Assembly: GCA_964187785.1 (NCBI GenBank)
Contig: OZ076409.1
Span: 72,728,001-72,792,000, forward strand
Source of the DNA: Amphiscolops sp. MND2022
Taxonomy: Eukaryota
Direction: 5' to 3'
Length of the DNA: 64,000 nucleotides
Shown here: positions 1 through 64,000 of the stretch, piece by piece
Layout of the letters: each line of letters begins with the position of its first letter
Position numbering within the stretch: position 1 is the stretch's first letter
Program-made: the position numbers and the translations under genes
Notes under the pieces: model-generated
Seen by the model: the letters and a program-made list of their open reading frames with translations, nothing else
Databases searched by the model: none
What the model was told of the DNA's origin: nothing

Positions 1-2712
1 TATTACATTAGGAACCGTGTTTTTTTTTTCACCAAAATCATGTTTTTGAGTGCCCAAAAACACTTTTTTAAAGCCCAGTAGCCACCTAAAATGTTCTTTT
101 GCATAACATGGGATGTGAATAACGTCAAGAAAGTGCTCACTATGGATTTGGAGTTATCTCGAAAAAATCAGCTGCCATTAGACGTTACATTACAGAAAAT
201 CGTACCTTACATATCGATACATGGGTTGAGTCAAAAACAGCTAAAGTTCTTTTTCAGTCAATCAATACTGTTTTTTGTTCACAACCAAGTGTACAGCTGA
301 CGTCGAACCTTTTTTGACCTTCCACAATGGTTATAATGCGATTTTGAGGGACAAAAGGCTTGTTGACAAACAAAATTCCAAGATGAAATTGCTTTCCAAA
401 TCATTTTTTGAAGTATAGGAACGCCATTTTTTGCCGACAACCATCAAATATCCACTTCTCTTGGCCCAGGGGCTTGTGAAAAATACAACTGAGCCTTGAC
501 AAGGCACATGGACCGTAATTCGAGTAGTCATGTACCACAACATTTGCTAATCGATAGCAACTTTTGTTGAAAATTGATACAACATCACATTTTTGGTGGA
601 CTCGAAATGACAAAATGGAGCTTTACCAGAAACTATTGGCTTTTAGTACAACTCACTGGCACTGTAAGTTACGAAAATACGGTTTACAGTAGTTTCATGC
701 TACTTTTTCAGAATCTGAGGTACATAAAAATATCATACTGAATAGACAAATAACTTCAACATCGGAATTTTTCCGGATGTGTCACCACCTTTTTGGTATC
801 AGCGGTCCTACCAACACTGCTTTTGGTCTAACACTAAACCCAAGGATCAACCAAGATGTATATCAGACTTGTAAAATCAATGCAAGGTCTTTCGACATGT
901 CAAAAGTACTGATAAGACGAGAATCTTCTCAAAAATTCATGTTATGTGTCATATTCCATTCCACGTTTATTAATCGGTGCTTGTCGGTTATAGTATTAAC
1001 GCTCAACAACGAGCTTACTGACACGAAACAACTTGTAGACAGTTATTAAAAGTATGTATAATTCCAACATGCTCGGTTTTGGCAGATTTTTCATCCCATT
1101 AGTTCTTAACGTGTAAATTTTACTTCCCAAAAACCCTATTTTTGTCAGGTCGAAATTCGAATTTTCGTGTTTTGATCAATATTATTGTGTCTGACGTAAC
1201 CTGTGGCCTCCAAAATACTCAAAAACAATAGTATGACTGCTATCAAATGCTTCAGTGACATGTGGGGCACGTTAACACGTTTTGGTAAGAAAAATTCCAC
1301 TTCGAAGTGAAAATTTGGAAGACACATTGTGTCAATAAAAACTGAATACATGCAAAACGTTCCTAACTCCCGTCAATTAGTATTGACGTAGTAACTGTGT
1401 TGCGAATTAGAGGTCTATAGAGTGGTGTATGGGAAAACTGTGGCGCATAAAGCGTTGTTCATAACAAAGTTCTTCCAATAACTACAATTGTGTTTTCAAA
1501 AGTTTCACTATATTTCACATATTCACAGAATGTGATTGATGCTACCTAGTAATGGAAAACCACTGTCGAATCTTCTTTAGTGGACTCAACAGTCCTGAAA
1601 ATCACAGACATACATCACGTTTCATAATTATACACTCGAGGCTACACAATAATTTATTTCCGCTAGTTGCTGATAACTGAATTTCCTGATAGCCTTCCAA
1701 GTTGGCCTTGTGTCAACCTGGGAAGGCTATCAGCACAAAACACAAAGAACACAGCTTGTTGTTGCCTCTAATTTGCTGTTGTTTTCGTTAAGATTTTATG
1801 GTACCGTTTCTTTATAACATGTGGTTAACATAAGACAATTTCTCTCTGTATGGAACGACATCCATTGATAAGAAAGATTACAGTTTTTTAGTTGAAAAAG
1901 ACCTTGAAACTACTGCGCAATTCATGCAATTTATCCAAAACGTTCATTCATTTCAATAATTTGCGTCCCATTGAGCGTCACAAACCACTATACCTCCTTT
2001 AACTGACAGTACAAAGACACATCATCCTTTGACCGTCCACAGAGCGAAGGCGTGGCGAGGCACGCCTTGCGAAGACCTTTGGCAAAACAGTACTAACGTC
2101 CGTTCGTGACGCATACGAAAAACTATTTTATTTTCAACAATCGTCATAAAGCATATTTGTTATATCGGCCTTTCGTTACATTTGTGCAATGATACCTTTA
2201 TCAGTGAAATATTAAGTTATACATAGGTAACTGCAGTAACTTCGTGATTACCAAAGTGATATCAAAATGTTGTTACATAAATATTTCTGACACAGCGGAA
2301 TTCCGAAGTGTCATTAGGCACTTTTTCAGTGCTCGTTAGGAAAGCGAGCACTTTTGCTTGGACCAAACAAGCTCGTATCAGACTGGTCATGTGAAGGCAA
2401 GTAACGGAATCGAAACAATGTTCCTCATCAACTTTTTGGTAGCGTCAGAAACACAATGTTTCCTTTTTAATGTCCCACAGTTGTTTGTTAGCTTCTGTTC
2501 ATAGAGAATTGTTTCTGCGCAGACCAAAATATAGCAAGTTATCCAATACGCCTGATAACGGATTTGCCCCACACAGAACTATCAGTTAACATTTTTGTAT
2601 GTTGATATCTTTTTACCCCGTTGTTCAACAACTCATGCACCTTCATTTCTTCTTCAACAACTAACTCGCCACCTCCTTGTCGTCTCGTGGTTTGTTTAGC
2701 CTCCAGCGCTAG
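1..2712 (+). repeat. Long cassette family L, 5' part outside the window
   Basis: Near-identical to 9489-12202 (offset ~9490); identity stops at the CTAG|GTG junction. Confidence 0.9.
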
Positions 2713-4905
2713 GTGGAGGTTATTTTATAATAATTAATGTGTTTTTTTCCGGAGTTTGTGGCTTTGGAAAAAACAAAAGGCGAGAAATCGTGCACTCCGG
2801 GCTGAACCGTATACACTCAAATTTCGCCCATTTTTTATACGATCTCGAAACCCAGCCGTACGATTTTGCTCAAAATTTGCATGCGGCTACAAAATCAGAT
2901 TCTAAGAACTATTTCCTGGTGACATTTTTTTGAAATTTTTGTGTACGTTTCCCCCCCGCCCCCTAAAGGGGTCACTTTTCCCCACTTTTGCACTTATGAG
3001 TCAAATTCTCAAACCTGGTGGATCTGAGCGTATTCCTGACGGGGACAACTTTTAACAAGCGCTCCTCAGTCGACCTTTTTGACTTTTTACTTTGGTGGTA
3101 CGTTCACCCCCCGAGGAGGAAATTGCGTTTTTGTGACTTCCGGTCGAGGCTTTTTTCACCCAAAAATTAGAATTAAGCCAGTTTTGAGCAGGAAGGAGTG
3201 GATTTAAAGTGCCTGTACCCTGCTAAAAATTTGTTGGGCTTGTAGCGATATATCTCATACCAAGTCTGGTTTTCACCCCCAAACCCCCCTTGAGACCAAA
3301 ATTCACCCAAAGTTTTTTACCTCTGTTTGTAGTTTTTTTACCGAATATCGTCATTTCCATGGGTACGGAGTTGAATTAGGGGCTCCTAATAGGGTACCGA
3401 TGTTCAAGTACACTTGCAGTGCAACTGAGTGACCCTTTTTGGGCCTCTCCTGTGTTCGGCAAGGACCGGAAGTGGTGTAACCCCCCCTTTTTTGACGTTT
3501 GTTGACCTTGAGACTCGCGCTTAGATGACGTTTATGTCGCGCAAATCCTACAAACAAGTATTAGGATGTCATGCTAGCCAACTAGAGAGCAGTAAGGGAA
3601 ACAATAATATATCGGAAGTAACCCCCCGTGACCGGAAGTTGTCATTTTTGACCGGAAATGGTCCAAAACCTAGCGTTAAAGCAGTTTTTCATTGCTTTTA
3701 AAGTCAACTTCTTACATTTTTCAATCTGCGCGAGCTTTTCTTCAGGTTCGTTTTTGTTGCCGGTGCACAGCAACGAATATACAACTGTAAAATTTTCGCT
3801 ATAAAATCGTCGGAGAGAGAAATAACGGAATATTTGGAGTTTTTTTCGAAAATATTAGTCTATATCTGTCATTTTTACCCAATGTTATTCAACAGTAGAA
3901 CCACAGATTTTATTCTCTGCCCAAAAATATGCCTAACAAATTCACCTGTCCCTTTGGTTGCAGTTTGAGCATTCTAGCTTTTTCTGGTCACAAGTAAGGG
4001 GACTTGAAAAAGTTTCAAAAACTTTTCCGAAAAATTTTTCTAAACGTCATGTCTCCCAAAGTTAAGAAACTTCCGCACAACTAGGATTACAAGTGAATGC
4101 ACGTGGTAAGACCTCTAATTGGAGAGAAAAATTCAGTTTAGAACGTCTCTTTATCGTAACGTGACGTTAAGAGAAGTTGCTTTGAATGCGAGCTTGATGA
4201 GACGTCGAGAAGTAACAGTGTGTAAATGGAACCTATGTCTCGACAAATACTCATCGGAATACATGAGATGAACCCCAATTACCCTCAATTTCAGTTGCCT
4301 AGTACAACAACGTCTTCCAAGGACCCTTTAATCTTTTTGATAAGCGTTGAAGTCATCAATAGATTGAGTTCGCAAGAAACAATTGAGTACATTCTCATCT
4401 CTCCCCATCGGGTGAGATGAGAATGTTTTTGCTGAAAGCCAGGTACTACGGCCCAATTTTGTTTCATTGCGACGCATTCTGTGCTTTAGCACATAGATAC
4501 TTTTATTCCGTCTCACTTTTTGTATACACTCTGATTTGTTGTTATGAATTTCTCGTCATTACTTTACATAAACTAATTACCATAAAACTTTAACGTCAAA
4601 GCCACATTCATTTAGACACCCACCATTCCGTAGGTATGCCGAGGTATGCCATTCGAAGATGTAGGTCAAACGCAAATGCGATAAAAATAGTGCTGAAAAT
4701 CGGAAACAGTGACAAACAATTTTGACTTTTTGATATTTGTTAGGTTTTCATATGGAACTTACACATCACTGACAATTCAAAACATTCCAGCTGACGCTCA
4801 CATACAAACATCAACGCCCACCGTCTGTGGGCATGCCGAGGCATGCCCTTCGACGACGTATAGCAAATTCCTTTAATATCTACACCCAATTGCGGTAGCT
4901 GCTAG
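2713..4905 (+). repeat. Cassette family B (2193 bp)
   Basis: Homologous to 29770-31960. Type I internal hairpin ~4385-4427, degenerate end box ~4632, canonical end box ~4828. Confidence 0.9.
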
Positions 4906-6193
4906 GTGGCCGGAAATTTTTTTTTTCATCAAAATCTTTGCCATTGGGGGAGGGGCCCCGGATGGCCAGTAGTACGGGATAGCTTCCTACCAAATCCAGG
5001 CGGAAAAAACGTGATTTTGGAAACTAGCCGTCAGAATTTGCTCAAATTTTGCATACGGCTTCCTATGACAATCCTAAGAACTAATCCCTACTGGCATTTT
5101 GCCCAAAAAACGCAAAAAGTTGGTCAAAATCTTAGTTTTTTGGTCAAAAAATGGCGTTTTTTCGAAAAAATTTTTTTTCAGAGACAATTACTCGTAACTG
5201 GGTCACCCAGCGCAAAAACGCCTAGCTGATTTATTGTTGGGCACTTCATGAGGAGTGCGTATACAAATTTTCGTCCAGATCGGAAAAAAAATGACTAAGT
5301 ATTAGACGGAATTCGGACTCATTTTTTCGCAAATTTTTGAAAACCTAGTCTATCTTTGCCGTTTTTTGCCCAGATTTTTTTCCAGGTCCTCTCCTAAAGG
5401 CCTCCCCTGGCCGGTTTACTTCCCAGAAAAACCAATTGGCCCTAAATACGGAGTTTCAGCGTTCTAGCATTCCCGGGCGAAAAGATGTGGGACTTAGAAA
5501 AAATTCAAAATTTTTCAAAAAATTTTTTTTTCGTTTTCCGGCCCCCCAATGAAGGGGAACGACCCCCCAACGAGGATTTTTGGTGAATTCACGTGGAAAG
5601 GCCTTGTTTTGTGGAGAAAATTGCCGTTTAGAGCGACTTTTTATCTTAACTTGACGTTGACCTCTGTCGTTTTGAATTTGATATTAGTATGTGTTGAGCA
5701 TGTGAAAAGTTGATGATTTCAGTTGTTCTCTCGTGTTCAAGCCATTGAGATACAAGCGGTAGTGATCAAAATGTGATTTATCGCAATTTGGTGGTGCTTT
5801 TGGTGTATTTTGATTCTTTTAAATAAAAAGTTGTTCTTTATATATTTGGTGTATTGATTCAAATTAACAAGAAACAGTTGAGTACATTTCATCTCCCCCC
5901 TTGTGGGGGAGATGAGGATGTACCCGCTAAATGACACGCACAATGGCCCACTTTTACTTTTATGCGACGTTTTCTAGGCTTTTGCGCAAGCCCACTAATA
6001 TTTAGACTGGTTTCCTTTTCTTTTACTCCAAAATTTTCCGTACTAACCACCTTACGCACCACCAGCTCAACGTAACATCCGTAACGTCAACGCCACACAC
6101 TCTCACTAACGCCCACCGTCCGTGGGCATGCCGAGGCATGCCCTTCGACGACGTATGCCAAATAGCGCCACAGGGCGCAAACTTGTCCGCTAG
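4906..6193 (+). repeat. Cassette family A (1288 bp)
   Basis: Near-identical copies start at 31961, 34637, 39171, 44797, 50446 and 59599. Confidence 0.92.
6095..6160 (+). other. Conserved subterminal end box (example): CAACGCCCACCGTCYGT-GGGCATGCC-GA-GGCATGCCC-TTCGACGACGTA
   Basis: Perfect 9-bp inverted repeat at 6124-6143. I count 33 intact copies, typically ~45-60 bp upstream of a cassette end. Confidence 0.9.
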
Positions 6194-7467
6194 GTGGCCG
6201 GGAACTTTTTTTCCTGCATTTTTCTGTCCAATTGGGGGAGGGGCCCCAAGTGGCTGTTATCCGGTTTTACTACCTACCCTAAACACGCTCAAAAAATGAC
6301 GATCTCGAAAACCACCCCTTAGATTTTCCTGAAACTTTGCATACAGGCCTAGAATCAAATCCTAAGAACTATTTCCTACTGGCGTTTTTCCGAATTTTTT
6401 CAAAAAGTTGGTCAAAAATGCAACAAAAGTTGCCAATGGACATAAAAAACGCAACTTTTCGACTTTGAGGGCCCATAACTTTTTTCAGAGTGCCCGGAGC
6501 GATTCGCACAATAACCACAATATTGCTCAGCATTGTCGGAGGAGTGCGTGGACGAAGTTTGGGGTCAATCGAATGAAAATTGATTGAGAAATAAACGCAA
6601 ATGTTCGTGCATTTGTTGCAAACACCAGTCTATCTCTGCCATTTTCGCCAAAAATTTTTCCCAGAGCCTTTATAGGAGGCAACCCCTGCCCAAATTTCTG
6701 CCGAGCAAACCCATTTGGCCCTAAATACGGAGTTTCAGCATTCTAGGATTCCCGGGCGAAAAGTTGTGGGACTTAGAAAAATTTCAAAAAAACGCAAAAA
6801 TTGTAAAAAGTAATTTAGGCGCCCCAAAGTCTCAAAACTTCCACACAACTAGTATTGCAAGTGAATGCATGTGGAAAGCACTTGAATAGACAAGAAATAT
6901 GAGCTATAGAACGACTCTGTAGCTTAATCTGACGTTGACTTATAACATTTTGAGTGTGAGCATCCTATAGGATTTTAATGTCAAAAATGAGATTTTGTAA
7001 GTCATGTCTCATCAAAAACTCATCGGAATACGTTCAATCATCCCCATAGCTGTTCAATCACCGTTGCTTAGTAGAGCAACGCCATTTAATGTCTTTGGAC
7101 CCATTTTGAAAATTTTCCTTACCGTCTTATTCGTCCGATATCACGAAACAATTGAGTACATTCCATCTCCCCCCTTGTGGGGGAGATGAGAATGTACTCG
7201 CCAAAGACCTGAAACAATGGCCCATATTGGTTTTTATTTGACTTTTCTCACAATATTGCACACGGATAGCTGTGTTTGGTAAAAGTTTTCCTTTGCACCA
7301 TGTCTCCAGAAGCAAAACCACTTCTTTAGCTTACTACTTCCACTCAAACATCACTAACGTCAACGCCACATACTCGCATCAACGCCCACCGTCTGTGGGC
7401 ATGCCGAGGCATGCCCTTCGACGACGTATGCCAAATAGCGCCGAAGGGCGCCCCCAATTTCCGCTAG
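6194..7467 (+). repeat. Short cassette, variant C (1274 bp)
   Basis: GTG head, core motif, type I hairpin 7154-7199, end box, CTAG. Confidence 0.88.
7154..7199 (+). other. Type I internal hairpin (example): GAGTACATTCCATCTCCCC-loop-GGGGAGATGAGAATGTACTC
   Basis: One per short or B cassette (25 counted), ~200 bp upstream of the end-box position. Confidence 0.88.
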
Positions 7468-10400
7468 GTGGTTGGGGCGTTATTCCCCACGAAGTTCGCG
7501 GCCGCGGGAGACGGGACCCGCGGACCGCCCATCCAATGCAAAAATATACACTCTAAACAGCACCATTATAAACACGATCTCGAAAATGAACCGTAGGATT
7601 GTCTTGAAATTTTGCATACGGATAGAAGCAAAAATTCTAAGAACTTTTTCCTGCTGGCACTTTTCCGAAAAAAACGTCCTTCATGGGTTTTTTTGGGTTT
7701 TTTTGGTTTTTTCTCATCTTTCTCATCTTTGATTAATCAATCACCGAATCAAATGCCATTTTCAGCATGAAGGAATGCACGTAGCGGCAAAGTGCACTTT
7801 TACAAAAATCATCAACGGTCAACGGTCTTTCGAACGGTCTAAAAAAATTTCCCCCCGGGGGCATGCAAAGTGCCGAAAAGTGCCAAAATATTTTTTTGGT
7901 CTGAATCATTTTGATGAAATTGTTGATTTGAGCAGCAGGAACGGTCCGCACGGTCTCGGACCATAAGGTCAAAAATTGTCAGTGAGTTATGGTGACGTCC
8001 AAAATGACATTGGTTGAGCTGTAGGAGGCCTATGAAAAAATTTGAATTTTTTGAGTCTACAATCCGAGCTGAACTGTTACGTATTATGAACTTTTCAGTA
8101 CTATGTTGCCAAAGACCGAGTACAGATAGGTGCATGGGTCAGCCTTATTGAAATGAACATTGGGCACTGGGCTAACGATTGAGTGCAAAAATTATAGCCT
8201 AGTTGCTGTAGTCGAAGAAAAAAATTCTCAGAAGTGTTACTTTCAATTTGTCATGTTGACTCGGAGTTACAAAAAGATGATTTTCTCGCCAACAACGGTC
8301 CGAACGGTCTTGGACCATAAGATCAAAAATTGTCAGTGTGCTATGGTGACGCCCAAAAACCCATCGGAACAAGCGTAGGATGCTTCTGAAAAAATTTCGA
8401 ATTTTTACCTCGGCCCAAGAGTTATTGTGTTACATCGTAACAACATTTCGTGTATGCATATCTCCTGACAGCGTACAGATAGCATCATGGGTCACCTTTT
8501 TGAAAGTGAACGTGGGCCACTGGTGTACTGCATGGTTATAAAAAATTTAGACTAAGTGCTGCATGGCGTGAATAATATGCCAAGATGTGGTATTTACGAT
8601 ATTTTAGCACGACTCGGACTGACAAAAAGCCTATTTCTGCCCCAGCAACGGTCCAAACGGTCATCAAGTATAAGGTCAAAAAATGTCAGTGTGACATTAT
8701 GGCGCCTAAAAACCTACCAGAATAATCGTAGGAAGCTTCTGAAAAAATTTTGAATTTTTACGTGGGCCCGAGAGTTATGATGTTGCATCGTAGCAACATT
8801 TCGGGTATGCATATCTCCCTACAGAGTACAGATAGCATCATGGGTCACCTTTTCGAAAAAGAACGTGGGCCACTGGTCTATCGATTGGTTGTAAAAAGTT
8901 TTCAATCACTGCTGCACGGCGTGAATAAAATGCCAATATGGGATATTTAGCATTTTTTTGCACGACTCGGACCTACAAAAGTCCCATTTCTGCTCCACCA
9001 ACGGTCCGTACGGTCTTCAACCATAAGGTCAAAAAGTGTCAGTGTGCTATGGTGACGCCCAAAAACCCAACAGTACACTTGTAGAGTGCTTCCGAAAACT
9101 TTTGGAATTTTTAGGTGAGTCCGAGAGTTATAGAGAGTTATGTTGTCACATGGTAACTACATTTCGGGAATGTATATCTCCTGACACAGTACAGATACCA
9201 ACATGGGTCATCTTTTGGAAAGTGAACGTGGGCCACTGGCCTACCGAATGGTGATAAAAAGTTTTCACCAGTTGCTACAGGGAGTGATAAAAGTGCTTAC
9301 ATAGTTTACATAGCATTTTTTCAGGCGACTCGGACTTACAAAAAGCTCATTTGCTAGCGAACAACGGTCTGTACGGTCTCCACTCAATGGGTCGAAAATT
9401 TTTTGTGGGCTATGGTGACGCTCAAAAACCCATCAGTTTACTTGTGGGATGATTCTATAAAAATTTAGTGTTTTCGTGCAGACTATGTTACATATTACAT
9501 TAGGAACCGTGTTTTTTCCTCACCAAAATCATGTTTTTGAGTGCCCAAAAGCAATTTTTAAAGCCCAGTAGCCACCTAAAATGTTCTTTTGCATAACATG
9601 GGATGTGAATAACGTCAAGAAAGTGCTCACTATGGATTTGGAGTTATCTCGAAAAAATCAGCTGCCATTAGACGTTACATTACAGAAAATCGTACCTTAC
9701 ATATCGATTCATGGGTTGAGTCAAAAACAGCTAAAGTTCTTTTTCAGTCAATCAATACTGTTTTTTGTTCACAACCAAGTGTACAGCTGACTTCGAAGCT
9801 ATTTTGACCTTCCACAATGGTTATAATGCGATTTTGAGGGACAAAAGGCTTGTTGACAAACAAAATTCCAAGATGAAATTGCTTTCCAAATCATTTTTTG
9901 AAGTATAGGAACGCCATTTTTTGCCGACAACCATCAAATATCCACTTCTCTTGGCCCAGGGGCTTGTGAAAAATACAACTGAGCCTTGACAAGGCACATG
10001 GACCGTAATTCGAGTAGTCATGTACCACAACATTTGCTAATCGATAGCAACTTTTGTTGAAAATTGATACAACATCACATTTTTGGTGAACTCGAAATGA
10101 CAAAATGGAGCTTTACCAGAAACTATTGGCTTTTAGTACAACTCACTGGCACTGTAAGTTACGAAAATACGGTTTACAGTAGTTTCATGCTACTTTTTCA
10201 GAATCTGAGGTACATAAAAATATCATACTGAATAGACAAATAACTTCAACATCGGAATTTTTCCGGATGTGTCACCACCTTTTTGGTATCAGCGGTCCTA
10301 CCAACACTGCTTTTGGTCTAACACTAAACCCAAGGATCAACCAAGATGTATATCAGACTTGTAAAATCAATGCAAGGTCTTTCGACATGTCAAAAGTACT

Positions 10401-12202
10401 GATAAGATGAGAATCTTCTCAAAAATTCATGTTATGTGTCATATTCCATTCCACGTTTTTTAATCGGTGCTTGTCGGTTATAGTATTAACGCTCAACAAC
10501 GAGCTTACTGACAAGAAACAACTTGTTAACAGTTATTAAAAGTATGTATAATTCCACCATGCTCGGTCTTGGCAGATTTTTCATCCCATTAGTTCTTAAC
10601 GTGTAAATTTTACTTCCCAAAAACCCTATTTTTGTCAGGTCGAAATTCGAATTTTCGTGTTTTGATCAATATTATTGTGTCTGACGTAACCTGTGGCCTC
10701 CAAAATACTCAAAAACAATAGTATGACTGCTATCAAATGCTTCAGTGACATGTGGGGCACGTTAACACGTTTTGGTAAGAAAAATTCCACTTCGAAGTGA
10801 AAATTTGGAAGACACATTGTGTCAATAAAAACTGAATACATGAAAAACGTACCTAACTCCCGTCAATTAGTATTGACGTAGTAACTGTGTTGCGAATTAG
10901 AGGTCTATAGAGTGGTGTATGGGAAAACTGTGGCGCATAAAGCGTTGTTCATAACAAAGTTCTTCCAATAACTACAATTGTGTTTTCAAAAGTTTCACTA
11001 TATTTCACATATTCACAGAATGTGATTGATGCTACCTAGTAATGGAAAACCACTGTCGAATGTTCTTTAGTGGACTCAACAGTCCTGAAAATCACAGACA
11101 TACATCACGATTCATAATTATACACTCGAGGCTACACAGTAATTTATTTCCGCTAGTTGCTGATAACTGAATTTCCTGATAGCCTTCCAAGTTGGCCTTG
11201 TGTCAACCTGGGAAGGCTATCAGTACAAAACACAAAGAACACAGCTTGTTGTTGCCTCTAATTTGCTGTTGTTTTCGTTAAGATTTTATGGTACCGTTTC
11301 TTTATAACATGTGGTTAACATAAGACAATTTCTCTCTGTATGGAACGACATCCATTGATAAGAAAGATTACAGTTTTTTAGTTGAAAAAGACCTTGAAAC
11401 TACTGCGCAATCCATGCAATTTATCCAAAACGTTCATTCATTTCAATAATTTGCGTCCCATTGAGCGTCACAAACCACTATACCTCCTTTAACTGACAGT
11501 ACAAAGACACATCATCCTTTGACCGTCCACAGACCGAAGGCGTGGCGAGGCACGCCTTGCGAAGACCTTTGGCAAAACAGTACTAACGTCCGTTCGTGAC
11601 GCATACGAAAAACTATTTTATTTTCAACAATCGTCATAAAGCATATTTGTTATATCGGCCTTTCGTTACATTTGTGCAATGATACCTTTATCAGTGAAAT
11701 ATTAAGTTATACATAGGTAACTGCAGTAACTTCGTGATAACCAAAGTGATATCAAAATGTTGTTACATAAATATTTCTGACACAGCGGAATTCCGAAGTG
11801 TCATTAGGCACTTTTTCAGTGCTCGTTAGGAAAGCGAGCACTTTTGCTTGGACCAAACATGCTCGTATCAGACTGGTCATGTGAAGGCAAGTAACGGAAT
11901 CGAAACAATGTTCCTCATCAACTTTTTGGTAGCGTCAGAAACACAATGTTTCCTTTTTAATGTCCCCCAGTTGTTTGTTAGCTTCTGTTCATAGAGAATT
12001 GTTTCTGCGCAGACCAAAATATAGCAAGTTATCCAATACGCCTAATAACGGATTTGCCCCACACAGAACTATCACTTAACATTTTTGTATGTTGACATCT
12101 TTTTACCCCGTTGTTCAACAACTCATGCACCTTCATTTCTTCTTCAACAACTAACTCGCCACCTCCTTGTCGTCTCGTGGTTTGTTTAGCCTCCAGCGCT
12201 AG
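7468..12202 (+). repeat. Long cassette family L (4735 bp)
   Basis: Colinear with 17156-21871. Internal ~354-bp repeats, type II hairpin 11178-11221, degenerate end box 11537-11558. Confidence 0.9.
7940..9490 (+). repeat. Internal ~354-bp tandem repeat in L cassette
   Basis: AACGGTCCG.ACGGTCT..ACCATAAGGTCAAAA-like unit starts at ~7940, 8294, 8647, 9000, 9363. Confidence 0.85.
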
Positions 12203-13081
12203 GTGGTCCGGGGCTGTTTTTGCCCCACAAGAACTTTGCGAGGCCTGGGGAGGGTCCCGGGTGGTCCGGGGCTGTTTTTGCCCCACAAGAACTTTGCGAG
12301 GCCTGGGGAGGGTCCCGGAGCCGAGCGCATTATCCAAAATACATCACTAGTCCACCGGGTCCGATTTCGGCGATTTTGGAATCTAACCATACGATTTTAA
12401 TAAAACTTTGCACACATACCTAAAATCAAATTATAAGAACTTTTTTCCTCTGACGTATCATGATTGAAACATTTGTTGAAAAGTTATGTGCAAATGATCG
12501 TGTTTTTTGGCACTTTTTCGCATTTTTCACACAGTAGCTCCACACTTTACGCTATGCATTTGGCCCATTTTTTGCGTGCGCGGCATAAATGATGTCATGT
12601 TTACACATGCCAAAAATTATTTCTCAATTCGCAACAGGAGTGGAGATATGGCGGATAATATTGGCGGAAATTTTAACGAATACGAAAATTTGCACATATT
12701 TGGCCAACATTTGTTTCAAAAATGCGAAAAATTAAAAAGTCCGCGGATTGCGTTGAAACTTGGCACACGTGTAGTAGAACAAATTCTAAGAACTTTTTTC
12801 TTCTGACGTTTTTCCGAAAAATTGCATCTTCAACCTATATTTGCAATATTTCGGGTTTTTTGATTCAAGGTGATTTATCACTCACATATTCAAAGTCCAT
12901 TTTCAGCATGAAGCAACGCAGATACCGGCAATGTGCATATATTGCAAAATCATCAACAGCCAACGGTCTACCGAAAGGTTCAAAAAAATTTTCCCCTCGG
13001 GCCCAATCAAAGTGGCCAAAAGTGGCAAAAGGTTTTTTCCAACTGTATCACCATTACAAAATTGATGATTTGACCAGGAGG

Positions 13082-14280
13082 AACGGTCCGCACGGTCTCG
13101 GACCATAAGGTGAAAAAGTGTCAGTGAGTTATGGTGACGACCAAAATGACATCGGTTGACCTCTAAGAGGCCTCTGGAAAAATTTGATTTTTTTGAGTCA
13201 CGGTCCGAGTTGATCTGTTACGTTCTATGAACAATTCATAATCATGTTACTCATAACCGAGTACAGATAGCACCGTGGGTCATCTTTATCAAAATGAACA
13301 ATGGGCAGCGGTCTAACGATTGAGTGCAAAAAATATACCTTAGTTGCCATAGTGAAAGAAAAAAATTTTCAGAAGTGTTGTTTTCAATTTTTCATGTCGA
13401 CTCGCAGTTACAAAAATGTGATTTTCTCTTCAGCAACGGTCCGAACGGTCTCGACCGATAAGATAAAAATTTGTCAGTGTGACATGGTGGCGCCCAAAAA
13501 CACATCAGAACACTGGTAGGAAGCTTCTGAACGATTTTCGATTTTTCACGTGGGTCCGAGAGTTATAGTGTCACATCGTAACTACATTTCGGGTATGCAT
13601 ATCTCCTCACAGAGTACAGATAGCATCATGGGTCACCTTTTCGAAAAAGAACGTGGGCCACTGGTCTATCGATTGGTTATAAAAAGTTTTCAGTCACTGC
13701 TGCACGGCGTGAATAATATGCCAATATGGGGTATTTAGCATTTTTTTGCACGACTCGGACCTACAAAAGGCCCATTTCTGCTCCACCAACGGTCCGTACG
13801 GTCTTCGACCATAAGGTGAAAAAGTGTCAGTGTGCTATGGTGACGCCCAAAAACCCATCAGTACACTTGTAGAGTGCTTCTGAAAAATTTTGGAATTTTT
13901 AGGTGAGTCCGAGTGTTATAGAGAGTTATGTTGTCACATCATAACTACATTTCGGGTATGTATATCTCCTGACAGAGTACAGATAGGAACATGGGTCATC
14001 TTTTGGAAAGTAAACGTGGCCCACTGGCCTACCGAATGGTGATAAAAAGTTTTCACTAGTTGCTACAGGGAATGATAAAAGTGCTTACATGTGTTACTTA
14101 CCATTTTTTTAGGCGACTCGGACTTACAAAAAGCTTATTTGCTCGCCAACAACGGTCTCTACGGTCTCCGACCATAAGGTCAAAAAAGTTTTGTGAGCTA
14201 TGGTGACGCCCAAGAACCCATCAGTTTACCTGTAGGATGATTCTGAAAAAATTTGTTTTTTTCCAGTTCACTATGTTAGA
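13082..14280 (+). repeat. Internal ~354-bp tandem repeat
   Basis: Unit starts at ~13082, 13435, 13788, 14151. Confidence 0.82.
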
Positions 14281-16114
14281 TATTACATGGCGAACCGTGT
14301 TATTTTTCCAACAAAATTATGTTTTTGAGTGCCCGAAATTAGTTTTTAAAGCACAATAGCCACATAAAATGTTGTTTTGCATAACATGGGATGTGAATAA
14401 CATGAAAAAAGTGCCCACTGTGGGTTTGGGGTCATTTTGAAAAAATCAGCTGCCATTGGACGTTACACATCAGAAAATCATACCTCACATATCAATATAT
14501 GGGTTGAGTGAAAAATAGCTTAAATGATTTTTCAGTCAATCAAGACCCTTTTTTGTTCACAACCACGTGTACAGCTGACGTTGAACGCATATTGATCTTC
14601 CGCAATGGTTACATTACGATTTTGAGTGACAAAAGCCCCGTTGACAAACAAAATTCCAAGATAAAGTTTGTTTCCAAATCATTTTTTGACGTATACGACC
14701 GCCAATTTCTGCCCACACACATCAATTATCCACTTCTCTTAGTCCAGTGGCATGTGAAAAACACAACTAGGCATTGACAATCCACATACACTATAAATCG
14801 AGTAGTCATGGGCAACAATATTTACAAATCAGTAGTGAAATTTGTCTAAAATTGATAACACATCACAATTTTGTTGGAATCAAACTAGCAAAATGGAGGT
14901 TTATCAGCAACTTTTGGCTTTCACAGCAACCCACTGGCCCTGTAATATAGGAAAAGGGTGTTTACCGAACTTTTAAGGTTATATTTCAGAGTCTGAGGTA
15001 GCTAAAAATATCATACTGAAGAGACGCATGACTTCAACTTCAGTATTTTTCCCGATGTGTCAGCACTTTTTTGGTATCGGCGGTCCCACCAATACTGTTT
15101 TTGGTCTGACACTAAACCTTAGGATCAACCAAGGTGGATGCCAGACTTGAAAAATCATTGCAAGGAATTTCGACATGTCAAAAGTAGTGATGACAGGAGA
15201 TATTTCCCAAAAATTCCAGTTATTTGTCAAGTTCCATTGAGCCTTTTTTAATCGGTCCTTGTCGGTTATGGTATTAACGCTCAACAACAACCTCACTGAC
15301 AACAAACAACTTGGTTATAGTTATAAAAAGTATTTATAATACAACCATGCTCGGTCTGGACAGGTTTTTCATCCCATTCGTTGTTAACAAGCAAATTTTT
15401 TTCCCCAAAAACCCAATTTTTGACAGGTCGAAAATTGATTTCCCGTGTTTTGAACAACATTATTGTGTCTGACGTAACCTGTGGCCTCCAAAATACTGAA
15501 AAACAGATATATGACTGGTATCAAATGCTTCATTGACATGTGAGCCACGATAACACGTTTTGCAAAGAAAAATTCAACTTTTAAGTTAAAATTTTGAAGA
15601 CACATTTTCATAATAAAAACAGAATTCATAAAAAGTAACTTATTTCCCGTCAAATACTATTGATATACTATCAGTGTTGCTAATATGAGGTCTATACAGC
15701 GGTGTATGGGAAAAATGTGGCGCATAAAGCATTGTGTAACACAAAACTTTCCAAAGTACTGCGCATTTTTCACTGTACTTTTTGGACTCTATGACAAAAA
15801 TTTGATAGTGTAAACATCAATGAGCAGTTCAATTTAGTACGATTATTCAACTGTGCATATGTTTCAAAGTGCACGATCTTTCTGTTGTTCCAAAATCCTT
15901 TGTTACGGCTGAAAAGATTCATATGTTTTACAACGCAATGTTCATTAAAAGATAAATTAGCAAAGACTGAATCAATTTTACAAAACCTATCAAACTTCTC
16001 AATACGTCTTTCAGCACTTGGATTTTGCAGACTATATAGATCTGATTTGCATTTTTATAAAGACATTATAACTGAATCTTGCATTTTTATAAAGAACTTA
16101 TAAAAAAATTTCAT

Positions 16115-16155
16115 GATAGCCTTCCAAGTTGGCCTTCGGCCAACTTGGAAGGCTA
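16115..16155 (+). other. Type II internal hairpin (example): TAGCCTTCCAAGTTGGCC-TTC-GGCCAACTTGGAAGGCTA
   Basis: Perfect 18-bp inverted repeat here. Variants at 1688, 11178, 20866, 29187, 34286, 37436, 44336, 49985, 57889, 59248, 63509. Confidence 0.88.
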
Positions 16156-17155
16156 GCACTCCAAATACCAAAAAACAGGAGTTCCTTTATTCTCAAAATA
16201 GCTGTGGACAGTTTCATTCAACATTCTTTTCTCACGTTAATTGATAAATTCAGACCATAAACATTTCCATTCGCTATAAGGAGATCATAATTGAGTTCCA
16301 TAAAAACATCTTTCATTGTGTCGCTTAAAAATACCATAAAAACTAACTTGAAACATATGAATCGTATGTGGAACGTACATTCTATTTACCAGTGAGTGTC
16401 TACCCTTATTGGTTCCACCAAATCCTCTACCCCTCCACTAGACAGTACGTTACATCATACGTTGATGTATTTCACAGTGGTGACATAGGGCCAAAAAAAA
16501 ACGAAATGGAGTGTATGCATTGCTAATGTTATTAAGTCAGCCAATTGTGGTAGGAAAGGTTCAATACTACGAAAAATATCTATTCCAACTGACAATGATT
16601 TGGGGCAAACACATGGCACACAAAAATACCTCAATAATTTTCACCAATCAATTTCTTCCACAAAAACTTTTGTGTCCGATGGTGTATAATTTCCTAATTT
16701 GGAATCAGCCAGTTAGTCATTTTCGCATCTCAGCTCGGTCATAACAGAGCGTTCTTTTATGAAATTGTCTCTACCCAAATTCACGTAACGAGGCTGCTAC
16801 GTCCCCTATTTGGAGTGTTATTAGTGTTTATAAGGGATTAATCACTCTAATGAACATATACTTCTAATGTTGAAACTCTTTCACTTTTCTTTGTAAATTG
16901 TTAAAGTAGAACATTGCTGTTATTCAGCAGGAACTCGCTTTGGCTTGCAGAATGATGGAAAATAAATGACAAGTCGCCCTGTAAGGCACCACGTGTCGTG
17001 GGGATGACAAATATGAAATAAGTTGAACACAACAAAGACTACTTTTGTCAACAGAAGGGAAAACGAAAATTTTAATTATGAAAATTTTTATGTTTTTTAA
17101 TACACATTTTCCTCGCATCTCGGCAGTGCAACTGCAACAACCTCGCCTCCACTGG

Positions 17156-20100
17156 GTGGTTGGGGCGTTATTCCCCACAGGGGTCGCGGCCGCGGGGAGG
17201 GCCCCGACTGGCCGCGCTTATGGTGCAAGATTTATACCTACCGCAAGTGCGCAAAAAAAGTACGAAATCGGAAATGAACCATAGGATTTCCTTGAAACTT
17301 TGCACACAGGTAAAAGAGAAAATTCTAAGAACTTTTTCCTACTGGCACTTTTCCGAAAAAAAAGTCCTTCATGGTTTTTTTTGGGTTTTTTTGGTTTTTT
17401 CTCATCTTTCTCATCTTTGATTAATCAATCACCGAATCAAAGGCCATTTTCAGCATGAAGGAATGCCCGTAGCAGCAAAGTGCACTTTTACAAAAATCAT
17501 CAACGGTCAACGGTCTTTCGAACGGTCCAAAAAAATTTCCCCCGGGGGGCATCCAAAATGCCGAAAAGTGCCAAAATATTTTTTTGGTCTGAATCATTTT
17601 GATGAAATTGTTGATTTGAGCAGCAGGAACGGTCCGCACGGTCTCGGACCATAAGGTGAAAAATTGTCAGTGAGTTATGGTGACGACCAAAATGACATTG
17701 GTTGAGCTGTAGGAGGCCTCTGAAAAAATTTGAATTTTTTGAGTCTACAGTCCGAGCTGAACTGTTACGTATTATGAACTTTTCAGTACTATGTTGCCAA
17801 TGACCGAGTACAGATAGGTGCATGGGTCAGCCTTATTGAAATGAACACTGGGCACTGGGCTACCGACTGAGTGCAAAAATTATAGCCTAGTTGCTGTAGT
17901 GGAAGAAAAAAATTCTCAGAAGTGTTACTTTCAATTTGTCATGTTGACTCGGAGTTACAAAAAGGTGATTTTCTCGCCAACAACGGTCCGAACGGTCTTG
18001 GACCATAAGATCAAAAATTGTCACTGTGATATGGTGACGCCCAAAAACCCATCGGAACGAGCGTAGGATGCTTCTGAAAAAATTTCGAATTTTTACGTGG
18101 GCCCAAGAGTTATTGTGTTACATCGTAACAACATTTCGTGTATGCATATCTCCTGACAGCGTACAGATAGCATCATGGGTCACCTTTTTGAAAGTGAACG
18201 TGGGCCACTGGTGTACTGCATGGTTATAAAAAATTTAGACTAAGTGCTGCATGGCGTGAATAATATGCCAAGATGTGGTATTTACGATATTTTAGCACGA
18301 CTCGGACTGACAAAAAGCCTATTTCTGCCCCAGCAACGGTCCGAACGGTCATCAAGTATAAGGTCAAAAAATGTCAGTGTGACATGATGGCGCCTAAAAA
18401 CCCACCAGAACATTCGTAAGAAGCTTCTGAAAAAATTTCGAATTTTTACGTGGGCCCGAGAGTTATGATGTTGCATTGAAGCAACATTTCGTGTATGCAT
18501 ATCTCCTGACAGAGTACAGATAGCATCATGGGTCACCTTTTCCAAAATAAACGTGGGCCACTGTTTTATCGAATGGTTGTAAAAAGTTTTCAATAAGTGC
18601 TGCATGGCGTGAAAAATATGCCAAGATGTGGTATTTAGCATTTTTTTCCACGACTCGGACTTACAAAAAGCCAATTTCTGCTCCACCAACGATCCGTACG
18701 GTTTTCGACCATAAGGTCAAAAAGTGTCAGTGTGCTATGGTGACGCCCAAAAACCCATCATTACACTTCTAGAGTGCTTCTGAAAAAAAGTGACATTTTT
18801 AGGTGAGTCTGAGAGTTATAGAGAGTTATGTTGTCACATCGTAACTACATTTCGGGTATGTATATCTCCTGACAGAGTACAGATAGCAACATGGGTCATA
18901 TTTTAAAAAGTAAACGTTGGCCACTGGCCTACCAATTGATGATAAAAAGTTTCCACCAGTTGCTACAGGGAGTGATAAAAGTGCTTACATGGGTTATATA
19001 ACATTTTTTCAGGCGACTCGGACTTACAAAAAGCTCATTTGCTCGCGAACAACGGTCTGTACGGTCTCCACTCATAGGGTCGAAAATTTTTCGTGGGCTA
19101 TGGTGACGCTCAAATTTCCATCAGTTTACTTGTGGGTTGATTCTGTGAAAATTTATTGTTTTCGTGCAGACTATGTTACATATTACATTGGGAACCGTGT
19201 TTTTTTCTCACCAAAATACTGTTTTTGAGTGCCCAAAAACAATTTTTAAAGCCCAGTAGTCACCTAAAATGTTCTTTTGCATAACATGGGATGTGAATAA
19301 CGTGAAGAAAGTGCTCACTGTGGATTTGGAGTTATCTCGAGAAAATCAGCTGCCATTAGACGTTACATTACAGAAAATCGTACCTTACATATCGATTCAT
19401 GGGTTGAGTCAAAAACAGCTGAAGTTCTTTTTCAGTCAATCAAGACTCTTTTTTGTTCACAACCAAGTGTACAGCTGACGTCGAACCTATTTTGACCTTC
19501 CACAATGGTTATAATGCGATTTTGAGGCACAAAAGCCTCGTTGACAAACAAAATTCCAAGATGAAATTGTCTTCCAAATCATTTTTTGAAGTATAGGAAC
19601 GCCAGTTTTTGCCGACAAACATCAAATACCCACTTCTCTTGGCCCAGTGGCTTGTGAAAAATACAACTGGGTATTGACAGGCCACATGGACTGTAATTCG
19701 AGTAGTCATGTGCCGCAACATTTACTACACGGTAGCAAAATTCGTTGAAATATGATGCAACATCACATTTTTGGTGGACTCGAATTGACAAAATGGAGCT
19801 TCAGTAGCAACTATTGGCTACTAGTGCAACTCACTGGCACTGTATGTTAGGAAAATGATGTTTACAGTAGTTTCATGCTATTTTTTTAGAGTCTGAGGTA
19901 CATAAAAGTATCATACTGAATAGACATATGACTTCAACATCGGAATTTTTCAGGACGTGTCACCACTTTTTTGGTATCAGCGGTCCTACTAACACTGTTT
20001 TTGCTCTAACACTAAACCCGAGGATCAACCAAAGTGTATACCAGACTTGGAAAATCAATGCAAGGACTTTCGACATGTTAAAAGTACTGATGAGAAGAGA

Positions 20101-21871
20101 TACTTCTCAAAAATTCATGTTATGTGTCATATTCCATTCCACATTTTTTAATCGGTGCTTGTCGGATACAGTATTACCGCTTATCAACAAGCTTACTGAC
20201 AAAAAAGAACTTGTTAACAGTTATTAAAAGTATTTATAATACCACCATGCTCGGTCTTGGCAGATTTTTCATCGCATTCGTTCTCAACGTGTAAATGTTA
20301 TTTCGCAAAAACCCAATTTTTGTCAGGTCGAAAATCGAATTTTCGTGTTTTGATCAACATTATTGTGTCTGACGTAACCTCTGGCCTCCAAAATACTAAA
20401 AAACAAAAGTATGACTGGTATCAAATGCTTCAGTAACATGTGGGGCACGTTAACACGTTTTGCAAAGAAAAATTCAACTGTGAAGTGAAAATTTGGAAGA
20501 CATATTGTGTCAATAAAAACTGAATACATGAAAAACGTACCTAATTCCCGTCAATTACTATTGATGTAGTAACTGTGTTGCGAATTTGAGGTTTATAGAG
20601 GGGTGTATGGGAAAACTGTGGCGCATAAAGCGTTGTCCATAACAAAGTTTTTCCTATAACTACTATTGTGTTCTCAAAAGTTTCACTATATTTCACATAT
20701 TTACAGAATGTGAATGATGCTATCCAGTAATGGAAAACCTGTGTCGACTCCCCTTTAGTGGACTCAACAGTCCTGAAAATCACAGACATACATCACGTTT
20801 CTTTATTATACGATCGAGGCTACAGAATAATTTATTTTCGCCATTGGCTGATGACTGAATTTTCTGATAGCCTTCCAAGTTGGCCTTGTGTCAACCTGGG
20901 AAGGCTATCAGTACAAAAAACAAAGAGCACAGCTTGTTTTTGCTTCTAATTTACCTGTTATTTCCGTTAGGATTCTATGGTACCGTTTCATTATTGCATG
21001 TGGTCAACAGAAGACAATTACTGTCTTGACATGCATTGAGAAAAAAAGTTAGATTTTAGTTGAAAAAGACCTTGAAACTACTGCGCAATTCATGCAATTC
21101 ATCCAAAAACTTCAATCATTTCATTAATTTGTGTCTTATTGAGCGTCACGAACCACTATACTCCCTTTAACTGACAGTACAAAGACACATCATCCTTTGA
21201 CCGTCCACAGTCGGAAGGCGTGGCGAGGCACGCCTTTCGAAGACCTTTGGCAAAAAAGTACTAACGTCCGTTCGTGACGCATACAAAAAACTATTTTATT
21301 TTCAAATATCGTCAAAACGGCTTTTCGTAACATTAGTGCAATGATACCTTTATCAGTGAAATATTAAGTTATACATAGGTAACTGCAGTAACTTCGTGAT
21401 TACCAAAGTGATATCAAAATGTTGTTACATAAATACTTCTGACACAGCGGAATTCCGAAGTGTCTTTAGGCACCTTTTCTGTGCTCGTTAGGAAAGCGAG
21501 CATTTTTGCTTGGACCAAACATGCTCGTATCAGACTTGCCGGTCATGTGAAGGCAAGTAACGGAATCGAAACAATGTTCCTCATCAACTTTTTGGTAGGG
21601 TCAGAAACACAATGTTTCCTTTTTAATGTCCCCCAATTGTTTGTTAGCTTCTGTTCCTAGGGAATTGTTTCTGCTCAGACCAAAATATAGCAAGTTATCC
21701 ACTATGCCTGATATCGGTTTTGCCCCACACAGAACTATAACCTAACATTTTTGTATGTTGATATCTTTCTACCCCGTAGTTCAACAACTCATGCATCTTC
21801 ATTTCTTCTTCAACAACTAACTCGCCACCTCCTTGTCGTCGTCTCGTGGTTTGTTTAGCCTCCAGCGCTAG
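17156..21871 (+). repeat. Long cassette family L (4716 bp)
   Basis: Diverged colinear copy of 7468-12202; type II hairpin 20866-20909. Confidence 0.9.
17628..19180 (+). repeat. Internal ~354-bp tandem repeat
   Basis: Unit starts at ~17628, 17982, 18335, 18688, 19051. Confidence 0.82.
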
Positions 21872-24800
21872 GTGCCGGGATTTCCATTCGTTCAGGGAAG
21901 ATGCGCGCTGTTGGGGAGGGTCCCGGGCGCGCTCAGGTGTTTTGGGTCTTTCAACTTTCCAGAACGGGTCTGCTGGGAACGATCTCGAAAACTATCCATA
22001 CGATTTGGCTGAAATTTTGCATGTGGCTCCCAATGGACATTGTAAGAACAAATCCCTACTGGCGTTTTGCTGGGAAAAATCAAAATGTTGGTCAAAAATG
22101 CAATTTTCCGACAAAATTTTTGACTTTTTTTTCTTTGACAGTCAAAATCTCGCCACAGGGTCACGCTAGCTACCCTAAACCCTGCTAATTATAATTTGCA
22201 ATCTGTCTCAGGAATGCGGTGTGAAATTTTCAGGTCAATCGGATTCAAACTCAGCGACTAAGAACGATTTTTTAGGTGCATTTTTTGACATTTTTTGCAT
22301 TTGCTGATTTATCTCTGCCGTTTTTTGCCCAGATTTTTTTTGAGAGCCTCTCCTAAAGACCTCCCCTGGCCGGTTTACCTCCCAGCAAAACCATTTGGCC
22401 CTAAATACGAAGTTTCAGCGTTCTAGCATTCCCGGGCGAAAAGTTGTGGGACTTAGAAAATTTTTTCGAAAACGCAAAATGTGTAAAGTCAACTTCAGGC
22501 CTCCCAAAGTCAAGGAACTTCCACACAACTAGTATTGCAAGTGAATGCATGTGGAAAGTACTCTAATAGACGAGGACAATGCGCTATAGAACGACTCTGT
22601 AGCTTAACCTGACGTTGACTTATGGTGTTTTGAATGTGGGCTTGCTAAGGGGTCTGAAAATCAAAAATTGAAAATGGAAACTAAGTCTAATTGAAAACTC
22701 ACCGGAATCCTTGCAATCGGCCCCAGGGCGTGCTCAATTGTAGTTTTTCATTCTGTCAACACCACTCAAGGTCTTTTGACTTATGTTGAAAAAATTGACA
22801 CCGTATTATGTATCATTCATTCGATGGCACGAAACAGTTGAGTACATTCCATCTCCCTTTCGGGGGAGATGAGAATGTACTCGCTAAAGTCCAGGTACTA
22901 CAGCCCATATTTCTTTTGATGCAACGCTCTTTATGCTAGTGCGCACAAGTATTATTCTTTTAACTGAATTTTCTTTTTAACTGCACTTTGACTTTGACTT
23001 GACATATAGTGAACGTTTTGTCTTACAACTTACAAATGAGTAACGTCAACGCCCCATCCTTGCATCAACGCCCACCGTCCGTGGGCATGCCGAGGCATGC
23101 CCTTCGACGACGTATGCCAAGATATATCCCAAGCGCGGTAGCCGCTAGGTGCCGGTGTTTTTCACGACAAAGAAAGTTGCGCGCTTTGGGTAGGGTCCCG
23201 GCGCGCTTTTGGGGTTCATTTTAACAACCTGATCTCCCGTTGCACGTATGTCCGATTTTCCAAACTATCCTACCAATTTTGCTGAAATTTTGCATGTGGG
23301 TCCCTATGGACATTCTAAGAACAAATCCCTACTGGCGTTTTGCCCGGAAAATTTTTTTTGTTGACTTATTGACAATTTTAGGTGCCGAAAATGACGTTTT
23401 TTCAAAAAAAAATTTTTTAAGAGCCCATATCTCGCTCCCAGGTGCCCGGAGCGGGTCGCATGTGGACGTTGATATTGCTAGGCACTTCGTAAGGAGTCTG
23501 TAGACAAATTTTGGTTCAGATTGAATGAAAATTGATTGAGTAATAGCCGCAAATTGGACGCATTTTGTCAAATTTTTTCGAAACCCCAGTCTATCTCTGC
23601 CGTTTTTTGCCCAGATTTTTTTCTAGACCCTCTCCTAAAGGCCTCCCCTGGCCGGATTACCTCCCAGCAAAACCATTTGGCCCTAAATACGAAGTTTCAG
23701 CATTCTAGCATTCTCGGGCGAAAAGTTGTGGGACTTAGAAAAATTTTTTTGAAAACGCAAAATGTGTAAAGTCAACTTCAGGCCTCCCAAAGTCAAGGAA
23801 CTTCCACACAACTAGTATTGCAAGTGAATGCATGTGGAAAGTACTCGGATAGACGAGAAAAATGAGCTATTATAAATCTCTGTAGCTTAACCTGACGTTG
23901 ACTTATGACAATTTTAGTGTGAGCTTGCTATGTGAGAAAAAAATTCAAAATTGGAAATCGAAGCTAAGTCTCATCCAAAACTCATCGGAACACGTTCAAT
24001 CCATCCCAGAGCGGTTTAATTCCAGCTATATAATGCAGCAACACTATTCAAGACCATTTGATCCACTTACATTAGTTTTGACACCGTATTATTCATCCGA
24101 GAGCACAAAACAGTTGAGTACATTCCATCTCCCTTTCGGGGGAGATGAGAATGTACTCGCTAAAGTCCAGGTACTACAGCCCATATTTGTTTTTATGCGA
24201 CGCTTTTATGGTTTGTATGCTAGTGCGTACACGTATTAATCTTTTAACATATTTTTTGTCGTCTGCAGTTTGCTTTTGGCTTGACATAAACTGAACGTTT
24301 TGTCCTTAAAACATACACATTACTAACGTCAACGCCCCATCCTTGCATCAACGCCCACCGTCCGTGGGCATGCCGAGGCATGCCCTTCGACGACGTATAC
24401 CAAGATATACATCGAGCGCGTTAGCCTAGGTGCCGGGATTTCTATTCGATAAGGAATTTTGCGCGGTTGGGTAGGGCCCCGTGAGCGCGCCAGGGGATAG
24501 TGTTAGAACAACAAGGATTTGGGCATCAGTTGGGAGCGATTTTCTAAACTATCCGTACGATTTGGCTGAAATTTGGCATGAAGCTTCCTTGGAACATTCT
24601 AAGAACAAATCCCTACTGGCGTTTTGCTGGGAAAAATCAAAAAGTTGGTCAAAAATGCGATTTTCCGACGAAATTTTCGGGTACTTTTTTTTTGAAACGT
24701 TATATCTCGCCACAGGGTTACGCTAGCGCTTCGCAACCTATGATCGTGTTTTGTAGGGCGTTGTCTGTAGAACACGTATGCCAAATTTGGTGGCGATCGG

Positions 24801-25693
24801 ACTTGAACTCAGCGAGTTAGAGCGATTTTTTCGGTGAATTTTTTGACATTTTTTGCATTTGCCGATTTATCTCTGCCGTTTTTGCCCAGATTTTTTTTGA
24901 GACACTCTCCTAAAGACCCCCCCTGGCCGGTTTACCTCCCAGCAAAACCATTTGGCCCTAAATACGAAGTTTCAGCGTTCAAGCAATCCCGGGCGAAAAG
25001 TTATGGGACTTAGAAAATTTTTTCGAAAACGCAAAATGTGTAAAGTCAACTTCAGGCCTCCCAAAGTCAAGGAACTTCCACACAACTAGTATTGCAAGTG
25101 AATGCATGTGGAAAGTACTGGAATGGACGAGGAAAATGAGCTATAGAACGTCTCTGTATCTTAACCTGACGTTGACTTATGGTGTTTTGAAAGTGGGCTT
25201 CCTGAGGGGTCTGAAAAGCAAAAATTAAAAATGGAAACTAAGTCTTATTGAAAACTCACCGGATTCCGTGCAATCGACCCCAGAACGTGCTCAATTGTAG
25301 TTTCCTAATCTATCAACGCCATTCAAGGTCTTTTGACTAATGTTGAAAAAATTGATACCGTATTATTCATCCGAGAGCACGAAACAGTTGAGTACATTCC
25401 ATCTCCCTTTCGGGGGAGATGAGAATGTACTCGCTATAGTCCAGGTACTACAGCCCTTTTTTTTATGCGGCGCTCTTTATACTAGTGTGTAGACGTATTA
25501 ATCTTTTAACTGAATTTTCTTTTGTCTACACTTTGAGTTTGACTTGACATATACTGAAAGTTTTCGTCCTTACAACACACACATGACTTACGTCAACGCC
25601 CCATCCTTGCATCAACGCCCATCGTCCGTGGGCATGCCGAGGCATGCCCTTCGACGACCCGCACCAAAATATACGTCGAGCGCGTTAGCCTAG
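21872..25693 (+). repeat. Three diverged short cassettes, family D-like (21872-23148, 23149-24429, 24430-25693)
   Basis: 1277, 1281 and 1264 bp. Shared GTCAACTTCAGGCCTCCCAAAGTCAAGGAAC block; each has a type I hairpin and end box. Confidence 0.88.
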
Positions 25694-26970
25694 GTGGCCG
25701 GAAATTTTTTTTTTCATCAAAATCTTTGCCATTGGGGGAGGGGCCCCGGATGGCCAGTAGTTCGGCTTGGCTACCTGCAAAATCAGGTACAAAAAAACAC
25801 GATCTCAAAATTGGCCCGTCAGAATTCGCTCATTTTTTGCATGCGGCCCTAGAATCAATATATAAGAACAAAGTCCTGCTGACGTTTTGCCGAAAAAACA
25901 TTTTTTGTTGACCAAAAATAACATTTTTCATGCCAAAATGACCGTTTTTTCACATTTTTCAACTTTGAGAGCTCATATCTCGTTCCCAGGTACCCGGAGC
26001 GGTTCGCACGTGAACTGCAATATTGCTCAGCGTTGTTAACGGAGTGCGTGGACAAATTTTGGTCCAAATTGGACTTAAACTCGGGGAGATATAAACGGAT
26101 TTTTGGGGGTTTCCGGGGTAAATTTTTTAACGGTCCAGCTTATCTTTGCCATTTTTTGGAAAATGTACTCGCCTAAAGGCCTCCCCCTGGCCGAATTTAC
26201 TCCCAGCAAAACCATTTGGCCCTAAATACGGAGTTTCAGCGTTCTAGCATTTCCGGGCGAAAAGTTGTGGGACTTAGAAAAAATTCAAAAATTTTCAAAA
26301 TTTTTTTTTTCGTTTTCCGGCCCCCCAATGAAGGGGAACGACCCCCCAACTAGGATTTTTGGTGAATCCATGCGAAAATGTCTTTTTTAGTGGAGAAAAA
26401 TGCCGTTTATAGCGACTTTTTATCTTAACTTGACGTTGACTTATGTCGTTTTGAATTTGATATTAGTATGTGTTGAGCATGTGAAAAGTTGAACATTTCA
26501 GTTGTTCTTTCGTGTTAGCCATTGAGATACAAGCTGTAGTGATCAAATTGTGATTTTTTGCGGTTTCGTGGTGCTTTTGGTGTATTTTGATTCTTTTGAT
26601 AAAAAAGTTGTTCTTTATATATTGACAATTTTGTTGTATTGATTCCATTGAACATGAAACAGTTGAGTACATTTCATCTCCCTCTTGGGGGAGATGAGAA
26701 TGTACTCGCTAAAGTCCTAGTACTATGGCCCATTTTTGTTTTTATCAGACGCAGATACTGCCAACGGATACATTTTGTTGGTGCAACTTTCCTGTGCACA
26801 ATGTCTTTAGAAGCTAGAAACTCTATGTCTCTAGCTTACTTCTCCTACAAATTCGTCACCAACGTCAACGCCACACACTCTCACTAACGCCCACCGTCTG
26901 TGGGCATGCCGAGGCATGCCCTTCGACGACGTATGCCAAATAGCGCCACAGGGCGCCCAATTTTGTCTAG
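25694..26970 (+). repeat. Short cassette with family-A head and mosaic body (1277 bp)
   Basis: First ~68 bp match family A, then it diverges; the 3' half is a more distant A relative. Confidence 0.85.
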
Positions 26971-29769
26971 GTGGCGGGGGGCTGTCCCCAATAGAATATA
27001 GTGAGGTAGGGTAGGGTTCCCTACCGAACATTCAGTACTGAAAGACTCTTGTAGTATGAAAATTTTTCGATGTTTTGAGACCGATTTCGGATTCCACCCG
27101 TCAGAAGTTTATGATTTTTTGGCCCCCACCCAGATTTTGGGCACTGATCGCCCCCCACCAGGTTCCATACCCGTGGTTTCGTTGTGACGGGTACACGAGC
27201 GACCGTTAGGGGTCAATCAGGGGGTAAAATTTATAAAAGTGTGAATAACTTTTCCCCCCGTCGTTTTAGCAGGTCCGGTCACTAGTAAAGGTTTGTTGGG
27301 CATCATGCAGTGGGTACGGGGGGCCAAACAAAAATTTTCTATCATGCACCGTTACGGACTTGGCCCCCCGCCCAAACCGCTATTTTACCGGAAATTGCAC
27401 TTTTTGAACGGGAAGGAGTCGTCTGAGCGCGGAGTCGTTTGGTAATGTTTTGTAGAGCATCTGAAGACGTGGTGGGGGACATGTAGTTTGCCGACCCCAG
27501 TTTACCCCTCGGACGGGAAATGACCGTTATGTTAGTTTTAAAATTGCCCCCCGTCAACTTTAACCGCTATTTCTGGTGTGAAGGAGTCGGAACAGCGTGT
27601 CGGGTGCTATATATCAAAAGTAGCTTTAAACAAGGACCTATCAGAAACATGTGGTTTGGGACCCTTTGAACGGACCCGTTAGCCGGAAATAGGGTGACCG
27701 CCCCCTTTTTCTGCGGTTAAAATTGTAAAACGGGCATTGAAGTGGAATTATCTTGGAAACGCGTGGAGCAATCGTGTCCATCACTCCTACAAGGTTTCAT
27801 ACCCATGACATGGTGTCTTCAGGGGGGCAAACAGATCAGCGCTATCTATCACCGTTACGGACTTTGCCCCCCAGCCTAACCGCTATATTACCGGAAACTG
27901 CCCTTTTTGACCGGGAAGGAGTCGTCTGAGAGTGGAGTCGTTAAGTAATGTTTTGTAGAGCATCTAGAGACGTGTTGGGGGACATGTAGTTTGCCGACCC
28001 CTGTTTACCCCTCGGACGGGAAATGACCGTTATGTTAGTTTTAAAATTGCCCCCCGTCAACTTTAACCGCTATTTCTGGTGTGAAGGAGTCGGAATAGCG
28101 TGTCGGGTGCTACATATCAAAAGTAGCTTTAAACAAGGACCTATCAGAAACATGTGGTTTGGGACCCTTGGAACGGACCCGTTAGCCGGAAATAGGGTGA
28201 CCGCCCCCTTTTTCTGCGGTTAAAATTGTAAAACGGGCATTGAAGTGGAATTATCTTGGAAACGCGTGGAGCTATAGTGTCCTTCACTACTACAAGGTTT
28301 CATACTCAAGATACGGTGCCTTCAGGGGGGAAAACAGATTACCGCTATATATCACCGTTACGGACTTGGCCCCCCAGCCTAACCGCTATGTTACCGGAAA
28401 TGTCATTTTTTGAGCCAAAAGGGTTAGTCCCAGCGTGGGAACGTCAGGTAACTTTATGTAGAACTCAATGAGACGAGTTGGGGGATATGGTTTCAGTCAC
28501 CCCCCGTTGACCCGTTAGACCGGAAACGACCGTTATGTAGTGAAAAATGTAATTTTTATACTTTTTGAAGGCCATTTAGGGCAGGAAGTATCGGTAATAT
28601 GTCTTTGGACAGTATACAATGAAAGTTTTGGTGTGAAACAAGCAATCTGAAATATCCGTTATTATGATTCGGAAGTCACACTAACAGCGAAAATGACCGT
28701 TATGTAGTGAAAATTTTTTTCACATTTTTTTTGCTTTCGATAGGTCCTTCAAGCCAAGAAGTAGCTGTATTAGGTCTTTGGCCACTTTATGATGATTGTG
28801 GTGTTGTGAGATGACCGTACGAACTTGACCTTTATAATGCCCCTGAAGTTGCTGCGGCACGAGAAATTTCAGAAAGTTTGTCTTTTCTGTGTTTTGTTGG
28901 AATAAACATTTAATTTCATTAAACCAATGTGCATTCAGGGTGTTTAGAAAGCTTCAAGAAAAGAATTTAATAGGAAACATGGCGGTGAGAAATAACAAAT
29001 TGCCACGTAAATCCAACCCCCGTTGGGGAATAAATGTAATAAATTGTTTTGGAAGTGCCAATCGACGTGTATTTGCGGATCATAGCCACGGTATTGTCTA
29101 TTCGTGTTTCTTTTTGAAGACTTTGAACATTTTCACTTTATCAGCTTGAGGTTTTAACTCTATATGCTTAATAACCGTTACAATATGATAGCCCTCAAGT
29201 TGACCTTGTGTCAACTTGAAAGGGCTATCCTTTCACAACTGCGCAGCAACAGTGTGATTGAGTGATTTAGTTATTATCCAAGGCCAATTTGAACTTCAAC
29301 AAGATTTTAACCACAATATTTAAAACTATTCATATGATTCTTTCAAAAGGGTAAATATTTAACTAATATTTGACAAAAAAACTCCAACCTTTAATTTGTG
29401 GACCGAATAGTAGGAAAACCATGTTTCTTAACGTTGTTGGATGAAATTCAAAATGATGCTTTTAAAAGAATAACAATTCTTGACACTATATATTTTTTCT
29501 ATTTTCCAATAAACTATTTTTCCAAAAGTCTATTTTTCCAATAAACATTGTTGATTGATGCCCATTCATAGTGACTGGAAAGTTTTACCAACTGTGGTGT
29601 TTTTTTTTAATCAGAGGTGAAACCGCTCCCTACCGTCGCATAATGTAATTCAAGCCGACGCCCACATGCCAACATCAACGCCCACCGTCCGTAGGCATGC
29701 CGAGGCATGCCTTTCGACGACGTATGCCAAATCACGCCCCTGCGAGGTCACTAAAGCGGTAGCGGCTAG
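26971..29769 (+). repeat. Cassette family G (2799 bp) with ~503-bp internal tandem repeat
   Basis: ACCGTTACGGACTT..CCCCC at 27348, 27851, 28354. Type II hairpin 29187-29229; variant end box 29693-29712. Confidence 0.87.
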
Positions 29770-31960
29770 GTGGAGGTTATTTTATAATAATTAAAGTGTT
29801 TTTTTCCGGAGTTTGTGGCTTTGGAAAAAACAAAAGGCGAGAAATTGGGCACTCCGGGCTGAACCGTATACACTCAAAATTCGCCCAATATTTATACGAT
29901 CTCGAAACCCAGCCGTACGATTTGGCTGAAAATTTGCATGCGGCTAAAAAATCAGATTCTAAGAACTATTTCCTGCTGACATTTTTTTGAAATTTTTGTG
30001 TACGTTTCCCCCCCGCCCCCTAAAGGGGTCAATTTTCCCCAATTTTGCACTTATGAGCCAAATTCTCAAAACTGGTGGATCTGAGCGTATTCCCGGCGGG
30101 GACAACTTTTAACGCGCGCTCCTCAGTAGACCTTTTTGACTTTTAACTTTGGTGGTACGTTCACCCCCCGAGGAGGAAATGGCGTTTTTGTGACTTCCGG
30201 TCGAGGCTTTTTTCACCCAAAAAATAGAATTAAGCCAATTTTGAGCAGGAAGGAGTGGATTTAAAGTGCCTGTACCCTGCTAAAAATTTGTTGGGCTTGT
30301 AGCGATATATCTCATACCAAGTCTGGTTTTCACCCCCAAACCCCCCTTGGGACCAAAATTCACCCAAACTTTTTTTACCTCTGTTTGTAGTTTTTTTTGC
30401 AAAATGTCGTCATTTCCATGGGTAAGGAGTTGAATTAGGGGCTCCTAATAGGGTACCAATGTTCAAGTACACTTGCAGTGCAACTGAGTGACCCTTTTGG
30501 GGCCTCTCCTGTGTTCGGCGAGGACCGGAAGTGGTGTAAACCCCCCTTTTTTGACGTTTGTTGACCTTGAGACTCGCGCTTAGATGACGTTTATGTCGCG
30601 CAAATCCTACAAACCAGTATTAGGATGACATGCTAGCCTACTAGAGAGCACTAAGGGAAACTATACTATACCGGAAGTAACCCCCCGTGACCGGAAGTTG
30701 TCATTTTTGACCGGAAATGGTCCAAAACATAGCGTAAAAGCAGTTTTCATTGCTTTTAAAGTCAACTTATTACTTTTTTCAGTCTGCGCGAGCTTGTCTT
30801 CAGATTCGTTTTTGTTGTCCGTGCACACTACAACAAATATACATCTGTAGAACTTTTGCTATAATATCGTCGGAGAGAGAAATAACGGGTTTTCGGAATT
30901 TTTTTTCAAAAATGTTTGTCTATATCTATCATTTTTACCCAACGTTATTCAACAGTAGAACCACAGGGGTTAGTATCTGCCAAAATATATGCCTAACAAA
31001 ACCACTCGTCCCATTGGTTGCAGTTTGAGCGTTCTAGCTTTGCCTGGTCACAAGTTGAGGGACTTCAAAAAGTTTCAAATTTTTTTGGAAAATTTTTTTT
31101 AAACGTCACGTCTCCCAAAGTTAAGAATTTTCCACACAACTAGGATTGCAAGAGAATGCACATGGTAAGACCTATAAATCGAGAGAAAAATTCCGTTCAG
31201 AACGTCTCTTTATCGTTACGTGACGTTAAAAGATGTTGCTTTGAATGTGAATTTGATAATGCGTCGAGAAGTAAAAGAGTGTGAATGGATCCTATGTCTC
31301 GACAAATACTCATCGCAATACATACGATGAACCCCAATTACCCTCACTTTCAGTTGGCTAGTACATCAGCGTCTTCCAAGGACCGTTTACCTATTTAAAA
31401 ATTGTCAAATTCATTATTAATATCAGTTAGCAAGAAATATTTGAGTACATTGTCATCTCTCCCCATCGGGTGAGATGAGAATGTTCTTGCTAAAAGTCAA
31501 GTACTACGGCCCATTTTTGTTTTATTGCGACGTTTTCTGTGCCTTAGCACAAGGATACTTTTATGTCATCTCACTTTTGTTATACAATCTGACTTGTTGT
31601 TATAAAATTCTCGTCATTACTTTACCTAAACTTACTACCATGCATCTTTAACGTCAAAGCCAAATTCATTTAGACGCCCACCATTCCGTAGGTATGCCGA
31701 GGTATGCCTTTCGAAGAAGTATGGCAAAACACAAACGGGCAAATGAAAAGGGCTGAAATTCAGAAACAGTCACAAACAATTTTGACTATTTGACCGATGG
31801 TAGGTTTTTATATGGAACTTACACATCACTGACATTTCAAAACATTCCAGCTGACGCCCACTTACAAACATCAACGCCCACCGTCTGTGGGCATGCCGAG
31901 GCATGCCCTTCGACGACGTATGACGAATCCACTCCAACGACACCCGCAGTCCTCAGCTAG
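29770..31960 (+). repeat. Cassette family B (2191 bp)
   Basis: Homologous to 2713-4905 except for the last ~40 bp. Confidence 0.9.
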
Positions 31961-33248
31961 GTGGCCGGAAATTTTTTTTTTCATCAAAATCTTTGCCATT
32001 GGGGGAGGGGCCCCGGATGGCCAGTAGTACGGCATAGCTCCCTACGGAATCCAGGCAAAAAAAACGTGATTTTGGAAACTAGCCGTCAGAATTTTCTCAA
32101 AATTTGCATACGGCTTCCTATGACAATCCTAAGAACTAATCCCTACTGGCATTTTGCCCAAAAAACGCAAAAAGTTGGTCAAAATCTTAGTTTTTTGGTT
32201 AAAAAATGGCAATTTTTCGAAAAATTTTTTTTTCAGAGACAATTACTCGTAACTGGTTCACCCAGCGCAAAAACGCCTAGCTGATTTATTGTTGGGCACT
32301 TCATGAGGAGTGCGTATACAAATTTTCGTTTAGATCGGAAAAAAAATGACTAAGTATTAGCCGGAATTCGGACGCATTTTTTCGCAAATTTTTGAAAACC
32401 TAGTCTATCTCTGCCGTTTTTTGCCCAGATTTTTTTCCAGGTCCTCTCCTAAAGGCCTCCCCTGGCCGGTTTACTTCCCAGAAAAACCATTTGGCCCTAA
32501 ATACGGAGTTTCAGCGTTCTAGCATTCCCGGGCGAAAAGATGTGGGACTTAGAAAAAATTCAAAATTTTTCAAAAATTTTTTTTTTCGTTTTCCGGCCCC
32601 CCAATGAAGGGGAACGACCCCCCAACGAGGATTTTTGGTGAATTCACGTGGAAAGGCCTTGTTTTGTGGAGAAAACTGCCGTTTAGAGCGACTTTTTATC
32701 TTAACTTGACGTTGACCTCTGTCGTTTTGAATTTGATATTAGTATGTGTTGAGCATGTGAAAAGTTGATGATTTCAGTTGTTCTCTCGTGTTCAAGCCAT
32801 TGAGATACAAGCGGTAGTGATCAAAATGTGATTTATCGCAATTTGGTGGTGCTTTTGGTGTATTTTGATTCTTTTAAATAAAAAGTTGTTCTTTATATAT
32901 TTGGTGTATTGATTCAAATTAACAAGAAACAGTTGAGTACATTTCATCTCCCCCCTTGTGGGGGAGATGAGGATGTACCCGCTAAATGACACGCACAATG
33001 GCCCACTTTTACTTTTATGCGACGTTTTCTAGGCTTTTGCGCAAGCCCACTAATATTTAGACTGGTTTCCTTTTCTTTTACTCCAAAATTTTCCGTACTA
33101 ACCACCGTACGCACCACCAGCTCAACGTAACATCTGTAACGTCAACGCCACACACTCTCACTAACGCCCACTGTCCGTGGGCATGCCGAGGCATGCCCTT
33201 CGACGACGTATGCCAAATAGCGCCACAGGGCGCAAACTTGTCCGCTAG
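31961..33248 (+). repeat. Cassette family A (1288 bp)
   Basis: Near-identical to 34637-35923. Confidence 0.92.
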
Positions 33249-34636
33249 GTGGTTGGGGCAGTCCCCAGAACGCACAAGGAGGCGCGGGGAGGGTCCTGCG
33301 CCGACGTAGAATAATTTCATATAATACTAGTATCCTACATGGGTGTTTTAGAAGCGATTTTGGAATCTAACCGTAGGATTTGGATAATTTTTTGCATGCG
33401 GCCATAACTCGAAATTCTAAGAACTTTTTCCTACTGTCATTTTCCCCGCAAATTGTTTTTTGTTGACTTATGGCCGAAAAACCGGAAATAACGTCCTTTT
33501 TAGACGTTATATCCGAAGTGTCGACTTAACTTTTTTCCAGGGCACGCTAGCGTTCTCGTTCACTTTTACACTTAGTTGCAGCATCTCAAAATACAACTGG
33601 TGGGAAATTTTGGTTGCATTCGGATCACCCCCCACCGAGATAGAAGGGTTTCCCCCTCCAGTTTTACCCCCCAAATTTGCAAAAAAGCCAATTTTGAGCA
33701 TGAAGCCGAGGATTTAGCGTACCTGCACCCCTCTGATGTTTTGTTGTACGTTTTGAGGTCAACCTGATGACATGTGTGGTTTTCACCCCCAACCCCCCCT
33801 GGGACCGGAAATGACACTTTTTTGTGTTTTTTGGCAGAATTTAGCCTTTTTCATTATTAGGCAGTCGTTTTAAGGACTCTTAGCAGGATATCGAAATTGA
33901 AATACGACCTGATCACAACCCAGTGACAACATGTTGGCCACTTGGAGGTATCATCATGACCGGAAGTGGGGTCAACCCCCCTTTTTGTGACCGCTTTTTG
34001 ACCTTGTGCACAAAAATGCCAACAACTTGAGGCCTAATGACGCATTCAAATCTGTACAAAGATAAAATGTTAGACAACCGAAGTCCCGGAAGATCTTTAG
34101 CATATACCGGAAGTTACCCCCCATGACCGGAAGTTACCCAATGTGACCGGAAATGGTCCAAAAATTAATGTAAAGTTGAATTTTTTACTATTTCAAGACC
34201 ACTTCATTGAACATTTTCATTCCCAAAACTAGCGTACTGGCTTGTTTTGCTGAATTTGTGGAAATTGATGAGCTCTATCACCCCCGATAGCCTTCGAAGT
34301 TGACCTTGCGTCAACTTTGGAGGCTATCGATACTGAAAATGAACAACAAAGTACATTGTTGCTTTCGGTTTTTTCCCGTTGTTTTGCCTCAAACATTCTT
34401 GAGACATATACATGGCCGTTAGTTGAAATCAATATTTAGCCCATGTTATAGCTGGAGCAGCGAAGCGTTACACAGACTAGTGTGGGTTTGAAATTACAAT
34501 TATTAAATTAACAACTGACCGTCTTAGTCAACTCCACACATTCATACCAACGCCCACCGTCTGTGGGCATGCCGAGGCATGCCCTTCGACGACGTATGAC
34601 GAATCCACTCGAACGACACCCGCAGTCCTCAGCTAG
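33249..34636 (+). repeat. Cassette family H (1388 bp)
   Basis: Homologous to 58212-59598; type II hairpin 34286-34328. Confidence 0.9.
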
Positions 34637-35923
34637 GTGGCCGGAAATTTTTTTTTTCATCAAAATCTTTGCCATTGGGGGAGGGGCCCCGGATGGCCAG
34701 TAGTACGGCATAGCTCCCTACGGAATCCAGGCAAAAAAAACGTGATTTTGGAAACTAGCCGTCAGAATTTTCTCAAAATTTGCATACGGCTTCCTATGAC
34801 AATCCTAAGAACTAATCCCTACTGGCATTTTGCCCAAAAAACGCAAAAAGTTGGTCAAAATCTTAGTTTTTTGGTTAAAAAATGGCAATTTTTCGAAAAA
34901 TTTTTTTTTCAGAGACAATTACTCGTAACTGGTTCACCCAGCGCAAAAACGCCTAGCTGATTTATTGTTGGGCACTTCATGAGGAGTGCGTATACAAATT
35001 TTCGTTTAGATCGGAAAAAAAATGACTAAGTATTAGCCGGAATTCGGACGCATTTTTTCGCAAATTTTTGAAAACCTAGTCTATCTCTGCCGTTTTTTGC
35101 CCAGATTTTTTTCCAGGTCCTCTCCTAAAGGCCTCCCCTGGCCGGTTTACTTCCCAGAAAAACCATTTGGCCCTAAATACGGAGTTTCAGCGTTCTAGCA
35201 TTCCCGGGCGAAAAGATGTGGGACTTAGAAAAAATTCAAAATTTTTCAAAAATTTTTTTTTCGTTTTCCGGCCCCCCAATGAAGGGGAACGACCCCCCAA
35301 CGAGGATTTTTGGTGAATTCACGTGGAAAGGCCTTGTTTTGTGGAGAAAACTGCCGTTTAGAGCGACTTTTTATCTTAACTTGACGTTGACCTCTGTCGT
35401 TTTGAATTTGATATTAGTATGTGTTGAGCATGTGAAAAGTTGATGATTTCAGTTGTTCTCTCGTGTTCAAGCCATTGAGATACAAGCGGTAGTGATCAAA
35501 ATGTGATTTATCGCAATTTGGTGGTGCTTTTGGTGTATTTTGATTCTTTTAAATAAAAAGTTGTTCTTTATATATTTGGTGTATTGATTCAAATTAACAA
35601 GAAACAGTTGAGTACATTTCATCTCCCCCCTTGTGGGGGAGATGAGGATGTACCCGCTAAATGACACGCACAATGGCCCACTTTTACTTTTATGCGACGT
35701 TTTCTAGGCTTTTGCGCAAGCCCACTAATATTTAGACTGGTTTCCTTTTCTTTTACTCCAAAATTTTCCGTACTAACCACCGTACGCACCACCAGCTCAA
35801 CGTAACATCTGTAACGTCAACGCCACACACTCTCACTAACGCCCACTGTCCGTGGGCATGCCGAGGCATGCCCTTCGACGACGTATGCCAAATAGCGCCA
35901 CAGGGCGCAAACTTGTCCGCTAG
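34637..35923 (+). repeat. Cassette family A (1287 bp)
   Basis: Near-identical to other A copies. Confidence 0.92.
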
Positions 35924-37896
35924 GTGCGGGGGGGTAACCCCAACAAAATTTTTGGAGGATTCGGGTAGGGTCCTGAATCCGATTTCAACTCTAATAGCTA
36001 TCGATAGGAAATCTTGCAAAAATTTCGGGATCTCGTGATCTAACCATAGGATTTTAAAGTTGGAGCGGCCCCCACCAGATTTTCCAAAGTTATTCGCCCC
36101 CCACCGGGTTCCAGAGTGATTGAAATATTCTGACGGGGTACACGGGCGACCGTTAGGGGTCATTTTAGGGGTAAAATTTATATAATGTCGCATAACTTTT
36201 TTCCTGTTGGATTAAAACTTTGGGACCCTGCTAAAAGTTTCTTGACCGTGTTGCGGGGGCTCCGGAGGTCCAAACCAAATTTTTCTATCTTGAAGCTATC
36301 TCCAAGTACCCCCCCGCCCAAACCGTTATTTTTCCGGAAACGCAGGTTTTTGACCCGGAAGGAGTCGTCTGAGCGCGGGGTCGTTAGGTGATGTATTGGG
36401 GACGGCCTTGAGACGAAGCGGGGGATATATAGTTTGCCGACCCCAGTTTACCCCCCGCACGGGAAATGACCGTTATATGAGCGGGAAAAATGCCCCCCTC
36501 CACGTTTTACCGCTATTTCCGGTGTGAAGGAGTGGGAGTAGCGCGTCGGGTGTTATATAACAAAAGTAGGTTTAGACAAGGACCTATCGGAAACATGTAG
36601 TTTGGGACCCCCTGGACCAACCCGTTAGCGGGAAATGGGGCTTCCGCCTCCTTTTTTTACTGCTAAAACCGTAAAATGGGCATTGAGGGGTAAATATCTC
36701 GTGAACGCGTGGAGCTACGGTGTCCATCACTACTACAAGGTTTCATACCCATGATATGGTGCCTTCAGGGGGGCAAACAGATTTCCGCTATCTATCACCG
36801 TTACCGACTTGGCCCCCCAGCCTAACCGCTATGTGACCGGAAATGTCACTTTTTGAGCCCAAAGGGTCGGTCCCAGCCGGGGAACGTTAGGTAACTTATT
36901 GTAGTACTCAATGAGACGAGTTGGGGGATATAGTTTCAGTCACCCCCCGTTACCCCTTGGGACCAGAAATGACCGTTATGTGGGTAAAATTGCAATTTTT
37001 ATACTTTTTCAAGTGTATTTAGGTGCGGAAGGAGTGGTAATAGGTGCTTGGACACTATATGAGGTAAGGGAGGACGTGAGGCGAGCATTCGGAAATAACC
37101 GTTATGTTGACCCTAAAGTCCCCCTGGTACCGTAAACGACCGGAAATGGTCAAATTTTGTGTCTATTGGGTACAAATGTTTAGTATTTTGTAGATAAAAG
37201 TATCTATTAGGTGTTTCGACGGTCTGCAATAGTGAACATAGTCATGAAACCTTGTGGGGGGTAACGGGGTATATAGCACCGGAAGTCCAAACCGTTGGAC
37301 ACAGGATAAGTTTTTGGTTTGAAAATGTCTTTCGGCGTACTTTTGTCGACTATTATGGACTATTATTAAAAATGAAAGTTTTTCCATATAGTTTCAGAGA
37401 CTCCGAAACCTCAACCAACATAACCGTTACATTTTGATAGCCTTTCAAGTTGGCCTGGTGTCAACTTGGAAGCGCTATCCTTCTGAAATCGTTAATCAAG
37501 AGTGTTTTTGGGTAGGTATATATTGCATTAGTACCAATTAGAGCTTCATCAACAGTGTATCAACGACAAAAACTATGCCGTCATGATTCCGTTATTAGAA
37601 TCATAGTGAGCAAATTGTTGAAAAAAATGGTTTTTTCCATACAAAATGTGTCCTAAATGCCAGGAAACCTATTTACCTAACAAATGGTATTAATTGGAAT
37701 GTATGTAACAGATTTATAAAAGTTCAAATTGAATATTACATTTCATTATGGAAGCTGAAACGTCATATTTTAGTTTAATTAACGTCAACGCCACACACTT
37801 TACATCAACGCACACCGTCTGTGGGCATGCCGAGGCATGCCCTTCGACGACGTATGACAAATCCATATCAAACGACGCCCGTACATCCCGGGCTAG
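35924..37896 (+). repeat. Cassette family G (1973 bp)
   Basis: Shares head and GGGAAATGACCGTTAT repeat with 26971-29769; type II hairpin 37436-37479. Confidence 0.87.
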
Positions 37897-39170
37897 GTGC
37901 CGGGATTTCCATTCGATAAGGTATTCTGCGCGTGTGGGTAGGGCCCCTGGCGCGCTCCTGTGTTTTCGGTTTTCCTACTCCAAATTCACACCCCAGTTAT
38001 CTCCGATCTCGTAAACTATCCATACGATTTGGCTGAAACTTGGCACACAGCTTCGTTGGAACATTGTAAGAACAAATCCCTACTGACGTTTTGCCCGCTA
38101 AACATTTTTTGTTGGTCAAAAATGCGATTTTCCGACAAAATTTTTGACTTTTTTTTCTTTTTCAACTCATATCTCGCCACAGGGTCACGCTAGCGCTTTG
38201 CAACCTATGATCCTTTTTTGTAGGGCATTGCATGTAGAACACGTATGCCAATTTTGGTGGCGATAGGACTTAAACTCAGGGAGATATAACGATTTTTTAG
38301 GTGCATTTTTTGACATTTTTTGCATTTGCTGATTTATCTTTGCCGTTTTTTGCCCAGATTTTTTTTGAGACACTCTCCTAAAGACCTCCCCTGGCCAGTT
38401 TACCTCCCAGCAAAACCATTTGGCCCTAAATACGAAGTTTCAGCGTTCTAGCAATCCCGGGCGAAAAATTATGGGACTTAGAAAATTTTTTTGAAAACGC
38501 AAAATGTGTAAAGTCAACTTCAGGCCTCCCAAAGTCAAGGAACTTTCACACAACTAGGATTGCAAGTGGATGCATGTGGAAAGTACTGGGATAGACGAGA
38601 AAAATGAGCTATAGAACGACTCTGTAGCATAACTTGACGTTGACTTATGATGTTTTGAATGTGTGCTTGCTAAGGGGTCCGAAATTGAAAATTTTTAAAG
38701 AAAATTAATATCGTCAAAAATTCATCGAAATGCCTGCAATATACAGTAGAGCGTGTTCAATTGTAGCTGACTAATGCATCAACGCAACTCAAGGTCTTTT
38801 AACTCAGTTTCAAATTTTTTTACACTGTATTATCCATCCGAGAGATCGAAACAGTTGAGTACATTCCATCTCCCTCCCGGGGGAGATGAGAATGTACTCG
38901 CTAAAGTCCAGATACCACAGCCCATAATTGTTTCTCTGCAACGCCATCTATGCTACTGCACATAACTACTAATCTTAGGACTGAATTTTGCCTTCGCTTT
39001 GACTTGACATATGCTGAAGGTTTGATCCTTTCACACATCAATATTACCTGAACAAAACAACCCTAACATCAACGCCCCACACTCACATCAACGCCCACCG
39101 TCCGTGGGCATGCCGAGGCATGCCCTTCGACGACGTATACCAAGATATACATAAGCGCGGTAGCCGCTAG
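37897..39170 (+). repeat. Short cassette, family D-like (1274 bp)
   Basis: Related to 21872-23148 and 24430-25693. Confidence 0.88.
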
Positions 39171-40458
39171 GTGGCCGGAAAATTTTTTTTTCAGCAAAAT
39201 CTTTGCCATTGGGGGAGGGGCCCCGGATGGCCAGTAGTACGGGATAGCTTCCTACCAAATCCAGGCGGAAAAAACGTGATTTTGGAAACTAGCCGTCAGA
39301 ATTTGCTCAAAATTTGCATACGGCTTCCTATGACAATCCTAAGAACTAATCCCTACTGGCATTTTGCCCAAAAAACGCAAAAAGTTGGTCAAAATCTTAG
39401 TTTTTTGGTCAAAAAATGGCAATTTTTCGAAAAAAAATTTTTTCAGAGACAATTACTCGTAACTGGTTCACCCAGCGCAAAAACGCCTAGCTGATTTATT
39501 GTTGGGCACTTCATGAGGAGTGCGTATACAAATTTTCGTCCAGATCGGAAAAAAAATGACTAAGTATTAGCCGGAATTCGGACGCATTTTTTCGCAAATT
39601 TTTGAAAACCTAGTCTATCTCTGCCGTTTTTTGCCCAGATTTTTTTCCAGGTCCTCTCCTAAAGGCCTCCCCTGGCCGGTTTACTTCCCAGAAAAACCAT
39701 TTGGCCCTAAATACGGAGTTTCAGCGTTCTAGCATTCCCGGGCGAAAAGATGTGGGACTTAGAAAAAATTCAAAATTTTTCAAAAAATTTTTTTTTCGTT
39801 TTCCGGCCCCCCAATGAAGGGGAACGACCCCCCAACGAGGATTTTTGGTGAATTCACGTGGAAAGGCCTTGTTTTGTGGAGAAAATTGCCGTTTAGAGCG
39901 ACTTTTTATCTTAACTTGACGTTGACCTCTGTCGTTTTGAATTTGATATTAGTATGTGTTGAGCATGTGAAAAGTTGATGATTTCAGTTGTTCTCTCGTG
40001 TTCAAGCCATTGAGATACAAGCGGTAGTGATCAAAATGTGATTTATCGCAATTTGGTGGTGCTTTTGGTGTATTTTGATTCTTTTAAATAAAAAGTTGTT
40101 CTTTATATATTTGGTGTATTGATTCAAATTAACAAGAAACAGTTGAGTACATTTCATCTCCCCCCTTGTGGGGGAGATGAGGATGTACCCGCTAAATGAC
40201 ACGCACAATGGCCCACTTTTACTTTTATGCGACGTTTTCTAGGCTTTTGCGCAAGCCCACTAATTTTTAGACTGGTTTCCTTTTCTTTTACTCCAAAATT
40301 TTCCGTACTAACCACCTTACGCACCACCAGCTCAACGTAACATCTGTAACGTCAACGCCACACACTCTCACTAACGCCCACCGTCCGTGGGCATGCCGAG
40401 GCATGCCCTTCGACGACGTATGCCAAATAGCGCCACAGGGCGCAAACTTGTCCGCTAG
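39171..40458 (+). repeat. Cassette family A (1288 bp)
   Basis: Near-identical to other A copies. Confidence 0.92.
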
Positions 40459-43400
40459 GTGCCGGGATTACTATTCGTTCGAGTATGTGGCGCGTGTGGG
40501 TAGGGCCCCTGGCGCGCTCTTTTATTTCGGGTACACCTACTCCAAATTCACGATGTGATTTCGACGATCTCGTAAACTAGCCACACGATTTGGCTGAAAT
40601 TTGGCACACGTACCCCCCTCGGCACGGTGAAGATGATTCCCTACTGACGTTTTGCCCGCTAAACATTTTTTGTTGACCAAAATAACGGTTTTTGGGGGAA
40701 AATTTTGAACTTTTTTTAAATTTCGTCTTATATCTCGCCACGGGTTTACGCTAGCGCTTCAAAACCTTGCTAACGAAAGTTTGCAAACTGTCTCAGGAAT
40801 GCGGTGTGAAAATTTCAGCCCAATCGGACTTAAACTCGAGGAGATATAGCGTTTTTCCGGAGCGGGGGGGTTTCATTTTTCTAACGGTCCAGCTTATCTT
40901 TGCCATTTTTTCGAAAATGCACTCGCCTAAAGGCCTCCCCTGGCCGGTTTTATTCCCAGCAAAACCATTTGGCCCTAAATACGGAGTTTCAGCGTTCCAG
41001 CATTCCCGGGCGAAAAGTTGTGGGACTTAGAAAATTTCAAAAATTTTCAAAAAAATTTTTTCCGTTATTTGGGCCCCCAAAGTGGGGCAAAAGACCCCCC
41101 AACCAGTAAAGCAAGTGAATGCATGTGGAAAGCCCTTGTTTAGACGAGAAAAATGGCGTTTAGAACGTTTTTTTATCGTAACTTGACATTGACTTTTGTC
41201 GTTTTGAAGGTGACCGTTAGATACGGAAAATTGATGTTTTGAGTGTTTATCCCATCTGAAAGCCATTGAGATACAACATGTTTTGCTCAAAACGTGTTTC
41301 ATTGGAGTTTCGCTGTCCATTAACACCCTTTGGTGTCTTTTGACGTAATTTTCGTTTCTATAATAACAATTTCTTTGTGTATTTATTCATTTTTTTCTCA
41401 TCAAATAACTTGAAACAGTTGAGTACATTCCATCTCCCTTCCCGGGGGAGATGAGAATGTACTCGCTAAAGGTCAGGAACTACGGTCTATATCTTCCACA
41501 ACACAAAAGAGATTGCAAATTGTTTCAGTTTGTCGCAGAAAACTTCTTTTTGCACTCTGTGACTCGACAAAGTGAACGTTTCTTACTTACTTTGAATCTC
41601 ACCATACCACAACTCATCTCTAACGTCAACGCCCCCCACACACATCAACGCCCCCCGTCCGTGGGCATGCCGAGGCATGCCCTTCGACGACGTATAGCAA
41701 AATATATTCGAACGCGGTAGCCGCTAGGTGCCGGTGTCTTTTTACACAATGGGGGAAGTTGCGCGGTTGGGGAGGGTCCCTGACGCGCTTCCGTGAGATC
41801 AGGTTTTTCAACTAGTGAAATCGACAAAGAAAATTGAGATCTCGTAAACTAGCCATACGATTTGGCTGAAATTTGGCACACGTACCCCCCTCGGCACGGT
41901 GAAGATGATTCCCTACTGACGTTTTTCCCGCTAAACATTTTTTGTTGACCAAAATAACGGTTTTTGGGGTAAAATTTTCAACTTTTTTTAAATTTCATCT
42001 TATATCTCGCCACGGGTACACGCTAGCGCTTCCGAACCTTGCTGACGAAAGTTTGCAAACTGTCTCAGGAATGCTGTGTGAAATTTTCAGCTCAATCGGA
42101 CTTAAACTCGAGGAGATATAGCGTTTTTCCGGAGCGGGGGGGTTTCATATTTCTAACGGTCCAGCTTATCTTTGCCATTTTTTCGAAAATGCACTCGCCT
42201 AAAGGCCTCCCCTGGCCGGTTTTATTCCCAGCAAAACCATTTGGCCCTAAATACGGAGTTTCAGCGTTCCAGCATTCCCGGGCGAAAAGTTGTGGGACTT
42301 AGAATTTTTCAAAAATTTTCAAAAAATTTTTTTTCCGTTATTTGGGCCCCCAAAGTGGGGGAAAGCACCCCCCAACCAGTAAAGCAAGTGAATGCATGTG
42401 GAAAGCCCTTGTTTAGAGGAGAAAAATGTCGTTTAGAACGTCTTTTTATCTTGGCTCAACGTTGACTTATGACGTTTTGAAGGTGATGTTTGGAGGTGTA
42501 AAGCACGTGAATAGTAAACGTTATGAGTATTTATCTGATCTGAAAGCCATTGAGATGCAATATGGTTTGCTCAAAACGTAATTCATTGCAGTTTGGCAAT
42601 CAATCAACACCCTTTGTTGTCGTTTGACATACTTTTTTGTTGTTATAATAAAAAATTTTGTGTATTTATTCATTTTTTTCTCATCAAATAACTTGAAACA
42701 GTTGAGTACATTCCATCCCCCCTTCCGGGGGAGATGAGAATGTACTCGCAAAAAGCACCGAACTACGGCCCTTACCTTCCCGAGCTACGCAGTATAAGGA
42801 TTAGATATTGGTTCCGACATTTTCATAGAGTTAAATCTTGGTAATCTGTCTGGATATGCAGAAAAATCAGCACGTGCCTTTTAATACCAAGTTGCTTACA
42901 ACGACAATTATTTTATATCAACGCCCCCATATTTATCAACGCCCCCCGTCCGTGGGCATGCCGAGGCATGCCCTTCGACGACGTATACCAAGATATACAT
43001 AAGCGCGGTAGCCGCTAGGTGCCGGTGTTTTTTTACACAATGGGGGAAGTTGCGCGTGTGGGGAGGGTCCCTGACGCGCTCCCGGGATTTCGGATTTTTT
43101 AACCTTTACGTACCCATCAAAAATTTTGGGATCTCGAAAACTAGCCGTACGATTTGGCTGAAATTTGGCACACGTACCCCCCTCGGCACGGTGAAGATGA
43201 TTCCCTACTGACGTTTTGCTCGCTAAACATTTTTTGTTGACCAAAATAACGGTTTTTGGGGTAAAATTTTCAACTTTTTTTAAATTTCATCTCATATCTC
43301 GCCACGGGTACACGCTAGCGCTTCCAAACCTCGCTGACGAAAGTTTGCAAACTGTCTCAGGAATGCTGTGTGAAATTTTCAGCTCAATCGGACTTAAACT

Positions 43401-44288
43401 CGAGGAGATATAGCGTTTTTCCGGAGCGGGGGGGTTTCATTTTTCTAACGGTCCAGCTTATCTTTGCCATTTTTTCAAAAATGCACTCGCCTAAAGGCCT
43501 CCCCTGGCCGGTTTTATTCCCAGCAAAACTATTTGGCCCTAAATACGGAGTTTCAGCGTTCCAGCATTCCCGGGCGAAAAGTTGTGGGACTTAGAAAATT
43601 TCAAAAATTTTCAAAAAATTTTTTTTCCGTTTTCCGCCCTCCCCCCCGAGGGGAAAAGACCCCCCAACCAGTAAAGCAAGTGAATGCATGTGGAAAGGCC
43701 ATGTTTAGAGGAGAAAAATGCCGTTTAGAACGTCTTTTTATCTTGGCTCAACGTTGACTTATGACGTTTTGAAGGTGATGTTTGGAGGTGTAAAGCACGT
43801 GAATAGTAAACGTTATGAGTATTTATCTGAACTGAAAGCCATTGAGATGCAATATGGTTTGCTCAAAACGTAATTCATGGCAGTTTGGCAATCAATCAAC
43901 ACCCTTTGTTGTCGTTTGACATACTTTTTTGTTGTTATAATAAAAAATTTTGTGTATTTATTCATTTTTTTTCTCATCAAATAACTTGAAACAGTTGAGT
44001 ACATTCCATCCCCCCCTTCCGGGGGAGATGAGAATGTACTCGCAAAAAGCACCGAACTACGGTCTACCTTCCCGAGCTACGCAGTATAAGGATTACATAT
44101 TGGTTCCGACATTTTCAAAGAGTTAAATCTTGGTAATCTGTCTGGATATTCAGAAAAAACAGCACGTGCCTTTTAATACCAAGTTGCTTACAACGACAAT
44201 TATTTTATATCAACGCCCCCATATTTATCAACGCCCCCCGTCCGTGGGCATGCCGAGGCATGCCCTTCGACGACGTATACCAAGATAT
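40459..44288 (+). repeat. Three family-E short cassettes (40459-41727, 41728-43018, 43019-~44288; the last lacks its CTAG end)
   Basis: Shared GGCACACGTACCCCCCTCGGCACGGTGAAGATGA block; type I hairpins; end boxes. Confidence 0.88.
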
Positions 44289-44307
44289 GCGTTAACGCGT
44301 TATAAAT

Positions 44308-44796
44308 AACTTAAATAACATAACCGTTATAATTTGATAGCCTTTCAAGTTGGCCTTGTGTCAACTTGGAAAGGCTATCCTTCAAGACTCATGCAACAAA
44401 GAAGTTTTTGGGTACATTTGTAATGCTTTAGTGTCAATTAGAGTATCAACAAGAGTATACCAAGCACTAAAACTATGTCTAGTTTTCGTTATTAGGATAT
44501 TAGTTTCCTGAATATTTGTCGGAAATGCTTTTTTAAATCTCTTTTAATGTGGTCTAAATACTCTGAAAACACTTTATCGAACCAATTTTCTTGGATGAAC
44601 CTTAGTAACAATACTAAAAATCGTAGACAACCTTGCTTCGTTTAAATATTTGAAGCTGAAACCGCACCTTACCGTTGCTCAAACTTCAACCCGACGCCCC
44701 ATAGCATACATCAACGCACATCGTCTGTGGGCATGCCGAGGCATGCCCTTCGACGACGTATGCCAAATACCTTTAACCCGACGCCCGCAGTCCTGG
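44308..44796 (+). repeat. 5'-truncated cassette (3' 490 bp of the 61955-63969 type)
   Basis: Matches 63481-63969, including the type II hairpin and CTGG end. Confidence 0.88.
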
Positions 44797-46084
44797 GTGG
44801 CCGGAAATTTTTTTTTTCATCAAAATCTTTGCCATTGGGGGAGGGGCCCCGGATGGCCAGTAGTACGGTATAGCTTCCTACCAAATCCAGATGGAAAAAA
44901 CGTGATTTTGGAAACTAGCCGTCAGAATTTGCTCAAATTTTGCATACGGCTTCCTATAACAATCCTAAGAACTAATCCCTACTGGCATTTTGCCCAAAAA
45001 ACGCAAAAAGTTGGTCAAAATCTTAGTTTTTTGGTCAAAAAATGGCGTTTTTTCGAAAAAATTTTTTTTCAGAGACAATTACTCGTAACTGGTTCACCCA
45101 GCGCAAAAACGCCTAGCTGATTTATTGTTGGGCACTTCATGAGGAGTGCGTATACAAATTTTCGTCCAGATCGGAAAAAAAATCACTAAGTATTAGCCGG
45201 AATTCGGACGCATTTTTTCGCAAATTTTTGAAAACCTAGTCTATCTCTGCCGTTTTTTGCCCAGATTTTTTTCCAGGTCCTCTCCTAAAGGCCTCCCCTG
45301 GCCGGTTTACTTCCCAGAAAAACCATTTGGCCCTAAATACGGAGTTTCAGCGTTCTAGCATTCCCGGGCGAAAAGATGTGGGACTTAGAAAAAATTCAAA
45401 ATTTTTCAAAAATTTTTTTTTTCGTTTTCCGGCCCCCCAATGAAGGGGAACGACCCCCCAACGAGGATTTTTGGTGAATTCACGTGGAAAGGCCTTGTTT
45501 TGTGGAGAAAATTGCCGTTTAGAGCGACTTTTTATCTTAACTTGACGTTGACCTCTGTCGTTTTGAATTTGATATTAGTATGTGTTGAGCATGTGAAAAG
45601 TTGATGATTTCAGTTGTTCTCTCGTGTTCAAGCCATTGAGATACAAGCGGTAGTGATCAAAATGTGATTTATCGCAATTTGGTGGTGCTTTTGGTGTATT
45701 TTGATTCTTTTAAATAAAAAGTTGTTCTTTATATATTTGGTGTATTGATTCAAATTAACAAGAAACAGTTGAGTACATTTCATCTCCCCCCTTGTGGGGG
45801 AGATGAGGATGTACCCGCTAAATGACACGCACAATGGCCCACTTTTACTTTTATGCGACGTTTTCTAGGCTTTTGCGCAAGCCCACTAATTTTTAGACTG
45901 GTTTCCTTTTCTTTTACTCCAAAATTTTCCGTACTAACCACCTTACGCACCACCAGCTCAACGTAACATCTGTAACGTCAACGCCACACACTCTCACTAA
46001 CGCCCACCGTCCGTGGGCATGCCGAGGCATGCCCTTCGACGACGTATGCCAAATAGCGCCACAGGGCGCAAACTTGTCCGCTAG
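44797..46084 (+). repeat. Cassette family A (1288 bp)
   Basis: Near-identical to 50446-51732. Confidence 0.92.
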
Positions 46085-47376
46085 GTGCCGGGATTTCTAT
46101 TCGATAAAGTATGTGGCGCGCCTTGGGTAGGGTCCCTTGCGCGCTTTTGGGTATGGTGTTCACCAGCTAGGAAATAGGGGTCGATTTTTCGGGATCTCCT
46201 AAACTAGCCACACGATTTGGCTGAAATTTGGCACACGTACTCCCCTCGGCACGGTGAAGATGATTTCCTACTGACGTTTTTCCCGCAAAATTTTTTTTGT
46301 TGTCCAAAATAACGGTTTTTGGGGTAAAATTTTGAATTTTTTTTAAATTTTATCTTATATCTCGCCACGGGTTTACGCTAGCGCTTCAAAACCCTGCTAA
46401 AGAAAGCTTGCAAACTGTCTCAGGAATGCGGTGTGAAATTTTCAGCTCAATCGGACTCAAACTCGGGGAGATATAGCGTTTTTCCGGAGCGGGGGGGTTT
46501 CATTTTTCTAACGGTCCAGCTTATCTTTGCCATTTTTTCGAAAATGCACTCGCCTAAAGGCCTCCCCTGGCCGGTTTTATCCCCAGCAAAACCATTTGGC
46601 CCTAAATACGGAGTTTCAGCGTTCCAGCATTCCCGGGCGAAAAGTTGTGGGACTTAGAATAATTCAAAAATTTTCAAAAAAATTTTTTTCCGTTATTTGG
46701 GCCCCCAAAGTGGGGGAAAAGACCCCCCAACCAGTAAAGCAAGTGAATGCATGTGGAAAGCCCTTGTTTAGAGGAGAAAAATGCCGTTTAGAACGTCTTT
46801 TTATCTTGGCTCAACGTTGACTTATGACGTTTTGAAGGTGATGTTTGGAGGTGTAAAGCACGAGAATAGTAAACGTTATGAGTATTTATCTGATCTGAAA
46901 GCCATTGAAATGCACTCTGTTTTGCTCAAAACGTAATTCATATCCGTTTGGTAGTCAATCAACACCCTTTGTTGTCTTTTGACATCTTTTTTTTTGTTGA
47001 TATAAGAAAAAATTTTGTGTATTTATTCAATTTTTTCTCATCAAATAACTTGAAACAGTTGAGTACATTCCATCCCCCCTTCCGGGGGAGATGAGAATGT
47101 ACTCGCAAAAAGCACCGAACTACGGCCCTTACCTTCCCGAGCTACGCAGTAAAAGGATTACATATTGGTTCCGACATTTTCATAGAGTTAAATCTTGGTA
47201 ATCTGTCTGGATATGCAGAAAAACCAGCACGTGCTTTTTTATACCAAGTTGCTTACAACGACAATTATTTTATATCAACGCCCCCATATTTATCAACGCC
47301 CCCCGTCCGTGGGCATGCCGAGGCATGCCCTTCGACGACCCGCACCAAAATATACGTCGAGCGCGGTAGCAGCTAG
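46085..47376 (+). repeat. Family-E short cassette (1292 bp)
   Basis: E body, a distinct head, and a tail shared with 24430-25693. Confidence 0.87.
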
Positions 47377-50300
47377 GTGCCGGTGTCTTTTTACACAATG
47401 GGGGAAGTTGCGCGGTTGGGGAGGGTCCCTGACGCGCTTCCGTGAGATCAGGTTTTTCAACTAGTGAAATCGACAAAGAAAATTGAGATCTCGTAAACTA
47501 GCCATACGATTTGGCTGAAATTTGGCACACGTACCCCCCTCGGCACGGTGAAGATGATTCCCTACTGACGTTTTTCCCGCTAAACATTTTTTGTTGACCA
47601 AAATAACGGTTTTTGGGGTAAAATTTTCAACTTTTTTTAAATTTCATCTTATATCTCGCCACGGGTACACGCTAGCGCTTCCGAACCTTGCTGACGAAAG
47701 TTTGCAAACTGTCTCAGGAATGCTGTGTGAAATTTTCAGCTCAATCGGACTTAAACTCGAGGAGATATAGCGTTTTTCCGGAGCGGGGGGGTTTCATATT
47801 TCTAACGGTCCAGCTTATCTTTGCCATTTTTTCGAAAATGCACTCGCCTAAAGGCCTCCCCTGGCCGGTTTTATTCCCAGCAAAACCATTTGGCCCTAAA
47901 TACGGAGTTTCAGCGTTCCAGCATTCCCGGGCGAAAAGTTGTGGGACTTAGAATTTTTCAAAAATTTTCAAAAAATTTTTTTTCCGTTATTTGGGCCCCC
48001 AAAGTGGGGGAAAGCACCCCCCAACCAGTAAAGCAAGTGAATGCATGTGGAAAGCCCTTGTTTAGAGGAGAAAAATGTCGTTTAGAACGTCTTTTTATCT
48101 TGGCTCAACGTTGACTTATGACGTTTTGAAGGTGATGTTTGGAGGTGTAAAGCACGTGAATAGTAAACGTTATGAGTATTTATCTGATCTGAAAGCCATT
48201 GAGATGCAATATGGTTTGCTCAAAACGTAATTCATTGCAGTTTGGCAATCAATCAACACCCTTTGTTGTCGTTTGACATACTTTTTTGTTGTTATAATAA
48301 AAAATTTTGTGTATTTATTCATTTTTTTCTCATCAAATAACTTGAAACAGTTGAGTACATTCCATCCCCCCTTCCGGGGGAGATGAGAATGTACTCGCAA
48401 AAAGCACCGAACTACGGCCCTTACCTTCCCGAGCTACGCAGTATAAGGATTAGATATTGGTTCCGACATTTTCATAGAGTTAAATCTTGGTAATCTGTCT
48501 GGATATGCAGAAAAATCAGCACGTGCCTTTTAATACCAAGTTGCTTACAACGACAATTATTTTATATCAACGCCCCCATATTTATCAACGCCCCCCGTCC
48601 GTGGGCATGCCGAGGCATGCCCTTCGACGACGTATACCAAGATATACATAAGCGCGGTAGCCGCTAGGTGCCGGTGTTTTTTTACACAATGGGGGAAGTT
48701 GCGCGTGTGGGGAGGGTCCCTGACGCGCTCCCGGGATTTCGGATTTTTTAACCTTTACGTACCCATCAAAAATTTTGGGATCTCGAAAACTAGCCGTACG
48801 ATTTGGCTGAAATTTGGCACACGTACCCCCCTCGGCACGGTGAAGATGATTCCCTACTGACGTTTTGCTCGCTAAACATTTTTTGTTGACCAAAATAACG
48901 GTTTTTGGGGTAAAATTTTCAACTTTTTTTAAATTTCATCTCATATCTCGCCACGGGTACACGCTAGCGCTTCCAAACCTCGCTGACGAAAGTTTGCAAA
49001 CTGTCTCAGGAATGCTGTGTGAAATTTTCAGCTCAATCGGACTTAAACTCGAGGAGATATAGCGTTTTTCCGGAGCGGGGGGGTTTCATTTTTCTAACGG
49101 TCCAGCTTATCTTTGCCATTTTTTCAAAAATGCACTCGCCTAAAGGCCTCCCCTGGCCGGTTTTATTCCCAGCAAAACTATTTGGCCCTAAATACGGAGT
49201 TTCAGCGTTCCAGCATTCCCGGGCGAAAAGTTGTGGGACTTAGAAAATTTCAAAAATTTTCAAAAAATTTTTTTTCCGTTTTCCGCCCTCCCCCCCGAGG
49301 GGAAAAGACCCCCCAACCAGTAAAGCAAGTGAATGCATGTGGAAAGGCCATGTTTAGAGGAGAAAAATGCCGTTTAGAACGTCTTTTTATCTTGGCTCAA
49401 CGTTGACTTATGACGTTTTGAAGGTGATGTTTGGAGGTGTAAAGCACGTGAATAGTAAACGTTATGAGTATTTATCTGAACTGAAAGCCATTGAGATGCA
49501 ATATGGTTTGCTCAAAACGTAATTCATGGCAGTTTGGCAATCAATCAACACCCTTTGTTGTCGTTTGACATACTTTTTTGTTGTTATAATAAAAAATTTT
49601 GTGTATTTATTCATTTTTTTTCTCATCAAATAACTTGAAACAGTTGAGTACATTCCATCCCCCCCTTCCGGGGGAGATGAGAATGTACTCGCAAAAAGCA
49701 CCGAACTACGGTCTACCTTCCCGAGCTACGCAGTATAAGGATTACATATTGGTTCCGACATTTTCAAAGAGTTAAATCTTGGTAATCTGTCTGGATATTC
49801 AGAAAAAACAGCACGTGCCTTTTAATACCAAGTTGCTTACAACGACAATTATTTTATATCAACGCCCCCATATTTATCAACGCCCCCCGTCCGTGGGCAT
49901 GCCGAGGCATGCCCTTCGACGACGTATACCAAGATATGCGTTAACGCGTTATAAATAACTTAAATAACATAACCGTTATAATTTGATAGCCTTTCAAGTT
50001 GGCCTTGTGTCAACTTGGAAAGGCTATCCTTCAAGACTCATGCAACAAAGAAGTTTTTGGGTACATTTGTAATGCTTTAGTGTCAATTAGAGTATCAACA
50101 AGAGTATACCAAGCACTAAAACTATGTCTAGTTTTCGTTATTAGGATATTAGTTTCCTGAATATTTGTCGGAAATGCTTTTTTAAATCTCTTTTAATGTG
50201 GTCTAAATACTCTGAAAACACTTTATCGAACCAATTTTCTTGGATGAACCTTAGTAACAATACTAAAAATCGTAGACAACCTTGCTTCGTTTAAATATTT

Positions 50301-51732
50301 GAAGCTGAAACCGCACCTTACCGTTGCTCAAACTTCAACCCGACGCCCCATAGCATACATCAACGCACATCGTCTGTGGGCATGCCGAGGCATGCCCTTC
50401 GACGACGTATGCCAAATACCTTTAACCCGACGCCCGCAGTCCTGGGTGGCCGGAAATTTTTTTTTTCATCAAAATCTTTGCCATTGGGGGAGGGGCCCCG
50501 GATGGCCAGTAGTACGGTATAGCTTCCTACCAAATCCAGATGGAAAAAACGTGATTTTGGAAACTAGCCGTCAGAATTTGCTCAAATTTTGCATACGGCT
50601 TCCTATAACAATCCTAAGAACTAATCCCTACTGGCATTTTGCCCAAAAAACGCAAAAAGTTGGTCAAAATCTTAGTTTTTTGGTCAAAAAATGGCGTTTT
50701 TTCGAAAAAATTTTTTTCAGAGACAATTACTCGTAACTGGTTCACCCAGCGCAAAAACGCCTAGCTGATTTATTGTTGGGCACTTCATGAGGAGTGCGTA
50801 TACAAATTTTCGTCCAGATCGGAAAAAAAATCACTAAGTATTAGCCGGAATTCGGACGCATTTTTTCGCAAATTTTTGAAAACCTAGTCTATCTCTGCCG
50901 TTTTTTGCCCAGATTTTTTTCCAGGTCCTCTCCTAAAGGCCTCCCCTGGCCGGTTTACTTCCCAGAAAAACCATTTGGCCCTAAATACGGAGTTTCAGCG
51001 TTCTAGCATTCCCGGGCGAAAAGATGTGGGACTTAGAAAAAATTCAAAATTTTTCAAAAATTTTTTTTTTCGTTTTCCGGCCCCCCAATGAAGGGGAACG
51101 ACCCCCCAACGAGGATTTTTGGTGAATTCACGTGGAAAGGCCTTGTTTTGTGGAGAAAATTGCCGTTTAGAGCGACTTTTTATCTTAACTTGACGTTGAC
51201 CTCTGTCGTTTTGAATTTGATATTAGTATGTGTTGAGCATGTGAAAAGTTGATGATTTCAGTTGTTCTCTCGTGTTCAAGCCATTGAGATACAAGCGGTA
51301 GTGATCAAAATGTGATTTATCGCAATTTGGTGGTGCTTTTGGTGTATTTTGATTCTTTTAAATAAAAAGTTGTTCTTTATATATTTGGTGTATTGATTCA
51401 AATTAACAAGAAACAGTTGAGTACATTTCATCTCCCCCCTTGTGGGGGAGATGAGGATGTACCCGCTAAATGACACGCACAATGGCCCACTTTTACTTTT
51501 ATGCGACGTTTTCTAGGCTTTTGCGCAAGCCCACTAATATTTAGACTGGTTTCCTTTTCTTTTACTCCAAAATTTTCCGTACTAACCACCTTACGCACCA
51601 CCAGCTCAACGTAACATCTGTAACGTCAACGCCACACACTCTCACTAACGCCCACCGTCCGTGGGCATGCCGAGGCATGCCCTTCGACGACGTATGCCAA
51701 ATAGCGCCACAGGGCGCAAACTTGTCCGCTAG
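47377..51732 (+). repeat. Duplicate of the four-cassette block 41728-46084
   Basis: Offset 5649; identical ORF translations (e.g. 42039/47688, 43464/49113); flanks differ beyond the junctions. Confidence 0.93.
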
Positions 51733-54700
51733 GTGGCCGTGTCTTTTCGACGTGCTTTTGCATTGAGGAGTGGGTAGGGCCCCGCGACGACCTAGAAGAA
51801 TTGGATGCTCACCGAAACGTGCAGAATTCTACGAGATCTCATAGTTTGAGCCATACGATTTTTCTGAAATTTGGCATGTGGCCTGGAATTGGTGAGTAGG
51901 TAAAACGTGTAGAAGGTAATTTTTCCCAAATTCCACTGTGAGAGGAGATATGGGCAAATAACGGACCCAAAAATGGCAAAAATGCACATTTTTCAACTTT
52001 GTCAGCCAATATCTCTTTTCCAGGTGCCCGTAGCGTTCCGCACGTGGACATCAATATTGCTCAGCGCTGTTGGAGGAGTGCGTGGACAAATTTTGGTTTA
52101 AATCGGACTAAAACTTGACGAGAAATTAACGGTTTTTTGGGCGTTTCCGGGGTAAATTTTTTAACGGTCCAGCTTATCTTTGCCATTTTTTCGAAAATGT
52201 ACATGCCTAAAGGCCTCCCCCTGGCCGAATTTACTCCCAGCAAACCCATTTGGCCCTAAATACGGAGTTTCAGCGTTCCAGCATTCCGGGGCGGAAAGTT
52301 GTGGGACTTGGAAAAATTTCAAAATTTTTTCAAAAATTTTTTTTCCCGTTTTCCGGGCCCCCAATGAAGGGGAACGACCCCCCAACCAGTATTTTGAGTG
52401 AATTCATGTGGAAAGCCCATGTTTGGAGGAGAAAAATGCCGTTTAGCACATCTTTTTATCTTAACTTGACATTGACTTATGACGTTTTGAATGTGATGTT
52501 AGGATATATGAAGCATGTTAAAAGTTGAAGTTTTGAGTCTTTATCTCATCGGAAAACCATTGAGATACAAGCAGTTTTGCTAAAAACGATTTTCATTGTA
52601 GGTTAGCAGAGTATTAGTACACTTTGATGTCATTTGAGTATATTTTTCTTCTATATAATAACTGTTTTTATGTATTTATTCCAATTTATCTCATCTTTTA
52701 ACATCAAGCAGTTGAGTACATTTCATCTCCCTTTCGGGGGAGATGAGAATGTACTCGCTAAAAACCTAATGCTATGGCGCCAATGTTTGGATGGGAAGTT
52801 TTCTATGCTTTGAAAAAAGTTATTTTTAATTACTTGATTTTTTAAAACAATAATTAACATGAAGTACATTACTTGCTCCTACTACTACCACCATACATCT
52901 CTAACGTCAACGCCCCCTGCTTGCATCAACGCCCCATCGTCCGTGGGCATGCCGAGGCATGCCCTTCGACGACGTATGCCAAATGCCCAGTGCCACGCAG
53001 TCTTTTCCCGCTAGGTGGCCGTGTCTTTTCGACGTGCTTTTGCATTGAGGAGTGGGTAGGGCCCCGCGACGACCTAGAAGAATTGGATGCTCACCGAAAC
53101 GTGCAGAATTCTACGAGATCTCATAGTTTGAGCCATACGATTTTGCTGAAATTTGGCATGTGGCCTGGAATTGGTGAGTAGGTAAAACGTGTAGGAGGTG
53201 ATTTTTCCCAAATTCCACTGTGAGACGAGATATGGGCAAATAACGGTCCCAAAAATGGCAAAAATGCACTTTTTTCAACTTTGTCAGCCCATATCTCGTT
53301 CCCAGGTGCCCGGAGCGGGACGCGTTAAGCTGATTATAAACTCTAGGGTGTTGAGGCTGTACGGGGAAGTCAGGCCCGTTCCGATCGGACTTGTAGTCTT
53401 GGAGAAATAACGGTATTTTTGGGGAACCTTTTCTAACGGTCCAGCTTATCTTTGCCATTTTTTCGAAAATGTACTCGCCTAAAGGCCTCCCCCTGGCCGA
53501 ATTTACTCCCAGCAAAACCATTTGGCCCTAAATACGGAGTTTCAGCGTTCCAGCATTCCCGGGCGAAAAGTTGTGGGACTTGGAAAAATTCAAAAATTTT
53601 CAAAAAAATTTTTTTTTCGTTTTCCGGGTCCCCAATGAAGGGGAAACGACCCCCCAACCAGTATTTTGAGTGAATTCATGTGGAAAGCCCTTGTTTTGAC
53701 GAGAAAAATACCGTTTAGAACATCTTTTTATCTTGACTCAACGTTGACTTATGACGTTTTGAATGTGATGTAAGGATGTAGGAGGCATGTGATAAGTTGA
53801 TGTTTTGAGTCTTTATCTCATATGAAAGCGGTTGAGATGCAAGCTGTCCTGCTCAAAACGTCTTTCGTTGTAATTTTCCAGTGCACCAATACCCTTTGGT
53901 GTCATATAAACATACTTTTTGTCGATATATTAACATTTTTAATGTATTTATTCCAATTTTTATTATCTTATAACTCAAAACAGTTGAGTACATTTCATCT
54001 CCCTTTCGGGGGAGATGAGAATGTACTCGCTAAAGACCTAGCGCCATGACCAAAAGTTTGAAACCCACGTTTTTTATCTTCTTACAGACTTGTTTTTGTA
54101 TTTTTTCGGAATTTTTTAAAAATTAATATACTTGAAATACATTACTTGACTTTACTACTACAACCCACCTCCAACGACAACGCCCCCTGCTTGCATCAAC
54201 GCCCCATCGTCCGTGGGCATGCCGAGGCATGCCCTTCGACGACGTATGCCAAATGCCCAGTGCCACGCAGTCTTTCCCCGCTAGGTGGCCGTGTCTTTTC
54301 GACGTGCTTTTGCATTGAGGAGTGGGTAGGGCCCCGCGACGACCTAGAAGAATTGGATGCTCACCGAAACGTGCAGAATTCTACGAGATCTCATAGTTTG
54401 AGCCATACGATTTTGCTGAAATTTGGCATGTGGCCTGGAATTGGTGAGTAGGTAAAACGTGTAGGAGGTGATTTTTCCCAAATTCCACTGTGAGACGAGA
54501 TATGGGCAAATAACGGTCCCAAAAATGGCAAAAATGCACTTTTTTCAACTTTGTCAGCCCATATCTCGTTCCCAGGTGCCCGGAGCGGGACGCGTTAAGC
54601 TGATTATAAACTCTAGGGTGTTGAGGCTGTACGGGGAAGTCAGGCCCGTTCCGATCGGACTTGTAGTCTTGGAGAAATAACGGTATTTTTGGGGAACCTT

Positions 54701-56821
54701 TTCTAACGGTCCAGCTTATCTTTGCCATTTTTTCGAAAATGTACTCGCCTAAAGGCCTCCCCCTGGCCGAATTTACTCCCAGCAAAACCATTTGGCCCTA
54801 AATACGGAGTTTCAGCGTTCCAGCATTCCCGGGCGAAAAGTTGTGGGACTTGGAAAAATTCAAAAATTTTCAAAAAAATTTTTTTTTCGTTTTCCGGGTC
54901 CCCAATGAAGGGGAAACGACCCCCCAACCAGTATTTTGAGTGAATTCATGTGGAAAGCCCTTGTTTTGACGAGAAAAATACCGTTTAGAACATCTTTTTA
55001 TCTTGACTCAACGTTGACTTATGACGTTTTGAATGTGATGTAAGGATGTAGGAGGCATGTGATAAGTTGATGTTTTGAGTCTTTATCTCATATGAAAGCG
55101 GTTGAGATGCAAGCTGTCCTGCTCAAAACGTCTTTCGTTGTAATTTTCCAGTGCACCAATACCCTTTGGTGTCATATAAACATACTTTTTGTCGATATAT
55201 TAACATTTTTAATGTATTTATTCCAATTTTTATTATCTTATAACTCAAAACAGTTGAGTACATTTCATCTCCCTTTCGGGGGAGATGAGAATGTACTCGC
55301 TAAAGACCTAGCGCCATGACCAAAAGTTTGAAACCCACGTTTTTTATCTTCTTACAGACTTGTTTTTGTATTTTTTCGGAATTTTTTAAAAATTAATATA
55401 CTTGAAATACATTACTTGACTTTACTACTACAACCCACCTCCAACGACAACGCCCCCCTGCTTGCATCAACGCCCACCGTCCGTGGGCATGCCGAGGCAT
55501 GCCCTTCGACGACGTATGCCAAATGCCCAGTGCCACGCAGTCATTATCGCTAGGTGGCCGTGTCTTTTCGACGTGCTTTTGCATTGAGGAGTGGGTAGGG
55601 CCCCGCGACGACCTAGAAGAATTGGATGCTCACCGAAACGTGCAGAATTCTACGAGATCTCATAGTTTGAGCCATACGATTTTGCTGAAATTTGGCATGT
55701 GGCCTGGAATTGGTGAGTAGGTAAAACGTGTAGGAGGTGATTTTTCCCAAATTCCACTGTGAGACGAGATATGGGCAAATAACGGACCCAAAAATGGCAA
55801 AAATGCACTTTTTTCAACTTTGTCAGCCCATATCTCGTTCCCAGGTGCCCGGAGCGGGACGCGTTAAGCTGATTATAAACTCTCGGGTGTTGAGGCTGTA
55901 CGGGGAAGTCAGGCTCGTTCCGATCGGACTTGTAGTCTTGGAGAAATAACGGTATTTTTGGGGAACCTTTTCTAACGGTCCAGCTTATCTTTGCCATTTT
56001 TTCGAAAATGTACTCGCCTAAAGGCCTCCCCCTGGCCGAATTTACTCCCAGCAAAACCATTTGGCCCTAAATACGGAGTTTCAGCGTTCCAGCATTCCCG
56101 GGCGAAAAGTTGTGGGACTTGGAAAATTTTGAAAAATTTTCAAAAATTTTTTTTTCGTTTTCCGGGCCCCCAATGAAGGGGAAACGACCCCCCAACCAGT
56201 ATTTTGAGTGAATTCATGTGGAAAGCCCTTGTTTTGACGAGAAAAATACCGTTTAAAACATCTTTTTATTCTGACTCAACGTTGACTTATGACGTTTTGA
56301 ATGTGATGTAAGGATGTAGGAGGCATGTGATAAGTTGATGTTTTGAGTCTTTATCTCATATGAAAGCGGTTGAGATGCAAGCTGTCCTGCTCAAAACGTC
56401 TTTCGTTGTAATTTTCCAGTGCACCAATACCCTTTGGTGTCATATAAACATACTTTTTGTCGATATATTAACAATTTTAATGTATTTATTCCAATTTTTA
56501 TTATCTTATAACTCAAAACAGTTGAGTACATTTCATCTCCCTTTCGGGGGAGATGAGAATGTACTCGCTAAAGACCTAGCGCCATGACCAAAAGTTTGAA
56601 ACCCACGTTTTTTATCTTCTTACAGACTTGTTTTTGTATTTTTTTGGAATTTTTTAAAAATTAATATACTTGAAATACATTACTTGACTTTACTACTACA
56701 ACCCACCTCCAACGACAACGCCCCCCTGCTTGCATCAACGCCCACCGTCCGTGGGCATGCCGAGGCATGCCCTTCGACGACGTATGCCAAATGCCCAGTG
56801 CCACGCAGTCATTATCGCTAG
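51733..56821 (+). repeat. Four tandem family-F short cassettes (51733-53014, 53015-54284, 54285-55553, 55554-56821)
   Basis: Shared head GTGGCCGTGTCTTTTCGACGTGC. The last three are near-identical (1270, 1269, 1268 bp); the first has a different body. Confidence 0.92.
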
Positions 56822-58211
56822 GTGGTCGGGTATTTTTTTTTACTCGTAGATGGCGTTTGCGAGGCTTTGGGGAGGGCCCCGTGCCGAGCCTGTACCGAAA
56901 TTTACCACATACCAGAAGTGTCCGATTTAATCGAGATCTCAAAAACTAACCGTTAGAATTCTCTGAAATTTTGCATGTGGCCCCTAATCAATGAGTAATG
57001 AAAAAGTGTAGGAGTGACGGTTGCTGAAAAACTTGTCTTTGTTGCACTTTTTGCGCAATTTTTGTCGCATTGTTGCGTTTTTTATGTCATTTTCGACTTT
57101 TCAAGCAAAAAACTCATAGATGCTTTGTTCCTAGCGTATCAAGTGTGGAGCACGAAAAGTTGCAGCATCTTCCATTACGTATGCTGAGAAAATTTGGTTG
57201 CCCTCGGATTACCCCCCACAGAGATAGAGGGGTGCATCCGGGTATTTTTGACTCCTAAATTTGGGAAATTGCTAATTTTCGTAATAAAGCTGTAGATTTA
57301 GCGCGTGCACACCCTGCTGAAGATTTGTTAGGCATTTTGAGATAGATCCGATGACATGCGTTGAGTTCACCCCCATCACCTCCTTGACCGGAAATGAACG
57401 TTTTTGTGCACTTTCAGACCGGAAGTCTCCATTTTCACCGGTAAGGAGGCATTGTACGAGCAACTAGCAGGATATCAAAAGTGAAGTATAGCCTGGGGTC
57501 AACCTAATGACCACGTGTTGTCCAGTCATGGGTTTCGCTATGACCGGAAATGGGCTTAAAACCCCCTTTTGGTAGTATTTTTATCAATTTTCCTTGTGCT
57601 TGGTCCACATTCAAGTTGCGTAAGTCAGTTGAACCAGTGAGAGCATAAAATATATATTCACTGCGTAGTCGTAACTGACACTGCCAGATACCGGAAGTAA
57701 CCCCCTGTGACCGGAAGAGGTCAATTTTGACCGGAAATGGTCCAAAAAGTAGCGTAAATGCAGTTTTCAATGCTTTTCAAGGTCAAGTTATTAGTATTTT
57801 TCAATTTGAAAGCTATTTTCCACGCAAAAAGCTAACATCGTTGCATGTTTTGCTGAAAATCGGAAAAGTGATCACCATTATCACCCCCGATAGCCTTTCA
57901 AGTTGACCTTTGGTCAATCTTGAAGGCTATCTGTCCTGAAAACGAAAAATAGTGGAATTTTGTTTCCTCCTTTCTCTTGATATTTTTCCTTCAAGTCAAT
58001 TTGTCAAAAGAAAGACATTTGTTCAACTGAGTGATCTGAAACCTGTCCAGAGGTGTCACCCGGACGAATACCATTTCAAGCTGAAGTACACAAATCAGGG
58101 TAGTATTAGACATCACACACTCCTACCAACTACCACCGTCTGTGGGCATGCCGAGGCATGCCCTTCGACGACGTATGCCAAATAGCGCTACAGGGCGCCC
58201 ACATTTGCTAG
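56822..58211 (+). repeat. Divergent H-like cassette (1390 bp)
   Basis: Type II hairpin 57889-57931; ACCGGAAGTAACCCCC block shared with families B and H. Confidence 0.83.
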
Positions 58212-59598
58212 GTGGTTGGGGCGGTCCCCAGAACGCACAAGGAGGCGCGGGGAGGGTCCTGCGCCGACGTAGAATAATTTCATAAAATACTAGTATCCTA
58301 CATGGGTGATTTAGAGGCGATTTTGGAATCTAACCGTACGATTTGGATAATTTTTTGCATGCGGCCATAACTCGAAATTCTAAGAACTTTTTCTCACTGT
58401 CATTTTCCCCGCAAATTGTTTTTTGTTGACTTATGGCCGAAAAACCGGAAATAACGTCCTTTTTAAACGTTATATCCGAAGTGTTGTCATAACTTTTTTC
58501 CAGGGCATGCTAGCGTTCCCGTTCACTTTTACACTTAGTTGCAGCATCTCAAAATACAACTGGTGGAAAATTTTGGTTGCATTCGGATCACCCCCCACCG
58601 AGATAGAAGGGTTCCCCCCTCCAGTTTTACCCCCCAAAATTGAGAAAATACCAATTTTGAGCATGAAGCCGTGGATTTAGCGAATCCTTACCCCCCTATT
58701 GTTTTGTCGGACGTATTAGGGTCAATCTGGCGACATGTGTGGTTTTCACCCCCAACCCCCCCTGGGACCGGAAATGACATTTTTTGTGTTTTTTGACAAA
58801 AATTAGCCTTTTTGATTAGTTGGCAGTCGTTTTTGGGCCTCCTAGCAGGATATCGAAGTTGAAATACAACTTGATCACAACCCAGTGACAACATGTTGGC
58901 CAGTTGCAGGTACCATCATGACCGGAAGTGGGGTCAAACCCCCTTTTTGTGACCGCTTTTTGACCTTGTGCACCAAAATGCCAACAACTTGAGGCCTAAT
59001 GACGCATTCAAATCTGTACAAAGATAGAACGTTAGACAACGGAAGTCCCGGAAGCTCTTTAGCATATACCGGAAGTCACCCCCCATGACCGGAAGTTGTC
59101 CAATGTGACCGGAAATGGTCCAAAAATTCATGTAAAATTAATTTTTTCACTTATTGAATACCACTTCGTTGAACATTTTCAATCCCAAAACTAGCGTACT
59201 AGCTGGTGGCGTTGAATTTATGGAAATTGAGGAGCTTTATCACCCCCGATAGCCTTCGAAGTTGACCTTGCGTCAACTTTGGAGGCTATCGATTCTGAAA
59301 ATGAACAACAAAGTATTTTGTTGCTCTCGTTTTTTTCCGTTTTTTTCCTCAAATATTGTTGAGACATACACATGGCCGTTAGTTAAAATCAATATTTTAG
59401 CCCATGTTATAGCGTGAGTAGCGAAGCGTTACACAGGCTGGTGTGGTTTTGAACTATAATTATTTTAAAATAAAAAAAGACCATCTTAGTCAACTCCACA
59501 CATTCATACCAACGCCCACCGTCTGTGGGCATGCCGAGGCATGCCCTTCGACGACGTATGACGAATCCACTCCAACGACACCCGCAGTCCTCAGCTAG
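58212..59598 (+). repeat. Cassette family H (1387 bp)
   Basis: Homologous to 33249-34636. Confidence 0.9.
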
Positions 59599-60885
59599 GT
59601 GGCCGGAAATTTTTTTTTCATCAAAATCTTTGCCATTGGGGGAGGGGCCCCGGATGGCCAGTAGTACGGGATAGCTTCCTACCAAATCCAGATGGAAAAA
59701 ACGTGATTTCGGAAACTAGCCGTCAGAATTTGCTCAAATTTTGCATACGGCTTCCTATAACAATCCTAAGAACTAATCCCTACTGGCATTTTGCCCAAAA
59801 AACGCAAAAAGTTGGTCAAAATCTTAGTTTTTTGGTCAAAAAATGGCGTTTTTTCGAAAAAAAAATTTTTCAGAGACAATTACTCGTAACTGGTTCACCC
59901 AGCGCAAAAACGCCTAGCTGATTTATTGTCGGGCACTTCATCAGGAGTACGTATACAAATTTTCGTCCAAATCGGATAAAAATTGATTGAGAAATAACTG
60001 AAAATTTGAGGCATTTTTTTGGAAATTTTTGAAATCCCAGTCTATCTCTGCCGTTTTTTGCCCAGATTTTTTTCCAGACACTTTCCTAAAGACCTCCCCT
60101 GGCCGGTTTACCTCCCAGCAAAACCATTTGGCCCTAAATACGGAGTTTCAGCGTTCTAGCATTCCCGGGCGAAAAGATGTAGGACTTAGAAAAAATTCAA
60201 AAATTTTCAAAATTTTTTTTTTGCGTTTCCTGGCCCCCCAATGAAGGGGAACGACCCCCCAACTAGGATTTTTGGTGAATCCATGTGAAAAGGCCTTGTT
60301 TAGTGGAGCAAATTGCCGTTCAGAGCGACTTTTTATCTTAACTTGACGTTGACCTCTGTCGTTTTGAATTTGATATCAGTATGTGTTGAGCATGTGAAAA
60401 GTTCACGATTTCAATTGTTCTCCCGTGTTCAAGCCATTGAGATACAAGCGGTAGTGATCAAAATGTGATTTATCGCAATTTGGTGGTGTTTTTGGTGTAT
60501 TTTGATTCTTTTAAATAAAAAGTTGTTCTTTCTATATTTGGTGTATTGATTCAAATTAACAAGAAACAGTTGAGTACATTTCATCTCCCCCCTTGTGGGG
60601 GAGATGAGGATGTACCCGCTAAATGACACGCACAATGGCCCAATTTTATTTTTATGCGACGTTTTCTAGGCTTTTGCGCAAGCCCACTAAAATTTAGACT
60701 GGTTTCCTTTTCTTTTACTCCAAAATTTTCCGTACTAACCACCTTACGCACCACCAGCTCAACGTAATATCTGTAACGTCAACGCCACATACTCGCATCA
60801 ACGCCCACCGTCCGTGGGCATGCCGAGGCATGCCCTTCGACGACGTATGCCAAATAGCGCCACAGGGCGCAAACTTGTCCGCTAG
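59599..60885 (+). repeat. Cassette family A with divergent central patch (1287 bp)
   Basis: A-like ends; ~59930-60340 carries variants typical of D-like and other short units. Confidence 0.88.
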
Positions 60886-61954
60886 GTGGTCAAGGGGGAT
60901 GCCCATCAGAAAATATTGCGAGGCCGGGGAGGGTCCCGAGAGCCGAGCACATTCTATCAATTCCTACCTTCAGGATTGCGAAGTATTTTAACCGATCTCG
61001 AAATTCACCCGTAGGATTTGTCTGAAACTTTGCATGTGGCTTCATCTTAAAAATTTAAGAATTTTTTTCTGCTGACGTTTTTCCAGGAAAATTCATTTTG
61101 TAGGGTTTTTTTGCGTTTTTTTGGTTTTTTTCATCTTTGTTCATCTTTGATTAATCAATGACCAAATCAAAGGCCATTTTCACCATGAAGGAAAGCCCGT
61201 AGCGGCAAAGTGCACTTTTATGAAAATCATCAACGGTCAACGGTCTTTCGAACGGTCCAAAAAAATTTCCCCCCGGGGGAAACCAAAGTGCCGAAAAGTG
61301 CCAAAATTATTTTTTGACTGAATCACTTTGATCAAATTGATGATTTGAGTAGCCGGAACGGTCCGCACGGTCTCGGACAATAAGGCCAAAAATTGTCAGC
61401 ATCCAATGGGGGTTCCAAAAATGTAATTCGTTCACCTGTAGGAGACATCAGAAAAAAGTTGATTTTTTGGGGTATATGTCATTATGAGTGATTGGATGAG
61501 AAATAATTGTATCACTTTCAGTTGGATATGATGCAGCACAGGAAGCAGCTGCAGCAAACTTGAAACTGATTATGGGGCTGGGGTTTACCCTCTGTATCGA
61601 GCAAAATAGCCCTAGGGCATAAGTTGTGCCAAAAAATGCCTCAAAGTGATGATTTGGTTATTCCAAATCGATCAGCAAAATTTATTGTCACCGGTGTTCC
61701 GAGAGTTGCGCAGCATCTCGCAGGAACAACGGTGCTTGCTTAGAAAGCAAAAAACCACAAAATCCCTTGAGTTAAGTTGACGGCAGTCACCATAGACATT
61801 CACACGTCAGGGTGATGATATTTATCGTTCAATCCCAGAATAACTTACAAAAAATTGCTAGCCTCAATATTTCTTTTTCATACTCCATTAGCAAAGGTTG
61901 CGCTGTTAAGTTTAGGCCTTTTACTAGCAGTGCTCTAAATCGCTCCATCGCTAG
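60886..61954 (+). repeat. Shortened L-related cassette with unique 3' half (1069 bp)
   Basis: ~61100-61400 matches L heads (7680-7980). No internal hairpin or end box seen; ends CGCTAG. Confidence 0.8.
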
Positions 61955-63969
61955 GTGGTCGGGGTTTTCTCCCCACCTTTATTTGCGAGCGCGGGAGACG
62001 GGTCCTGTCGCGAGCCTTAGATACCAAAAATAGCCTATCCGCGACCGGGTCAAAAAAATGCGATCTCGAAAACTAGCCGTACGATTTGGCTGAAATTTGG
62101 CACACGGCTTCCTATAACAATTCTAAGAAACATTTACTACTGACGTTTTGCTGGCAAAAATCGAAAAGTGGGTCAAAATAACGGTTTTTGGGGTAAAAAG
62201 TAGCGTTTTTTTGAAAATTTTGCATTTCACAGCCAATTACTCGGAAATGGTCGATCCAGCGCAGTAACGCCTTGCTGATTTATTGTTGGGCACGTCAAGA
62301 GGCGTACGTACACAAATTTTCGTCAAAATCGGACTGAAACTTGGGGAGATATTAACGGTAGTTTGGGGGTTTCAAACCGCTATTTTACAGGAAATTGCAC
62401 TTTTTGACCGGGAAGGAGTTGTCTGAGTGCGGGGTCGTCTGGTAATGTTTTGTAGAGCATCTGGGGACGTAGTGGGGGACATGTAATTTAATGACCCCGG
62501 TTAACCCCTCGGACGGGAAATGACCGTTATGTGGGTTTTAAATGTGGCCCCCGCCAATTTTCCCCGTTATTTCCGGTGTGAAGGAGTGGTAGTAGCGCGT
62601 CGGGTGCCTTATATCAAAAGTACGTTTAGACAAGGACCTATTGGAAACATGTGGTTTGAGACCCTTTGAACGGACCCGTTAGCCGCTAATGGGGTGACTG
62701 CCTCCTTTTTTTGGGGGTAATACCGTAAAACGGGCATTGAAGTGAAATTAACTCGTGAACGCGTGGAGCTATCGTGTCCTTCACTACTACAAGGTTTCAT
62801 ACCCATGATATGGTGCCTTCAGGGGGGCAACAGATTTCCGCTATCTATCACCGTTACGGACTTGGCCCCCCAGCCTAACCGCTATGTGACCGGAAATGTC
62901 ACTTTTTGAGCCCAAAGTGTCGGTCCCAGCGTGGCAACGTTAGGTAACATATTGTAGTACACATTGAGACGAGTCGGGGGATTTAGTTTCAGTCACACCC
63001 TGTTGGCCCGTTAGGTCGGAAATGACCGTTATGTAGTGAAAAATGGGATTTTTATAGTTTTTGAAGGCCATTTCGGGCAGGAAGGAGGGGTAATATGACT
63101 TTGGACACCATATGATGGAAGACGTGAAGTGTGACGAGCATTCCGGATTAACCGTTATGATGACCCGGAAGTCCCCCTGGCCCCGGAAATGACCAAAAAA
63201 ATGTAACATTTTGTGTTTTTTGATTAAAAATGTTTGTTATTTAACCGAATAAAGTACATGTTAGGTGTTTCAATTTCTTCCAGAGGTGAATATAGTCCAA
63301 TTACATGGTGGGGGGTAACGGTATATTGCCCCGGAAGTCCAACCCGTTGGGTCTGAGTATGTTTTTCGGGTTTTAAAATGTGTCAAAACGTACTTTTGTG
63401 TAATAAATCTCTTTTGTAGGCTAATAAGGACCATTTTTGAAGAGTTTAAATTTTTTCATAGTAGTTTGTGGAACACCAAAAACTTAAATAACATAACCGT
63501 TATAATATGATAGCCTTTCAAGTTGGCCTTGTGTCAACTTGGAAAGGCTATCCTTCAAGACTCATGCAACAAAGAAGTTTTTGGGTACATTTGTATTGCT
63601 TTAGTGTCAATTAGAGTATCAACAAGAGTATACCAAGCACTAAAATTATGTCTAGTTTTCGTTATTAGGATATTAGTTTCCTTAATATTTGTCGGAAATG
63701 CTTTTTTTAATCTCTTTTAATGTGGTCTAAATACTCTGAAAACACTTTATCGAACCAATTTTCTTGGATGAACCTTAGTAACAATACTAAAAATCGTAGA
63801 CAACCTTGCTTCGTTTAAATATTTGAAGCTGAAACCGCACCTTACCGTTGCTCAAACTTCAACCCGACGCCCCATAGCATACATCAACGCCCATCGTCTG
63901 TGGGCATGCCGAGGCATGCCCTTCGACGACGTATGCCAAATACCTTTAACCCGACGCCCGCAGTCCTGG
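61955..63969 (+). repeat. Chimeric cassette: short-type head plus family-G body (2015 bp)
   Basis: ~62060-62360 resembles A/E heads; from ~62375 it matches G repeats. Type II hairpin 63509-63552; ends CTGG. Confidence 0.85.
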
Positions 63970-64000
63970 GTGCCGGGATTTCTATTCGATAAAGTATGTG

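Follow-up and report, generated by a model that had tools for sequence, protein, structure and literature searches.

Structure of the window

The window, meaning the entire 64,000-nucleotide (nt) stretch analyzed here, comes from Amphiscolops sp. MND2022 (assembly GCA_964187785.1, contig OZ076409.1) and is given as C1:72728001-72792000. On its plus strand, the heptamer CT[AG]GGTG occurs 36 times (32 CTAG and 4 CTGG), against order-2 Markov expectations of 2.0 and 2.4 for the CTAG and CTGG types, and these junctions delimit 35 whole units of 1,069 to 4,953 bp, all on the same strand. The minus strand contains no CTAG-type sites; eight CTGG-type sites on that strand were rejected as junctions, since they lie at a constant internal offset in families C (seven sites) and J (one site). 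All-versus-all BLAST sorts the 37 pieces of the window into 20 clusters, in the order A B C D A E A F G H I J B C K C L M C N O O C O O O C P Q Q Q R K C S T O, and the sole minus-strand match among the pieces is one self-palindrome. The features are listed below, with ^ marking a join or cut.

1..64000, +: part of a head-to-tail array of units, probably non-autonomous rolling-circle (Helitron-like) transposons, inside the array-rich region C1:~70.45-76.5 Mb (~6 Mb)
1..2712, +: U00, family A, 3' part only
2713..4905, +: U01, family B, 2,193 bp
4906..6193, +: U02, family C, 1,288 bp; seven copies in the window, the next unit type different for each
4940..4966, +: example of a 5' hairpin with G-rich loop, a putative origin signal
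6124..6143, +: example of a 3' subterminal palindrome, a putative terminator
6190..6196, +: example of a junction, CTAG^GTG, where a unit end joins the next start; equals the predicted circle junction and preferred target
6194..7467, +: U03, family D
7468..12202, +: U04, family A, 4,735 bp, with an internal tandem repeat of ~353 bp
12203..17155, +: U05, family E, 4,953 bp, with a tandem duplication of its first 58 bp, 5' hairpin included
17156..21871, +: U06, family A
21872..25693, +: U07 to U09, families F, G, and H, 1,264 to 1,281 bp, mutually ~84% identical
25694..26970, +: U10, family I, sharing 93.6% identity over its first 760 bp with the autonomous unit at C5:22.68 Mb
26971..29769, +: U11, family J, 2,799 bp
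29770..35923, +: U12 to U15, families B, C, K, and C
35924..37896, +: U16, family L, 1,973 bp
37897..39170, +: U17, family M, sharing 93.5% identity over its first 798 bp with the autonomous unit at C1:74.33 Mb
39171..40458, +: U18, family C
40459..41727, +: U19, family N, 99.3 to 99.4% identical to both units of the nested dimer at C1:74,374,180
41728..46084, +: U20 to U22 (O, long O, C), a three-unit block in its first copy
46085..47376, +: U23, an O-type mosaic separating the two block copies
47377..51732, +: U24 to U26, second block copy, 100, 100, and 99.8% identical to the first
51733..56821, +: U27 to U30 (P, Q, Q, Q), a short homogeneous run
56822..63969, +: U31 to U35, families R, K, C, S, and T
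63970..64000, +: U36, beginning of the next unit

The original prediction had described 36 CTRG^GTG junctions between noncoding units that face one way and lack terminal inverted repeats (TIRs), and the recount agrees. The longest end-to-end complementarity is 6 to 9 nt, equal to that of shuffled sequences (60 units), and the longest stop-to-stop frame in the window units is 173 amino acids (aa). Profiles for Rep, helicase, GIY-YIG, and ORF2 find no match in the window units, and an Rfam scan of the window returns none. Tandem Repeats Finder reports internal repeats only, the unit lengths being above its 500-bp period limit. The breakpoints are as precise as had been claimed: among pairs of at least 97% identity with differing neighbors, sequence agreement ends shortly past the junction, with a median exact match of 4 nt both to the left (49 pairs) and to the right (48 pairs), placing the breakpoints in the heptamer.

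Units begin with GTG at all 36 window junctions and at host edges, the first base being ambiguous by one G. Their 5' hairpin, a putative origin signal, has family-specific stems and a G-rich loop, whose motif is found in 88 of 92 distinct heads. The 3' end is CTRG throughout. A conserved palindrome, putatively a terminator, lies about 50 nt before the CTAG in all but families A, E, and S, and most families have a strong 3' hairpin, the exceptions being A, E, S, and several autonomous units. A shared 60-bp motif near the 3' end was considered as a crossover site and rejected because family-specific tails remain with the left unit.

Autonomous units in the same arrays

A longer unit with the same ends, encoding a Rep/helicase, HUH nuclease, tyrosine recombinase, or RT, had been anticipated, and units of this kind, 12 to 17 kb in length and encoding a HUH Rep-helicase, are located in the same arrays. 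Twelve units with an open Rep-helicase (RepHel) frame of more than 2,300 aa were fetched, all among array units; 11 of them have CTRG^GTG on both sides, and the twelfth has CTCG^GTG at its 5' end. The RepHel protein (2,300 to 2,850 aa) combines a HUH/Y2 Rep, a Pif1 helicase, and a C-terminal GIY-YIG domain. Motif I, HUH, and YxxxY align in all 10 own-genome RepHel frames, with the HUH, Y2, and Walker A motifs intact. PF14214 and PF05970 are above cut-off in all four array RepHel frames, although the Pfam scores (Rep, 31 to 42 bits; PIF1, 28 to 44 bits) are far from the 199 and 238 bits of the genome's own canonical Helitron (HLE1), and matches in the PDB are to Pif1 helicases and Helraiser. 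The GIY-YIG domain is degenerate in the C5:22.68 family, though that family is intact and arrayed. Candidate "203-aa GIY-only genes" were rejected, the fetched example being a RepHel C terminus that continues in another reading frame.

The second product of the autonomous units, ORF2, is predicted to be an RPA-like single-stranded DNA (ssDNA)-binding protein with an OB fold. It has no Pfam or PDB match by sequence, but a model built with an alignment (pLDDT 83, versus 34 for a single-sequence model) has its best fold matches in RPA (E = 1.2e-4) and OB-fold matches in MCM10 (Z = 9.3) and RPA (Z = 7.8).

Window units resemble the autonomous units at their ends: 33 of 35 match the 5' region and 31 of 35 the 3' end, as in nt 128 to 770 of U08 (85.6% identity to an autonomous-unit 5' region). 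Four RepHel lineages, at 27 to 30% identity, have the same junctions and meet at exact junctions.

Unit order, local duplication, and mosaic units

The families are interleaved (about 37 per 164 kb), as originally described, and neither neighbor is common to 43 of the 55 unit pairs at 97% identity or above. The order is not fully random, however. Among 93 units in 164 kb, same-family neighbors number 10 versus 3.5 in shuffles and repeated dimers 16 versus 5.6 expected; the trimer at 41728-46084 recurs at 47377-51732 with 99.8 to 100% identity; and long same-family runs lie at C1:38.14-38.16 Mb. Families are also mosaic, with head, body, and tail reassorted at breakpoints inside units in 2 to 9 of 13 to 19 multi-member clusters. 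Concatemer copying and internal recombination also shape unit order.

None of the 93 units carries an internal start and none is reversed, consistent with the claim that units are never nested, but one nested insertion does occur elsewhere on the contig, at C1:74,374,180. Here a dimer (99.4%) occupies an off-junction CTTG^GT site, and the split unit resumes exactly (1,111 plus 176 nt) with no duplication.

Could the same elements have built these arrays with little targeting of junctions? A few neighboring insertions and local hopping would then seed mixed clusters, to be amplified and shuffled into megabase arrays by gene conversion, unequal crossover, and rolling-circle concatemers arising with read-through of the terminator. 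The dimer insertion, the duplicated trimer, the excess of same-family neighbors, the runs at C1:38.14-38.16 Mb, and the internal mosaics all point this way, as do tandem Helitron insertions elsewhere (PMC5148889). Concatemers alone, however, would yield homogeneous runs, and crossover keeps pairs together, yet most near-identical pairs have no common neighbor. The breakpoints fall in the heptamer, highly diverged RepHel lineages meet at exact junctions, and mixing with precise junctions is already evident in small arrays (3 to 8 units) at separate loci. We consider this account unlikely, although not negligible.

Targets and insertions across the genome

Hairpin-CTRG right ends are followed genome-wide by GTG[GC] in 4,747 cases and by A, C, or T in 55, a census blind to 3' ends with a following G other than GTG[GC]. 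The bases before 5' ends are CTRG in 2,221 cases, CTYG in 22, DNNG in 7, and non-G in 11, in a count blind to ends preceded by CVNG. About 99% of counted ends are arrayed. The end of a resident unit, proposed earlier as the target, is by far the commonest neighbor, and from these sequence counts insertion appears to occur almost solely at the ends of the elements' own copies. Part of the census is amplification rather than separate targeting events, because local duplication is clear and the only clean insertion involves a dimer (99.4%) located away from any junction.

The genome search that had been suggested found both other arrays and solo copies at host sites. The last four bases at 12 host 5' edges are CTAG (5), CTCG (3), CTTG (2), ATAG (1), and GTCC (1), with T at position 2 in all 12 and G before the cut in 11. 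After the cut come A or T and then T, the flanking base at +2 being T at 21 of 24 edges. Solo copies, empty paralogues, and the nested insertion together give the target CTNG^DT, which resembles the element's own junction and the tetranucleotide rule of IS91. Two empty paralogues show no target duplication, one of them with a 1-nt difference at the site; together with the nested insertion, they uphold the prediction of discrete insertion without duplication.

The short CTNG^DT motif alone is, as far as these sequences tell, insufficient for targeting, because 83 internal CTNG[AGT]T sites on the plus strand of the window and 153 on the minus strand are unused, versus 36 junctions. The same counts weigh against a bias of retention, in which insertion would follow CTNG^DT alone and copies outside a gene-poor refuge of arrays would be purged or decay. 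Such a bias would fit the solo copies at host sites, the broken state of both dispersed autonomous copies fetched (n = 2), and the location of 16 of 36 open frames of at least 2,300 aa in the C1 array region. No purge is expected inside arrays, yet the internal sites there are unused, and internal starts and reversed units are absent from all 93 units, so that retention bias seems improbable.

A third possibility, raised in the original prediction as a Crypton-like enzyme, is that a tyrosine recombinase exchanges cassettes at the heptamer, with the RepHel units as passengers. Recombinase chemistry generally fits a short shared core without duplication, and the 7-bp core and the absence of duplication are compatible with it. 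However, Pfam scans of 13 autonomous-unit frames (4 RepHel and 9 accessory) give no tyrosine recombinase match, host edges share a degenerate 4+2-nt motif only and no paired site, and the autonomous units encode a complete set of ssDNA rolling-circle functions; this explanation is very improbable. In integrons, mobile units form a one-directional array with a short core at each join, the site being regenerated at each insertion. The predicted likeness to them holds as an analogy, in the one-directional array and short core, but not in an integrase, cargo genes, or excision, none of which is seen in the units here.

Stitching of repeat reads at a common motif during assembly is equally hard to credit: the junctions share 7 nt only, clean host edges on several contigs match empty paralogues, and a short-read contig from run X1, which may be the source sample, spans the 5' junction of the U16 unit type with a different left neighbor. 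The sequencing-run search returned one run with a small share and no RNA run among the matches listed.

Further observations bear on the polarity of array growth. The L116/L100 pair hints at additions 3' of the first unit, although it may reflect loss, and an array at C10:57.8 Mb contains a 16-nt spacer, which may be host DNA or donor read-through.

Proposed mechanism

The units are probably non-autonomous Helitron-like rolling-circle transposons (5'-GTG plus hairpin ... CTRG-3') moved in trans by the 12- to 17-kb autonomous units, with circles cut at CTRG^GTG reinserting at junctions so that arrays grow and mix, and with concatemers and recombination adding to the result. From the domains and the dimer insertion, we infer transposition via an ssDNA circle. 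By the HUH chemistry of Helitrons and IS91, Rep would nick at CTRG^GTG; by HUH chemistry, the helicase would displace one strand up to the next CTRG, and the displaced strand would be closed into a circle with a CTRG^GTG junction. The same active site would cut donor and target, so a chromosomal copy of the junction, complete with hairpins, would be the best target, and resident units offer such a copy at their ends. With every insertion one junction would become two, leading to autocatalytic growth, a single orientation, and the mixing of all families that carry the signal. Terminator read-through with concatemers (dimers and trimers) and homologous recombination inside units would produce the local runs and mosaics. 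For the GIY-YIG domain, the likeliest role is that of an accessory nickase, putatively acting on the second strand or opening the target.

Comparison with known systems

A canonical Helitron has a RepHel, a 3' CTRR usually with a hairpin, no target-site duplication (TSD), a downstream RPA-like gene, and non-autonomous copies with both ends (PMC11417382). The present elements share the Y2 HUH Rep-Pif1 protein, 3' CTRR, lack of TSD, RPA-like gene, and shared non-autonomous ends. Unlike HLE1, they start with GTG rather than TC, have a 5' hairpin and a C-terminal GIY-YIG, target CTNG^DT rather than A^T, and lie nearly all head to tail.

Hairpins at both ends recall Helitron2 (HLE2) (PMC3627910), the 5' stem-loop with 3' CTAG recalls the proto-Helentron, and GIY-YIG recalls the Sphagnum HelenSM92 family (PMC11417382). 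In contrast to HLE2, the elements lack asymmetric TIRs, a T^T target, DUF6570, and AP endonuclease. HelenSM92 is set apart by its description, with TIRs and TT^TT sites (PMC11417382), though kinship is possible.

IS91 is a Y2 HUH rolling-circle element that generates no TSD, forms a circle junction, and inserts orientation-specifically beside a tetranucleotide (CTTG, GTTC, or CTCG, with T at position 2) related to its own terminal cleavage site (PMC13181058). The host edges here (CTAG, CTCG, and CTTG, with the invariant T at position 2) are similar. The likeness is one of features: these elements are eukaryotic, with their own helicase, GIY-YIG, and RPA-like gene. Large mixed IS91 arrays are not mentioned in the available text of PMC13181058.

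Tandem Helitron insertions have been reported from bat, Drosophila, rice, and maize, and head-to-tail centromeric copies in plants have been attributed to circles (as cited in PMC5148889). Those are described as truncated copies, whereas here the interleaved units are whole, they come from some 37 families in 164 kb and from four autonomous lineages distant from one another, and arrays are the rule. Replitrons are likewise HUH transposons of eukaryotes and insert in a specific orientation (PMC10288648), but they have no helicase and carry short direct terminal repeats, in contrast to the Pif1 helicase and different ends found here.

Relatives and class assignment

In a quick, unrooted tree without bootstrap, built after a motif filter had dropped 9 of 12 candidate HLE2 rows, a long branch (SH-aLRT, 100) divides 14 RepHel-GIY rows from 7 HLE2 rows and 1 HLE1 row. 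The separation from HLE1, with its single long-branch row (SH-aLRT, 100), is tentative. DUF6570 is found in none of four array RepHel frames at an E threshold of 0.05 and none of four homologues, versus all six own-genome HLE2-type frames; Pfam scans of the array RepHel find GIY-YIG instead of an AP endonuclease.

Metagenome homologues (13 loci) show no element ends, even on two contigs of 17 to 20 kb, and no GTG-type junction, and a viral contig scan with P0021 gave no match. Close ENA matches were not counted as host range because at least one, P0002, is identical over the block shown to an own-genome frame. Database names of relatives are uninformative.

The original prediction had not recognized a described system. 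The elements are of a known kind, Helitron-like rolling-circle transposons, but the lineage within that group is apparently undescribed; the literature covered, which left subscription journals and Repbase Reports aside, holds no description of it or of Helitron self-junction targeting, and the unclassified HELIANO clusters (supplement S8) may bear on its novelty. A broader reading, to which we give an even chance, is that of a third major Helitron-like branch (Rep-Pif1-GIY-YIG plus an RPA-like gene) that extends beyond this genome and has turned the IS91-type rule into strict self-junction targeting. Several ancient lineages and dozens of parasitic families would then share one recombination-like site and form megabase-scale, continually reshuffled refuges, GIY-YIG possibly opening the target. 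If true, a eukaryote would possess a natural system that integrates ssDNA as directed by sequence and leaves no duplication.

Implications

Among the steps of rolling-circle transposition in eukaryotes, target choice and joining by Helitrons are, to our knowledge, understood least. The target here apparently copies the element's circle junction, which makes this step testable with short substrates and ties the IS91 rule to a RepHel from a eukaryote. For genome engineering, an integrase with these properties (large cargo, a preferred site, and no duplication) is of interest. Structure-based Helitron finders seek TC..CTRR or TIRs (PMC11417382) and would miss GTG..CTRG ends, and members of the lineage in other genomes may therefore have escaped notice. 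The arrays, mixed, one-directional, and up to millions of bases long, would represent a route to megabase repeats distinct from both satellite drift and nested insertion, and would give intact autonomous copies a refuge of their own making in which to persist.

Units and junctions in the window

The 64-kb window contains 36 CT[AG]GGTG sites on the forward strand, 32 of them with CTAG, against about 2 expected; the predicted number of junctions is thereby borne out, and the feature as a whole is real. Splitting at these CTRG|GTG junctions yields 35 whole units of 1,069 to 4,953 bp on a single strand, matching the predicted 1.1- to 5-kb units facing one way, and all 37 pieces of the window sorted into 20 clusters (families A to T). 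Among units of at least 97% identity with differing neighbours, exact matching continues past the junction for a median of only 4 nt on each side (49 and 48 pairs), which places the breakpoint inside the 7-mer, as predicted, and not in a 60-bp 3' motif common to most families.

Units start with GTG[GC] and, as anticipated, lack terminal inverted repeats (TIRs). A 5' hairpin, its loop rich in G and its stems differing between families, lies about 35 to 65 nt in; its loop motif is present in 88 of 92 distinct heads, and its mean folding energy is -9.0 kcal/mol, versus -6.0 kcal/mol in shuffled sequence. Most units have a 20-bp palindrome about 50 nt upstream of CTRG, absent from families A, E and S. 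No window unit has an open frame of more than 173 aa, and an Rfam scan of the window gave zero matches. CTRGGT, the best-target 6-mer, occurs within window units 2 times on the forward strand and 28 times on the reverse, a bias suggestive of strand-specific selection against cut sites inside units. Within the units of families A and E are tandem repeats of about 353 to 363 bp, a possible seed for satellite DNA:

Window 8258-9436, tandem repeats
Window 13423-14255, tandem repeats
Window 17946-19114, tandem repeats

Genomic distribution

In its eukaryotic assembly of 1.07 Gb, the window occupies C1:72.73-72.79 Mb, within an array-rich region that extends from a host edge at C1:70,454,838 to about 76.44 Mb, with junctions in every stretch sampled and one sampled block inverted. 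The search for other arrays proposed in the original prediction found more on contigs C1 to C6 and C10. Large arrays contain inverted blocks (L014, at C1:76.085-76.095 Mb, and C2:102.4-103.9 Mb) of internally uniform orientation, and orientation switches at C1:23.98 Mb (C1:23.977 Mb). By pattern counts, 4,747 3' hairpin ends genome-wide are followed by CTRG|GTG[GC] and 55 by SCTAG|A/C/T; 30 of the latter, when inspected, comprised 24 true edges, 5 altered internal junctions and 1 duplicate. The bases preceding 5' ends were CTRG (2,221), CTYG (22), DNNG (7) or non-G (11), in counts that cover these four classes without CVNG and that unplaced contigs may inflate.

Autonomous units and their proteins

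With the Pfam PF14214 profile, weak matches were found in frames of 2,350 to 2,600 aa within arrays, on the array strand. All 12 extracted copies of this protein, RepHel, lie among array units: 11 are units of 12 to 17 kb with CTRG|GTG at both ends, the long, same-ended Rep/helicase elements that had been predicted, and the twelfth is bounded on its 5' side by CTCG|GTG. Autonomous and window units have in common the 5' hairpin plus up to about 800 bp (identity up to 93.6%), and 33 of the 35 window units match an autonomous 5' region and 31 an autonomous 3' end. It is near certain that the window units are non-autonomous Helitron-like units.

RepHel contains Helitron_like_N and PIF1 domains and, in most copies, a C-terminal GIY-YIG domain (Pfam); motif I, HUH, Y2 and Walker A are all intact. 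The same ends are common to four RepHel lineages that are only 27 to 30% identical. A search with the RepHel C terminus, in which 150 of 294 candidates were scored, recovered at least 36 open frames of at least 2,300 aa, of which 16 fall within the array region on C1; both dispersed autonomous copies extracted were broken. GIY-YIG occurs in 96 of 98 homologues of sufficient length and is degenerate in one arrayed family. In one RepHel family it occupies a separate frame overlapping the helicase end, reflecting either a small intron or a frameshift. OTU (PF02338) is annotated on several homologues. Variant and additional frames are as follows:

L152 (G000:C1:70561001-70568000) and 7 others, separate GIY-YIG frame of 203-204 aa, equal in length in the 8 listed copies
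L053:1387-9156 (-), RepHel at C5:22.68 Mb with an OTU-like N-terminal segment (by eye) and degenerate GIY-YIG
L050:4283-5158 (-), L015:664-1434 and L046:5859-6515, extra frames of 220-290 aa on some autonomous units

One extra frame looks weakly GDSL/SGNH-type (Lipase_GDSL_2, E = 0.11); another three make up a family of their own.

Downstream of RepHel lies ORF2, a frame of 280 to 470 aa conserved across lineages. Its structure model (22-sequence alignment, pLDDT 83) resembles RPA and other single-stranded-DNA-binding OB folds. Foldseek gave E = 1.2e-4 at TM-scores that are low, near 0.2, and VIA gave Z scores of 9.3 for MCM10 and 7.8 for RPA. ORF2 is predicted to be RPA-like by fold, a shared fold being no proof of function.

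Relatives abound, forming 315 clusters at E <= 1e-30, and the ESM Atlas holds a PIF1+GIY-YIG cluster at 0.98. Homologues of 29 to 37% identity occur on 13 metagenome loci, one of which has an ORF2 homologue (E = 3e-32). The AT-rich and CTAG-rich metagenome contigs L142 and L143 carry a 2,439-aa RepHel-GIY homologue among several unknown frames; on L143, RPA-like ORF2 lies on the opposite strand.

Relationship to known elements

The lineage works like a Helitron and behaves as one in those superfamily tests that were feasible. As defined in the available portions of PMC11417382 and PMC3627910, canonical Helitrons (HLE1) start with TC and insert at A^T, neither of which is seen in array units, and the Helitron2/Helentron group (HLE2) has TIRs, T^T sites, DUF6570 and an AP endonuclease, all absent from array elements. 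DUF6570 occurs in none of 4 array RepHel frames versus 6 of 6 HLE2-type frames of the same genome. In quick, unrooted, thinly sampled trees, in which one long branch stands for HLE1 and a motif filter removed 9 of the 12 candidate HLE2 rows, a long branch (SH-aLRT 100) divides the RepHel-GIY rows from 7 HLE2 rows and 1 HLE1 row. The genome also has a canonical HLE1 and several HLE2 Helitrons with DUF6570, whose long open frames (L124-L131) are dispersed and lack CTRG|GTG junctions.

IS91, in the available text of PMC13181058, inserts without duplication beside CTTG, GTTC or CTCG (T at position 2) and forms circles bearing the junction; its tetranucleotide target resembles the CTNG^DT of the array elements, and neither duplicates its target. 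The available HELIANO text (PMC11417382) leaves some clusters unclassified and describes GIY-YIG, together with TIRs and TT sites, in one Sphagnum HLE2 family; these may or may not overlap with the array lineage. Tandem Helitron insertions are already known (PMC5148889, in part). The array lineage is not described in the available portions of the Replitron account (PMC10288648), the centromere atlas (bioRxiv 10.64898/2026.09.17.752431) or the Helitron helicase survey (PMC8788227), where the word GIY is absent. Literature outside Repbase, Dfam and subscription journals yielded no account of the lineage or its self-junction targeting.

Insertion sites

The predicted lack of nesting applies to the 93 units ordered below, none with an internal start, and fails at C1:74,374,180, where two units, 99.4% identical to each other and 99.3 to 99.4% identical to the family N window unit at 40459-41727, interrupt a resident unit at CTTG^GT. 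The split unit resumes exactly (1,111 + 176 nt), without the target-site duplication whose absence had been predicted. The suggested search for solo copies also succeeded: the matching empty paralogue reads CTCG^ATT for L071 and differs by one base at the site for L104. Solo copy L102 (G000:C2:16307700-16313300) splits a tRNA-like sequence, its flanks resembling by eye the two parts of either a tRNA gene or a SINE of tRNA origin.

The last four bases at 12 host 5' edges were CTAG (5), CTCG (3), CTTG (2), ATAG (1) and GTCC (1), and 21 of 24 3' edges, found with a pattern that excluded G at +1, had T at base +2; these edges give a target of approximately CTNG^DT. The element's own junction, CTAG^GT, matches this target best. 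This short motif cannot explain the arrays, because the window has 83 unit-internal CTNG[AGT]T sites on the forward strand and 153 on the reverse, yet no ordered unit has an internal start. The boundary is ambiguous by one G, assignable to either side; the reading CTRG|GTG is favoured by the analogous CTRR ends of Helitrons and by the 11 starts after a non-G base. Three 5' ends on different contigs (L091, L093 and L096) have similar upstream DNA ending in CTCA, either a further repeat serving as target or an unsampled unit family.

Order of units

In a contiguous 164-kb stretch holding 93 units of 37 families, 55 pairs reach at least 97% identity, and 43 of these have neither neighbour in common, which agrees with the predicted interleaving of families; interleaving is incomplete, with same-family neighbours (10 versus 3.5) and repeated dimers (16 versus 5.6) both in excess. 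One trimer is duplicated, and across 92 short units heads, bodies and tails occur in reassorted combinations. These excesses, the trimer copy and the reassortment count against pure one-by-one insertion. Even small arrays of 3 to 8 units, found at separate loci, are of mixed composition. For one three-unit array, the matching flanks of a paralogue enclose just the final 17 nt of unit 1, which fits either subsequent growth on the 3' side of that unit or loss. A contig from sequencing run X1, which may be the source sample, spans a junction of the same type with a different left neighbour.

Model of array growth

The ends, proteins, lack of duplication, target consensus and clustering are direct observations. 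By analogy with Helitron and IS91 chemistry, Rep would nick CTRG^GTG, helicase and the RPA-like protein would displace one strand, and a second cut, after CTRG, would close a circle. The probable origin is the 5' end, given its near-universal hairpin and the short 5' fragments of about 60 to 85 bp that occur as duplicates or in stacks (window 12203-12318; L086; L090). Multimers could arise from read-through and concatemers, and mosaics from recombination. The same active site would cut a chromosomal junction, with hairpin binding giving the preference, and strand transfer would insert the unit, turning one junction into two. Such junction-targeted insertion is likely the main builder of the arrays.

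What the first reader, a model, noticed from the sequence alone, without database searches (positions are those of the whole stretch)
1688..63552. Two unrelated ~43-bp internal hairpins are mutually exclusive, one per cassette
Type I (GAGTACATT..AATGTACTC, 25 copies) occurs in short and B units; type II (GATAGCC..GGCTATC, 12 copies) occurs in L, G and H units. No cassette has both, and among complete cassettes only 60886-61954 appears to have neither. Both have ~18-20-bp arms, variable loops, and often a single unpaired base on the 3' arm. Both lie a few hundred bp upstream of the end box. Bulged DNA hairpins are the recognition features of integron attC sites and IS200/IS605 ends, so interchangeable functional modules are inferred. 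They could alternatively be pre-miRNA-like or transcription-related.
Basis: partly seen in the sequence, partly recalled or inferred. Interest (0 to 1): 0.7.

Follow-up and report, generated by a model that had tools for sequence, protein, structure and literature searches.

The report
Hairpins in chained rolling-circle-like DNA cassettes
This stretch of eukaryotic DNA is a one-way chain of gene-less mobile cassettes, all joined at the same short site and shuffled in order, and nearly every cassette carries one conserved 44-base hairpin of two kinds, probably a signal used when the cassette is copied as a single strand.

Summary
The hairpins are real: 25 type I and 12 type II copies, 43-46 nt, the strongest fold in their cassettes, 80-100% conserved within a type while adjacent flanks mostly fall near random identity. 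Exclusivity is not absolute. Of 35 complete cassettes, 23 have type I only, 9 type II only, 2 both (one duplicated fusion) and 1 neither (it has a third 46-nt hairpin). 'Unrelated' is unproven: the arms align in register (9/18 identical) but whole-hairpin identity is at chance level. Compensatory change is not above shuffles. They are not attC or IS200 end sites: they lie about 300-1040 nt from any junction and lack the paired attC core. The larger finding is the array. All 36 junctions read CTRG|GTG, 19 tail types meet 17 head types in 31 combinations, and heads carry a covarying hairpin with a fixed loop. The same layout occurs in a diverged metagenome contig. Best reading: non-autonomous Helitron-like rolling-circle elements that re-insert at their own junction, the hairpin being one slot of the right end. 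They fail the canonical Helitron1 (5'-TC) and Helitron2 (subterminal repeat) tests. No transposase, genome or RNA data were available.

The parts
1..64000 (+). Head-to-tail non-coding array: 35 complete cassettes (1069-4953 nt) plus two partial ones; runs off both window ends
   Evidence: longest ORF 156 aa
6190..6196 (+). Example junction CTRG|GTG; 36 such sites from 2709 to 63972, all on +
4912..4927 (+). Example head hairpin A (short stem of variable sequence just after GTG)
4940..4966 (+). Example head hairpin B: fixed loop KAGGGY, stem covaries between families; 34 motif matches on +, 33 at offset 38-48 of a head and 1 in a duplicated head
5035..5082 (+). Example conserved core motif about 105-200 nt into the cassettes (GATTT..AAATTTKGCA..CTAAGAA)
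6108..6156 (+). Example end box; central 20-nt hairpin 6124-6143 with G-C/A-T compensatory variants, starting 63-77 nt before the junction in most cassettes and about 660 nt before it in the 4.7-kb type
4385..4430 (+). Type I hairpin, degenerate, no bulge (2.19-kb chimeric cassette)
5880..5925 (+). Type I hairpin
7154..7199 (+). Type I hairpin
22840..22882 (+). Type I hairpin
24116..24158 (+). Type I hairpin
25390..25432 (+). Type I hairpin
26665..26707 (+). Type I hairpin; linkage to a different downstream spacer switches here
31443..31488 (+). Type I hairpin, degenerate, no bulge (2.19-kb chimeric cassette)
32935..32980 (+). Type I hairpin
35610..35655 (+). Type I hairpin
38857..38899 (+). 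Type I hairpin
40145..40190 (+). Type I hairpin
41421..41464 (+). Type I hairpin; 100% to 42704 in the 50 columns upstream, 52% downstream
42704..42747 (+). Type I hairpin
43997..44041 (+). Type I hairpin in fused cassette 43019-44796 (has both types)
45771..45816 (+). Type I hairpin
47061..47104 (+). Type I hairpin
48353..48396 (+). Type I hairpin
49646..49690 (+). Type I hairpin in fused cassette 48668-50445 (has both types)
51419..51464 (+). Type I hairpin
52714..52756 (+). Type I hairpin
53986..54028 (+). Type I hairpin
55256..55298 (+). Type I hairpin
56524..56566 (+). Type I hairpin
60572..60617 (+). Type I hairpin
1688..1731 (+). Type II hairpin (partial long cassette)
11178..11221 (+). 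Type II hairpin (4.7-kb cassette)
16115..16157 (+). Type II hairpin, no bulge, cassette without end box
20866..20909 (+). Type II hairpin (4.7-kb cassette)
29187..29229 (+). Type II hairpin, 2-nt bulge
34286..34328 (+). Type II hairpin, no bulge, two G-T pairs
37436..37479 (+). Type II hairpin
44336..44379 (+). Type II hairpin in fused cassette 43019-44796; fusion point about 44300-44305
49985..50028 (+). Type II hairpin in fused cassette 48668-50445
57889..57931 (+). Type II hairpin
59248..59290 (+). Type II hairpin, no bulge
63509..63552 (+). Type II hairpin
61689..61734 (+). Third, unrelated 46-nt imperfect hairpin in the cassette that lacks both types and the box
12203..12318 (+). Exact 58-nt duplication of a cassette head (two 5' termini)
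8258..9436 (+). Internal 353/363-bp satellite-like repeats of long cassettes (also 13423-14255, 17946-19114)

Best explanation
The window is a polar chain of non-autonomous rolling-circle (HUH, Helitron-like) elements, and the two hairpins are alternative sequence versions of one cis-acting slot in the elements' extended right end: hairpin, 230-510 nt spacer, box hairpin, short tail, CTRG. SHOWN: cassette boundaries at CTRG|GTG, precise shuffling there, a covarying head hairpin, conservation of the slot hairpin, about one hairpin per right end. INFERRED: a transposase supplied in trans nicks before GTG, peels the + strand, terminates after CTRG and closes a circle whose joint equals an array junction; because existing junctions equal the nick site, new copies are joined there, in one orientation and any order. 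INFERRED, weakest step: the 44-nt bulged hairpin folds on the displaced single strand and is bound there, most likely to prime the second strand (like the single-strand origin of rolling-circle plasmids) or to arm termination at the box. Exclusivity then follows from one slot per right end plus descent.
For: 36 + strand CTRGGTG sites against 4.4 (max 8) in a Markov null; 44 on both strands against 8.8 in shuffles. 31 distinct tail-head pairs; one tail type joins 7 head types and one head type follows 5 tail types, with no indel at any of 36 junctions: the shared stretch is too short for homologous exchange. All 36 ends are CTRR, the Helitron1 3' motif (PMC11417382, PMC4778049 passages). The head hairpin keeps its loop and swaps its stem, as in Helraiser, where stem exchange kept about 90% activity and loop change did not. 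A 58-nt duplicated 5' end parallels FoHeli copies repeating their first 31-85 nt. Internal satellites as in non-autonomous Helentrons. Slot hairpin 80-100% identical within type against mostly 40-65% in flanks; G-T pairs outnumber A-C 17 to 4 on +; loop length is free and the bulge position is kept in L001, which favours a folded single strand over a double-stranded dimer site. Same order of parts and a CGAG|GTG junction in metagenome contig L001. Run X1 has one head type behind a tail not paired with it in the window (one contig).
Against: No transposase, autonomous partner, solo copy or empty site could be seen (no genome held; 0 of 9 ORFs reach a Pfam cut-off). Heads start GTG, not TC (36 of 36); no 11-15-nt subterminal inverted repeat. 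The 20-nt box hairpin ends 43-57 nt before the end rather than 10-12, is about 640 nt away in the 4.7-kb type, and is absent from 2 of 35 cassettes. Arms are conserved in letters, not by compensation (13 of 18 type I pairs never vary; 96 of 500 shuffles reach the score), which fits a small-RNA precursor as well. Whole-hairpin folding favours + in only 11 of 18 variants. 2 of 25 type I and 4 of 12 type II copies lack a net bulge. No passage I read describes a single-strand origin in Helitrons. The constant GGTG could instead be a recombinase core.
Confidence: 0.45

Rival explanations
1. The hairpins are RNA: short-hairpin precursors of small RNAs (or RNA 3'-end/processing signals) carried by the cassettes and transcribed from the + strand, whatever moves the cassettes.
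For: Arms of 18-21 nt conserved in letters with a variable loop, the pattern typical of microRNA precursors (own knowledge); A-U / G-U / G-C series at one type II pair; G-T excess on +.
Against: 43-46 nt with a 3-5-nt loop and no extended basal stem is short for Drosha/Dicer processing (own knowledge); no Rfam family at gathering score and only chance-level hits at E up to 5 in 18 kb; no Pol III B box; fixed order with the box and the 230-251-nt spacing of type I suggest a DNA-level module.
Confidence: 0.2
2. The cassettes are substrates of a tyrosine recombinase (Crypton-like or integron-like) with GGTG as a 4-bp shared core; the hairpins are accessory recombinase sites.
For: GGTG is the only stretch constant in all 36 junctions and in L001; Cryptons have 4- or 6-bp terminal direct repeats and no terminal inverted repeats (PMC3212892 passages); a GTTRRRY lies at the 5' foot of 22 of 25 type I hairpins.
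Against: No inverted repeats flank the junction (mean best 6.2 of 12 pairs against null 6.7); 0 of 37 hairpins have the paired attC core, 0 of 12 type II have either half, 0 of 36 junctions have an attC core; L001 lacks the GTT at that place; the hairpins are not where the order is shuffled; the duplicated head places the boundary inside GGTG or before it.
Confidence: 0.13
3. The hairpins have no dedicated role: they are palindromes kept symmetric by self-repair and spread between families as crossover or template-switch points in a satellite-like array.
For: Pairwise identity breaks abruptly at the 3' edge of type I in several pairs (100% to 52%; 76% to 26%; 86% to 62% to 28%); the fusion of 43019-44796 lands about 31 nt before a type II hairpin.
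Against: Breaks also occur at the core, the mid-body block and the box; a single 44-nt island shared by three unalignable bodies and kept in a contig about 70% identical elsewhere needs selection; a recurrent one-sided bulge is not what self-repair produces.
Confidence: 0.12
4. The units are non-autonomous retroelements in a HeT-A/TART-like or ribozyme-bounded head-to-tail array, the hairpin being an RNA packaging or reverse-transcriptase recognition signal.
For: Single polarity and mixed family order; structured 5' end on the + strand.
Against: No poly(A) at junctions and no 5'-truncated unit among 36 heads; no ribozyme or tRNA-derived head found; no telomeric repeat runs.
Confidence: 0.06

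Closest known systems
Non-autonomous Helitron1 / HLE1 (Helraiser model; PMC4778049, PMC11417382)
   Same: CTRR 3' end, hairpin in the right end, no target duplication between units, junction identical to what a circle joint would be, loop-conserved and stem-variable terminal hairpin, alternative 3' ends.
   Different: 5' end is GTG, not TC; units join each other at RG|G, not host A|T; the main right-end hairpin is 43-57 nt from the end; an extra conserved 44-nt hairpin lies 300-1040 nt inside; many families are chained in one polar array.
Helitron2 / Helentron / HINE, including FoHeli and oyster Cg_HINE (PMC4067079, PMC5148889, PMC7492417)
   Same: Hairpins at both ends; a palindrome about 40-60 nt from the 3' end; a GCC-GA-GGC-type hairpin centre like FoHeli1's; duplicated 5' termini; internal satellite-like repeats; short blocks nearly identical between diverged families.
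   Different: No subterminal inverted repeat pair, no T-rich ends or T|T target; the 44-nt hairpin arm has no consistent third copy near either end.
Paramecium chromosome-end Helitrons (PMC13085455)
   Same: A Helitron class with non-canonical ends, uniform orientation, alternative right ends with compensatory stems, satellites inside.
   Different: Those end in CCAA and are flanked by telomeric repeats; here units abut directly and no telomeric repeat is present.
Integron cassette arrays with attC sites (PMC5027507)
   Same: Polar array of unlike cassettes shuffled at an exact point; bulged hairpins present.
   Different: No genes as cargo; the hairpin is not the crossover site; no paired RYYYAAC/GTTRRRY core; no integrase seen.
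Single-strand origins of rolling-circle plasmids (PMC5714925 for the role; structure from own knowledge)
   Same: Candidate role only: an internal signal on the displaced strand, separate from the nick site, used to make the second strand.
   Different: Not described for Helitrons in the passages read; no sequence relationship tested.
Replitrons (PMC10288648) and Cryptons (PMC3212892)
   Same: Short direct repeat at the termini (GGTG could be read so); Replitron-1 inserts after RG.
   Different: The Replitron passages read name plants, algae and protists and describe fuzzy ends; Crypton-type flanking inverted repeats are absent; no partner protein found for either.

Membership tests
Helitron1 (HLE1) | 3' end CTRR | tested here: met
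   32 CTAG and 4 CTGG of 36 junctions; L001 ends CGAG; the ends were defined by this motif, then confirmed by tail-head shuffling
Helitron1 (HLE1) | 5' end TC | tested here: not met
   36 of 36 heads start GTG
Helitron1 (HLE1) | Hairpin 10-12 nt before the 3' end | tested here: inconclusive
   A 5-bp hairpin 11 nt before CTAG in the commonest tail, not general; the conserved box hairpin ends 43-57 nt from the end
Helitron1 (HLE1) | Insertion between A and T of host DNA | not testable with these tools
   Array ends lie outside the window, no genome held; inside the array units meet at G|G
Helitron (any) | Ends shared with a RepHel-coding autonomous element | not testable with these tools
   No coding element in the window; no genome
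Helitron2 / Helentron / HINE | 11-17-nt subterminal inverted repeats | tested here: not met
   Longest inverted match between first 40 and last 110 nt was 7-8 nt in 14 of 16 cassettes, 10 and 11 in two, within the shuffled range 6-12
Helitron2 / Helentron / HINE | T-rich termini and T|T target | tested here: not met
   Termini GTG and CTRG
Helitron2 / Helentron / HINE | Stem-loops at both ends, internal tandem repeats | tested here: met
   internal repeats only in the long and 2-2.8-kb families
Integron attC | Paired RYYYAAC / GTTRRRY core at the hairpin base | tested here: not met
   0 of 37; one half only in 22 of 25 type I (definition)
Integron attC | Crossover inside the hairpin defines cassette ends | tested here: not met
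   Cassette order is shuffled about 300-1040 nt downstream
Integron attC | Extrahelical bases on one arm | tested here: inconclusive
   One extra 3' base in 31 of 37 copies; attC has two or three plus an unpaired spacer
IS200/IS605 ends | Imperfect hairpin next to the cleavage site (recalled) | tested here: not met
   Nearest downstream junction about 300 nt or more away
Crypton | 4-6-bp terminal direct repeat | tested here: inconclusive
   GGTG constant at all junctions, but no solo copy to show duplication
Crypton | 11-13-bp inverted repeats around a 6-8-bp core | tested here: not met
   35 junctions: mean best 6.2 of 12 pairs, null 6.7
microRNA precursor | Discrete processed reads from the arms | not testable with these tools
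   No RNA holder listed
microRNA precursor | Match to a known family | tested here: not met
   Rfam gathering 0 hits in 64 kb; only sub-threshold hits in 18 kb

The most novel reading that the evidence does not exclude
A eukaryotic cassette-array system: a HUH-type (or other site-specific) enzyme uses the elements' own CTRG|GTG joint as its only target, building and reordering a polar chain of gene-less cassettes like an integron, and each cassette must carry one of several interchangeable 44-46-nt bulged hairpins (second-strand origin or small-RNA precursor) that is the selected payload. This would be an undescribed class of rolling-circle element with G-starting left ends.
Probability: 0.2. 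Interest if true: 0.85.

Novelty: new variant of a known kind. Interest (0 to 1): 0.58.

Why it matters
Helitron-like elements are described as scattered insertions at A|T or T|T, or as tandem runs of one truncated element. A chain of many families joined base-exactly at their own ends points to self-targeted joining and to termini that structure-based Helitron finders, which look for TC or terminal inverted repeats, would miss. How the single-stranded circle becomes double-stranded is left open in the Helraiser model ('possibly converted'); a conserved internal hairpin of swappable types is a direct candidate to delete and swap. If instead the arms make small RNAs, the array would be a new kind of small-RNA locus. 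Ten literature searches listed no such array, but the library is open-access only and Repbase/Dfam were not searchable.

Tried and rejected
Whole genome: none held. Rfam, tRNA/tmRNA: blank. Pfam on 9 of the 38 ORFs of 90 aa or more: one sub-threshold DUF hit. Codon-phase bias between four cassette pairs: none, p 0.53-1.0, so no coding fossil. Box and hairpin patterns in viral contigs and prokaryote genomes: 0 hits except L002, a match inside a phage ORF that does not fold and has no other similarity, dropped as chance. Phage BLAST blank. Sequencing runs: no RNA holder listed; one run with share 0.06, laid as contigs only. Joint pair count on the mixed type I + II alignment used a mis-registered structure and is discarded; it was redone per type. 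Homology of the two types: weak signal, not accepted. Spliceosomal-intron or recursive-splice reading (GT...AG): 4 of 36 ends are GG and the heads lack a donor consensus. Group II intron (GUGYG start, bulged last domain): only one head type fits and the bulged hairpin is far from the end. LTR/TRIM, MITE, Transib, Sola, Academ: no terminal repeats or target duplications. Telomeric array: no repeat runs. Earlier scan notes: none by place or sequence; four word hits concern other genomes and were not used. No supplementary files were read; terminal-sequence tables there could hold a G-starting Helitron family that I did not see.
Full report
SETTING. The window is 41% G+C, has no ORF above 156 aa, no tRNA or Rfam hit and no CpG depletion (ratio 0.97). 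Its motifs are absent from prokaryote genomes and, but for one chance match, from viral contigs. I infer a eukaryote, probably an invertebrate animal; this is not shown. No genome is held.

THE ARRAY. CTRGGTG occurs 36 times on the + strand against 4.4 in a Markov null. Cutting between CTRG and GTG gives 35 complete cassettes of 1069-4953 nt in about five body families. Heads read GTG, a short hairpin A, then hairpin B whose loop KAGGGY is fixed while the stem changes completely between families. The loop motif matches 34 times on +: at offset 38-48 in 33 heads and once in a duplicated head; the two 2.19-kb cassettes have a different hairpin there. All 19 distinct hairpin B variants fold better on + as RNA and 17 of 19 as DNA, partly a consequence of G-richness. 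A core motif follows at about 105-200 nt; its likeness to the internal cores of DINE/Helitron non-autonomous elements is recalled, not tested. Most cassettes end with a box holding a 20-nt hairpin with G-C/A-T compensatory variants, then a family-specific tail and CTRG. Clustering gives 19 tail and 17 head types in 31 combinations; the commonest tail meets 7 heads, the commonest head 5 tails, with no indel at any junction. Crossovers in the box or core would carry tail and head together, so this needs cutting and joining inside the 4-7-nt junction. That is the strongest inference here.

THE OBSERVATION. Counts, lengths and positions hold. Of 35 complete cassettes 23 have type I only, 9 type II only, 2 both and 1 neither. 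The two with both are fusions of a short unit lacking the last bases of its tail to the final 490 nt of a 2-kb unit, about 31 nt before type II; they are copies of one event and each hairpin has its own box. The cassette with neither has a third 46-nt hairpin 266 nt from its end; in 20 kb of null sequence no 50-nt window reached -24 kcal/mol against 8 in real sequence, and this one scores -23.9, so it is borderline. 'About one long hairpin per right end' fits better than 'mutually exclusive'. Exceptions to a strict hairpin-box pairing: two chimeric 2.19-kb cassettes have one degenerate type I and two boxes, and the cassette at 12203-17155 has type II and no box.

CONSERVATION. In 44-nt blocks, hairpin identity within a type is 0.80-0.93 for 21 type II pairs and 0.82-1.0 for 28 type I pairs, while flanks are mostly 0.40-0.65 (higher between close relatives) against a null of 0.48 +/- 0.06. 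Type II is the only block in that region shared by the long, the 1.39-kb and the 2-2.8-kb families. The single metagenome hit L001 has the same order of parts, about 70% mid-body identity, an unalignable spacer, a type I hairpin at 0.70-0.82, one compensated pair, the bulge at the same place with another letter, and a CGAG|GTG junction followed by a normal head. In run X1, 17 contigs were laid; one shows the head at 35924 behind a tail it does not follow in the window. These are one contig each.

STRUCTURE OR SEQUENCE. What favours a folded strand is the free loop length, the one-sided extra base (23 of 25 and 8 of 12 copies) and 17 G-T against 4 A-C pairs on + over 19 related, non-independent variants; total folding energy favours + in only 11 of 18. 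The two types share length, slot, and 9 of 18 letters in register (p about 0.017), but overall identity is at null level: homology is undecided.

MECHANISM. CTRR ends, hairpins at both termini, a loop-fixed and stem-free hairpin, a duplicated 5' end, alternative 3' ends and internal satellites all match rolling-circle elements. In Helraiser the circle joint is right end to left end; here every array junction has that form. If the enzyme's target equals its nick site, copies will be added at existing junctions in one orientation, which explains polarity, precision and mixing. The 44-nt hairpin is too far from the junction to be the end signal, but lies on the strand that would be displaced. By analogy with rolling-circle plasmids, where second-strand synthesis starts at a separate single-strand origin, I put second-strand priming or arming of termination first. 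I give the element class about 0.6 and the full statement 0.45. Identity profiles also break at type I, at the core, the mid-body block and the box, so these islands serve as crossover points that build mosaics.

COMPARISON. It works most like a non-autonomous Helitron but is not filed as Helitron1 (no TC) or Helitron2/HINE (no subterminal repeats). attC and IS200 tests fail on position and core; a GTTRRRY at the foot of 22 of 25 type I copies is noted but has no partner. Crypton-type flanking repeats are absent. Described Helitron tandems are runs of one truncated element with many 5' and one 3' end (PMC12628747).

PAPERS. Passages only: PMC4067079, PMC10288648, PMC12628747, PMC3212892, PMC4778049, PMC11417382, PMC5148889, PMC7492417, PMC5714925, PMC5027507. 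Passages and section 14: PMC13085455. All others were seen as search listings only. No supplements were read.

VERDICT. Observation partly confirmed; interpretation partly supported. The hairpins are a selected internal slot of unknown role; the exactly joined, shuffled array is the more surprising feature. New variant of a known kind, interest 0.58; most novel reading 0.2 likely, 0.85 if true.

Noticed in passing
window cassette bodies, e.g. 4906-5865 and 9468-10967: Strong 10-10.5-bp periodicity of AA/TT (autocorrelation peaks at 10, 20, 31, 41, 52), as in bent or nucleosome-positioning DNA. Two long cassettes differ by 270 mismatches but only 2 indels over 1.5 kb, without codon bias.
   Followed up: partly
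window junctions, e.g. 6187-6200: The joined tail and head (CCGCTAGGTGGC in the commonest types) resemble the CTCF-binding consensus (recalled, not tested); the motif exists only once two cassettes are joined.
   Followed up: no
window 12203-12318: Exact 58-nt duplication of a head ending just after hairpin B and creating a CCGG|GTG pseudo-junction; like the multiple 5' termini of FoHeli.
   Followed up: partly
window 41728-50445 and 51733-56821: Higher-order duplication with 5649-nt spacing (cassettes at 41728 and 47377 are 100% identical) and a run of four same-head cassettes: segmental amplification acts alongside junction shuffling.
   Followed up: partly
window 2713-4905 and 29770-31960: 2.19-kb chimeras: 5' half like the 1.39-kb type II family, 3' half like the short type I family, with a degenerate type I hairpin and box followed by an intact box.
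   Followed up: partly
window 11545-12202: In the long cassettes the box variant lies about 660 nt before the end and a CTAA follows it at about the usual tail distance, suggesting an old end bypassed with capture of about 600 nt.
   Followed up: no
window 5930-6100 and equivalents: The roughly 200-nt spacer between type I and the box is the most divergent part of the short cassettes (mean identity down to 0.34) yet nearly constant in length.
   Followed up: partly
window head hairpin B, box loop and junction: AGG preceded by T, G or C-G recurs in the hairpin B loop, the box loop and the junction; in L001 the junction itself reads CGAG|G like the box loop.
   Followed up: no
L002 1-6308: Ordinary phage early-gene block; its match to the type II pattern is chance.
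   Followed up: yes

Follow-up and report, generated by a model that had tools for sequence, protein, structure and literature searches.

The window, i.e. the whole 64,000-nucleotide stretch of DNA that was analysed, is occupied from 1 to 64000 by Helitron-like units that are arrayed head to tail and share one orientation, on the plus strand. It holds 35 complete units between 2713 and 63969, preceded by the 3' part of a 4.7-kb unit (1-2712, plus strand), which is 98.8% identical to the unit at 7468-12202. The latter is one of three long plus-strand units with the same ends (7468-21871; 4,735, 4,953 and 4,716 nt), which contain internal 353/363-nt tandem repeats. The array extends 100 kb beyond the window on each side (264 kb in total). 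Over this length 43 families of units are interleaved, and the 150 joints comprise 97 distinct ordered pairs of families.

Seven of the units form family A. A sequence-only reading of the window had described them as near-identical cassettes sharing a 32-nt tail, each with a different downstream neighbour. The tail has seven exact occurrences (0 mismatches, 0 expected by chance), all on the plus strand and exactly where they had been placed, and each is followed by GTG and then by a differing head (7/7). The copies are whole units of 1,287-1,288 nt with a mutual divergence of 0-6.2%. They are gene-less, non-autonomous copies of a Helitron-like rolling-circle transposon and not gene cassettes. 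Copy 1 (4906-6193, 1,288 nt, non-autonomous) lies between a 2.19-kb unit upstream and the unit at 6194-7467 downstream. Copies 2 (31961-33248) and 3 (34637-35923) show 0.0% divergence from each other. Copy 4 (39171-40458) opens a 5.6-kb block of four units (39171-44796), and copy 5 (44797-46084), which follows a unit with the tail CTGG, opens the segmental duplicate of this block (44797-50445). Copy 6 (50446-51732) is 0.1% divergent from copy 5, while copy 7 (59599-60885) is the most divergent (4.7-6.2%). A diverged relative, 75% identical, is found at 25694-26970 on the plus strand.

Each downstream neighbour does differ; however, at 90% single linkage these neighbours represent six families and not seven, with the units starting at 40459 and 46085 in one family. 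The upstream neighbour also differs for each of the seven copies. When the copies are aligned with 300 nt of flanking sequence, they have a mean pairwise identity of about 0.9-1.0 over the unit itself; at CTAG|GTG, upstream as well as downstream, this value drops to 0.2-0.5.

Unit ends and joints

Each unit starts with GTG, followed by a hairpin with the loop GG(G/T)(G/T)AGGG, and ends with CTAG or CTGG. An example joint is CTAG|GTGG at 6190-6197 (plus strand), where a 3' terminus of the CTRR type abuts the 5' GTG of the next unit. Joints of the form CT[AG]G|GTG[GC] are strongly biased to one strand. In the window 36 lie on the plus and one on the minus strand; the corresponding counts are 152 and 3 for the 264 kb, and 318 and 4 for 654 kb drawn from 14 loci on 7 contigs. 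Of 276 distinct joints, 249 have the terminal tetranucleotide CTAG and 27 have CTGG. The 5' end is GTG(G/C) in all 276, a number partly set by the search pattern, and the units tile the arrays completely.

All heads have a common architecture, with the conserved-loop hairpin about 40 nt into the unit. In copy 1 this 5'-end (LTS) hairpin, loop GGGGAGGGG, is located at 4940-4966 on the plus strand. The arms vary among families with their complementarity kept; the value is 4.68 versus 3.28 +/- 0.10 in a register-tolerant count devised for this analysis, which is the sole support for paired arms. RNAalifold on 17 heads found only three invariant pairs and no fixed-column covariation. At the other end, a 20-nt palindrome block, GGGCATGCC-GA-GGCATGCCC (6124-6143, plus strand, in copy 1), is present in 266 of 304 tails, and the conserved run downstream of it stops about 45 nt before the end of the unit. 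A short GC hairpin (6165-6178, plus strand) lies 11 nt before the terminal CTAG, the position it has at the 3' end of canonical Helitrons. This hairpin is clear in family A; for 155 distinct tails taken together, the folding energy lies only a little below that of shuffles (-4.3 versus -3.5 kcal/mol). A weak 12-nt match between position ~140 and the tail is also seen in array units. Inside the unit, an approximately 75-nt block (core at 5436-5460, plus strand) is about 88% conserved across the 1.27-1.29-kb families and has 23 matches in the window. This block falls in the part that is common with the 5' region of the autonomous element.

The earlier suggestion that only a 7-mer is shared at the joint is too narrow, as the head hairpin architecture and the tail palindrome are shared as well, but identity between copies still breaks at the joint. 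The ~45 nt flanking the joint on either side are the most family-specific part of the units. Downstream, identity breaks after GTG in 45 of 110 copy pairs; upstream, it breaks after G or CTAG in 63 of 180.

Long coding units within the arrays

The same arrays contain units of 12-14.5 kb whose ends are of the same kind. One of them, 14,548 nt long and bounded by the same joints, contains an ORF of 2,372 amino acids with the domains Helitron_like_N (E 1e-10, 42 bits, cut-off 28.9), PIF1 (3e-11, 44 bits, cut-off 25.9) and GIY-YIG (2e-5). The Rep matches only the last 83 of the 191 positions of the Pfam Helitron_like_N family. The HUH motif (HYH) and the two tyrosines of a YxxxY motif are visible, and both motifs are kept in a relative with 27% identity. 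Pif1 structures match the protein with E = 1e-10. The GIY-YIG domain is fused to Rep-helicase in four of the seven proteins scanned, down to 25% identity. An OTU protease domain is found in one relative. The Rep has no phmmer match to the Helraiser Rep, and BLASTP against the HLE1 of the same genome gave nothing significant (E = 0.09). DUF6570 and AP endonuclease are absent at E <= 1 from the protein and six relatives; the genome has 44 DUF6570 matches, all in other elements and none in array-embedded ORFs.

Eight Rep-coding long units were seen, of at least four subfamilies, all within arrays and in the array orientation. Upstream, one of 21 pairs of their neighbours is of the same family; downstream, none of 28. 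Short and coding units are alike in the GTG start, the head hairpin and the CTAG end, and short units share positions ~110-772 with the 5' region of the long unit. The last ~100 nt of the coding units belong to a tail class unlike that of most short units, and some short units have this class. The window itself has eight ORFs of at least 120 amino acids; the six that were scanned have no Pfam match, and the remaining two nearly duplicate one of the six in sister units.

Array edges, neighbour order and dispersal

For two arrays, of 233 kb and 56.5 kb, both edges were found, and each array sits in a host repeat, at a single site where nothing was duplicated or lost. The larger one (C1:70,454,838-70,687,496) is flanked by '...aatCTAG' and 'GTATCAACATCC...'. 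Between its edges it was sampled at about 13 points, all of which are array on the plus strand. Its flanks are adjacent in seven uninterrupted paralogous sites, and two more sites read CGAG and CAAG. The 56.5-kb array on C6, which was covered in full, is flanked by '...gctatCTGG' and 'GTGATTTTAAC...', and these flanks are contiguous in paralogs of ~80-85% identity, which read CTTG|GTG where the occupied site has CTGG. The uninterrupted paralogs, CTAG|GTAT for C1 and CTTG|GTG for C6, resemble the joint of the elements, CTRG|GTG.

Taken over the edges, the host sites are CTAG|GTAT and CT(T/G)G|GTGA, and other edges read CTGG| and |GTAA; within the common CTAGGT the exact insertion point cannot be fixed. 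The host flank ends in CTAG or CTGG at 3/3 clean left edges, and the host resumes with GTA or GTG at 3/3 clean right edges. Two further right edges, on C5 and at 76.49 Mb on C1, are both degenerate, and one left edge coincides with a gap in the assembly. The array zone covers about 6 Mb of one chromosome, and one 401-nt probe gave more than 2,000 first-look candidates.

Family A is never found beside itself (0/7 in the window, 0/9 in 264 kb), as had been claimed, but this is not significant when the order is shuffled (P = 0.23 and 0.60). Other families are often self-adjacent, with 41 same-family adjacencies observed versus 11.7 +/- 2.9 expected, and the mutual information between neighbour families exceeds that of all 5,000 shuffles. 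Both results indicate that duplication or unequal exchange also shapes the arrays. There are also regional domains, with the 2-kb and 4.7-kb families to the left and the 1.28-kb families to the right.

Near-identical units disperse singly. Among 413 collinear blocks of unit pairs with at least 97% identity, 399 consist of one unit, 13 of two and one of three, and some of the pairs are on different chromosomes. A strict search for X-Y versus X-Z-Y arrangements, with two matching units required on each side, gave 0 cases, and no insertion event was caught directly; 157 looser filled/empty pairs can be read as either insertion or deletion. The sequence-only reading had also suggested a test for polarised addition of copies, as in integrons or CRISPR. 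For family A a Mantel comparison of divergence with array position gave r = 0.45 (p = 0.08); in three other families r is ~0, and in family B it is 0.30 (p = 0.016). As divergence does not follow position, there is no sign of such polarised addition, and no integron or CRISPR machinery was found in the six window ORFs or the one long unit scanned. What gains from the analysis is the proposal of enzyme-defined joining: the joints are precise and strand-specific, homology does not explain them, units travel singly, a candidate Rep is encoded within the arrays and the host sites resemble joints.

Origin of the arrays and comparison with known systems

We consider it probable, on this sequence evidence, that family A is a non-autonomous member of a Helitron-like lineage whose own Rep-helicase-GIY-YIG protein inserts units singly, and in one orientation, at resident CTRG|GTG joints. 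By analogy with IS91, which inserts beside a target tetranucleotide, we infer that the Rep inserts units into joints in a strand-specific manner. One short sequence, at the unit start, the unit end and the target, would be nicked by the HUH Rep, just as replication proteins of the rolling-circle type nick their origin. Copying would run from a joint to the following one and give the unit as a single-stranded circle, whose destination would be any other joint, or a host site resembling one. Every such event would restore the site on both sides, beside the putative Rep-binding hairpins, and therefore the arrays would serve as self-extending landing pads. Local tandem duplication would superimpose the runs of a single family.

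The arrays could instead have satellite-like dynamics, where an initial Helitron insertion is amplified by rolling-circle read-through into multimers, by unequal crossing-over and by segmental duplication, and recombination mixes the families. Single-family tandem Helitron arrays are known (in passages of PMC9248874, citing Pritham and Feschotte 2007), and the excess of same-family neighbours (41 versus 11.7), the four-unit duplication of 5.6 kb in the window and the regional domains along the array all fit this explanation. We nevertheless regard it as unlikely, because 399 of the 413 near-identical blocks comprise just one unit whose neighbours are unrelated, including blocks shared between chromosomes, identity breaks at the joint and not in the conserved blocks where recombination is expected, and the neighbours of the autonomous copies differ at every locus.

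Slightly less likely still is that the C-terminal GIY-YIG nuclease picks and nicks the target like a homing nuclease, while the Rep processes only the donor. The fusion of this domain to Rep-helicase in the lineage, and in 4/7 of the proteins scanned, agrees with such a role, as does the presence of another nuclease (AP endonuclease) at the same place in Helentrons. However, the target is the element's own joint, most simply read by the enzyme that cuts the joint, and IS91 transposases need no second nuclease to be specific for a tetranucleotide. Precise joints at a short common core and discrete modules could also suggest an integron-like or other site-specific recombinase shuffling cassettes at CTAGGTG; we give this very little credence, since no recombinase is found in the six of eight window ORFs scanned, the sole enzyme in the scanned long unit is the Rep-helicase-GIY-YIG protein, there is no polarity and the modules carry no genes. 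Finally, 1.3-kb units of up to 100% identity could mislead an assembler into a wrong order, and the zone contains one assembly gap. The same architecture is nevertheless found at 14 loci on 7 contigs, both flanks of two arrays match single host sites, and a misjoin inside identical bodies would alter the order of units and not the presence of precise heterologous joints, which makes an assembly artefact highly improbable as well.

The usual account of Helitron insertion is one of loosely defined sites, A|T or T|T. Here, a single host site matching the element's own joint is the starting point of an array, which can reach 233 kb, and the module of dispersal is the single unit, of many families. 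To our knowledge, the origin of tandem Helitron arrays and of Helitron-derived satellites has been explained only by read-through. If the Rep does nick at the joint and also take it as its target, end recognition and integration of Helitrons become testable with short oligonucleotides, a eukaryotic transposon alone could build a satellite-like genome compartment, and nature would have in this enzyme an integrase for single-strand DNA, specific for strand and sequence and possibly of use as a tool.

The likeness to integron cassette arrays is a functional analogy: discrete modules lie at a short core site, with circles as the presumed currency. The features of integrons themselves were not found here: a tyrosine recombinase (IntI), attC/attI sites, cassettes that enter in a polarised way, and genes as cargo. 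According to passages of PMC13181058, the HUH transposases of the IS91 family leave the target unduplicated, and insertion takes place next to a tetranucleotide (CTTG or GTTC) adjoining the origin end, which has two subterminal palindromes; the terminus has one palindrome and a target-like tetranucleotide. The similarity to this family (IS91, IS801, IS1294), i.e. a rolling-circle HUH transposase, no duplication and tetranucleotide specificity, is one of mechanism only. IS91 elements are bacterial, ~1.5-2 kb long and without fusion to a helicase or GIY-YIG domain, unlike the Rep-helicase fusion in this eukaryotic genome of 1.07 Gb, and megabase-scale mixed arrays are not described in these passages.

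A further comparison is with the Helitrons of Paramecium, for which strand-specific insertion into telomere repeats is proposed in passages of PMC13085455. Like the lineage proposed here, they form a divergent third clade of Helitrons whose insertion, specific for both sequence and strand, sets the orientation; in contrast, their target is the telomeric C4A2 repeat and not their own joint, and GIY-YIG has 0 occurrences in that paper. In the single-family arrays of Myotis Helibat and of the Drosophila pseudoobscura Y, 3' ends are likewise joined head-to-tail to 5' ends, but each array is of one family and is ascribed to rolling-circle read-through, unlike the 43 interleaved families here.

In the broad sense the elements are Helitron-like: a Rep with HUH motif and two tyrosines is combined with a Pif1-type helicase in one protein, the two arrays compared with uninterrupted paralogs have no target-site duplication, and the non-autonomous copies have the termini of their coding partner. 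They share with canonical Helitrons (HLE1, e.g. bat Helraiser) the Rep and Pif1-type helicase in one ORF, the 3' CTRR (given as the canonical end in passages of PMC11417382 and PMC4067079), in some families a short hairpin ~11 nt upstream of it (~10-12 nt in HLE1), the lack of terminal inverted repeats and target duplication, and non-autonomous derivatives with the same ends. Helraiser forms circles with a precise end-to-end joint that are transposition-competent, according to passages of PMC4778049. Unlike HLE1, the array units begin with GTG instead of TC, use the target CTRG|GTR instead of A|T, and have a conserved 5' hairpin and a GIY-YIG domain.

With Helitron2/Helentron (HLE2) they share a large Rep-helicase protein with an extra nuclease domain and, as in some Helentrons, an OTU protease domain in one relative. 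Palindromes near the ends, and internal tandem repeats in some non-autonomous copies, are common to HLE2 and HINE/DINE-1. Unlike HLE2, the first 30 and last 80 nt contain no inverted repeat in 3/3 array units, the target is not T|T (or T/C), the nuclease is GIY-YIG and not AP endonuclease, and DUF6570, a marker proposed by the HELIANO authors, is absent from the array protein and six relatives. We tentatively propose, as a possibility somewhat short of an even chance, a third eukaryotic Helitron-like lineage with Rep-helicase plus GIY-YIG and no DUF6570. As one nick site, CTRG|GT, would serve for start, end and target, its arrays would be stacks of units singly copied out and re-inserted, growing from one host site to hundreds of kilobases or megabases, an HUH-driven counterpart of integron arrays and of IS91 targeting.

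Units and joints in the window

Cutting the window at CT[AG]G|GTG[GC], a motif found 36 times on the plus strand and once on the minus strand, gives 35 complete units, i.e. Helitron-like copies that run from GTG to CTAG or CTGG and abut each other at CTRG|GTG joints. The majority are 1,264-1,292 nt long; the rest measure 1.07, 1.39, 1.78, 2.0, 2.2 and 2.8 kb, with three of 4.7-4.95 kb, and positions 1-2712 are the terminal part of a further 4.7-kb unit. The three 4.7-4.95-kb units contain tandem repeats of 353/363 nt (8258-9436, 13423-14255 and 17946-19114; 2.3-3.3 copies, 78-79% matches), and non-autonomous Helentrons of insects and oysters likewise carry satellite-like repeats. Positions 39171-44796 and 44797-50445 form a segmental duplication. 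At 12202-12318 a unit head is duplicated in tandem (exact over 58 nt); with it the joint-proximal hairpin and its loop are doubled, and loop motifs stand at both 12247 and 12305.

The sequence-only reading had described seven near-identical copies of one family, here family A, with an identical tail and a different neighbour after each. The 32-nt tail indeed has seven exact matches in the window, all on the plus strand and without mismatches, where none is expected by chance, and the seven copies are entire units of 1,287-1,288 nt. After each tail come GTG and differing sequence, as described, but the neighbours are not seven separate families, as two of the seven downstream ones belong to the same family. 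In an alignment of the copies with 300-nt flanks, identity is ~0.9-1.0 inside and 0.2-0.5 from CTAG|GTG outward on both sides; the upstream neighbours therefore differ as well.

Homology extends over the entire length of the eleven families of 1.26-1.29 kb, with 56-85% identity. Two families of 1.39 kb have unrelated bodies (~42%) and yet have the head architecture and the tail block in common with them. The family-specific stretches are the first ~40 nt and the last ~45 nt of the units. The loop motif GG[GT][GT]AGGG[TCG]CC lies ~40 nt into 31 window units, always on the plus strand and never on the minus strand, and occurs in 132 of 152 distinct heads. The arms beside it vary by family, e.g. 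GGATTC/GAATCC, GGCGC/GCGCC and GCCATT/GATGGC, and their mean complementarity is 4.68 nt, whereas pairing each arm with a partner from another head gives 3.28 +/- 0.10. With 17 heads in a fixed alignment, RNAalifold gave only three invariant inner pairs and no fixed-column covariation, so the support for a head hairpin rests on the register-tolerant count. The tail block, a 20-nt palindrome GGGCATGCC-GA-GGCATGCCC followed by TTCGACGACGTAT, ends ~45 nt short of the terminus and is present in 266 of 304 units.

An internal block of ~75 nt (alignment columns 551-625) is ~88% conserved across families whose identity is otherwise 56-85%. Besides 5436-5460 it occurs in 22 other units and, within the coding unit, in the 5' region; it has no match in Rfam. 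Unit position ~140 and the tail just past the palindrome also show weak complementarity over a long range (70-75% over 20-30 nt; 5046-5075 with 6134-6163; 53151-53170 with 54235-54254). Two families with 63% mutual identity have this feature, and a third lacks it.

The whole window has no Rfam match at the gathering threshold, and a permissive scan of 4906-7467 gave just two sub-threshold chance matches. A tRNA search of the window found none, and a unit searched against a phage collection had no match. Eight ORFs of at least 120 aa are present; a Pfam scan of six of them identified no family, and the remaining two are near-copies in sister units. Searching the 1.07-Gb host genome, in which the window occupies C1:72,728,001-72,792,000, with a 401-nt probe that spans one joint returned 2,074 first-look candidates, 40 of which were scored. 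One run of public reads contained 0.11 of the sampled words, and its short contigs lay over 11 of 30 bins and bridged no joint.

Family order and single-unit dispersal

We analysed adjacency in a 264-kb region around the window (C1:72,628,001-72,892,000) with families set at 90% identity. The region has 152 joints on the plus strand and three on the minus strand; its 151 units fall into 43 families, and 97 distinct ordered family pairs occur among 150 joints. The earlier observation that family A never stands beside itself is true of the seven copies in the window and of nine in the 264 kb, but it is not significant by shuffling (P = 0.23 and P = 0.60), and a rule of no self-adjacency is without meaning. 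Over all families, same-family adjacency is found 41 times against 11.7 +/- 2.9 expected, a value exceeded in none of 5,000 shuffles; after collapsing runs, only 13 valid shuffles were obtained. Local duplication clearly also acts on the arrays.

A test for polarised addition, as in integrons or CRISPR, had been suggested as well. Mantel tests of divergence against distance gave r = 0.45 (p = 0.08) for family A, which is labelled D in the adjacency analysis, r = -0.05 (p = 0.82) for the family labelled A there, r = -0.06 (p = 0.61) for family C, r = 0.11 (p = 0.21) for family E and r = 0.30 (p = 0.016) for family B. By these results on five families, polarity of the integron or CRISPR kind is absent.

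We pooled 654 kb from 14 loci on seven contigs, with 304 units. The joint motif occurs 318 times on the array strand and four times on the opposite strand. Of the 413 collinear blocks formed by units with at least 97% pairwise identity, 399 consist of a single unit, 13 of two units and one of three, and some of the unit pairs sit on different chromosomes. Between copies with different neighbours, identity ends downstream right after GTG in 45 of 110 pairs; of 180 pairs compared upstream, it ends after G in 30 and after CTAG in another 33. The break point therefore lies within G|GTG. Longer runs of identity across joints reflect related families. The 3' terminus is CTAG in 249 and CTGG in 27 of 276 distinct joints. 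Under strict criteria, no insertion polymorphism in a duplicated context came to light, and a looser list of 157 cases is ambiguous.

Two mutated joints, TTAG|GTG and CTCG|GTG, were seen at ~26,420 of the C7 and ~3,300 of the C10 pool locus. They show that joint decay resembles that of other sequence, and units at such joints would be counted as double-length in a motif search.

Array edges and coding units

By sampling, the array zone on C1 extends from 70,454,838 to ~76.49 Mb with every sampled point on the plus strand, and samples at 70.0-70.45 and 76.503-77.6 Mb contained no array. This ~6-Mb zone (70.45-76.49 Mb) of the 104-Mb contig is largely filled with arrays; it is interrupted and not a single continuous array.

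The first C1 array begins with a family A copy that follows host sequence ending in aatCTAG. Its left flank is a host repeat with nine uninterrupted paralogous sites, seven of which read CTAG|GTATCAACATCC and the other two CGAG and CAAG. At the right edge, 232,659 nt on, a unit ends in CTAG and the host repeat then continues exactly, with GTATCAACATCCTCGAAAAC, for 40 nt; an unrelated insertion comes next, and the host repeat resumes at its position 41. A host-repeat fragment at C1 70.69 Mb (L128) was considered as an array edge and rejected, being the right-flank continuation past another insertion. The same host repeat is itself tandem on C5 (2.993-3.003 Mb, spacing ~1.6-1.9 kb), where each copy has an unoccupied CTAG|GTATC site.

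On C6 an entire array (71,534,589-71,591,079; 56,491 nt) has 32 joint motifs on one strand only. Its flanks, ending in gctatCTGG and beginning with GTGATTTTAAC, together make up a single copy, split in two, of a very abundant ~205-nt host repeat, whose uninterrupted paralogs read CTTG|GTG(A/C/T)TTTTAAC. At the first C1 array and the C6 array there is neither duplication nor loss of target sequence. Another left edge, the third, has CTGG| and the third right edge |GTAAAT, so all three clean left flanks end in CTRG, with a chance of ~1/128 per flank, and all three clean right flanks start with GTR. Even prior to insertion, the host site resembled the element's own joint. Degenerate right edges were met at C5 and at C1 76.49 Mb, and at C1 70.697 Mb an assembly gap stands in place of the left edge. 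On C2 (103,880,000-103,906,487; L143-L145) a plus-strand array runs to the very end of the contig; either the chromosome end is reached or the assembly halts within the array.

Matches of Pfam Helitron_like_N in the genome fall into three groups, at ~200 bits (full-length), ~60-76 bits and ~43 bits. The ~43-bit group matches profile positions 108-190 only and consists of intron-less ORFs of ~2,370 aa, located in array zones and in array orientation. One coding unit of 14,548 nt (C1:73,779,246-73,793,793) lies between the same joints, carries the head hairpin and terminates in CTAG. Its 2,372-aa ORF, the Rep-Hel-GIY-YIG protein, has Pfam matches to Helitron_like_N (1033-1130), PIF1 (1773-1910) and GIY-YIG (2258-2329); an HUH motif (HYH) and YxxxY are visible, and both are retained in a relative of 27% identity. 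The short units share positions ~110-772 with the 5' region of this unit. In all, eight units 12.3-14.5 kb long were seen; they form at least four subfamilies (74-97% identical), and every one lies within an array. In pairwise comparison of such units, the upstream neighbours belong to one family in one of 21 pairs and the downstream neighbours in none of 28.

Two further ORFs flank the large gene in the 14.5-kb coding unit (C1:73.78-73.79 Mb). One of 188 aa (L018:2157-2720) has a weak DUF459 match below the cut-off (E = 8e-6) and the motifs GDS, GGND and DGVH, which we take to be typical of SGNH hydrolases; the other, of 322 aa (L019:2227-3192), has no Pfam or NCBIfam match. An NCBIfam search of these two ORFs and of residues 1-1,000 of the large one found nothing.

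Public data contain 21 relatives of the protein, down to 25% identity. In a Pfam scan of the protein and six relatives, GIY-YIG is found in four of seven and OTU in one of seven. DUF6570, a proposed marker of HLE2 (Helitron2/Helentron) in PMC11417382, is absent from these seven at E <= 1; it has 44 matches in this genome, none in array-embedded ORFs. Canonical Helitron-type Rep genes (~200 bits) and HLE2-type genes with DUF6570 are likewise present in this genome. The match of the Helraiser structure to the protein is confined to the helicase. By BLASTP the Rep core gives E = 0.09 against the genome's own HLE1 (canonical Helitrons) and E = 0.085 against its HLE2, and these two match each other at E = 0.006. 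In such pairwise comparison the Rep is about equally remote from both. By all three comparisons, of structure, DUF6570 and Rep core, the protein stands far from known groups, which fits a separate lineage without proving one. Distant relatives on three metagenome contigs, probably too short to include the ends (5-8.5 kb), lack a joint-plus-loop motif.

A proposed joint-to-joint mechanism and known elements

The proposal of enzyme-defined joining is right in its idea, and the joining enzyme is most likely a rolling-circle Rep rather than part of a system like integrons or CRISPR. In the simplest reading, the HUH Rep would nick one sequence, CTRG|GT, at the unit start, the unit end and the target, and every insertion would re-form the joint on both sides, now beside the element's hairpins. 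Rolling-circle replication proteins use their origin as a single nick sequence, like the proposed Rep. The target may be read either by the Rep or by the GIY-YIG nuclease. Copy-out from joint to joint, with integration at any joint, would account for the single-unit module, the fixed orientation and the mixing of families, and likewise for the differing neighbours of autonomous copies and the growth of arrays from one site. As an explanation of the arrays as a whole, we consider this account probable.

Parts of this mechanism have published parallels. IS91-family transposases make no duplication, they require for transposition a target tetranucleotide (CTTG or GTTC) that lies next to the origin end, and the origin end has two subterminal palindromes and the terminus one (PMC13181058). 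Helraiser circles have a precise end-to-end joint and are transposition-competent (PMC4778049). For Paramecium Helitrons, strand-specific insertion into telomere repeats has been proposed, by which orientation is fixed (PMC13085455).

A Rep-Hel protein, non-autonomous derivatives and the absence of target duplication place these units among Helitron-like elements in the broad sense. They keep the CTRR 3' end of HLE1 but have neither its 5' TC terminus nor its A|T target, and they lack the terminal inverted repeats, the T|T target and the DUF6570 of HLE2. In full-text literature, excluding subscription journals, Repbase and Dfam, we found no description of mixed-family arrays bounded by one host site with a joint-like target, nor of a Rep-Hel-GIY-YIG fusion, except for one Sphagnum HLE2 family whose GIY-YIG domain is called 'captured' (PMC11417382). 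Tandem arrays of Helitrons are already known, as PMC9248874 describes, and consist of one family, whereas here 43 families are mixed.

Follow-up and report, generated by a model that had tools for sequence, protein, structure and literature searches.

Our analysis indicates that the window, by which we mean the whole 64-kb stretch of DNA analysed (positions 1-64000), is a single head-to-tail array of cassettes, 35 complete and two cut, that meet at 36 joins, all of them on the + strand; neither end of the array lies inside the window, and we saw no solo copy and no empty site there. The cassettes abut with exact boundaries in a core of 7-8 nt, their order is shuffled at that core, they have one orientation and they have no coding capacity. 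We regard these parts as established, and the architecture as real, unusual and well beyond chance. On balance we favour the explanation that the cassettes are non-autonomous rolling-circle elements (HUH, Helitron-like) with non-canonical 5' ends, because they end in CTRG, have a 5' hairpin whose arms co-vary, and carry repeats spaced ~19.5 nt apart, central tandem repeats and a doubled 5' end.

Cassette families and the order in which they are joined

Complete cassettes measure 1,069-4,953 bp (n = 35). Over their full length the 21 that fall between 1,264 and 1,292 bp are 62-100% identical, and those outside this group have mainly their ends and some internal blocks in common; copies within one family differ by 0-10%. 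Each join is marked by CT[A/G]GGTG (32 CTAG and 4 CTGG). The window has a GC content of 41%, and CpG depletion is absent. So long a run of non-coding repeats, 64 kb, suggests that the DNA comes from a eukaryote and probably from an invertebrate. Cassette c02 (4906-6193; 1,288 bp) belongs to family A, which has seven copies in the window at 94-100% identity, and its neighbour c03 (6194-7467; 1,274 bp) is 67% identical to it; like the main features located below, both are on the + strand. The long cassettes c04-c06 (7468-21871; 4.7-5.0 kb) have tails without the dyad described below and contain internal tandem repeats of 353/363 bp (8258-9436, 13423-14255 and 17946-19114; 3 of the 35 cassettes). 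An internal repeat of ~500 bp occurs in c11 (26971-29769), and c05 has a second copy of the head core at 12745-12830, with no head hairpin before that copy.

Several cassettes have composite bodies. A family A head sits on a patchwork body in c10 (25694-26970), and c27 (51733-53014) has a head common to c28-c30, yet is 85% identical overall. In two others, c21 and c25, a c20-type cassette that is ~25 nt short at its end is fused to the final ~490 bp of a c35-type one; at the fusion point (44285-44310, and the same place in c25) lies a filler of ~19 nt, apparently locally templated, which looks like the product of end-joining repair. Moreover, a block of four cassettes (39072-51739) is duplicated with a period of ~5.6 kb at 96.5% identity, and some tails have been swapped at the dyad. 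Given these mosaic bodies, the block duplication, the deletion fusion and the swapped tails, ordinary array turnover acts on top of unit-wise insertion.

The switch from one family to the next is sharp. When joins with the same upstream family are compared in pairs, 25 of 28 pairs lose identity 3-4 nt to the right of the cut, and where the downstream family is the same, 17 of 18 pairs lose it 1-7 nt to the left. The sequence C-N-R-G-G-T-G-S is invariant over 38 sites, and a shared stretch of this length would not suffice for homologous exchange. A restriction-ligation artefact can be ruled out, since four of the joins read CTGG and CTAG is left intact at internal sites.

The order of the families is likewise free. 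The 36 joins comprise 32 distinct tail/head pairs drawn from 20 tail types and 22 head types, and family A, with its seven copies, is followed by seven different heads and preceded by five tail types. Over 29 of the 36 joins, linkage across the cut is absent (Spearman 0.03, p=0.23), as against 0.45-0.47 between tail segments and 0.30 at the head start (p=0.001 in each case). Pairs that are near-identical in the last variable tail segment have the first head segment also in common in only 6 of 31 cases, whereas the upstream steps keep their linkage (24 of 28 and 28 of 30 pairs). Exchange within the flanking conserved blocks would transfer the last 40 and the first 40 nt together, and since these are unlinked, such exchange is disfavoured as the source of the shuffling. 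Deeper in the head, too, the pre-core segment is weakly linked to the body (0.11, p=0.06), and seven pairs have the last 40 nt in common and differ in the segment before the dyad; from this we conclude that exchange has also occurred away from the join.

Six copies of the bare 8-nt core lie inside cassettes and none has been used, so the target is the end in its context. In c05 the 5' end is duplicated exactly over 58 nt (12202-12318), the first copy ending in CCGG and being followed by GTG; if the same chemistry made this duplication, it would support the cut that had been placed earlier, at CNRG/GTG (the slash marks the cut), or one base to the left. We therefore infer that an enzyme moves whole units and targets resident ends.

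Signals on either side of the joins

The sequence-only reading started from the region 6060-6400, where it named paired short repeats, a GC hairpin, CTAG/GTG, two stem-loops and a core motif, and all of these parts are there, the stem-loops as possible folds. The region is the join between c02 and c03, two different families, rather than a self-join, and the family switch lies inside the core C-N-R-G/G-T-G-S at 6190-6197 (CTAG at 6190-6193, GTG at 6194-6196). Upstream, two short direct repeats lie ~19 nt apart (6087-6113); the first, at 6087-6094, is exactly TCAACGCC and its partner, at 6106-6113, matches it at 6 of 8 positions. Paired TCAACGCC repeats, as the earlier reading had them, occur as an exact pair in 11 of 36 tails, this join not being one of them, and allowing one mismatch raises the count to 17 of 36. 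A third related copy lies beyond the dyad, the three peaks being at -47.5, -28 and +11 from the dyad centre, with a spacing of ~19.5 nt.

The extended dyad itself (6117-6150) consists of a 20-nt palindrome (6124-6143) with outer CGTC/GACG arms and is a candidate terminator hairpin. Between it and the cut lies a small GC hairpin (6165-6178), 11 nt before CTAG, which is the Helitron1 terminator spacing; a hairpin so placed is confined to family A, c03, c10 and c31. Of 23 distinct tails, just 4 have in their last 42 nt a terminator-like hairpin that folds better than shuffles (z below -1). In 31 of the 36 tails the dyad is found 45-58 nt upstream of the cut; the other five (c00, c04, c05, c06 and c34) have no dyad and lack the short repeats as well. 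Further upstream, a large stem-loop (5881-5924) lies ~315 nt before the end of c02, with z -3.21 for 5860-5960; this type is specific to the 1.27-kb and c01-type cassettes, other groups having another one. Two unrelated large subterminal stem-loops (5881-5924, 16114-16158, 34285-34329 and 57878-57942) in fact mark different cassette groups; their distance from the end is ~300-520 nt, or ~1 kb in the long cassettes, and they appear to replace each other. For the 150 nt that begin at 6080 and span the join, folding does not surpass that of shuffles (z -0.66).

On the head side, the two stem-loops that had been proposed fared differently. The first (6199-6216) can form at this join and has no cross-family support (mean z -0.34, with 8 of 22 heads below -1). 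The second (6228-6253), which has a conserved G-rich loop, is upheld both by its fold and by the co-variation of its arms between families: z falls below -1 in 15 of the 20 heads that could be anchored (2 of 22 had no anchor), as against 2-4 of 21 in control windows, and arms pair better with their own partner than with a swapped one (-6.35 vs -4.00 kcal/mol, p=4e-5; 13 lineages, one head each; controls null). RNAalifold on a MAFFT alignment of the head gave only three pairs and zero compensatory changes, probably because the hairpin arms slide against each other so that an alignment-based fold misses the co-variation. The 5' head hairpin is thus under structural selection. In most heads it folds better on the + strand, and a co-varying hairpin points to single-stranded DNA; attC sites are likewise folded single strands. 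Beyond it lies the conserved head core (~6300-6390), common to all aligned lineages, which in sequence may resemble the cores of Helentrons and DINE-1.

The claim that shared motifs cluster near the junctions is mostly borne out. In three test cassettes, each compared with nine other lineages, the 24-mers that are widely shared fall between +109 and +192 and between -92 and -47, and one subterminal hairpin is also widely shared in two of the three; the exceptions are the five tails without motifs and the unsupported head stem-loop.

Each half of the tail dyad is itself a palindrome, as is the whole. The p53 consensus consists of two RRRCWWGYYY decamers and is strongest at spacer 0, according to the portion of PMC3032802 that treats spacing; the dyad at 6124-6143 matches two such abutting decamers at 19 of 20 positions. 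With one mismatch there are 33 p53-type sites in the window where 0.13 are expected, all of them copies of one ancestor and hence not independent. At 2048, 4632, 11538, 21216 and 31690 there are decayed copies of the dyad, within c01, c12 and the long cassettes, and the copy in the long cassettes shows a compensatory change. This change and the outer CGTC/GACG arms would fit a hairpin as well, so the dyad is a candidate p53-family site or hairpin, and may serve in both roles. The join at 6187-6198 and 18 others (19 of 36, at one mismatch or fewer) resemble what we take to be the 12-nt CTCF core pattern, although seven positions of that pattern coincide with the join core and a conserved one is different in many heads. 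Clusters of the words CCGGAAGT and CCGGAAAT (3466-3660, 57330-57745 and 58700-59110), in c01- and c14/c31-type bodies, are presumably ETS-like.

Proposed rolling-circle insertion and its alternatives

The longest ORF with an ATG, GTG or TTG start in the window has 156 aa, and we found no transposase there. None of 57 stop-free frames, a subset of those in the window, reaches the Pfam cut-off, and six have weak matches below it. The best of these, to an influenza PB2 domain in c11 (E 2.4e-5, 24.4 bits, cut-off 25), we treat as chance; the region shares partial homology with non-coding repeats in c35. Short decayed coding remnants may nevertheless be present. Rfam yields nothing at gathering score in the window, and three weak matches far below cut-off in 4700-7700.

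How could such units have come to stack end to end? If the cassettes are indeed rolling-circle elements, their transposase would be encoded elsewhere and act in trans. It would nick the + strand at RG/GTG and, with the head hairpin and the core as guides, strip away a single unit, stopping at the tail CTRG beyond the dyad. The unit would then close into a circle whose join is the same tail/head site, and strand transfer would insert the circle at a resident copy's join, a site that the enzyme would treat as an origin. Each insertion would remake the target, such that mixed families stack end to end, and block duplication, conversion between bodies and deletion would remodel the array later.

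Comparison with known rolling-circle elements places the cassettes near several groups. In agreement with the Helitron1 3' rule CTRR, all 36 tails end in CTAG or CTGG. However, all 36 heads start with GTG, neither with the Helitron1 5' TC nor with T, the 16-20-nt hairpin ~11 nt before the 3' end is seen in only 4 of 23 distinct tails, the shared dyad lying 45-58 nt upstream instead, and every unit sits between G and G, inside the array, rather than in the A/T target of Helitron1 or the TT target of Helentrons. From the relevant passages of PMC5876387 and PMC11417382, Helitron1 and Helraiser are alike in their 3' CTRR, their head-to-tail joins, the apparent lack of target duplication and the hairpin 11 nt before CTAG, which four tail types have here; they differ in the 5' TC, in A/T insertion and in a terminator spacing that is not general here, and the Helitron1 arrays described in those passages are tandem copies of one element, whereas here the families are mixed and shuffled. 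The Helitron-derived arrays of Xenopus, as summarised in PMC12001565, hold 2-7 copies of one monomer.

The non-autonomous elements DINE-1, HINE and Cg_HINE, as far as the excerpts of PMC4067079, PMC2374699 and PMC7492417 describe them, are likewise without an ORF and have a conserved core near the 5' end, central tandem repeats of 100-500 bp and a 3' palindrome tens of bases from the end. Central repeats are given as typical of non-autonomous Helentrons in the same excerpts (PMC4067079; PMC7492417), and the cassettes have both features, the Helentron-type 3' palindrome in 31 of 36 tails and the central tandem repeats in 3 of 35 cassettes. In contrast to the Helentrons and Helitron2 of those excerpts, with their subterminal inverted repeats of 11-18 bp, the cassettes have none (over the 35 cassettes the longest match averages 6.1 nt, as against 6.5 in shuffles, with a maximum of 9); a 5' microsatellite is unseen, and there is no T/T target. 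By the definitions in the consulted parts of PMC4067079 and PMC11417382, the elements, which work like a non-autonomous Helitron, are outside both Helitron1 and Helentron/Helitron2.

Odd 5' ends have precedents. FoHeli1-5 of Fusarium, in the sections of PMC5148889 that deal with their termini, include elements that start with TGCCT (FoHeli3-5), have a 5' hairpin and yielded a PCR product of joined ends; the doubled 58-nt 5' end of c05 resembles their multiple 5' termini of 31-85 nt, ascribed there to self-insertion. They differ in having asymmetric inverted repeats of 12-16 bp and in being dispersed, and those sections describe no long mixed array. The nearest targeted piling-up is that of the chromosome-end Helitrons of Paramecium (PMC13085455, in part), which are target-specific, pile up in one orientation and have internal satellites; there a telomeric-repeat target separates the copies, whereas here nothing lies between units. 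A Replitron-type RG precedes GTG at 38 of 38 sites, in one orientation. Replitrons, in the sections of PMC10288648 on their insertion, are HUH elements that also lie in one orientation 3' of RG, the RG being confined to the Chlamydomonas family; they occur in plants, algae and protists and differ in their short terminal direct repeats and fuzzy right ends. Here there is no shared terminal direct repeat beyond matches of 5-8 nt that differ between cassettes, and the core cannot be divided between element and target without a flank. The chemistry proposed here, in which an HUH enzyme joins incoming DNA into a resident origin, is that of TrwC and AAV Rep, for which the pertinent part of PMC6049929 reports site-specific DNA integration; these are plasmid and virus systems, and array building is not described in that part.

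Could a recombinase, rather than an HUH enzyme, have built the array? In a Crypton- or integron-like cassette array, circles would integrate by crossover in the 7-nt core common to their own tail/head and the resident join. The invariant core of 7-8 nt has the size of a tyrosine-recombinase overlap, and exact joins and a single orientation would fit. Cryptons, moreover, are presented in the consulted sections of PMC3212892 as having no TIRs, 4-6-bp direct repeats, proposed circles and non-autonomous animal copies; the shared core could be read as such a direct repeat, and animal Cryptons have also been reported there without terminal repeats. However, Crypton arrays are not described in those sections, and a Crypton or tyrosine-recombinase att site has inverted arms of 11-13 bp round a 6-8-bp spacer (PMC3212892), whereas there are no such arms here (joins and self-joins score 5.8 of 12, random positions 6.1). 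Information content drops to 0-0.9 bit within 5 nt to the left of the core, and the co-varying hairpin points to single-stranded DNA, so we think this route improbable. Of the two layouts that the earlier reading had offered, a rolling-circle origin or a recombined attachment site, the former fits better. A similarly low probability attaches to a complex satellite of dead elements, shuffled within the chromosome by unequal exchange at a join hotspot, with no free units. The 5.6-kb block duplication, the mosaic cassettes and the c21 and c25 deletion fusions are ordinary turnover of just this kind, and the 21 of 35 units of 1,264-1,292 bp all align end to end at no less than 62%; yet homologous exchange would transfer the last 40 and the first 40 nt together, and these are unlinked, and it would have to account for seven near-identical A copies with seven neighbours.

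Less probable again, in our judgement, is that a mixed concatemer, formed outside the chromosome by a Rep that switches between small circles at a common origin, as in a multipartite minicircle or satellite-DNA replicon, integrated in a single event; this would be the strongest version of what the sequence-only reading had proposed. Uniform unit size, a common origin-like region, the same orientation and exact joins are what it would produce. Against it, four motif patterns from the window have no match in 2.9 million viral contigs and two cassettes (4906-7467) have none among phages and plasmids, none of the 35 units is coding, the tail of a unit is not adapted to its own head, and the 0-10% divergence within families suggests arrival over time. 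We consider it very improbable that the units are RNA-based, whether as intron-like GT...AG cassettes with AG/GT recursive splice points or as target-primed retro-copies. The start is GT everywhere, the end is AG in 32 of 36 tails and, for most heads, the + strand gives the better fold of the hairpin; however, 4 of 36 tails end in GG, none of the 35 units is 5'-truncated, there is neither a poly-A tail nor an Rfam match, and after GT come G and then G or C, which is not what we take to be the donor consensus.

Circles, relatives and wider significance

The join stands as a functional boundary with shared signals on both flanks, and the array as a record of unit-length insertions, much as the sequence-only reading had proposed. 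Its argument for circles, namely that circularising any cassette rebuilds one origin-like region, does not carry the same weight, since it holds for any head-to-tail array, in which every join already is that region; "any cassette" is moreover too strong, 5 of 36 tails being without the motifs. The circle sizes it predicted were ~1.3-5 kb; the units run from 1.07 to 4.95 kb. Circles are expected from the HUH reading while the transposase is active, and exact CTAG-to-5'-end joins are reported for Helraiser circles, along with transposase cleavage of such joins (PMC5876387, in its account of circles). We consider it reasonably probable that free circles, predicted here, arise by one route or another.

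A cassette's own tail and head show no sign of being matched to each other (p 0.13-0.72 for pairing energy and 0.38-0.59 for a stem round the join; 24 representatives, chosen without the deletion fusions c21 and c25, the two cut cassettes and near-identical copies). This is evidence neither for nor against circles, as a shared enzyme would make ends interchangeable. The predicted string of A-tail joined to A-head has no exact match within the window, and same-family joins do occur on the chromosome, between c20 and c21, c24 and c25, c28 and c29, and c29 and c30. A read that joins an A-tail to an A-head would not prove a circle, because a tandem dimer elsewhere could give the same read.

The sole relative found outside the window is a metagenome contig, L001 (1,172 bp), which has a homologous body (~70%), the same tail, ending in CGAG, and a head round CGAG/GTG. 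In its body it comes nearest to the 1.27-kb group, in its head start to c14/c32, which suggests that its join may be mixed too, or that it may be a mosaic monomer. Positions 1-1172 cover almost one unit length across the join and end without overlap, compatible with a circle or an array. Among the genome contigs searched, the tail pattern has no match, and six matches to a 19-nt mid-body pattern show no further likeness to the cassettes and are put down to chance.

A bolder proposal, which we advance only tentatively, is that the cassettes represent a eukaryotic rolling-circle group, GTG...CTRG, so far undescribed. Its transposase would integrate at the joined ends of resident relatives; gene-less families would accrete, shuffled, in one integron-like locus and be released as circles of 1.1-5 kb, possibly under the control of a p53-family site beside the origin. 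The literature that we searched, mostly open papers, contains no mixed, shuffled array with such ends and no eukaryotic transposon array built by origin-targeted insertion; Repbase or Dfam may already list the families.

More generally, tandem Helitron arrays are accounted for as runs of a single element, but a mixed and shuffled array with ~20 tail types, 22 head types and exact joins needs insertion that is targeted to the origin. Such insertion would offer a route from transposons to complex satellites, a safe harbour that the elements make for themselves, and a site-specific integrase with a short target. As the ends are now defined, the missing transposase should be findable in the source genome.

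What the first reader, a model, noticed from the sequence alone, without database searches (positions are those of the whole stretch)
35957..35980. Head stem-loop with freely covarying stem and conserved KAGGGY-type loop
About 30-60 nt into most cassettes is a hairpin whose stem sequence changes between families while pairing persists. Examples: GGATTCGGG-TAGGGT-CCTGAATCC (35957), GGTAGGG-TAGGGTT-CCCTACC (27005), GGCGCGGG-GAGGGT-CCTGCGCC (33281), GCCATTGGGG-GAGGGG-CCCCGGATGGC (4940), CCGCGGG-AGACGGGA-CCCGCGG (7502). Mismatches are often G-T on the + strand, suggesting the + strand folds as ssDNA or RNA. This is selection on structure, which neutral satellite DNA would not show. Family B lacks this loop.
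Basis: partly seen in the sequence, partly recalled or inferred. Interest (0 to 1): 0.78.

Follow-up and report, generated by a model that had tools for sequence, protein, structure and literature searches.

The report
End hairpin of self-stacking mobile cassettes
This hairpin sits at a fixed distance from the start of nearly every unit in a long one-way array of non-coding DNA cassettes and keeps its shape while its stem sequence changes; it is likely the start signal read on single-stranded DNA by a rolling-circle (Helitron-like) transposase, not found here, that would insert these units into each other's junctions.

Summary
The hairpin is real. 33 of 35 evaluable cassette heads carry it on the + strand, 41-51 nt after a CTRG|GTG junction, and it occurs nowhere else except in one duplicated head. 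Stems are replaced wholesale yet still pair (arm-swap p=4e-5; drift simulation 12.0 vs at most 7.2). Column-wise covariation, whole-head folding energy and the G-T excess are not above controls. Better strand evidence is a tandem G·A/A·G mismatch capping several different stems (5 of 11 stem types; shuffled mean 0.15). A ~70%-identical homolog in a metagenome contig (L002) keeps tail, junction and hairpin. The window is a head-to-tail mosaic of ~21 non-coding families. One family has seven different downstream neighbours, joined within a 4-nt window without target duplication. The head stem's 5' arm is modestly complementary to its own cassette's 3' end (p≈0.003, post hoc). Best reading (0.55): left-end signal of non-autonomous Helitron-like elements that target their own end-to-start junction. 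Canonical termini (5' TC, A|T or T|T target, 11-17 nt inverted repeats) are not met. No transposase, genome or RNA data were available.

The parts
35957..35980 (+). Head stem-loop of the finding (9-bp stem with one G-T pair, loop TAGGGT)
   Evidence: DNA fold -6.6 kcal/mol on +, -4.5 on -; z -1.8 vs -0.7
35955..35982 (+). Same hairpin with tandem GA/GA mismatch cap (35955-56 opposite 35981-82)
   Evidence: seen by eye; the X1 contig lists no change at 35952-35982 but 17 at 35983-36023
35920..35926 (+). Cassette junction CTAG|GTG; crossover inferred within the last four bases
35928..35941 (+). Small first hairpin (G-run/C-run) present in part of the heads
36029..36070 (+). Conserved 'core' block about 105-130 nt into most cassettes (approximate end)
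35924..37896 (+). The cassette that carries the finding (1973 nt, no long ORF)
37436..37479 (+). Internal long hairpin (H4 type) shared by several families
37823..37842 (+). Invariant tail hairpin of this cassette, 54 nt before its CTAG end
37878..37888 (+). Tail-spacer stretch partly complementary to the 5' arm of this cassette's head hairpin (weak in this family)
   Evidence: by eye; family-wide statistics
35854..35873 (+). Invariant tail hairpin of the preceding (family A) cassette
35612..35653 (+). Internal long hairpin (H3 type) of the preceding cassette
4940..4966 (+). Head hairpin, family A type (same type in 8 heads)
7502..7523 (+). Head hairpin with 8-nt loop variant
27005..27025 (+). 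Head hairpin with tandem GA cap
33281..33302 (+). Head hairpin with tandem GA cap; same stem type as in L002
61985..62014 (+). Head hairpin whose 5' arm has the clearest second partner near its own 3' end
12202..12318 (+). Exact 58-nt duplication of a cassette's 5' end, starting at the junction and including the loop
2713..4905 (+). Family B cassette: no head hairpin, two tails (one degenerate); second copy at 29770-31960
44797..46084 (+). Family A cassette at a 'filled' site; matching 'empty' junction at 63966-63972, no target duplication
44305..44796 (+). 3' fragment of another family fused behind a tail that lost its CTAG (second copy near 49954-50445)
8258..9436 (+). Central 353-bp tandem repeat inside a long cassette (also 13423-14255, 17946-19114)
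1..64000 (+). Head-to-tail, single-orientation mosaic array: 36 junctions, 21 whole-cassette families at 90% identity plus one cut unit

Best explanation
The hairpin is a conserved structure at the left end of non-coding cassettes stacked head to tail at CTRG|GTG junctions, and it is likely the single-stranded DNA signal by which a rolling-circle (HUH, Helitron-like) transposase encoded elsewhere recognises the start of these non-autonomous elements. Inferred cycle: (1) the enzyme nicks at CTRG|GTG and holds the 5' end; (2) the + strand is displaced and the head hairpin folds, with a constant loop and closing G-C pairs and a free stem; (3) the invariant tail hairpin slows the enzyme, which cuts after the next CTRG and closes a circle, possibly helped by pairing of the head's 5' arm with the cassette's own 3' spacer; (4) because the element's end-to-start junction equals the preferred target, circles enter existing junctions in one orientation without duplication, giving a mosaic array; missed stops give double tails and captured 3' ends. 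SHOWN: hairpin, fixed spacing, structure conservation, precise junction shuffling, no ORFs. INFERRED: ssDNA rather than RNA, the enzyme class, every step of the cycle.
For: Heads are shuffled at the junction, not in the long invariant tail: same body gives same tail spacer in 26 of 30 pairs but same next head in 5 of 30; same head gives same preceding spacer in 6 of 42. Seven family-A copies have seven different downstream heads. The A/G of CTRG travels with the upstream unit, leaving a 4-nt crossover window. One empty/filled pair shows no duplication. Ends are CTAG or CTGG, fitting CTRR; the tail hairpin lies 44-57 nt from the end in 31 of 36 junctions and has compensatory variants (G-C to A-T in 29693 and L002; A-T to G-C in the long family). 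Bypassed tails and non-standard 3' ends match the read-through seen for Helraiser, where the left end is essential and the right end is loose (PMC4778049, passages). A duplicated 58-nt 5' end parallels the multiple 5' termini of FoHeli (PMC5148889, passages). Hairpins at both ends and central tandem repeats are Helitron2/HINE traits. Tandem GA/GA caps: 5 of 11 stem types vs shuffled mean 0.15, maximum 1 in 150, and no tandem TC/TC; this is not a dsDNA palindrome and points to the + strand. Head 5' arm vs own last 42 nt: -9.1 vs -8.1±0.4 kcal/mol, p=0.003 over 20 families; not so for the adjacent preceding tail (p=0.37) or for internal windows. Outside copies keep the hairpin.
Against: No transposase in the window (longest ORF 156 aa) and no genome to search. 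5' TC, A|T or T|T flanks and an exact inverted repeat of 11 nt or more are absent (longest head-tail match 9 nt). The L002 junction is CGAG|GTG, not CTRR. Family B lacks the hairpin yet occurs twice. Family A, the most dispersed, has weak head-tail complementarity; the effect is ~1 kcal/mol, post hoc, families are related, and the own tail ranks in the top 3 for only 4 of 20 heads. 4 of 30 same-body pairs have different spacers, and multi-kb blocks are duplicated, so ordinary recombination also shapes the array. The empty site rests on 31 nt of head at the window edge. G·A tandems and G-T pairs fit RNA equally well.
Confidence: 0.55

Rival explanations
1. The cassettes are copied through RNA (non-autonomous, site-specific non-LTR or retrozyme-like elements); the head hairpin is a 5' RNA element and insertion is by target-primed reverse transcription at the junction.
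For: Single orientation, no target duplication, 3' fragments lacking a head (44305-44796) and a 5'-end duplication are also what target-primed insertion can leave (recalled). Tandem G·A and G-U pairs suit RNA; the isolated hairpins fold better on + with RNA parameters in 5 of 5.
Against: No Rfam match at gathering in 64 kb and only chance-level hits at E<=5 in 10 kb. No consistent HDV-type P1 helix, and hammerhead core matches are not at a constant position. No poly(A) or simple-repeat tail. Heads are the precise end: every head but the duplicated one follows CTRG, while 5 of 36 upstream ends are non-standard.
Confidence: 0.14
2. A tyrosine-recombinase cassette system (integron-, DIRS- or Crypton-like) recombines folded single-stranded sites with a short GGTG overlap.
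For: 4-nt crossover window, conservative shuffling, and imperfect hairpins with extrahelical bases near the junction.
Against: The crossover lies between two separate hairpins, 44-57 nt from one and about 30 nt from the other, not inside one symmetric site. Cassettes carry no ORFs. A junction-complementary internal stretch is exact only in family A. 3' read-through products are not expected from a recombinase.
Confidence: 0.12
3. Another HUH class moves them: a Replitron-like element, or an IS200/IS605-type peel-and-paste enzyme that reads subterminal hairpins at both ends and a short target motif.
For: Replitron-1 inserts in a fixed orientation right after RG and has a right-end hairpin (PMC10288648, passages); here heads follow CT-RG. 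Hairpins at both ends plus a tetranucleotide 5' of the left end is the IS200/IS605 layout (recalled).
Against: No direct terminal repeat longer than the shared 4-7 nt junction. No conserved guide tetranucleotide at the hairpin foot is visible. Replitrons were reported from plants, algae and protists, and the host here is unknown.
Confidence: 0.12
4. The array is a host family of structured non-coding RNA genes, or a satellite kept by unequal crossing-over, with no dedicated mobility enzyme.
For: No ORFs; multi-kb block duplications and a homogeneous run of four near-identical units (51733-56821).
Against: Neighbour shuffling is confined to a 4-nt window although a ~60-nt invariant tail lies next to it. 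Stems are conserved as structure beyond drift. Unit length ranges from 1.07 to 4.95 kb.
Confidence: 0.07

Closest known systems
Helitron2 / Helentron non-autonomous elements (HLE2: DINE-1, HINE, Cg_HINE, FoHeli; PMC4067079, PMC7492417, PMC5148889, PMC11417382; passages read)
   Same: Hairpins at both ends; a 5' hairpin arm with a second partner near the 3' end (weak here); 3' hairpin roughly 40-60 nt from the end; central tandem repeats in some units; duplicated 5' termini; no target duplication; left ends more diverse than right ends.
   Different: No T|T flanks; no exact 11-17 nt inverted repeat; 5' hairpin starts ~30 nt in rather than 2-4 nt; 3' order is hairpin then complementary stretch; no microsatellite; many families stacked at each other's junctions.
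Canonical Helitron (HLE1; Helraiser, PMC4778049; passages read)
   Same: CTRR-type 3' end with an upstream hairpin; loose right end with read-through; head-to-tail junction identical to a circle junction.
   Different: Starts with GTG (or GGTG/TG), not TC; no A|T target; invariant hairpin 44-57 nt from the end, not ~11; structured left end.
Paramecium chromosome-end Helitrons (10.1101/2025.11.06.686955; passages and part 1 of section 18 read; supplements not seen)
   Same: Non-canonical termini, absolute orientation bias, compensatory changes in terminal stems, internal satellites, inferred sequence-specific target.
   Different: They are flanked by telomere repeats and end in CCAA; here units abut each other directly with no host sequence between.
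Replitrons (PMC10288648; passages read) and IS200/IS605-derived PATE/REP elements (recalled)
   Same: HUH-type anatomy: orientation-specific insertion after a short motif, terminal hairpins, usually no duplication.
   Different: No clear direct terminal repeat or guide motif; units are 1-5 kb with a shared internal core.

Membership tests
HLE1 (canonical Helitron) | 5' TC start | tested here: not met
   All 36 heads start GTG after CTRG
HLE1 (canonical Helitron) | 3' CTRR end | tested here: met
   32 CTAG and 4 CTGG of 36 (junctions were found by this motif, but the hairpin model found no other heads apart from the duplicated one); L002 has CGAG
HLE1 (canonical Helitron) | Hairpin 10-12 nt before the 3' end | tested here: not met
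   Invariant hairpin is 44-57 nt away; a small hairpin 11 nt before CTAG exists only in family A-type spacers
HLE1 (canonical Helitron) | Insertion between A and T | tested here: not met
   Flanks are CTRG and GTG of neighbouring units
HLE1/HLE2 | No target-site duplication | tested here: met
   One empty/filled pair, 63966 vs 44793-46084; only 31 nt of downstream head available
HLE1/HLE2 | Autonomous partner with RepHel transposase | not testable with these tools
   No long ORF; no genome held
HLE2 (Helentron/HINE/Helitron2) | Hairpins at both termini | tested here: met
   33 of 35 heads; 31 of 36 ends
HLE2 (Helentron/HINE/Helitron2) | Asymmetric terminal inverted repeat of 11-17 nt | tested here: not met
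   Longest exact match 9 nt in 21 head types; degenerate family-specific complementarity p≈0.003, post hoc
HLE2 (Helentron/HINE/Helitron2) | Insertion at T|T (or T|C), T-rich flanks | tested here: not met
HLE2 (Helentron/HINE/Helitron2) | 5' subTIR 2-4 nt from the start, followed by a microsatellite | tested here: not met
   Stem starts ~30 nt in; no head microsatellite
HLE2 (Helentron/HINE/Helitron2) | Central tandem repeats between terminal modules | tested here: met
   353-363 bp repeats in three long cassettes; absent from the ~1.28 kb units
Replitron | Short direct terminal repeats; insertion after RG | tested here: inconclusive
   Heads follow RG, but a repeat shared by abutting units cannot be told from the junction motif
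IS200/IS605-type (recalled features) | Guide tetranucleotide at the hairpin foot pairing with the cut site | tested here: inconclusive
   None conserved by eye; no formal test
Integron attC / tyrosine-recombinase cassettes (recalled features) | Crossover in one arm of a single folded site with inverse core sites; cassettes usually carry an ORF | tested here: not met
   Crossover lies between separate hairpins; no ORFs
Known ribozymes / Rfam families | Covariance-model match or HDV/hammerhead core at a constant place | tested here: not met

The most novel reading that the evidence does not exclude
A eukaryotic cassette-stacking system: dozens of divergent non-coding mobile families that an undescribed single-strand recombinase inserts site-specifically into their own end-to-start junction, with the head loop as constant enzyme signal and the changing stem as a family-specific barcode that pairs each left end with its own right end. 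The array would be a growing, ordered record of insertions, possibly extending a chromosome end.
Probability: 0.2. Interest if true: 0.85.

Novelty: new variant of a known kind. Interest (0 to 1): 0.6.

Why it matters
Helitron-like elements are known to prefer dinucleotides, and their left ends are hard to define by sequence. A lineage whose left end is conserved as a structure, and whose units of many families land precisely in each other's junctions, would show a strongly site-specific, self-targeting mode of rolling-circle insertion. It gives a direct test of how the enzyme matches the two ends, and such elements would be missed by tools that look for TC/CTRR or terminal inverted repeats. 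A site-specific ssDNA integrase with a 7-nt target and no duplication would also interest genome engineers. Ten full-text searches returned no description of such mixed-family arrays; Repbase and Dfam could not be searched, so family consensuses may already be deposited there.

Tried and rejected
Whole genome: none held. Rfam: 0 hits at gathering; 10 chance-level hits at E<=5 over 31800-41800. Viral contigs: 0 hits for three motifs. Phage records: no match. Metagenomes: 0 hits with the 32-nt tail, 3 with a 23-nt version, of which L001 and L003 share only the palindrome and were dropped; the one genome-contig hit (L004) has the same flanks and contig length as L001 and was dropped too. Sequencing runs: one run with 0.15 of the words; no RNA holder listed, which says nothing about expression. 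Model R1 and the count used a structure string that I had mis-registered by several columns; both were discarded and redone. Fixed-column covariation, whole-head folding energy and G-T skew gave no support. Long-range pairing of the core with the inverted 'anti-core' at about +355 beat all 100 shuffles in only about 7 of 21 families, so it is treated as an inverted motif, not a stem. Spacers as CRISPR- or guide-like sequences: no match to own bodies (p=0.22 and 0.35). A weak direct head-spacer match (p=0.003, scattered positions) was not pursued. Resemblance of some junctions to the CTCF consensus (recalled) fails for GTGC-type heads and for L002. Resemblance of the loop to a telomere hexamer register (recalled) is not kept in the GAGGG variants. 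The Hydractinia subtelomeric-repeat supplements (2 files held as text) do not contain the tail or junction motif. Look-ups of earlier scan findings by place and by sequence were empty.

Full report
SETTING. The window is non-coding (21 ORFs of 100 aa or more, longest 156 aa), about 41% GC, with no Rfam match. No genome is held and the organism is unknown; a eukaryote, probably an animal, is my guess from recalled resemblance of the internal core to DINE-1/HINE-like repeats, not from any call. Self-BLAST gave 1669 alignments, 2 of them on the minus strand: everything is in one orientation. There are 36 plus-strand CTRG|GTG junctions (32 CTAG, 4 CTGG), defining units of 1.07-4.95 kb that fall into 21 families at 90% identity plus one cut unit.

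OBSERVATION. The five quoted hairpins are at their coordinates. Heads group into 21 types at 88% identity; 20 carry GGG-loop-CCY with the loop starting 41-51 nt after the junction. A model built from 19 of the window head types plus L002 found 34 matches in the window and 1 in L002, all + strand and all at heads, none in L001 or L003. Family B (2713, 29770) lacks the hairpin. Structure is conserved while sequence is not: among 11 stem types that I picked as distinct out of the 20, own arms pair with score 14.6 against 8.8±1.2 for swapped arms (p=4e-5); over all 20 the figures are 13.1 and 10.3 (p=5e-4). With arms 32% identical between types, drift from a well-paired ancestor gives 4.3±1.0 (maximum 7.2 in 400) against 12.0 observed (star tree, so only a rough phylogenetic control).

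A tandem GA/GA mismatch caps the inner stem in 6 of 21 aligned heads (12203, 26971, 33249, 51733, 56822, 61955), that is 5 of the 11 types against a shuffled mean of 0.15 (maximum 1 in 150 runs), with no tandem TC/TC. By eye it is also present at 35924, 60886 and in L002. The inner stems under the cap differ (GGC, GCG, GGTA, GGCGC, GGATTC). GA on both arms of the same strand is not a double-stranded palindrome; it makes sense as a sheared G·A/A·G tandem in a folded + strand. That such tandems are stable in both DNA and RNA is recalled; my paper search for it found nothing.

OUTSIDE COPIES. L002 (OBOP01004400.1, 1172 nt, about 70% identical to the window) holds a body, the tail hairpin with a compensatory change, a junction CGAG|GTG and a head hairpin with loop TAGGGT and the GA cap, so the head-to-tail layout exists in another lineage. 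A contig of run X1 laid on 35919-36425 has 51 other letters in 507; among the rows shown, none lies at 35952-35982 and 17 lie at 35983-36023 (85 rows of the table were not shown, and this is one contig).

HOW THE ARRAY IS BUILT. Among 31 junctions with a standard tail, same body gives same post-hairpin spacer in 26 of 30 pairs but same next head in 5 of 30, and same head gives same preceding spacer in 6 of 42. Seven family-A units are followed by seven different heads. The A/G of CTRG follows the upstream unit, so the exchange point lies within four bases, too short for homologous recombination, although about 60 invariant bases lie just upstream. The 3' stretch 63478-63969 (98.6% identical to 44305-44796) is joined directly to a head identical over the 31 available bases to that at 46085, whereas at 44793 a family-A unit lies between them with no duplication. 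Left ends are precise; right ends are loose: 5 of 36 junctions lack the tail hairpin nearby, two families carry a bypassed tail, and the long family has a degenerate tail about 640 nt before its CTAG. One unit starts with an exact 58-nt repeat of its own 5' end. Block duplications of several kb and four spacer swaps show that ordinary recombination acts as well.

A SECOND PARTNER FOR THE STEM. Noticed and then tested: the 5' arm of the head hairpin is more complementary to its own unit's last 42 nt than to other families' (-9.1 vs -8.1±0.4 kcal/mol, p=0.003, 20 families). Controls: four internal windows p=0.08-0.98, the physically adjacent preceding tail p=0.37, shuffled own tail p=0.003; the signal peaks on the arm and loop when the head window slides, with a lesser peak at +25 (p=0.03). 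It is clear in 61955, 21872, 6194, 33249 and 26971, weak in family A and absent in the long family. It is post hoc, modest, and families are related, so it is a lead. It recalls the DINE-1/HINE layout in which a 5' subterminal repeat pairs either locally or with a 3' copy (PMC4067079, PMC7492417; passages).

MECHANISM. The simplest account is a set of non-autonomous rolling-circle elements. In Helraiser the left end is essential, the right-end hairpin is a stop signal that can be bypassed, and circles carry a precise CTAG-to-start junction (PMC4778049, passages). FoHeli elements have hairpins at both ends, a 3' repeat 38-51 nt from the end, TG or TC starts, and duplicated 5' termini ascribed to self-insertion (PMC5148889, passages). 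Here the head hairpin would be the left-end signal on the displaced + strand; the target would be an existing end-to-start junction, which explains single orientation, no duplication and the mosaic. All of this step-by-step cycle is inferred; no enzyme was found. Confidence 0.55. Rivals: RNA-based insertion 0.14, tyrosine recombinase 0.12, Replitron- or IS200/IS605-type HUH 0.12, host ncRNA array or satellite 0.07.

MEMBERSHIP AND NOVELTY. It works like a Helitron-type element but fails defining termini of both HLE1 (TC start, A|T target, hairpin spacing) and HLE2 (T|T target, 11-17 nt inverted repeat; PMC11417382, passages), so I do not file it in either. Paramecium chromosome-end Helitrons show that non-canonical, orientation-locked, sequence-targeted lineages exist (10.1101/2025.11.06.686955, passages and part 1 of section 18; supplements not seen). 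Hydractinia has subtelomeric Helitron-derived repeats (PMC11934779, first part of the text and a supplement search); Xenopus has short single-family Helitron tandems (PMC12001565, passages). Ten searches showed no mixed-family junction-targeted array; subscription papers, Repbase and Dfam were out of reach. Verdict: real structured terminus; new variant of a known kind; interest 0.6.

Noticed in passing
junctions (e.g. 35920-35926), tail loop (35861-35866), head loop (35966-35971), L002:879-885: A KAGG motif recurs in the junction (CTAGG, CGAGG in L002), the tail-hairpin loop and the head loop; the head loop is also complementary to five invariant bases of the tail hairpin's 3' arm. A shared recognition word or a loop-tail contact is possible; untested.
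   Followed up: no
35612-35653 and 37436-37479; L002:566-606: Two alternative long internal hairpins (H3, H4) lie some 230-1000 nt before the 3' end; a family has one or the other, and H3 shows a compensatory base change in L002.
   Followed up: partly
about +105-150 and +350-410 of most cassettes: A conserved core and an inverted, diverged copy of it; pairing beats shuffles only in some families. Possibly inverted protein-binding sites.
   Followed up: partly
5204-5212 and the same place (+298/299) in all 7 family-A units: A stretch complementary to the junction sequence; looser versions lie at +290-311 in several other families.
   Followed up: partly
51733-56821: Four consecutive units with the same head (three at >=90% overall), the only homogeneous run; fits local rolling-circle or unequal-crossover amplification.
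   Followed up: partly
39072-46104 vs 44694-51750: Multi-cassette block duplication, 96% identical.
   Followed up: no
25694-26970, 51733-53014, 46085-47376: Chimeric units: head of one family on the body or tail of another, showing internal recombination between families.
   Followed up: partly
2700-2712, 17140-17155, 61940-61954: The three kinds of non-standard 3' end all carry CTCCA within 10 nt before CTRG; unexplained.
   Followed up: no
27339-28538: Internal ~500-nt direct repeat (89% identical) in the 2.8-kb cassette.
   Followed up: no
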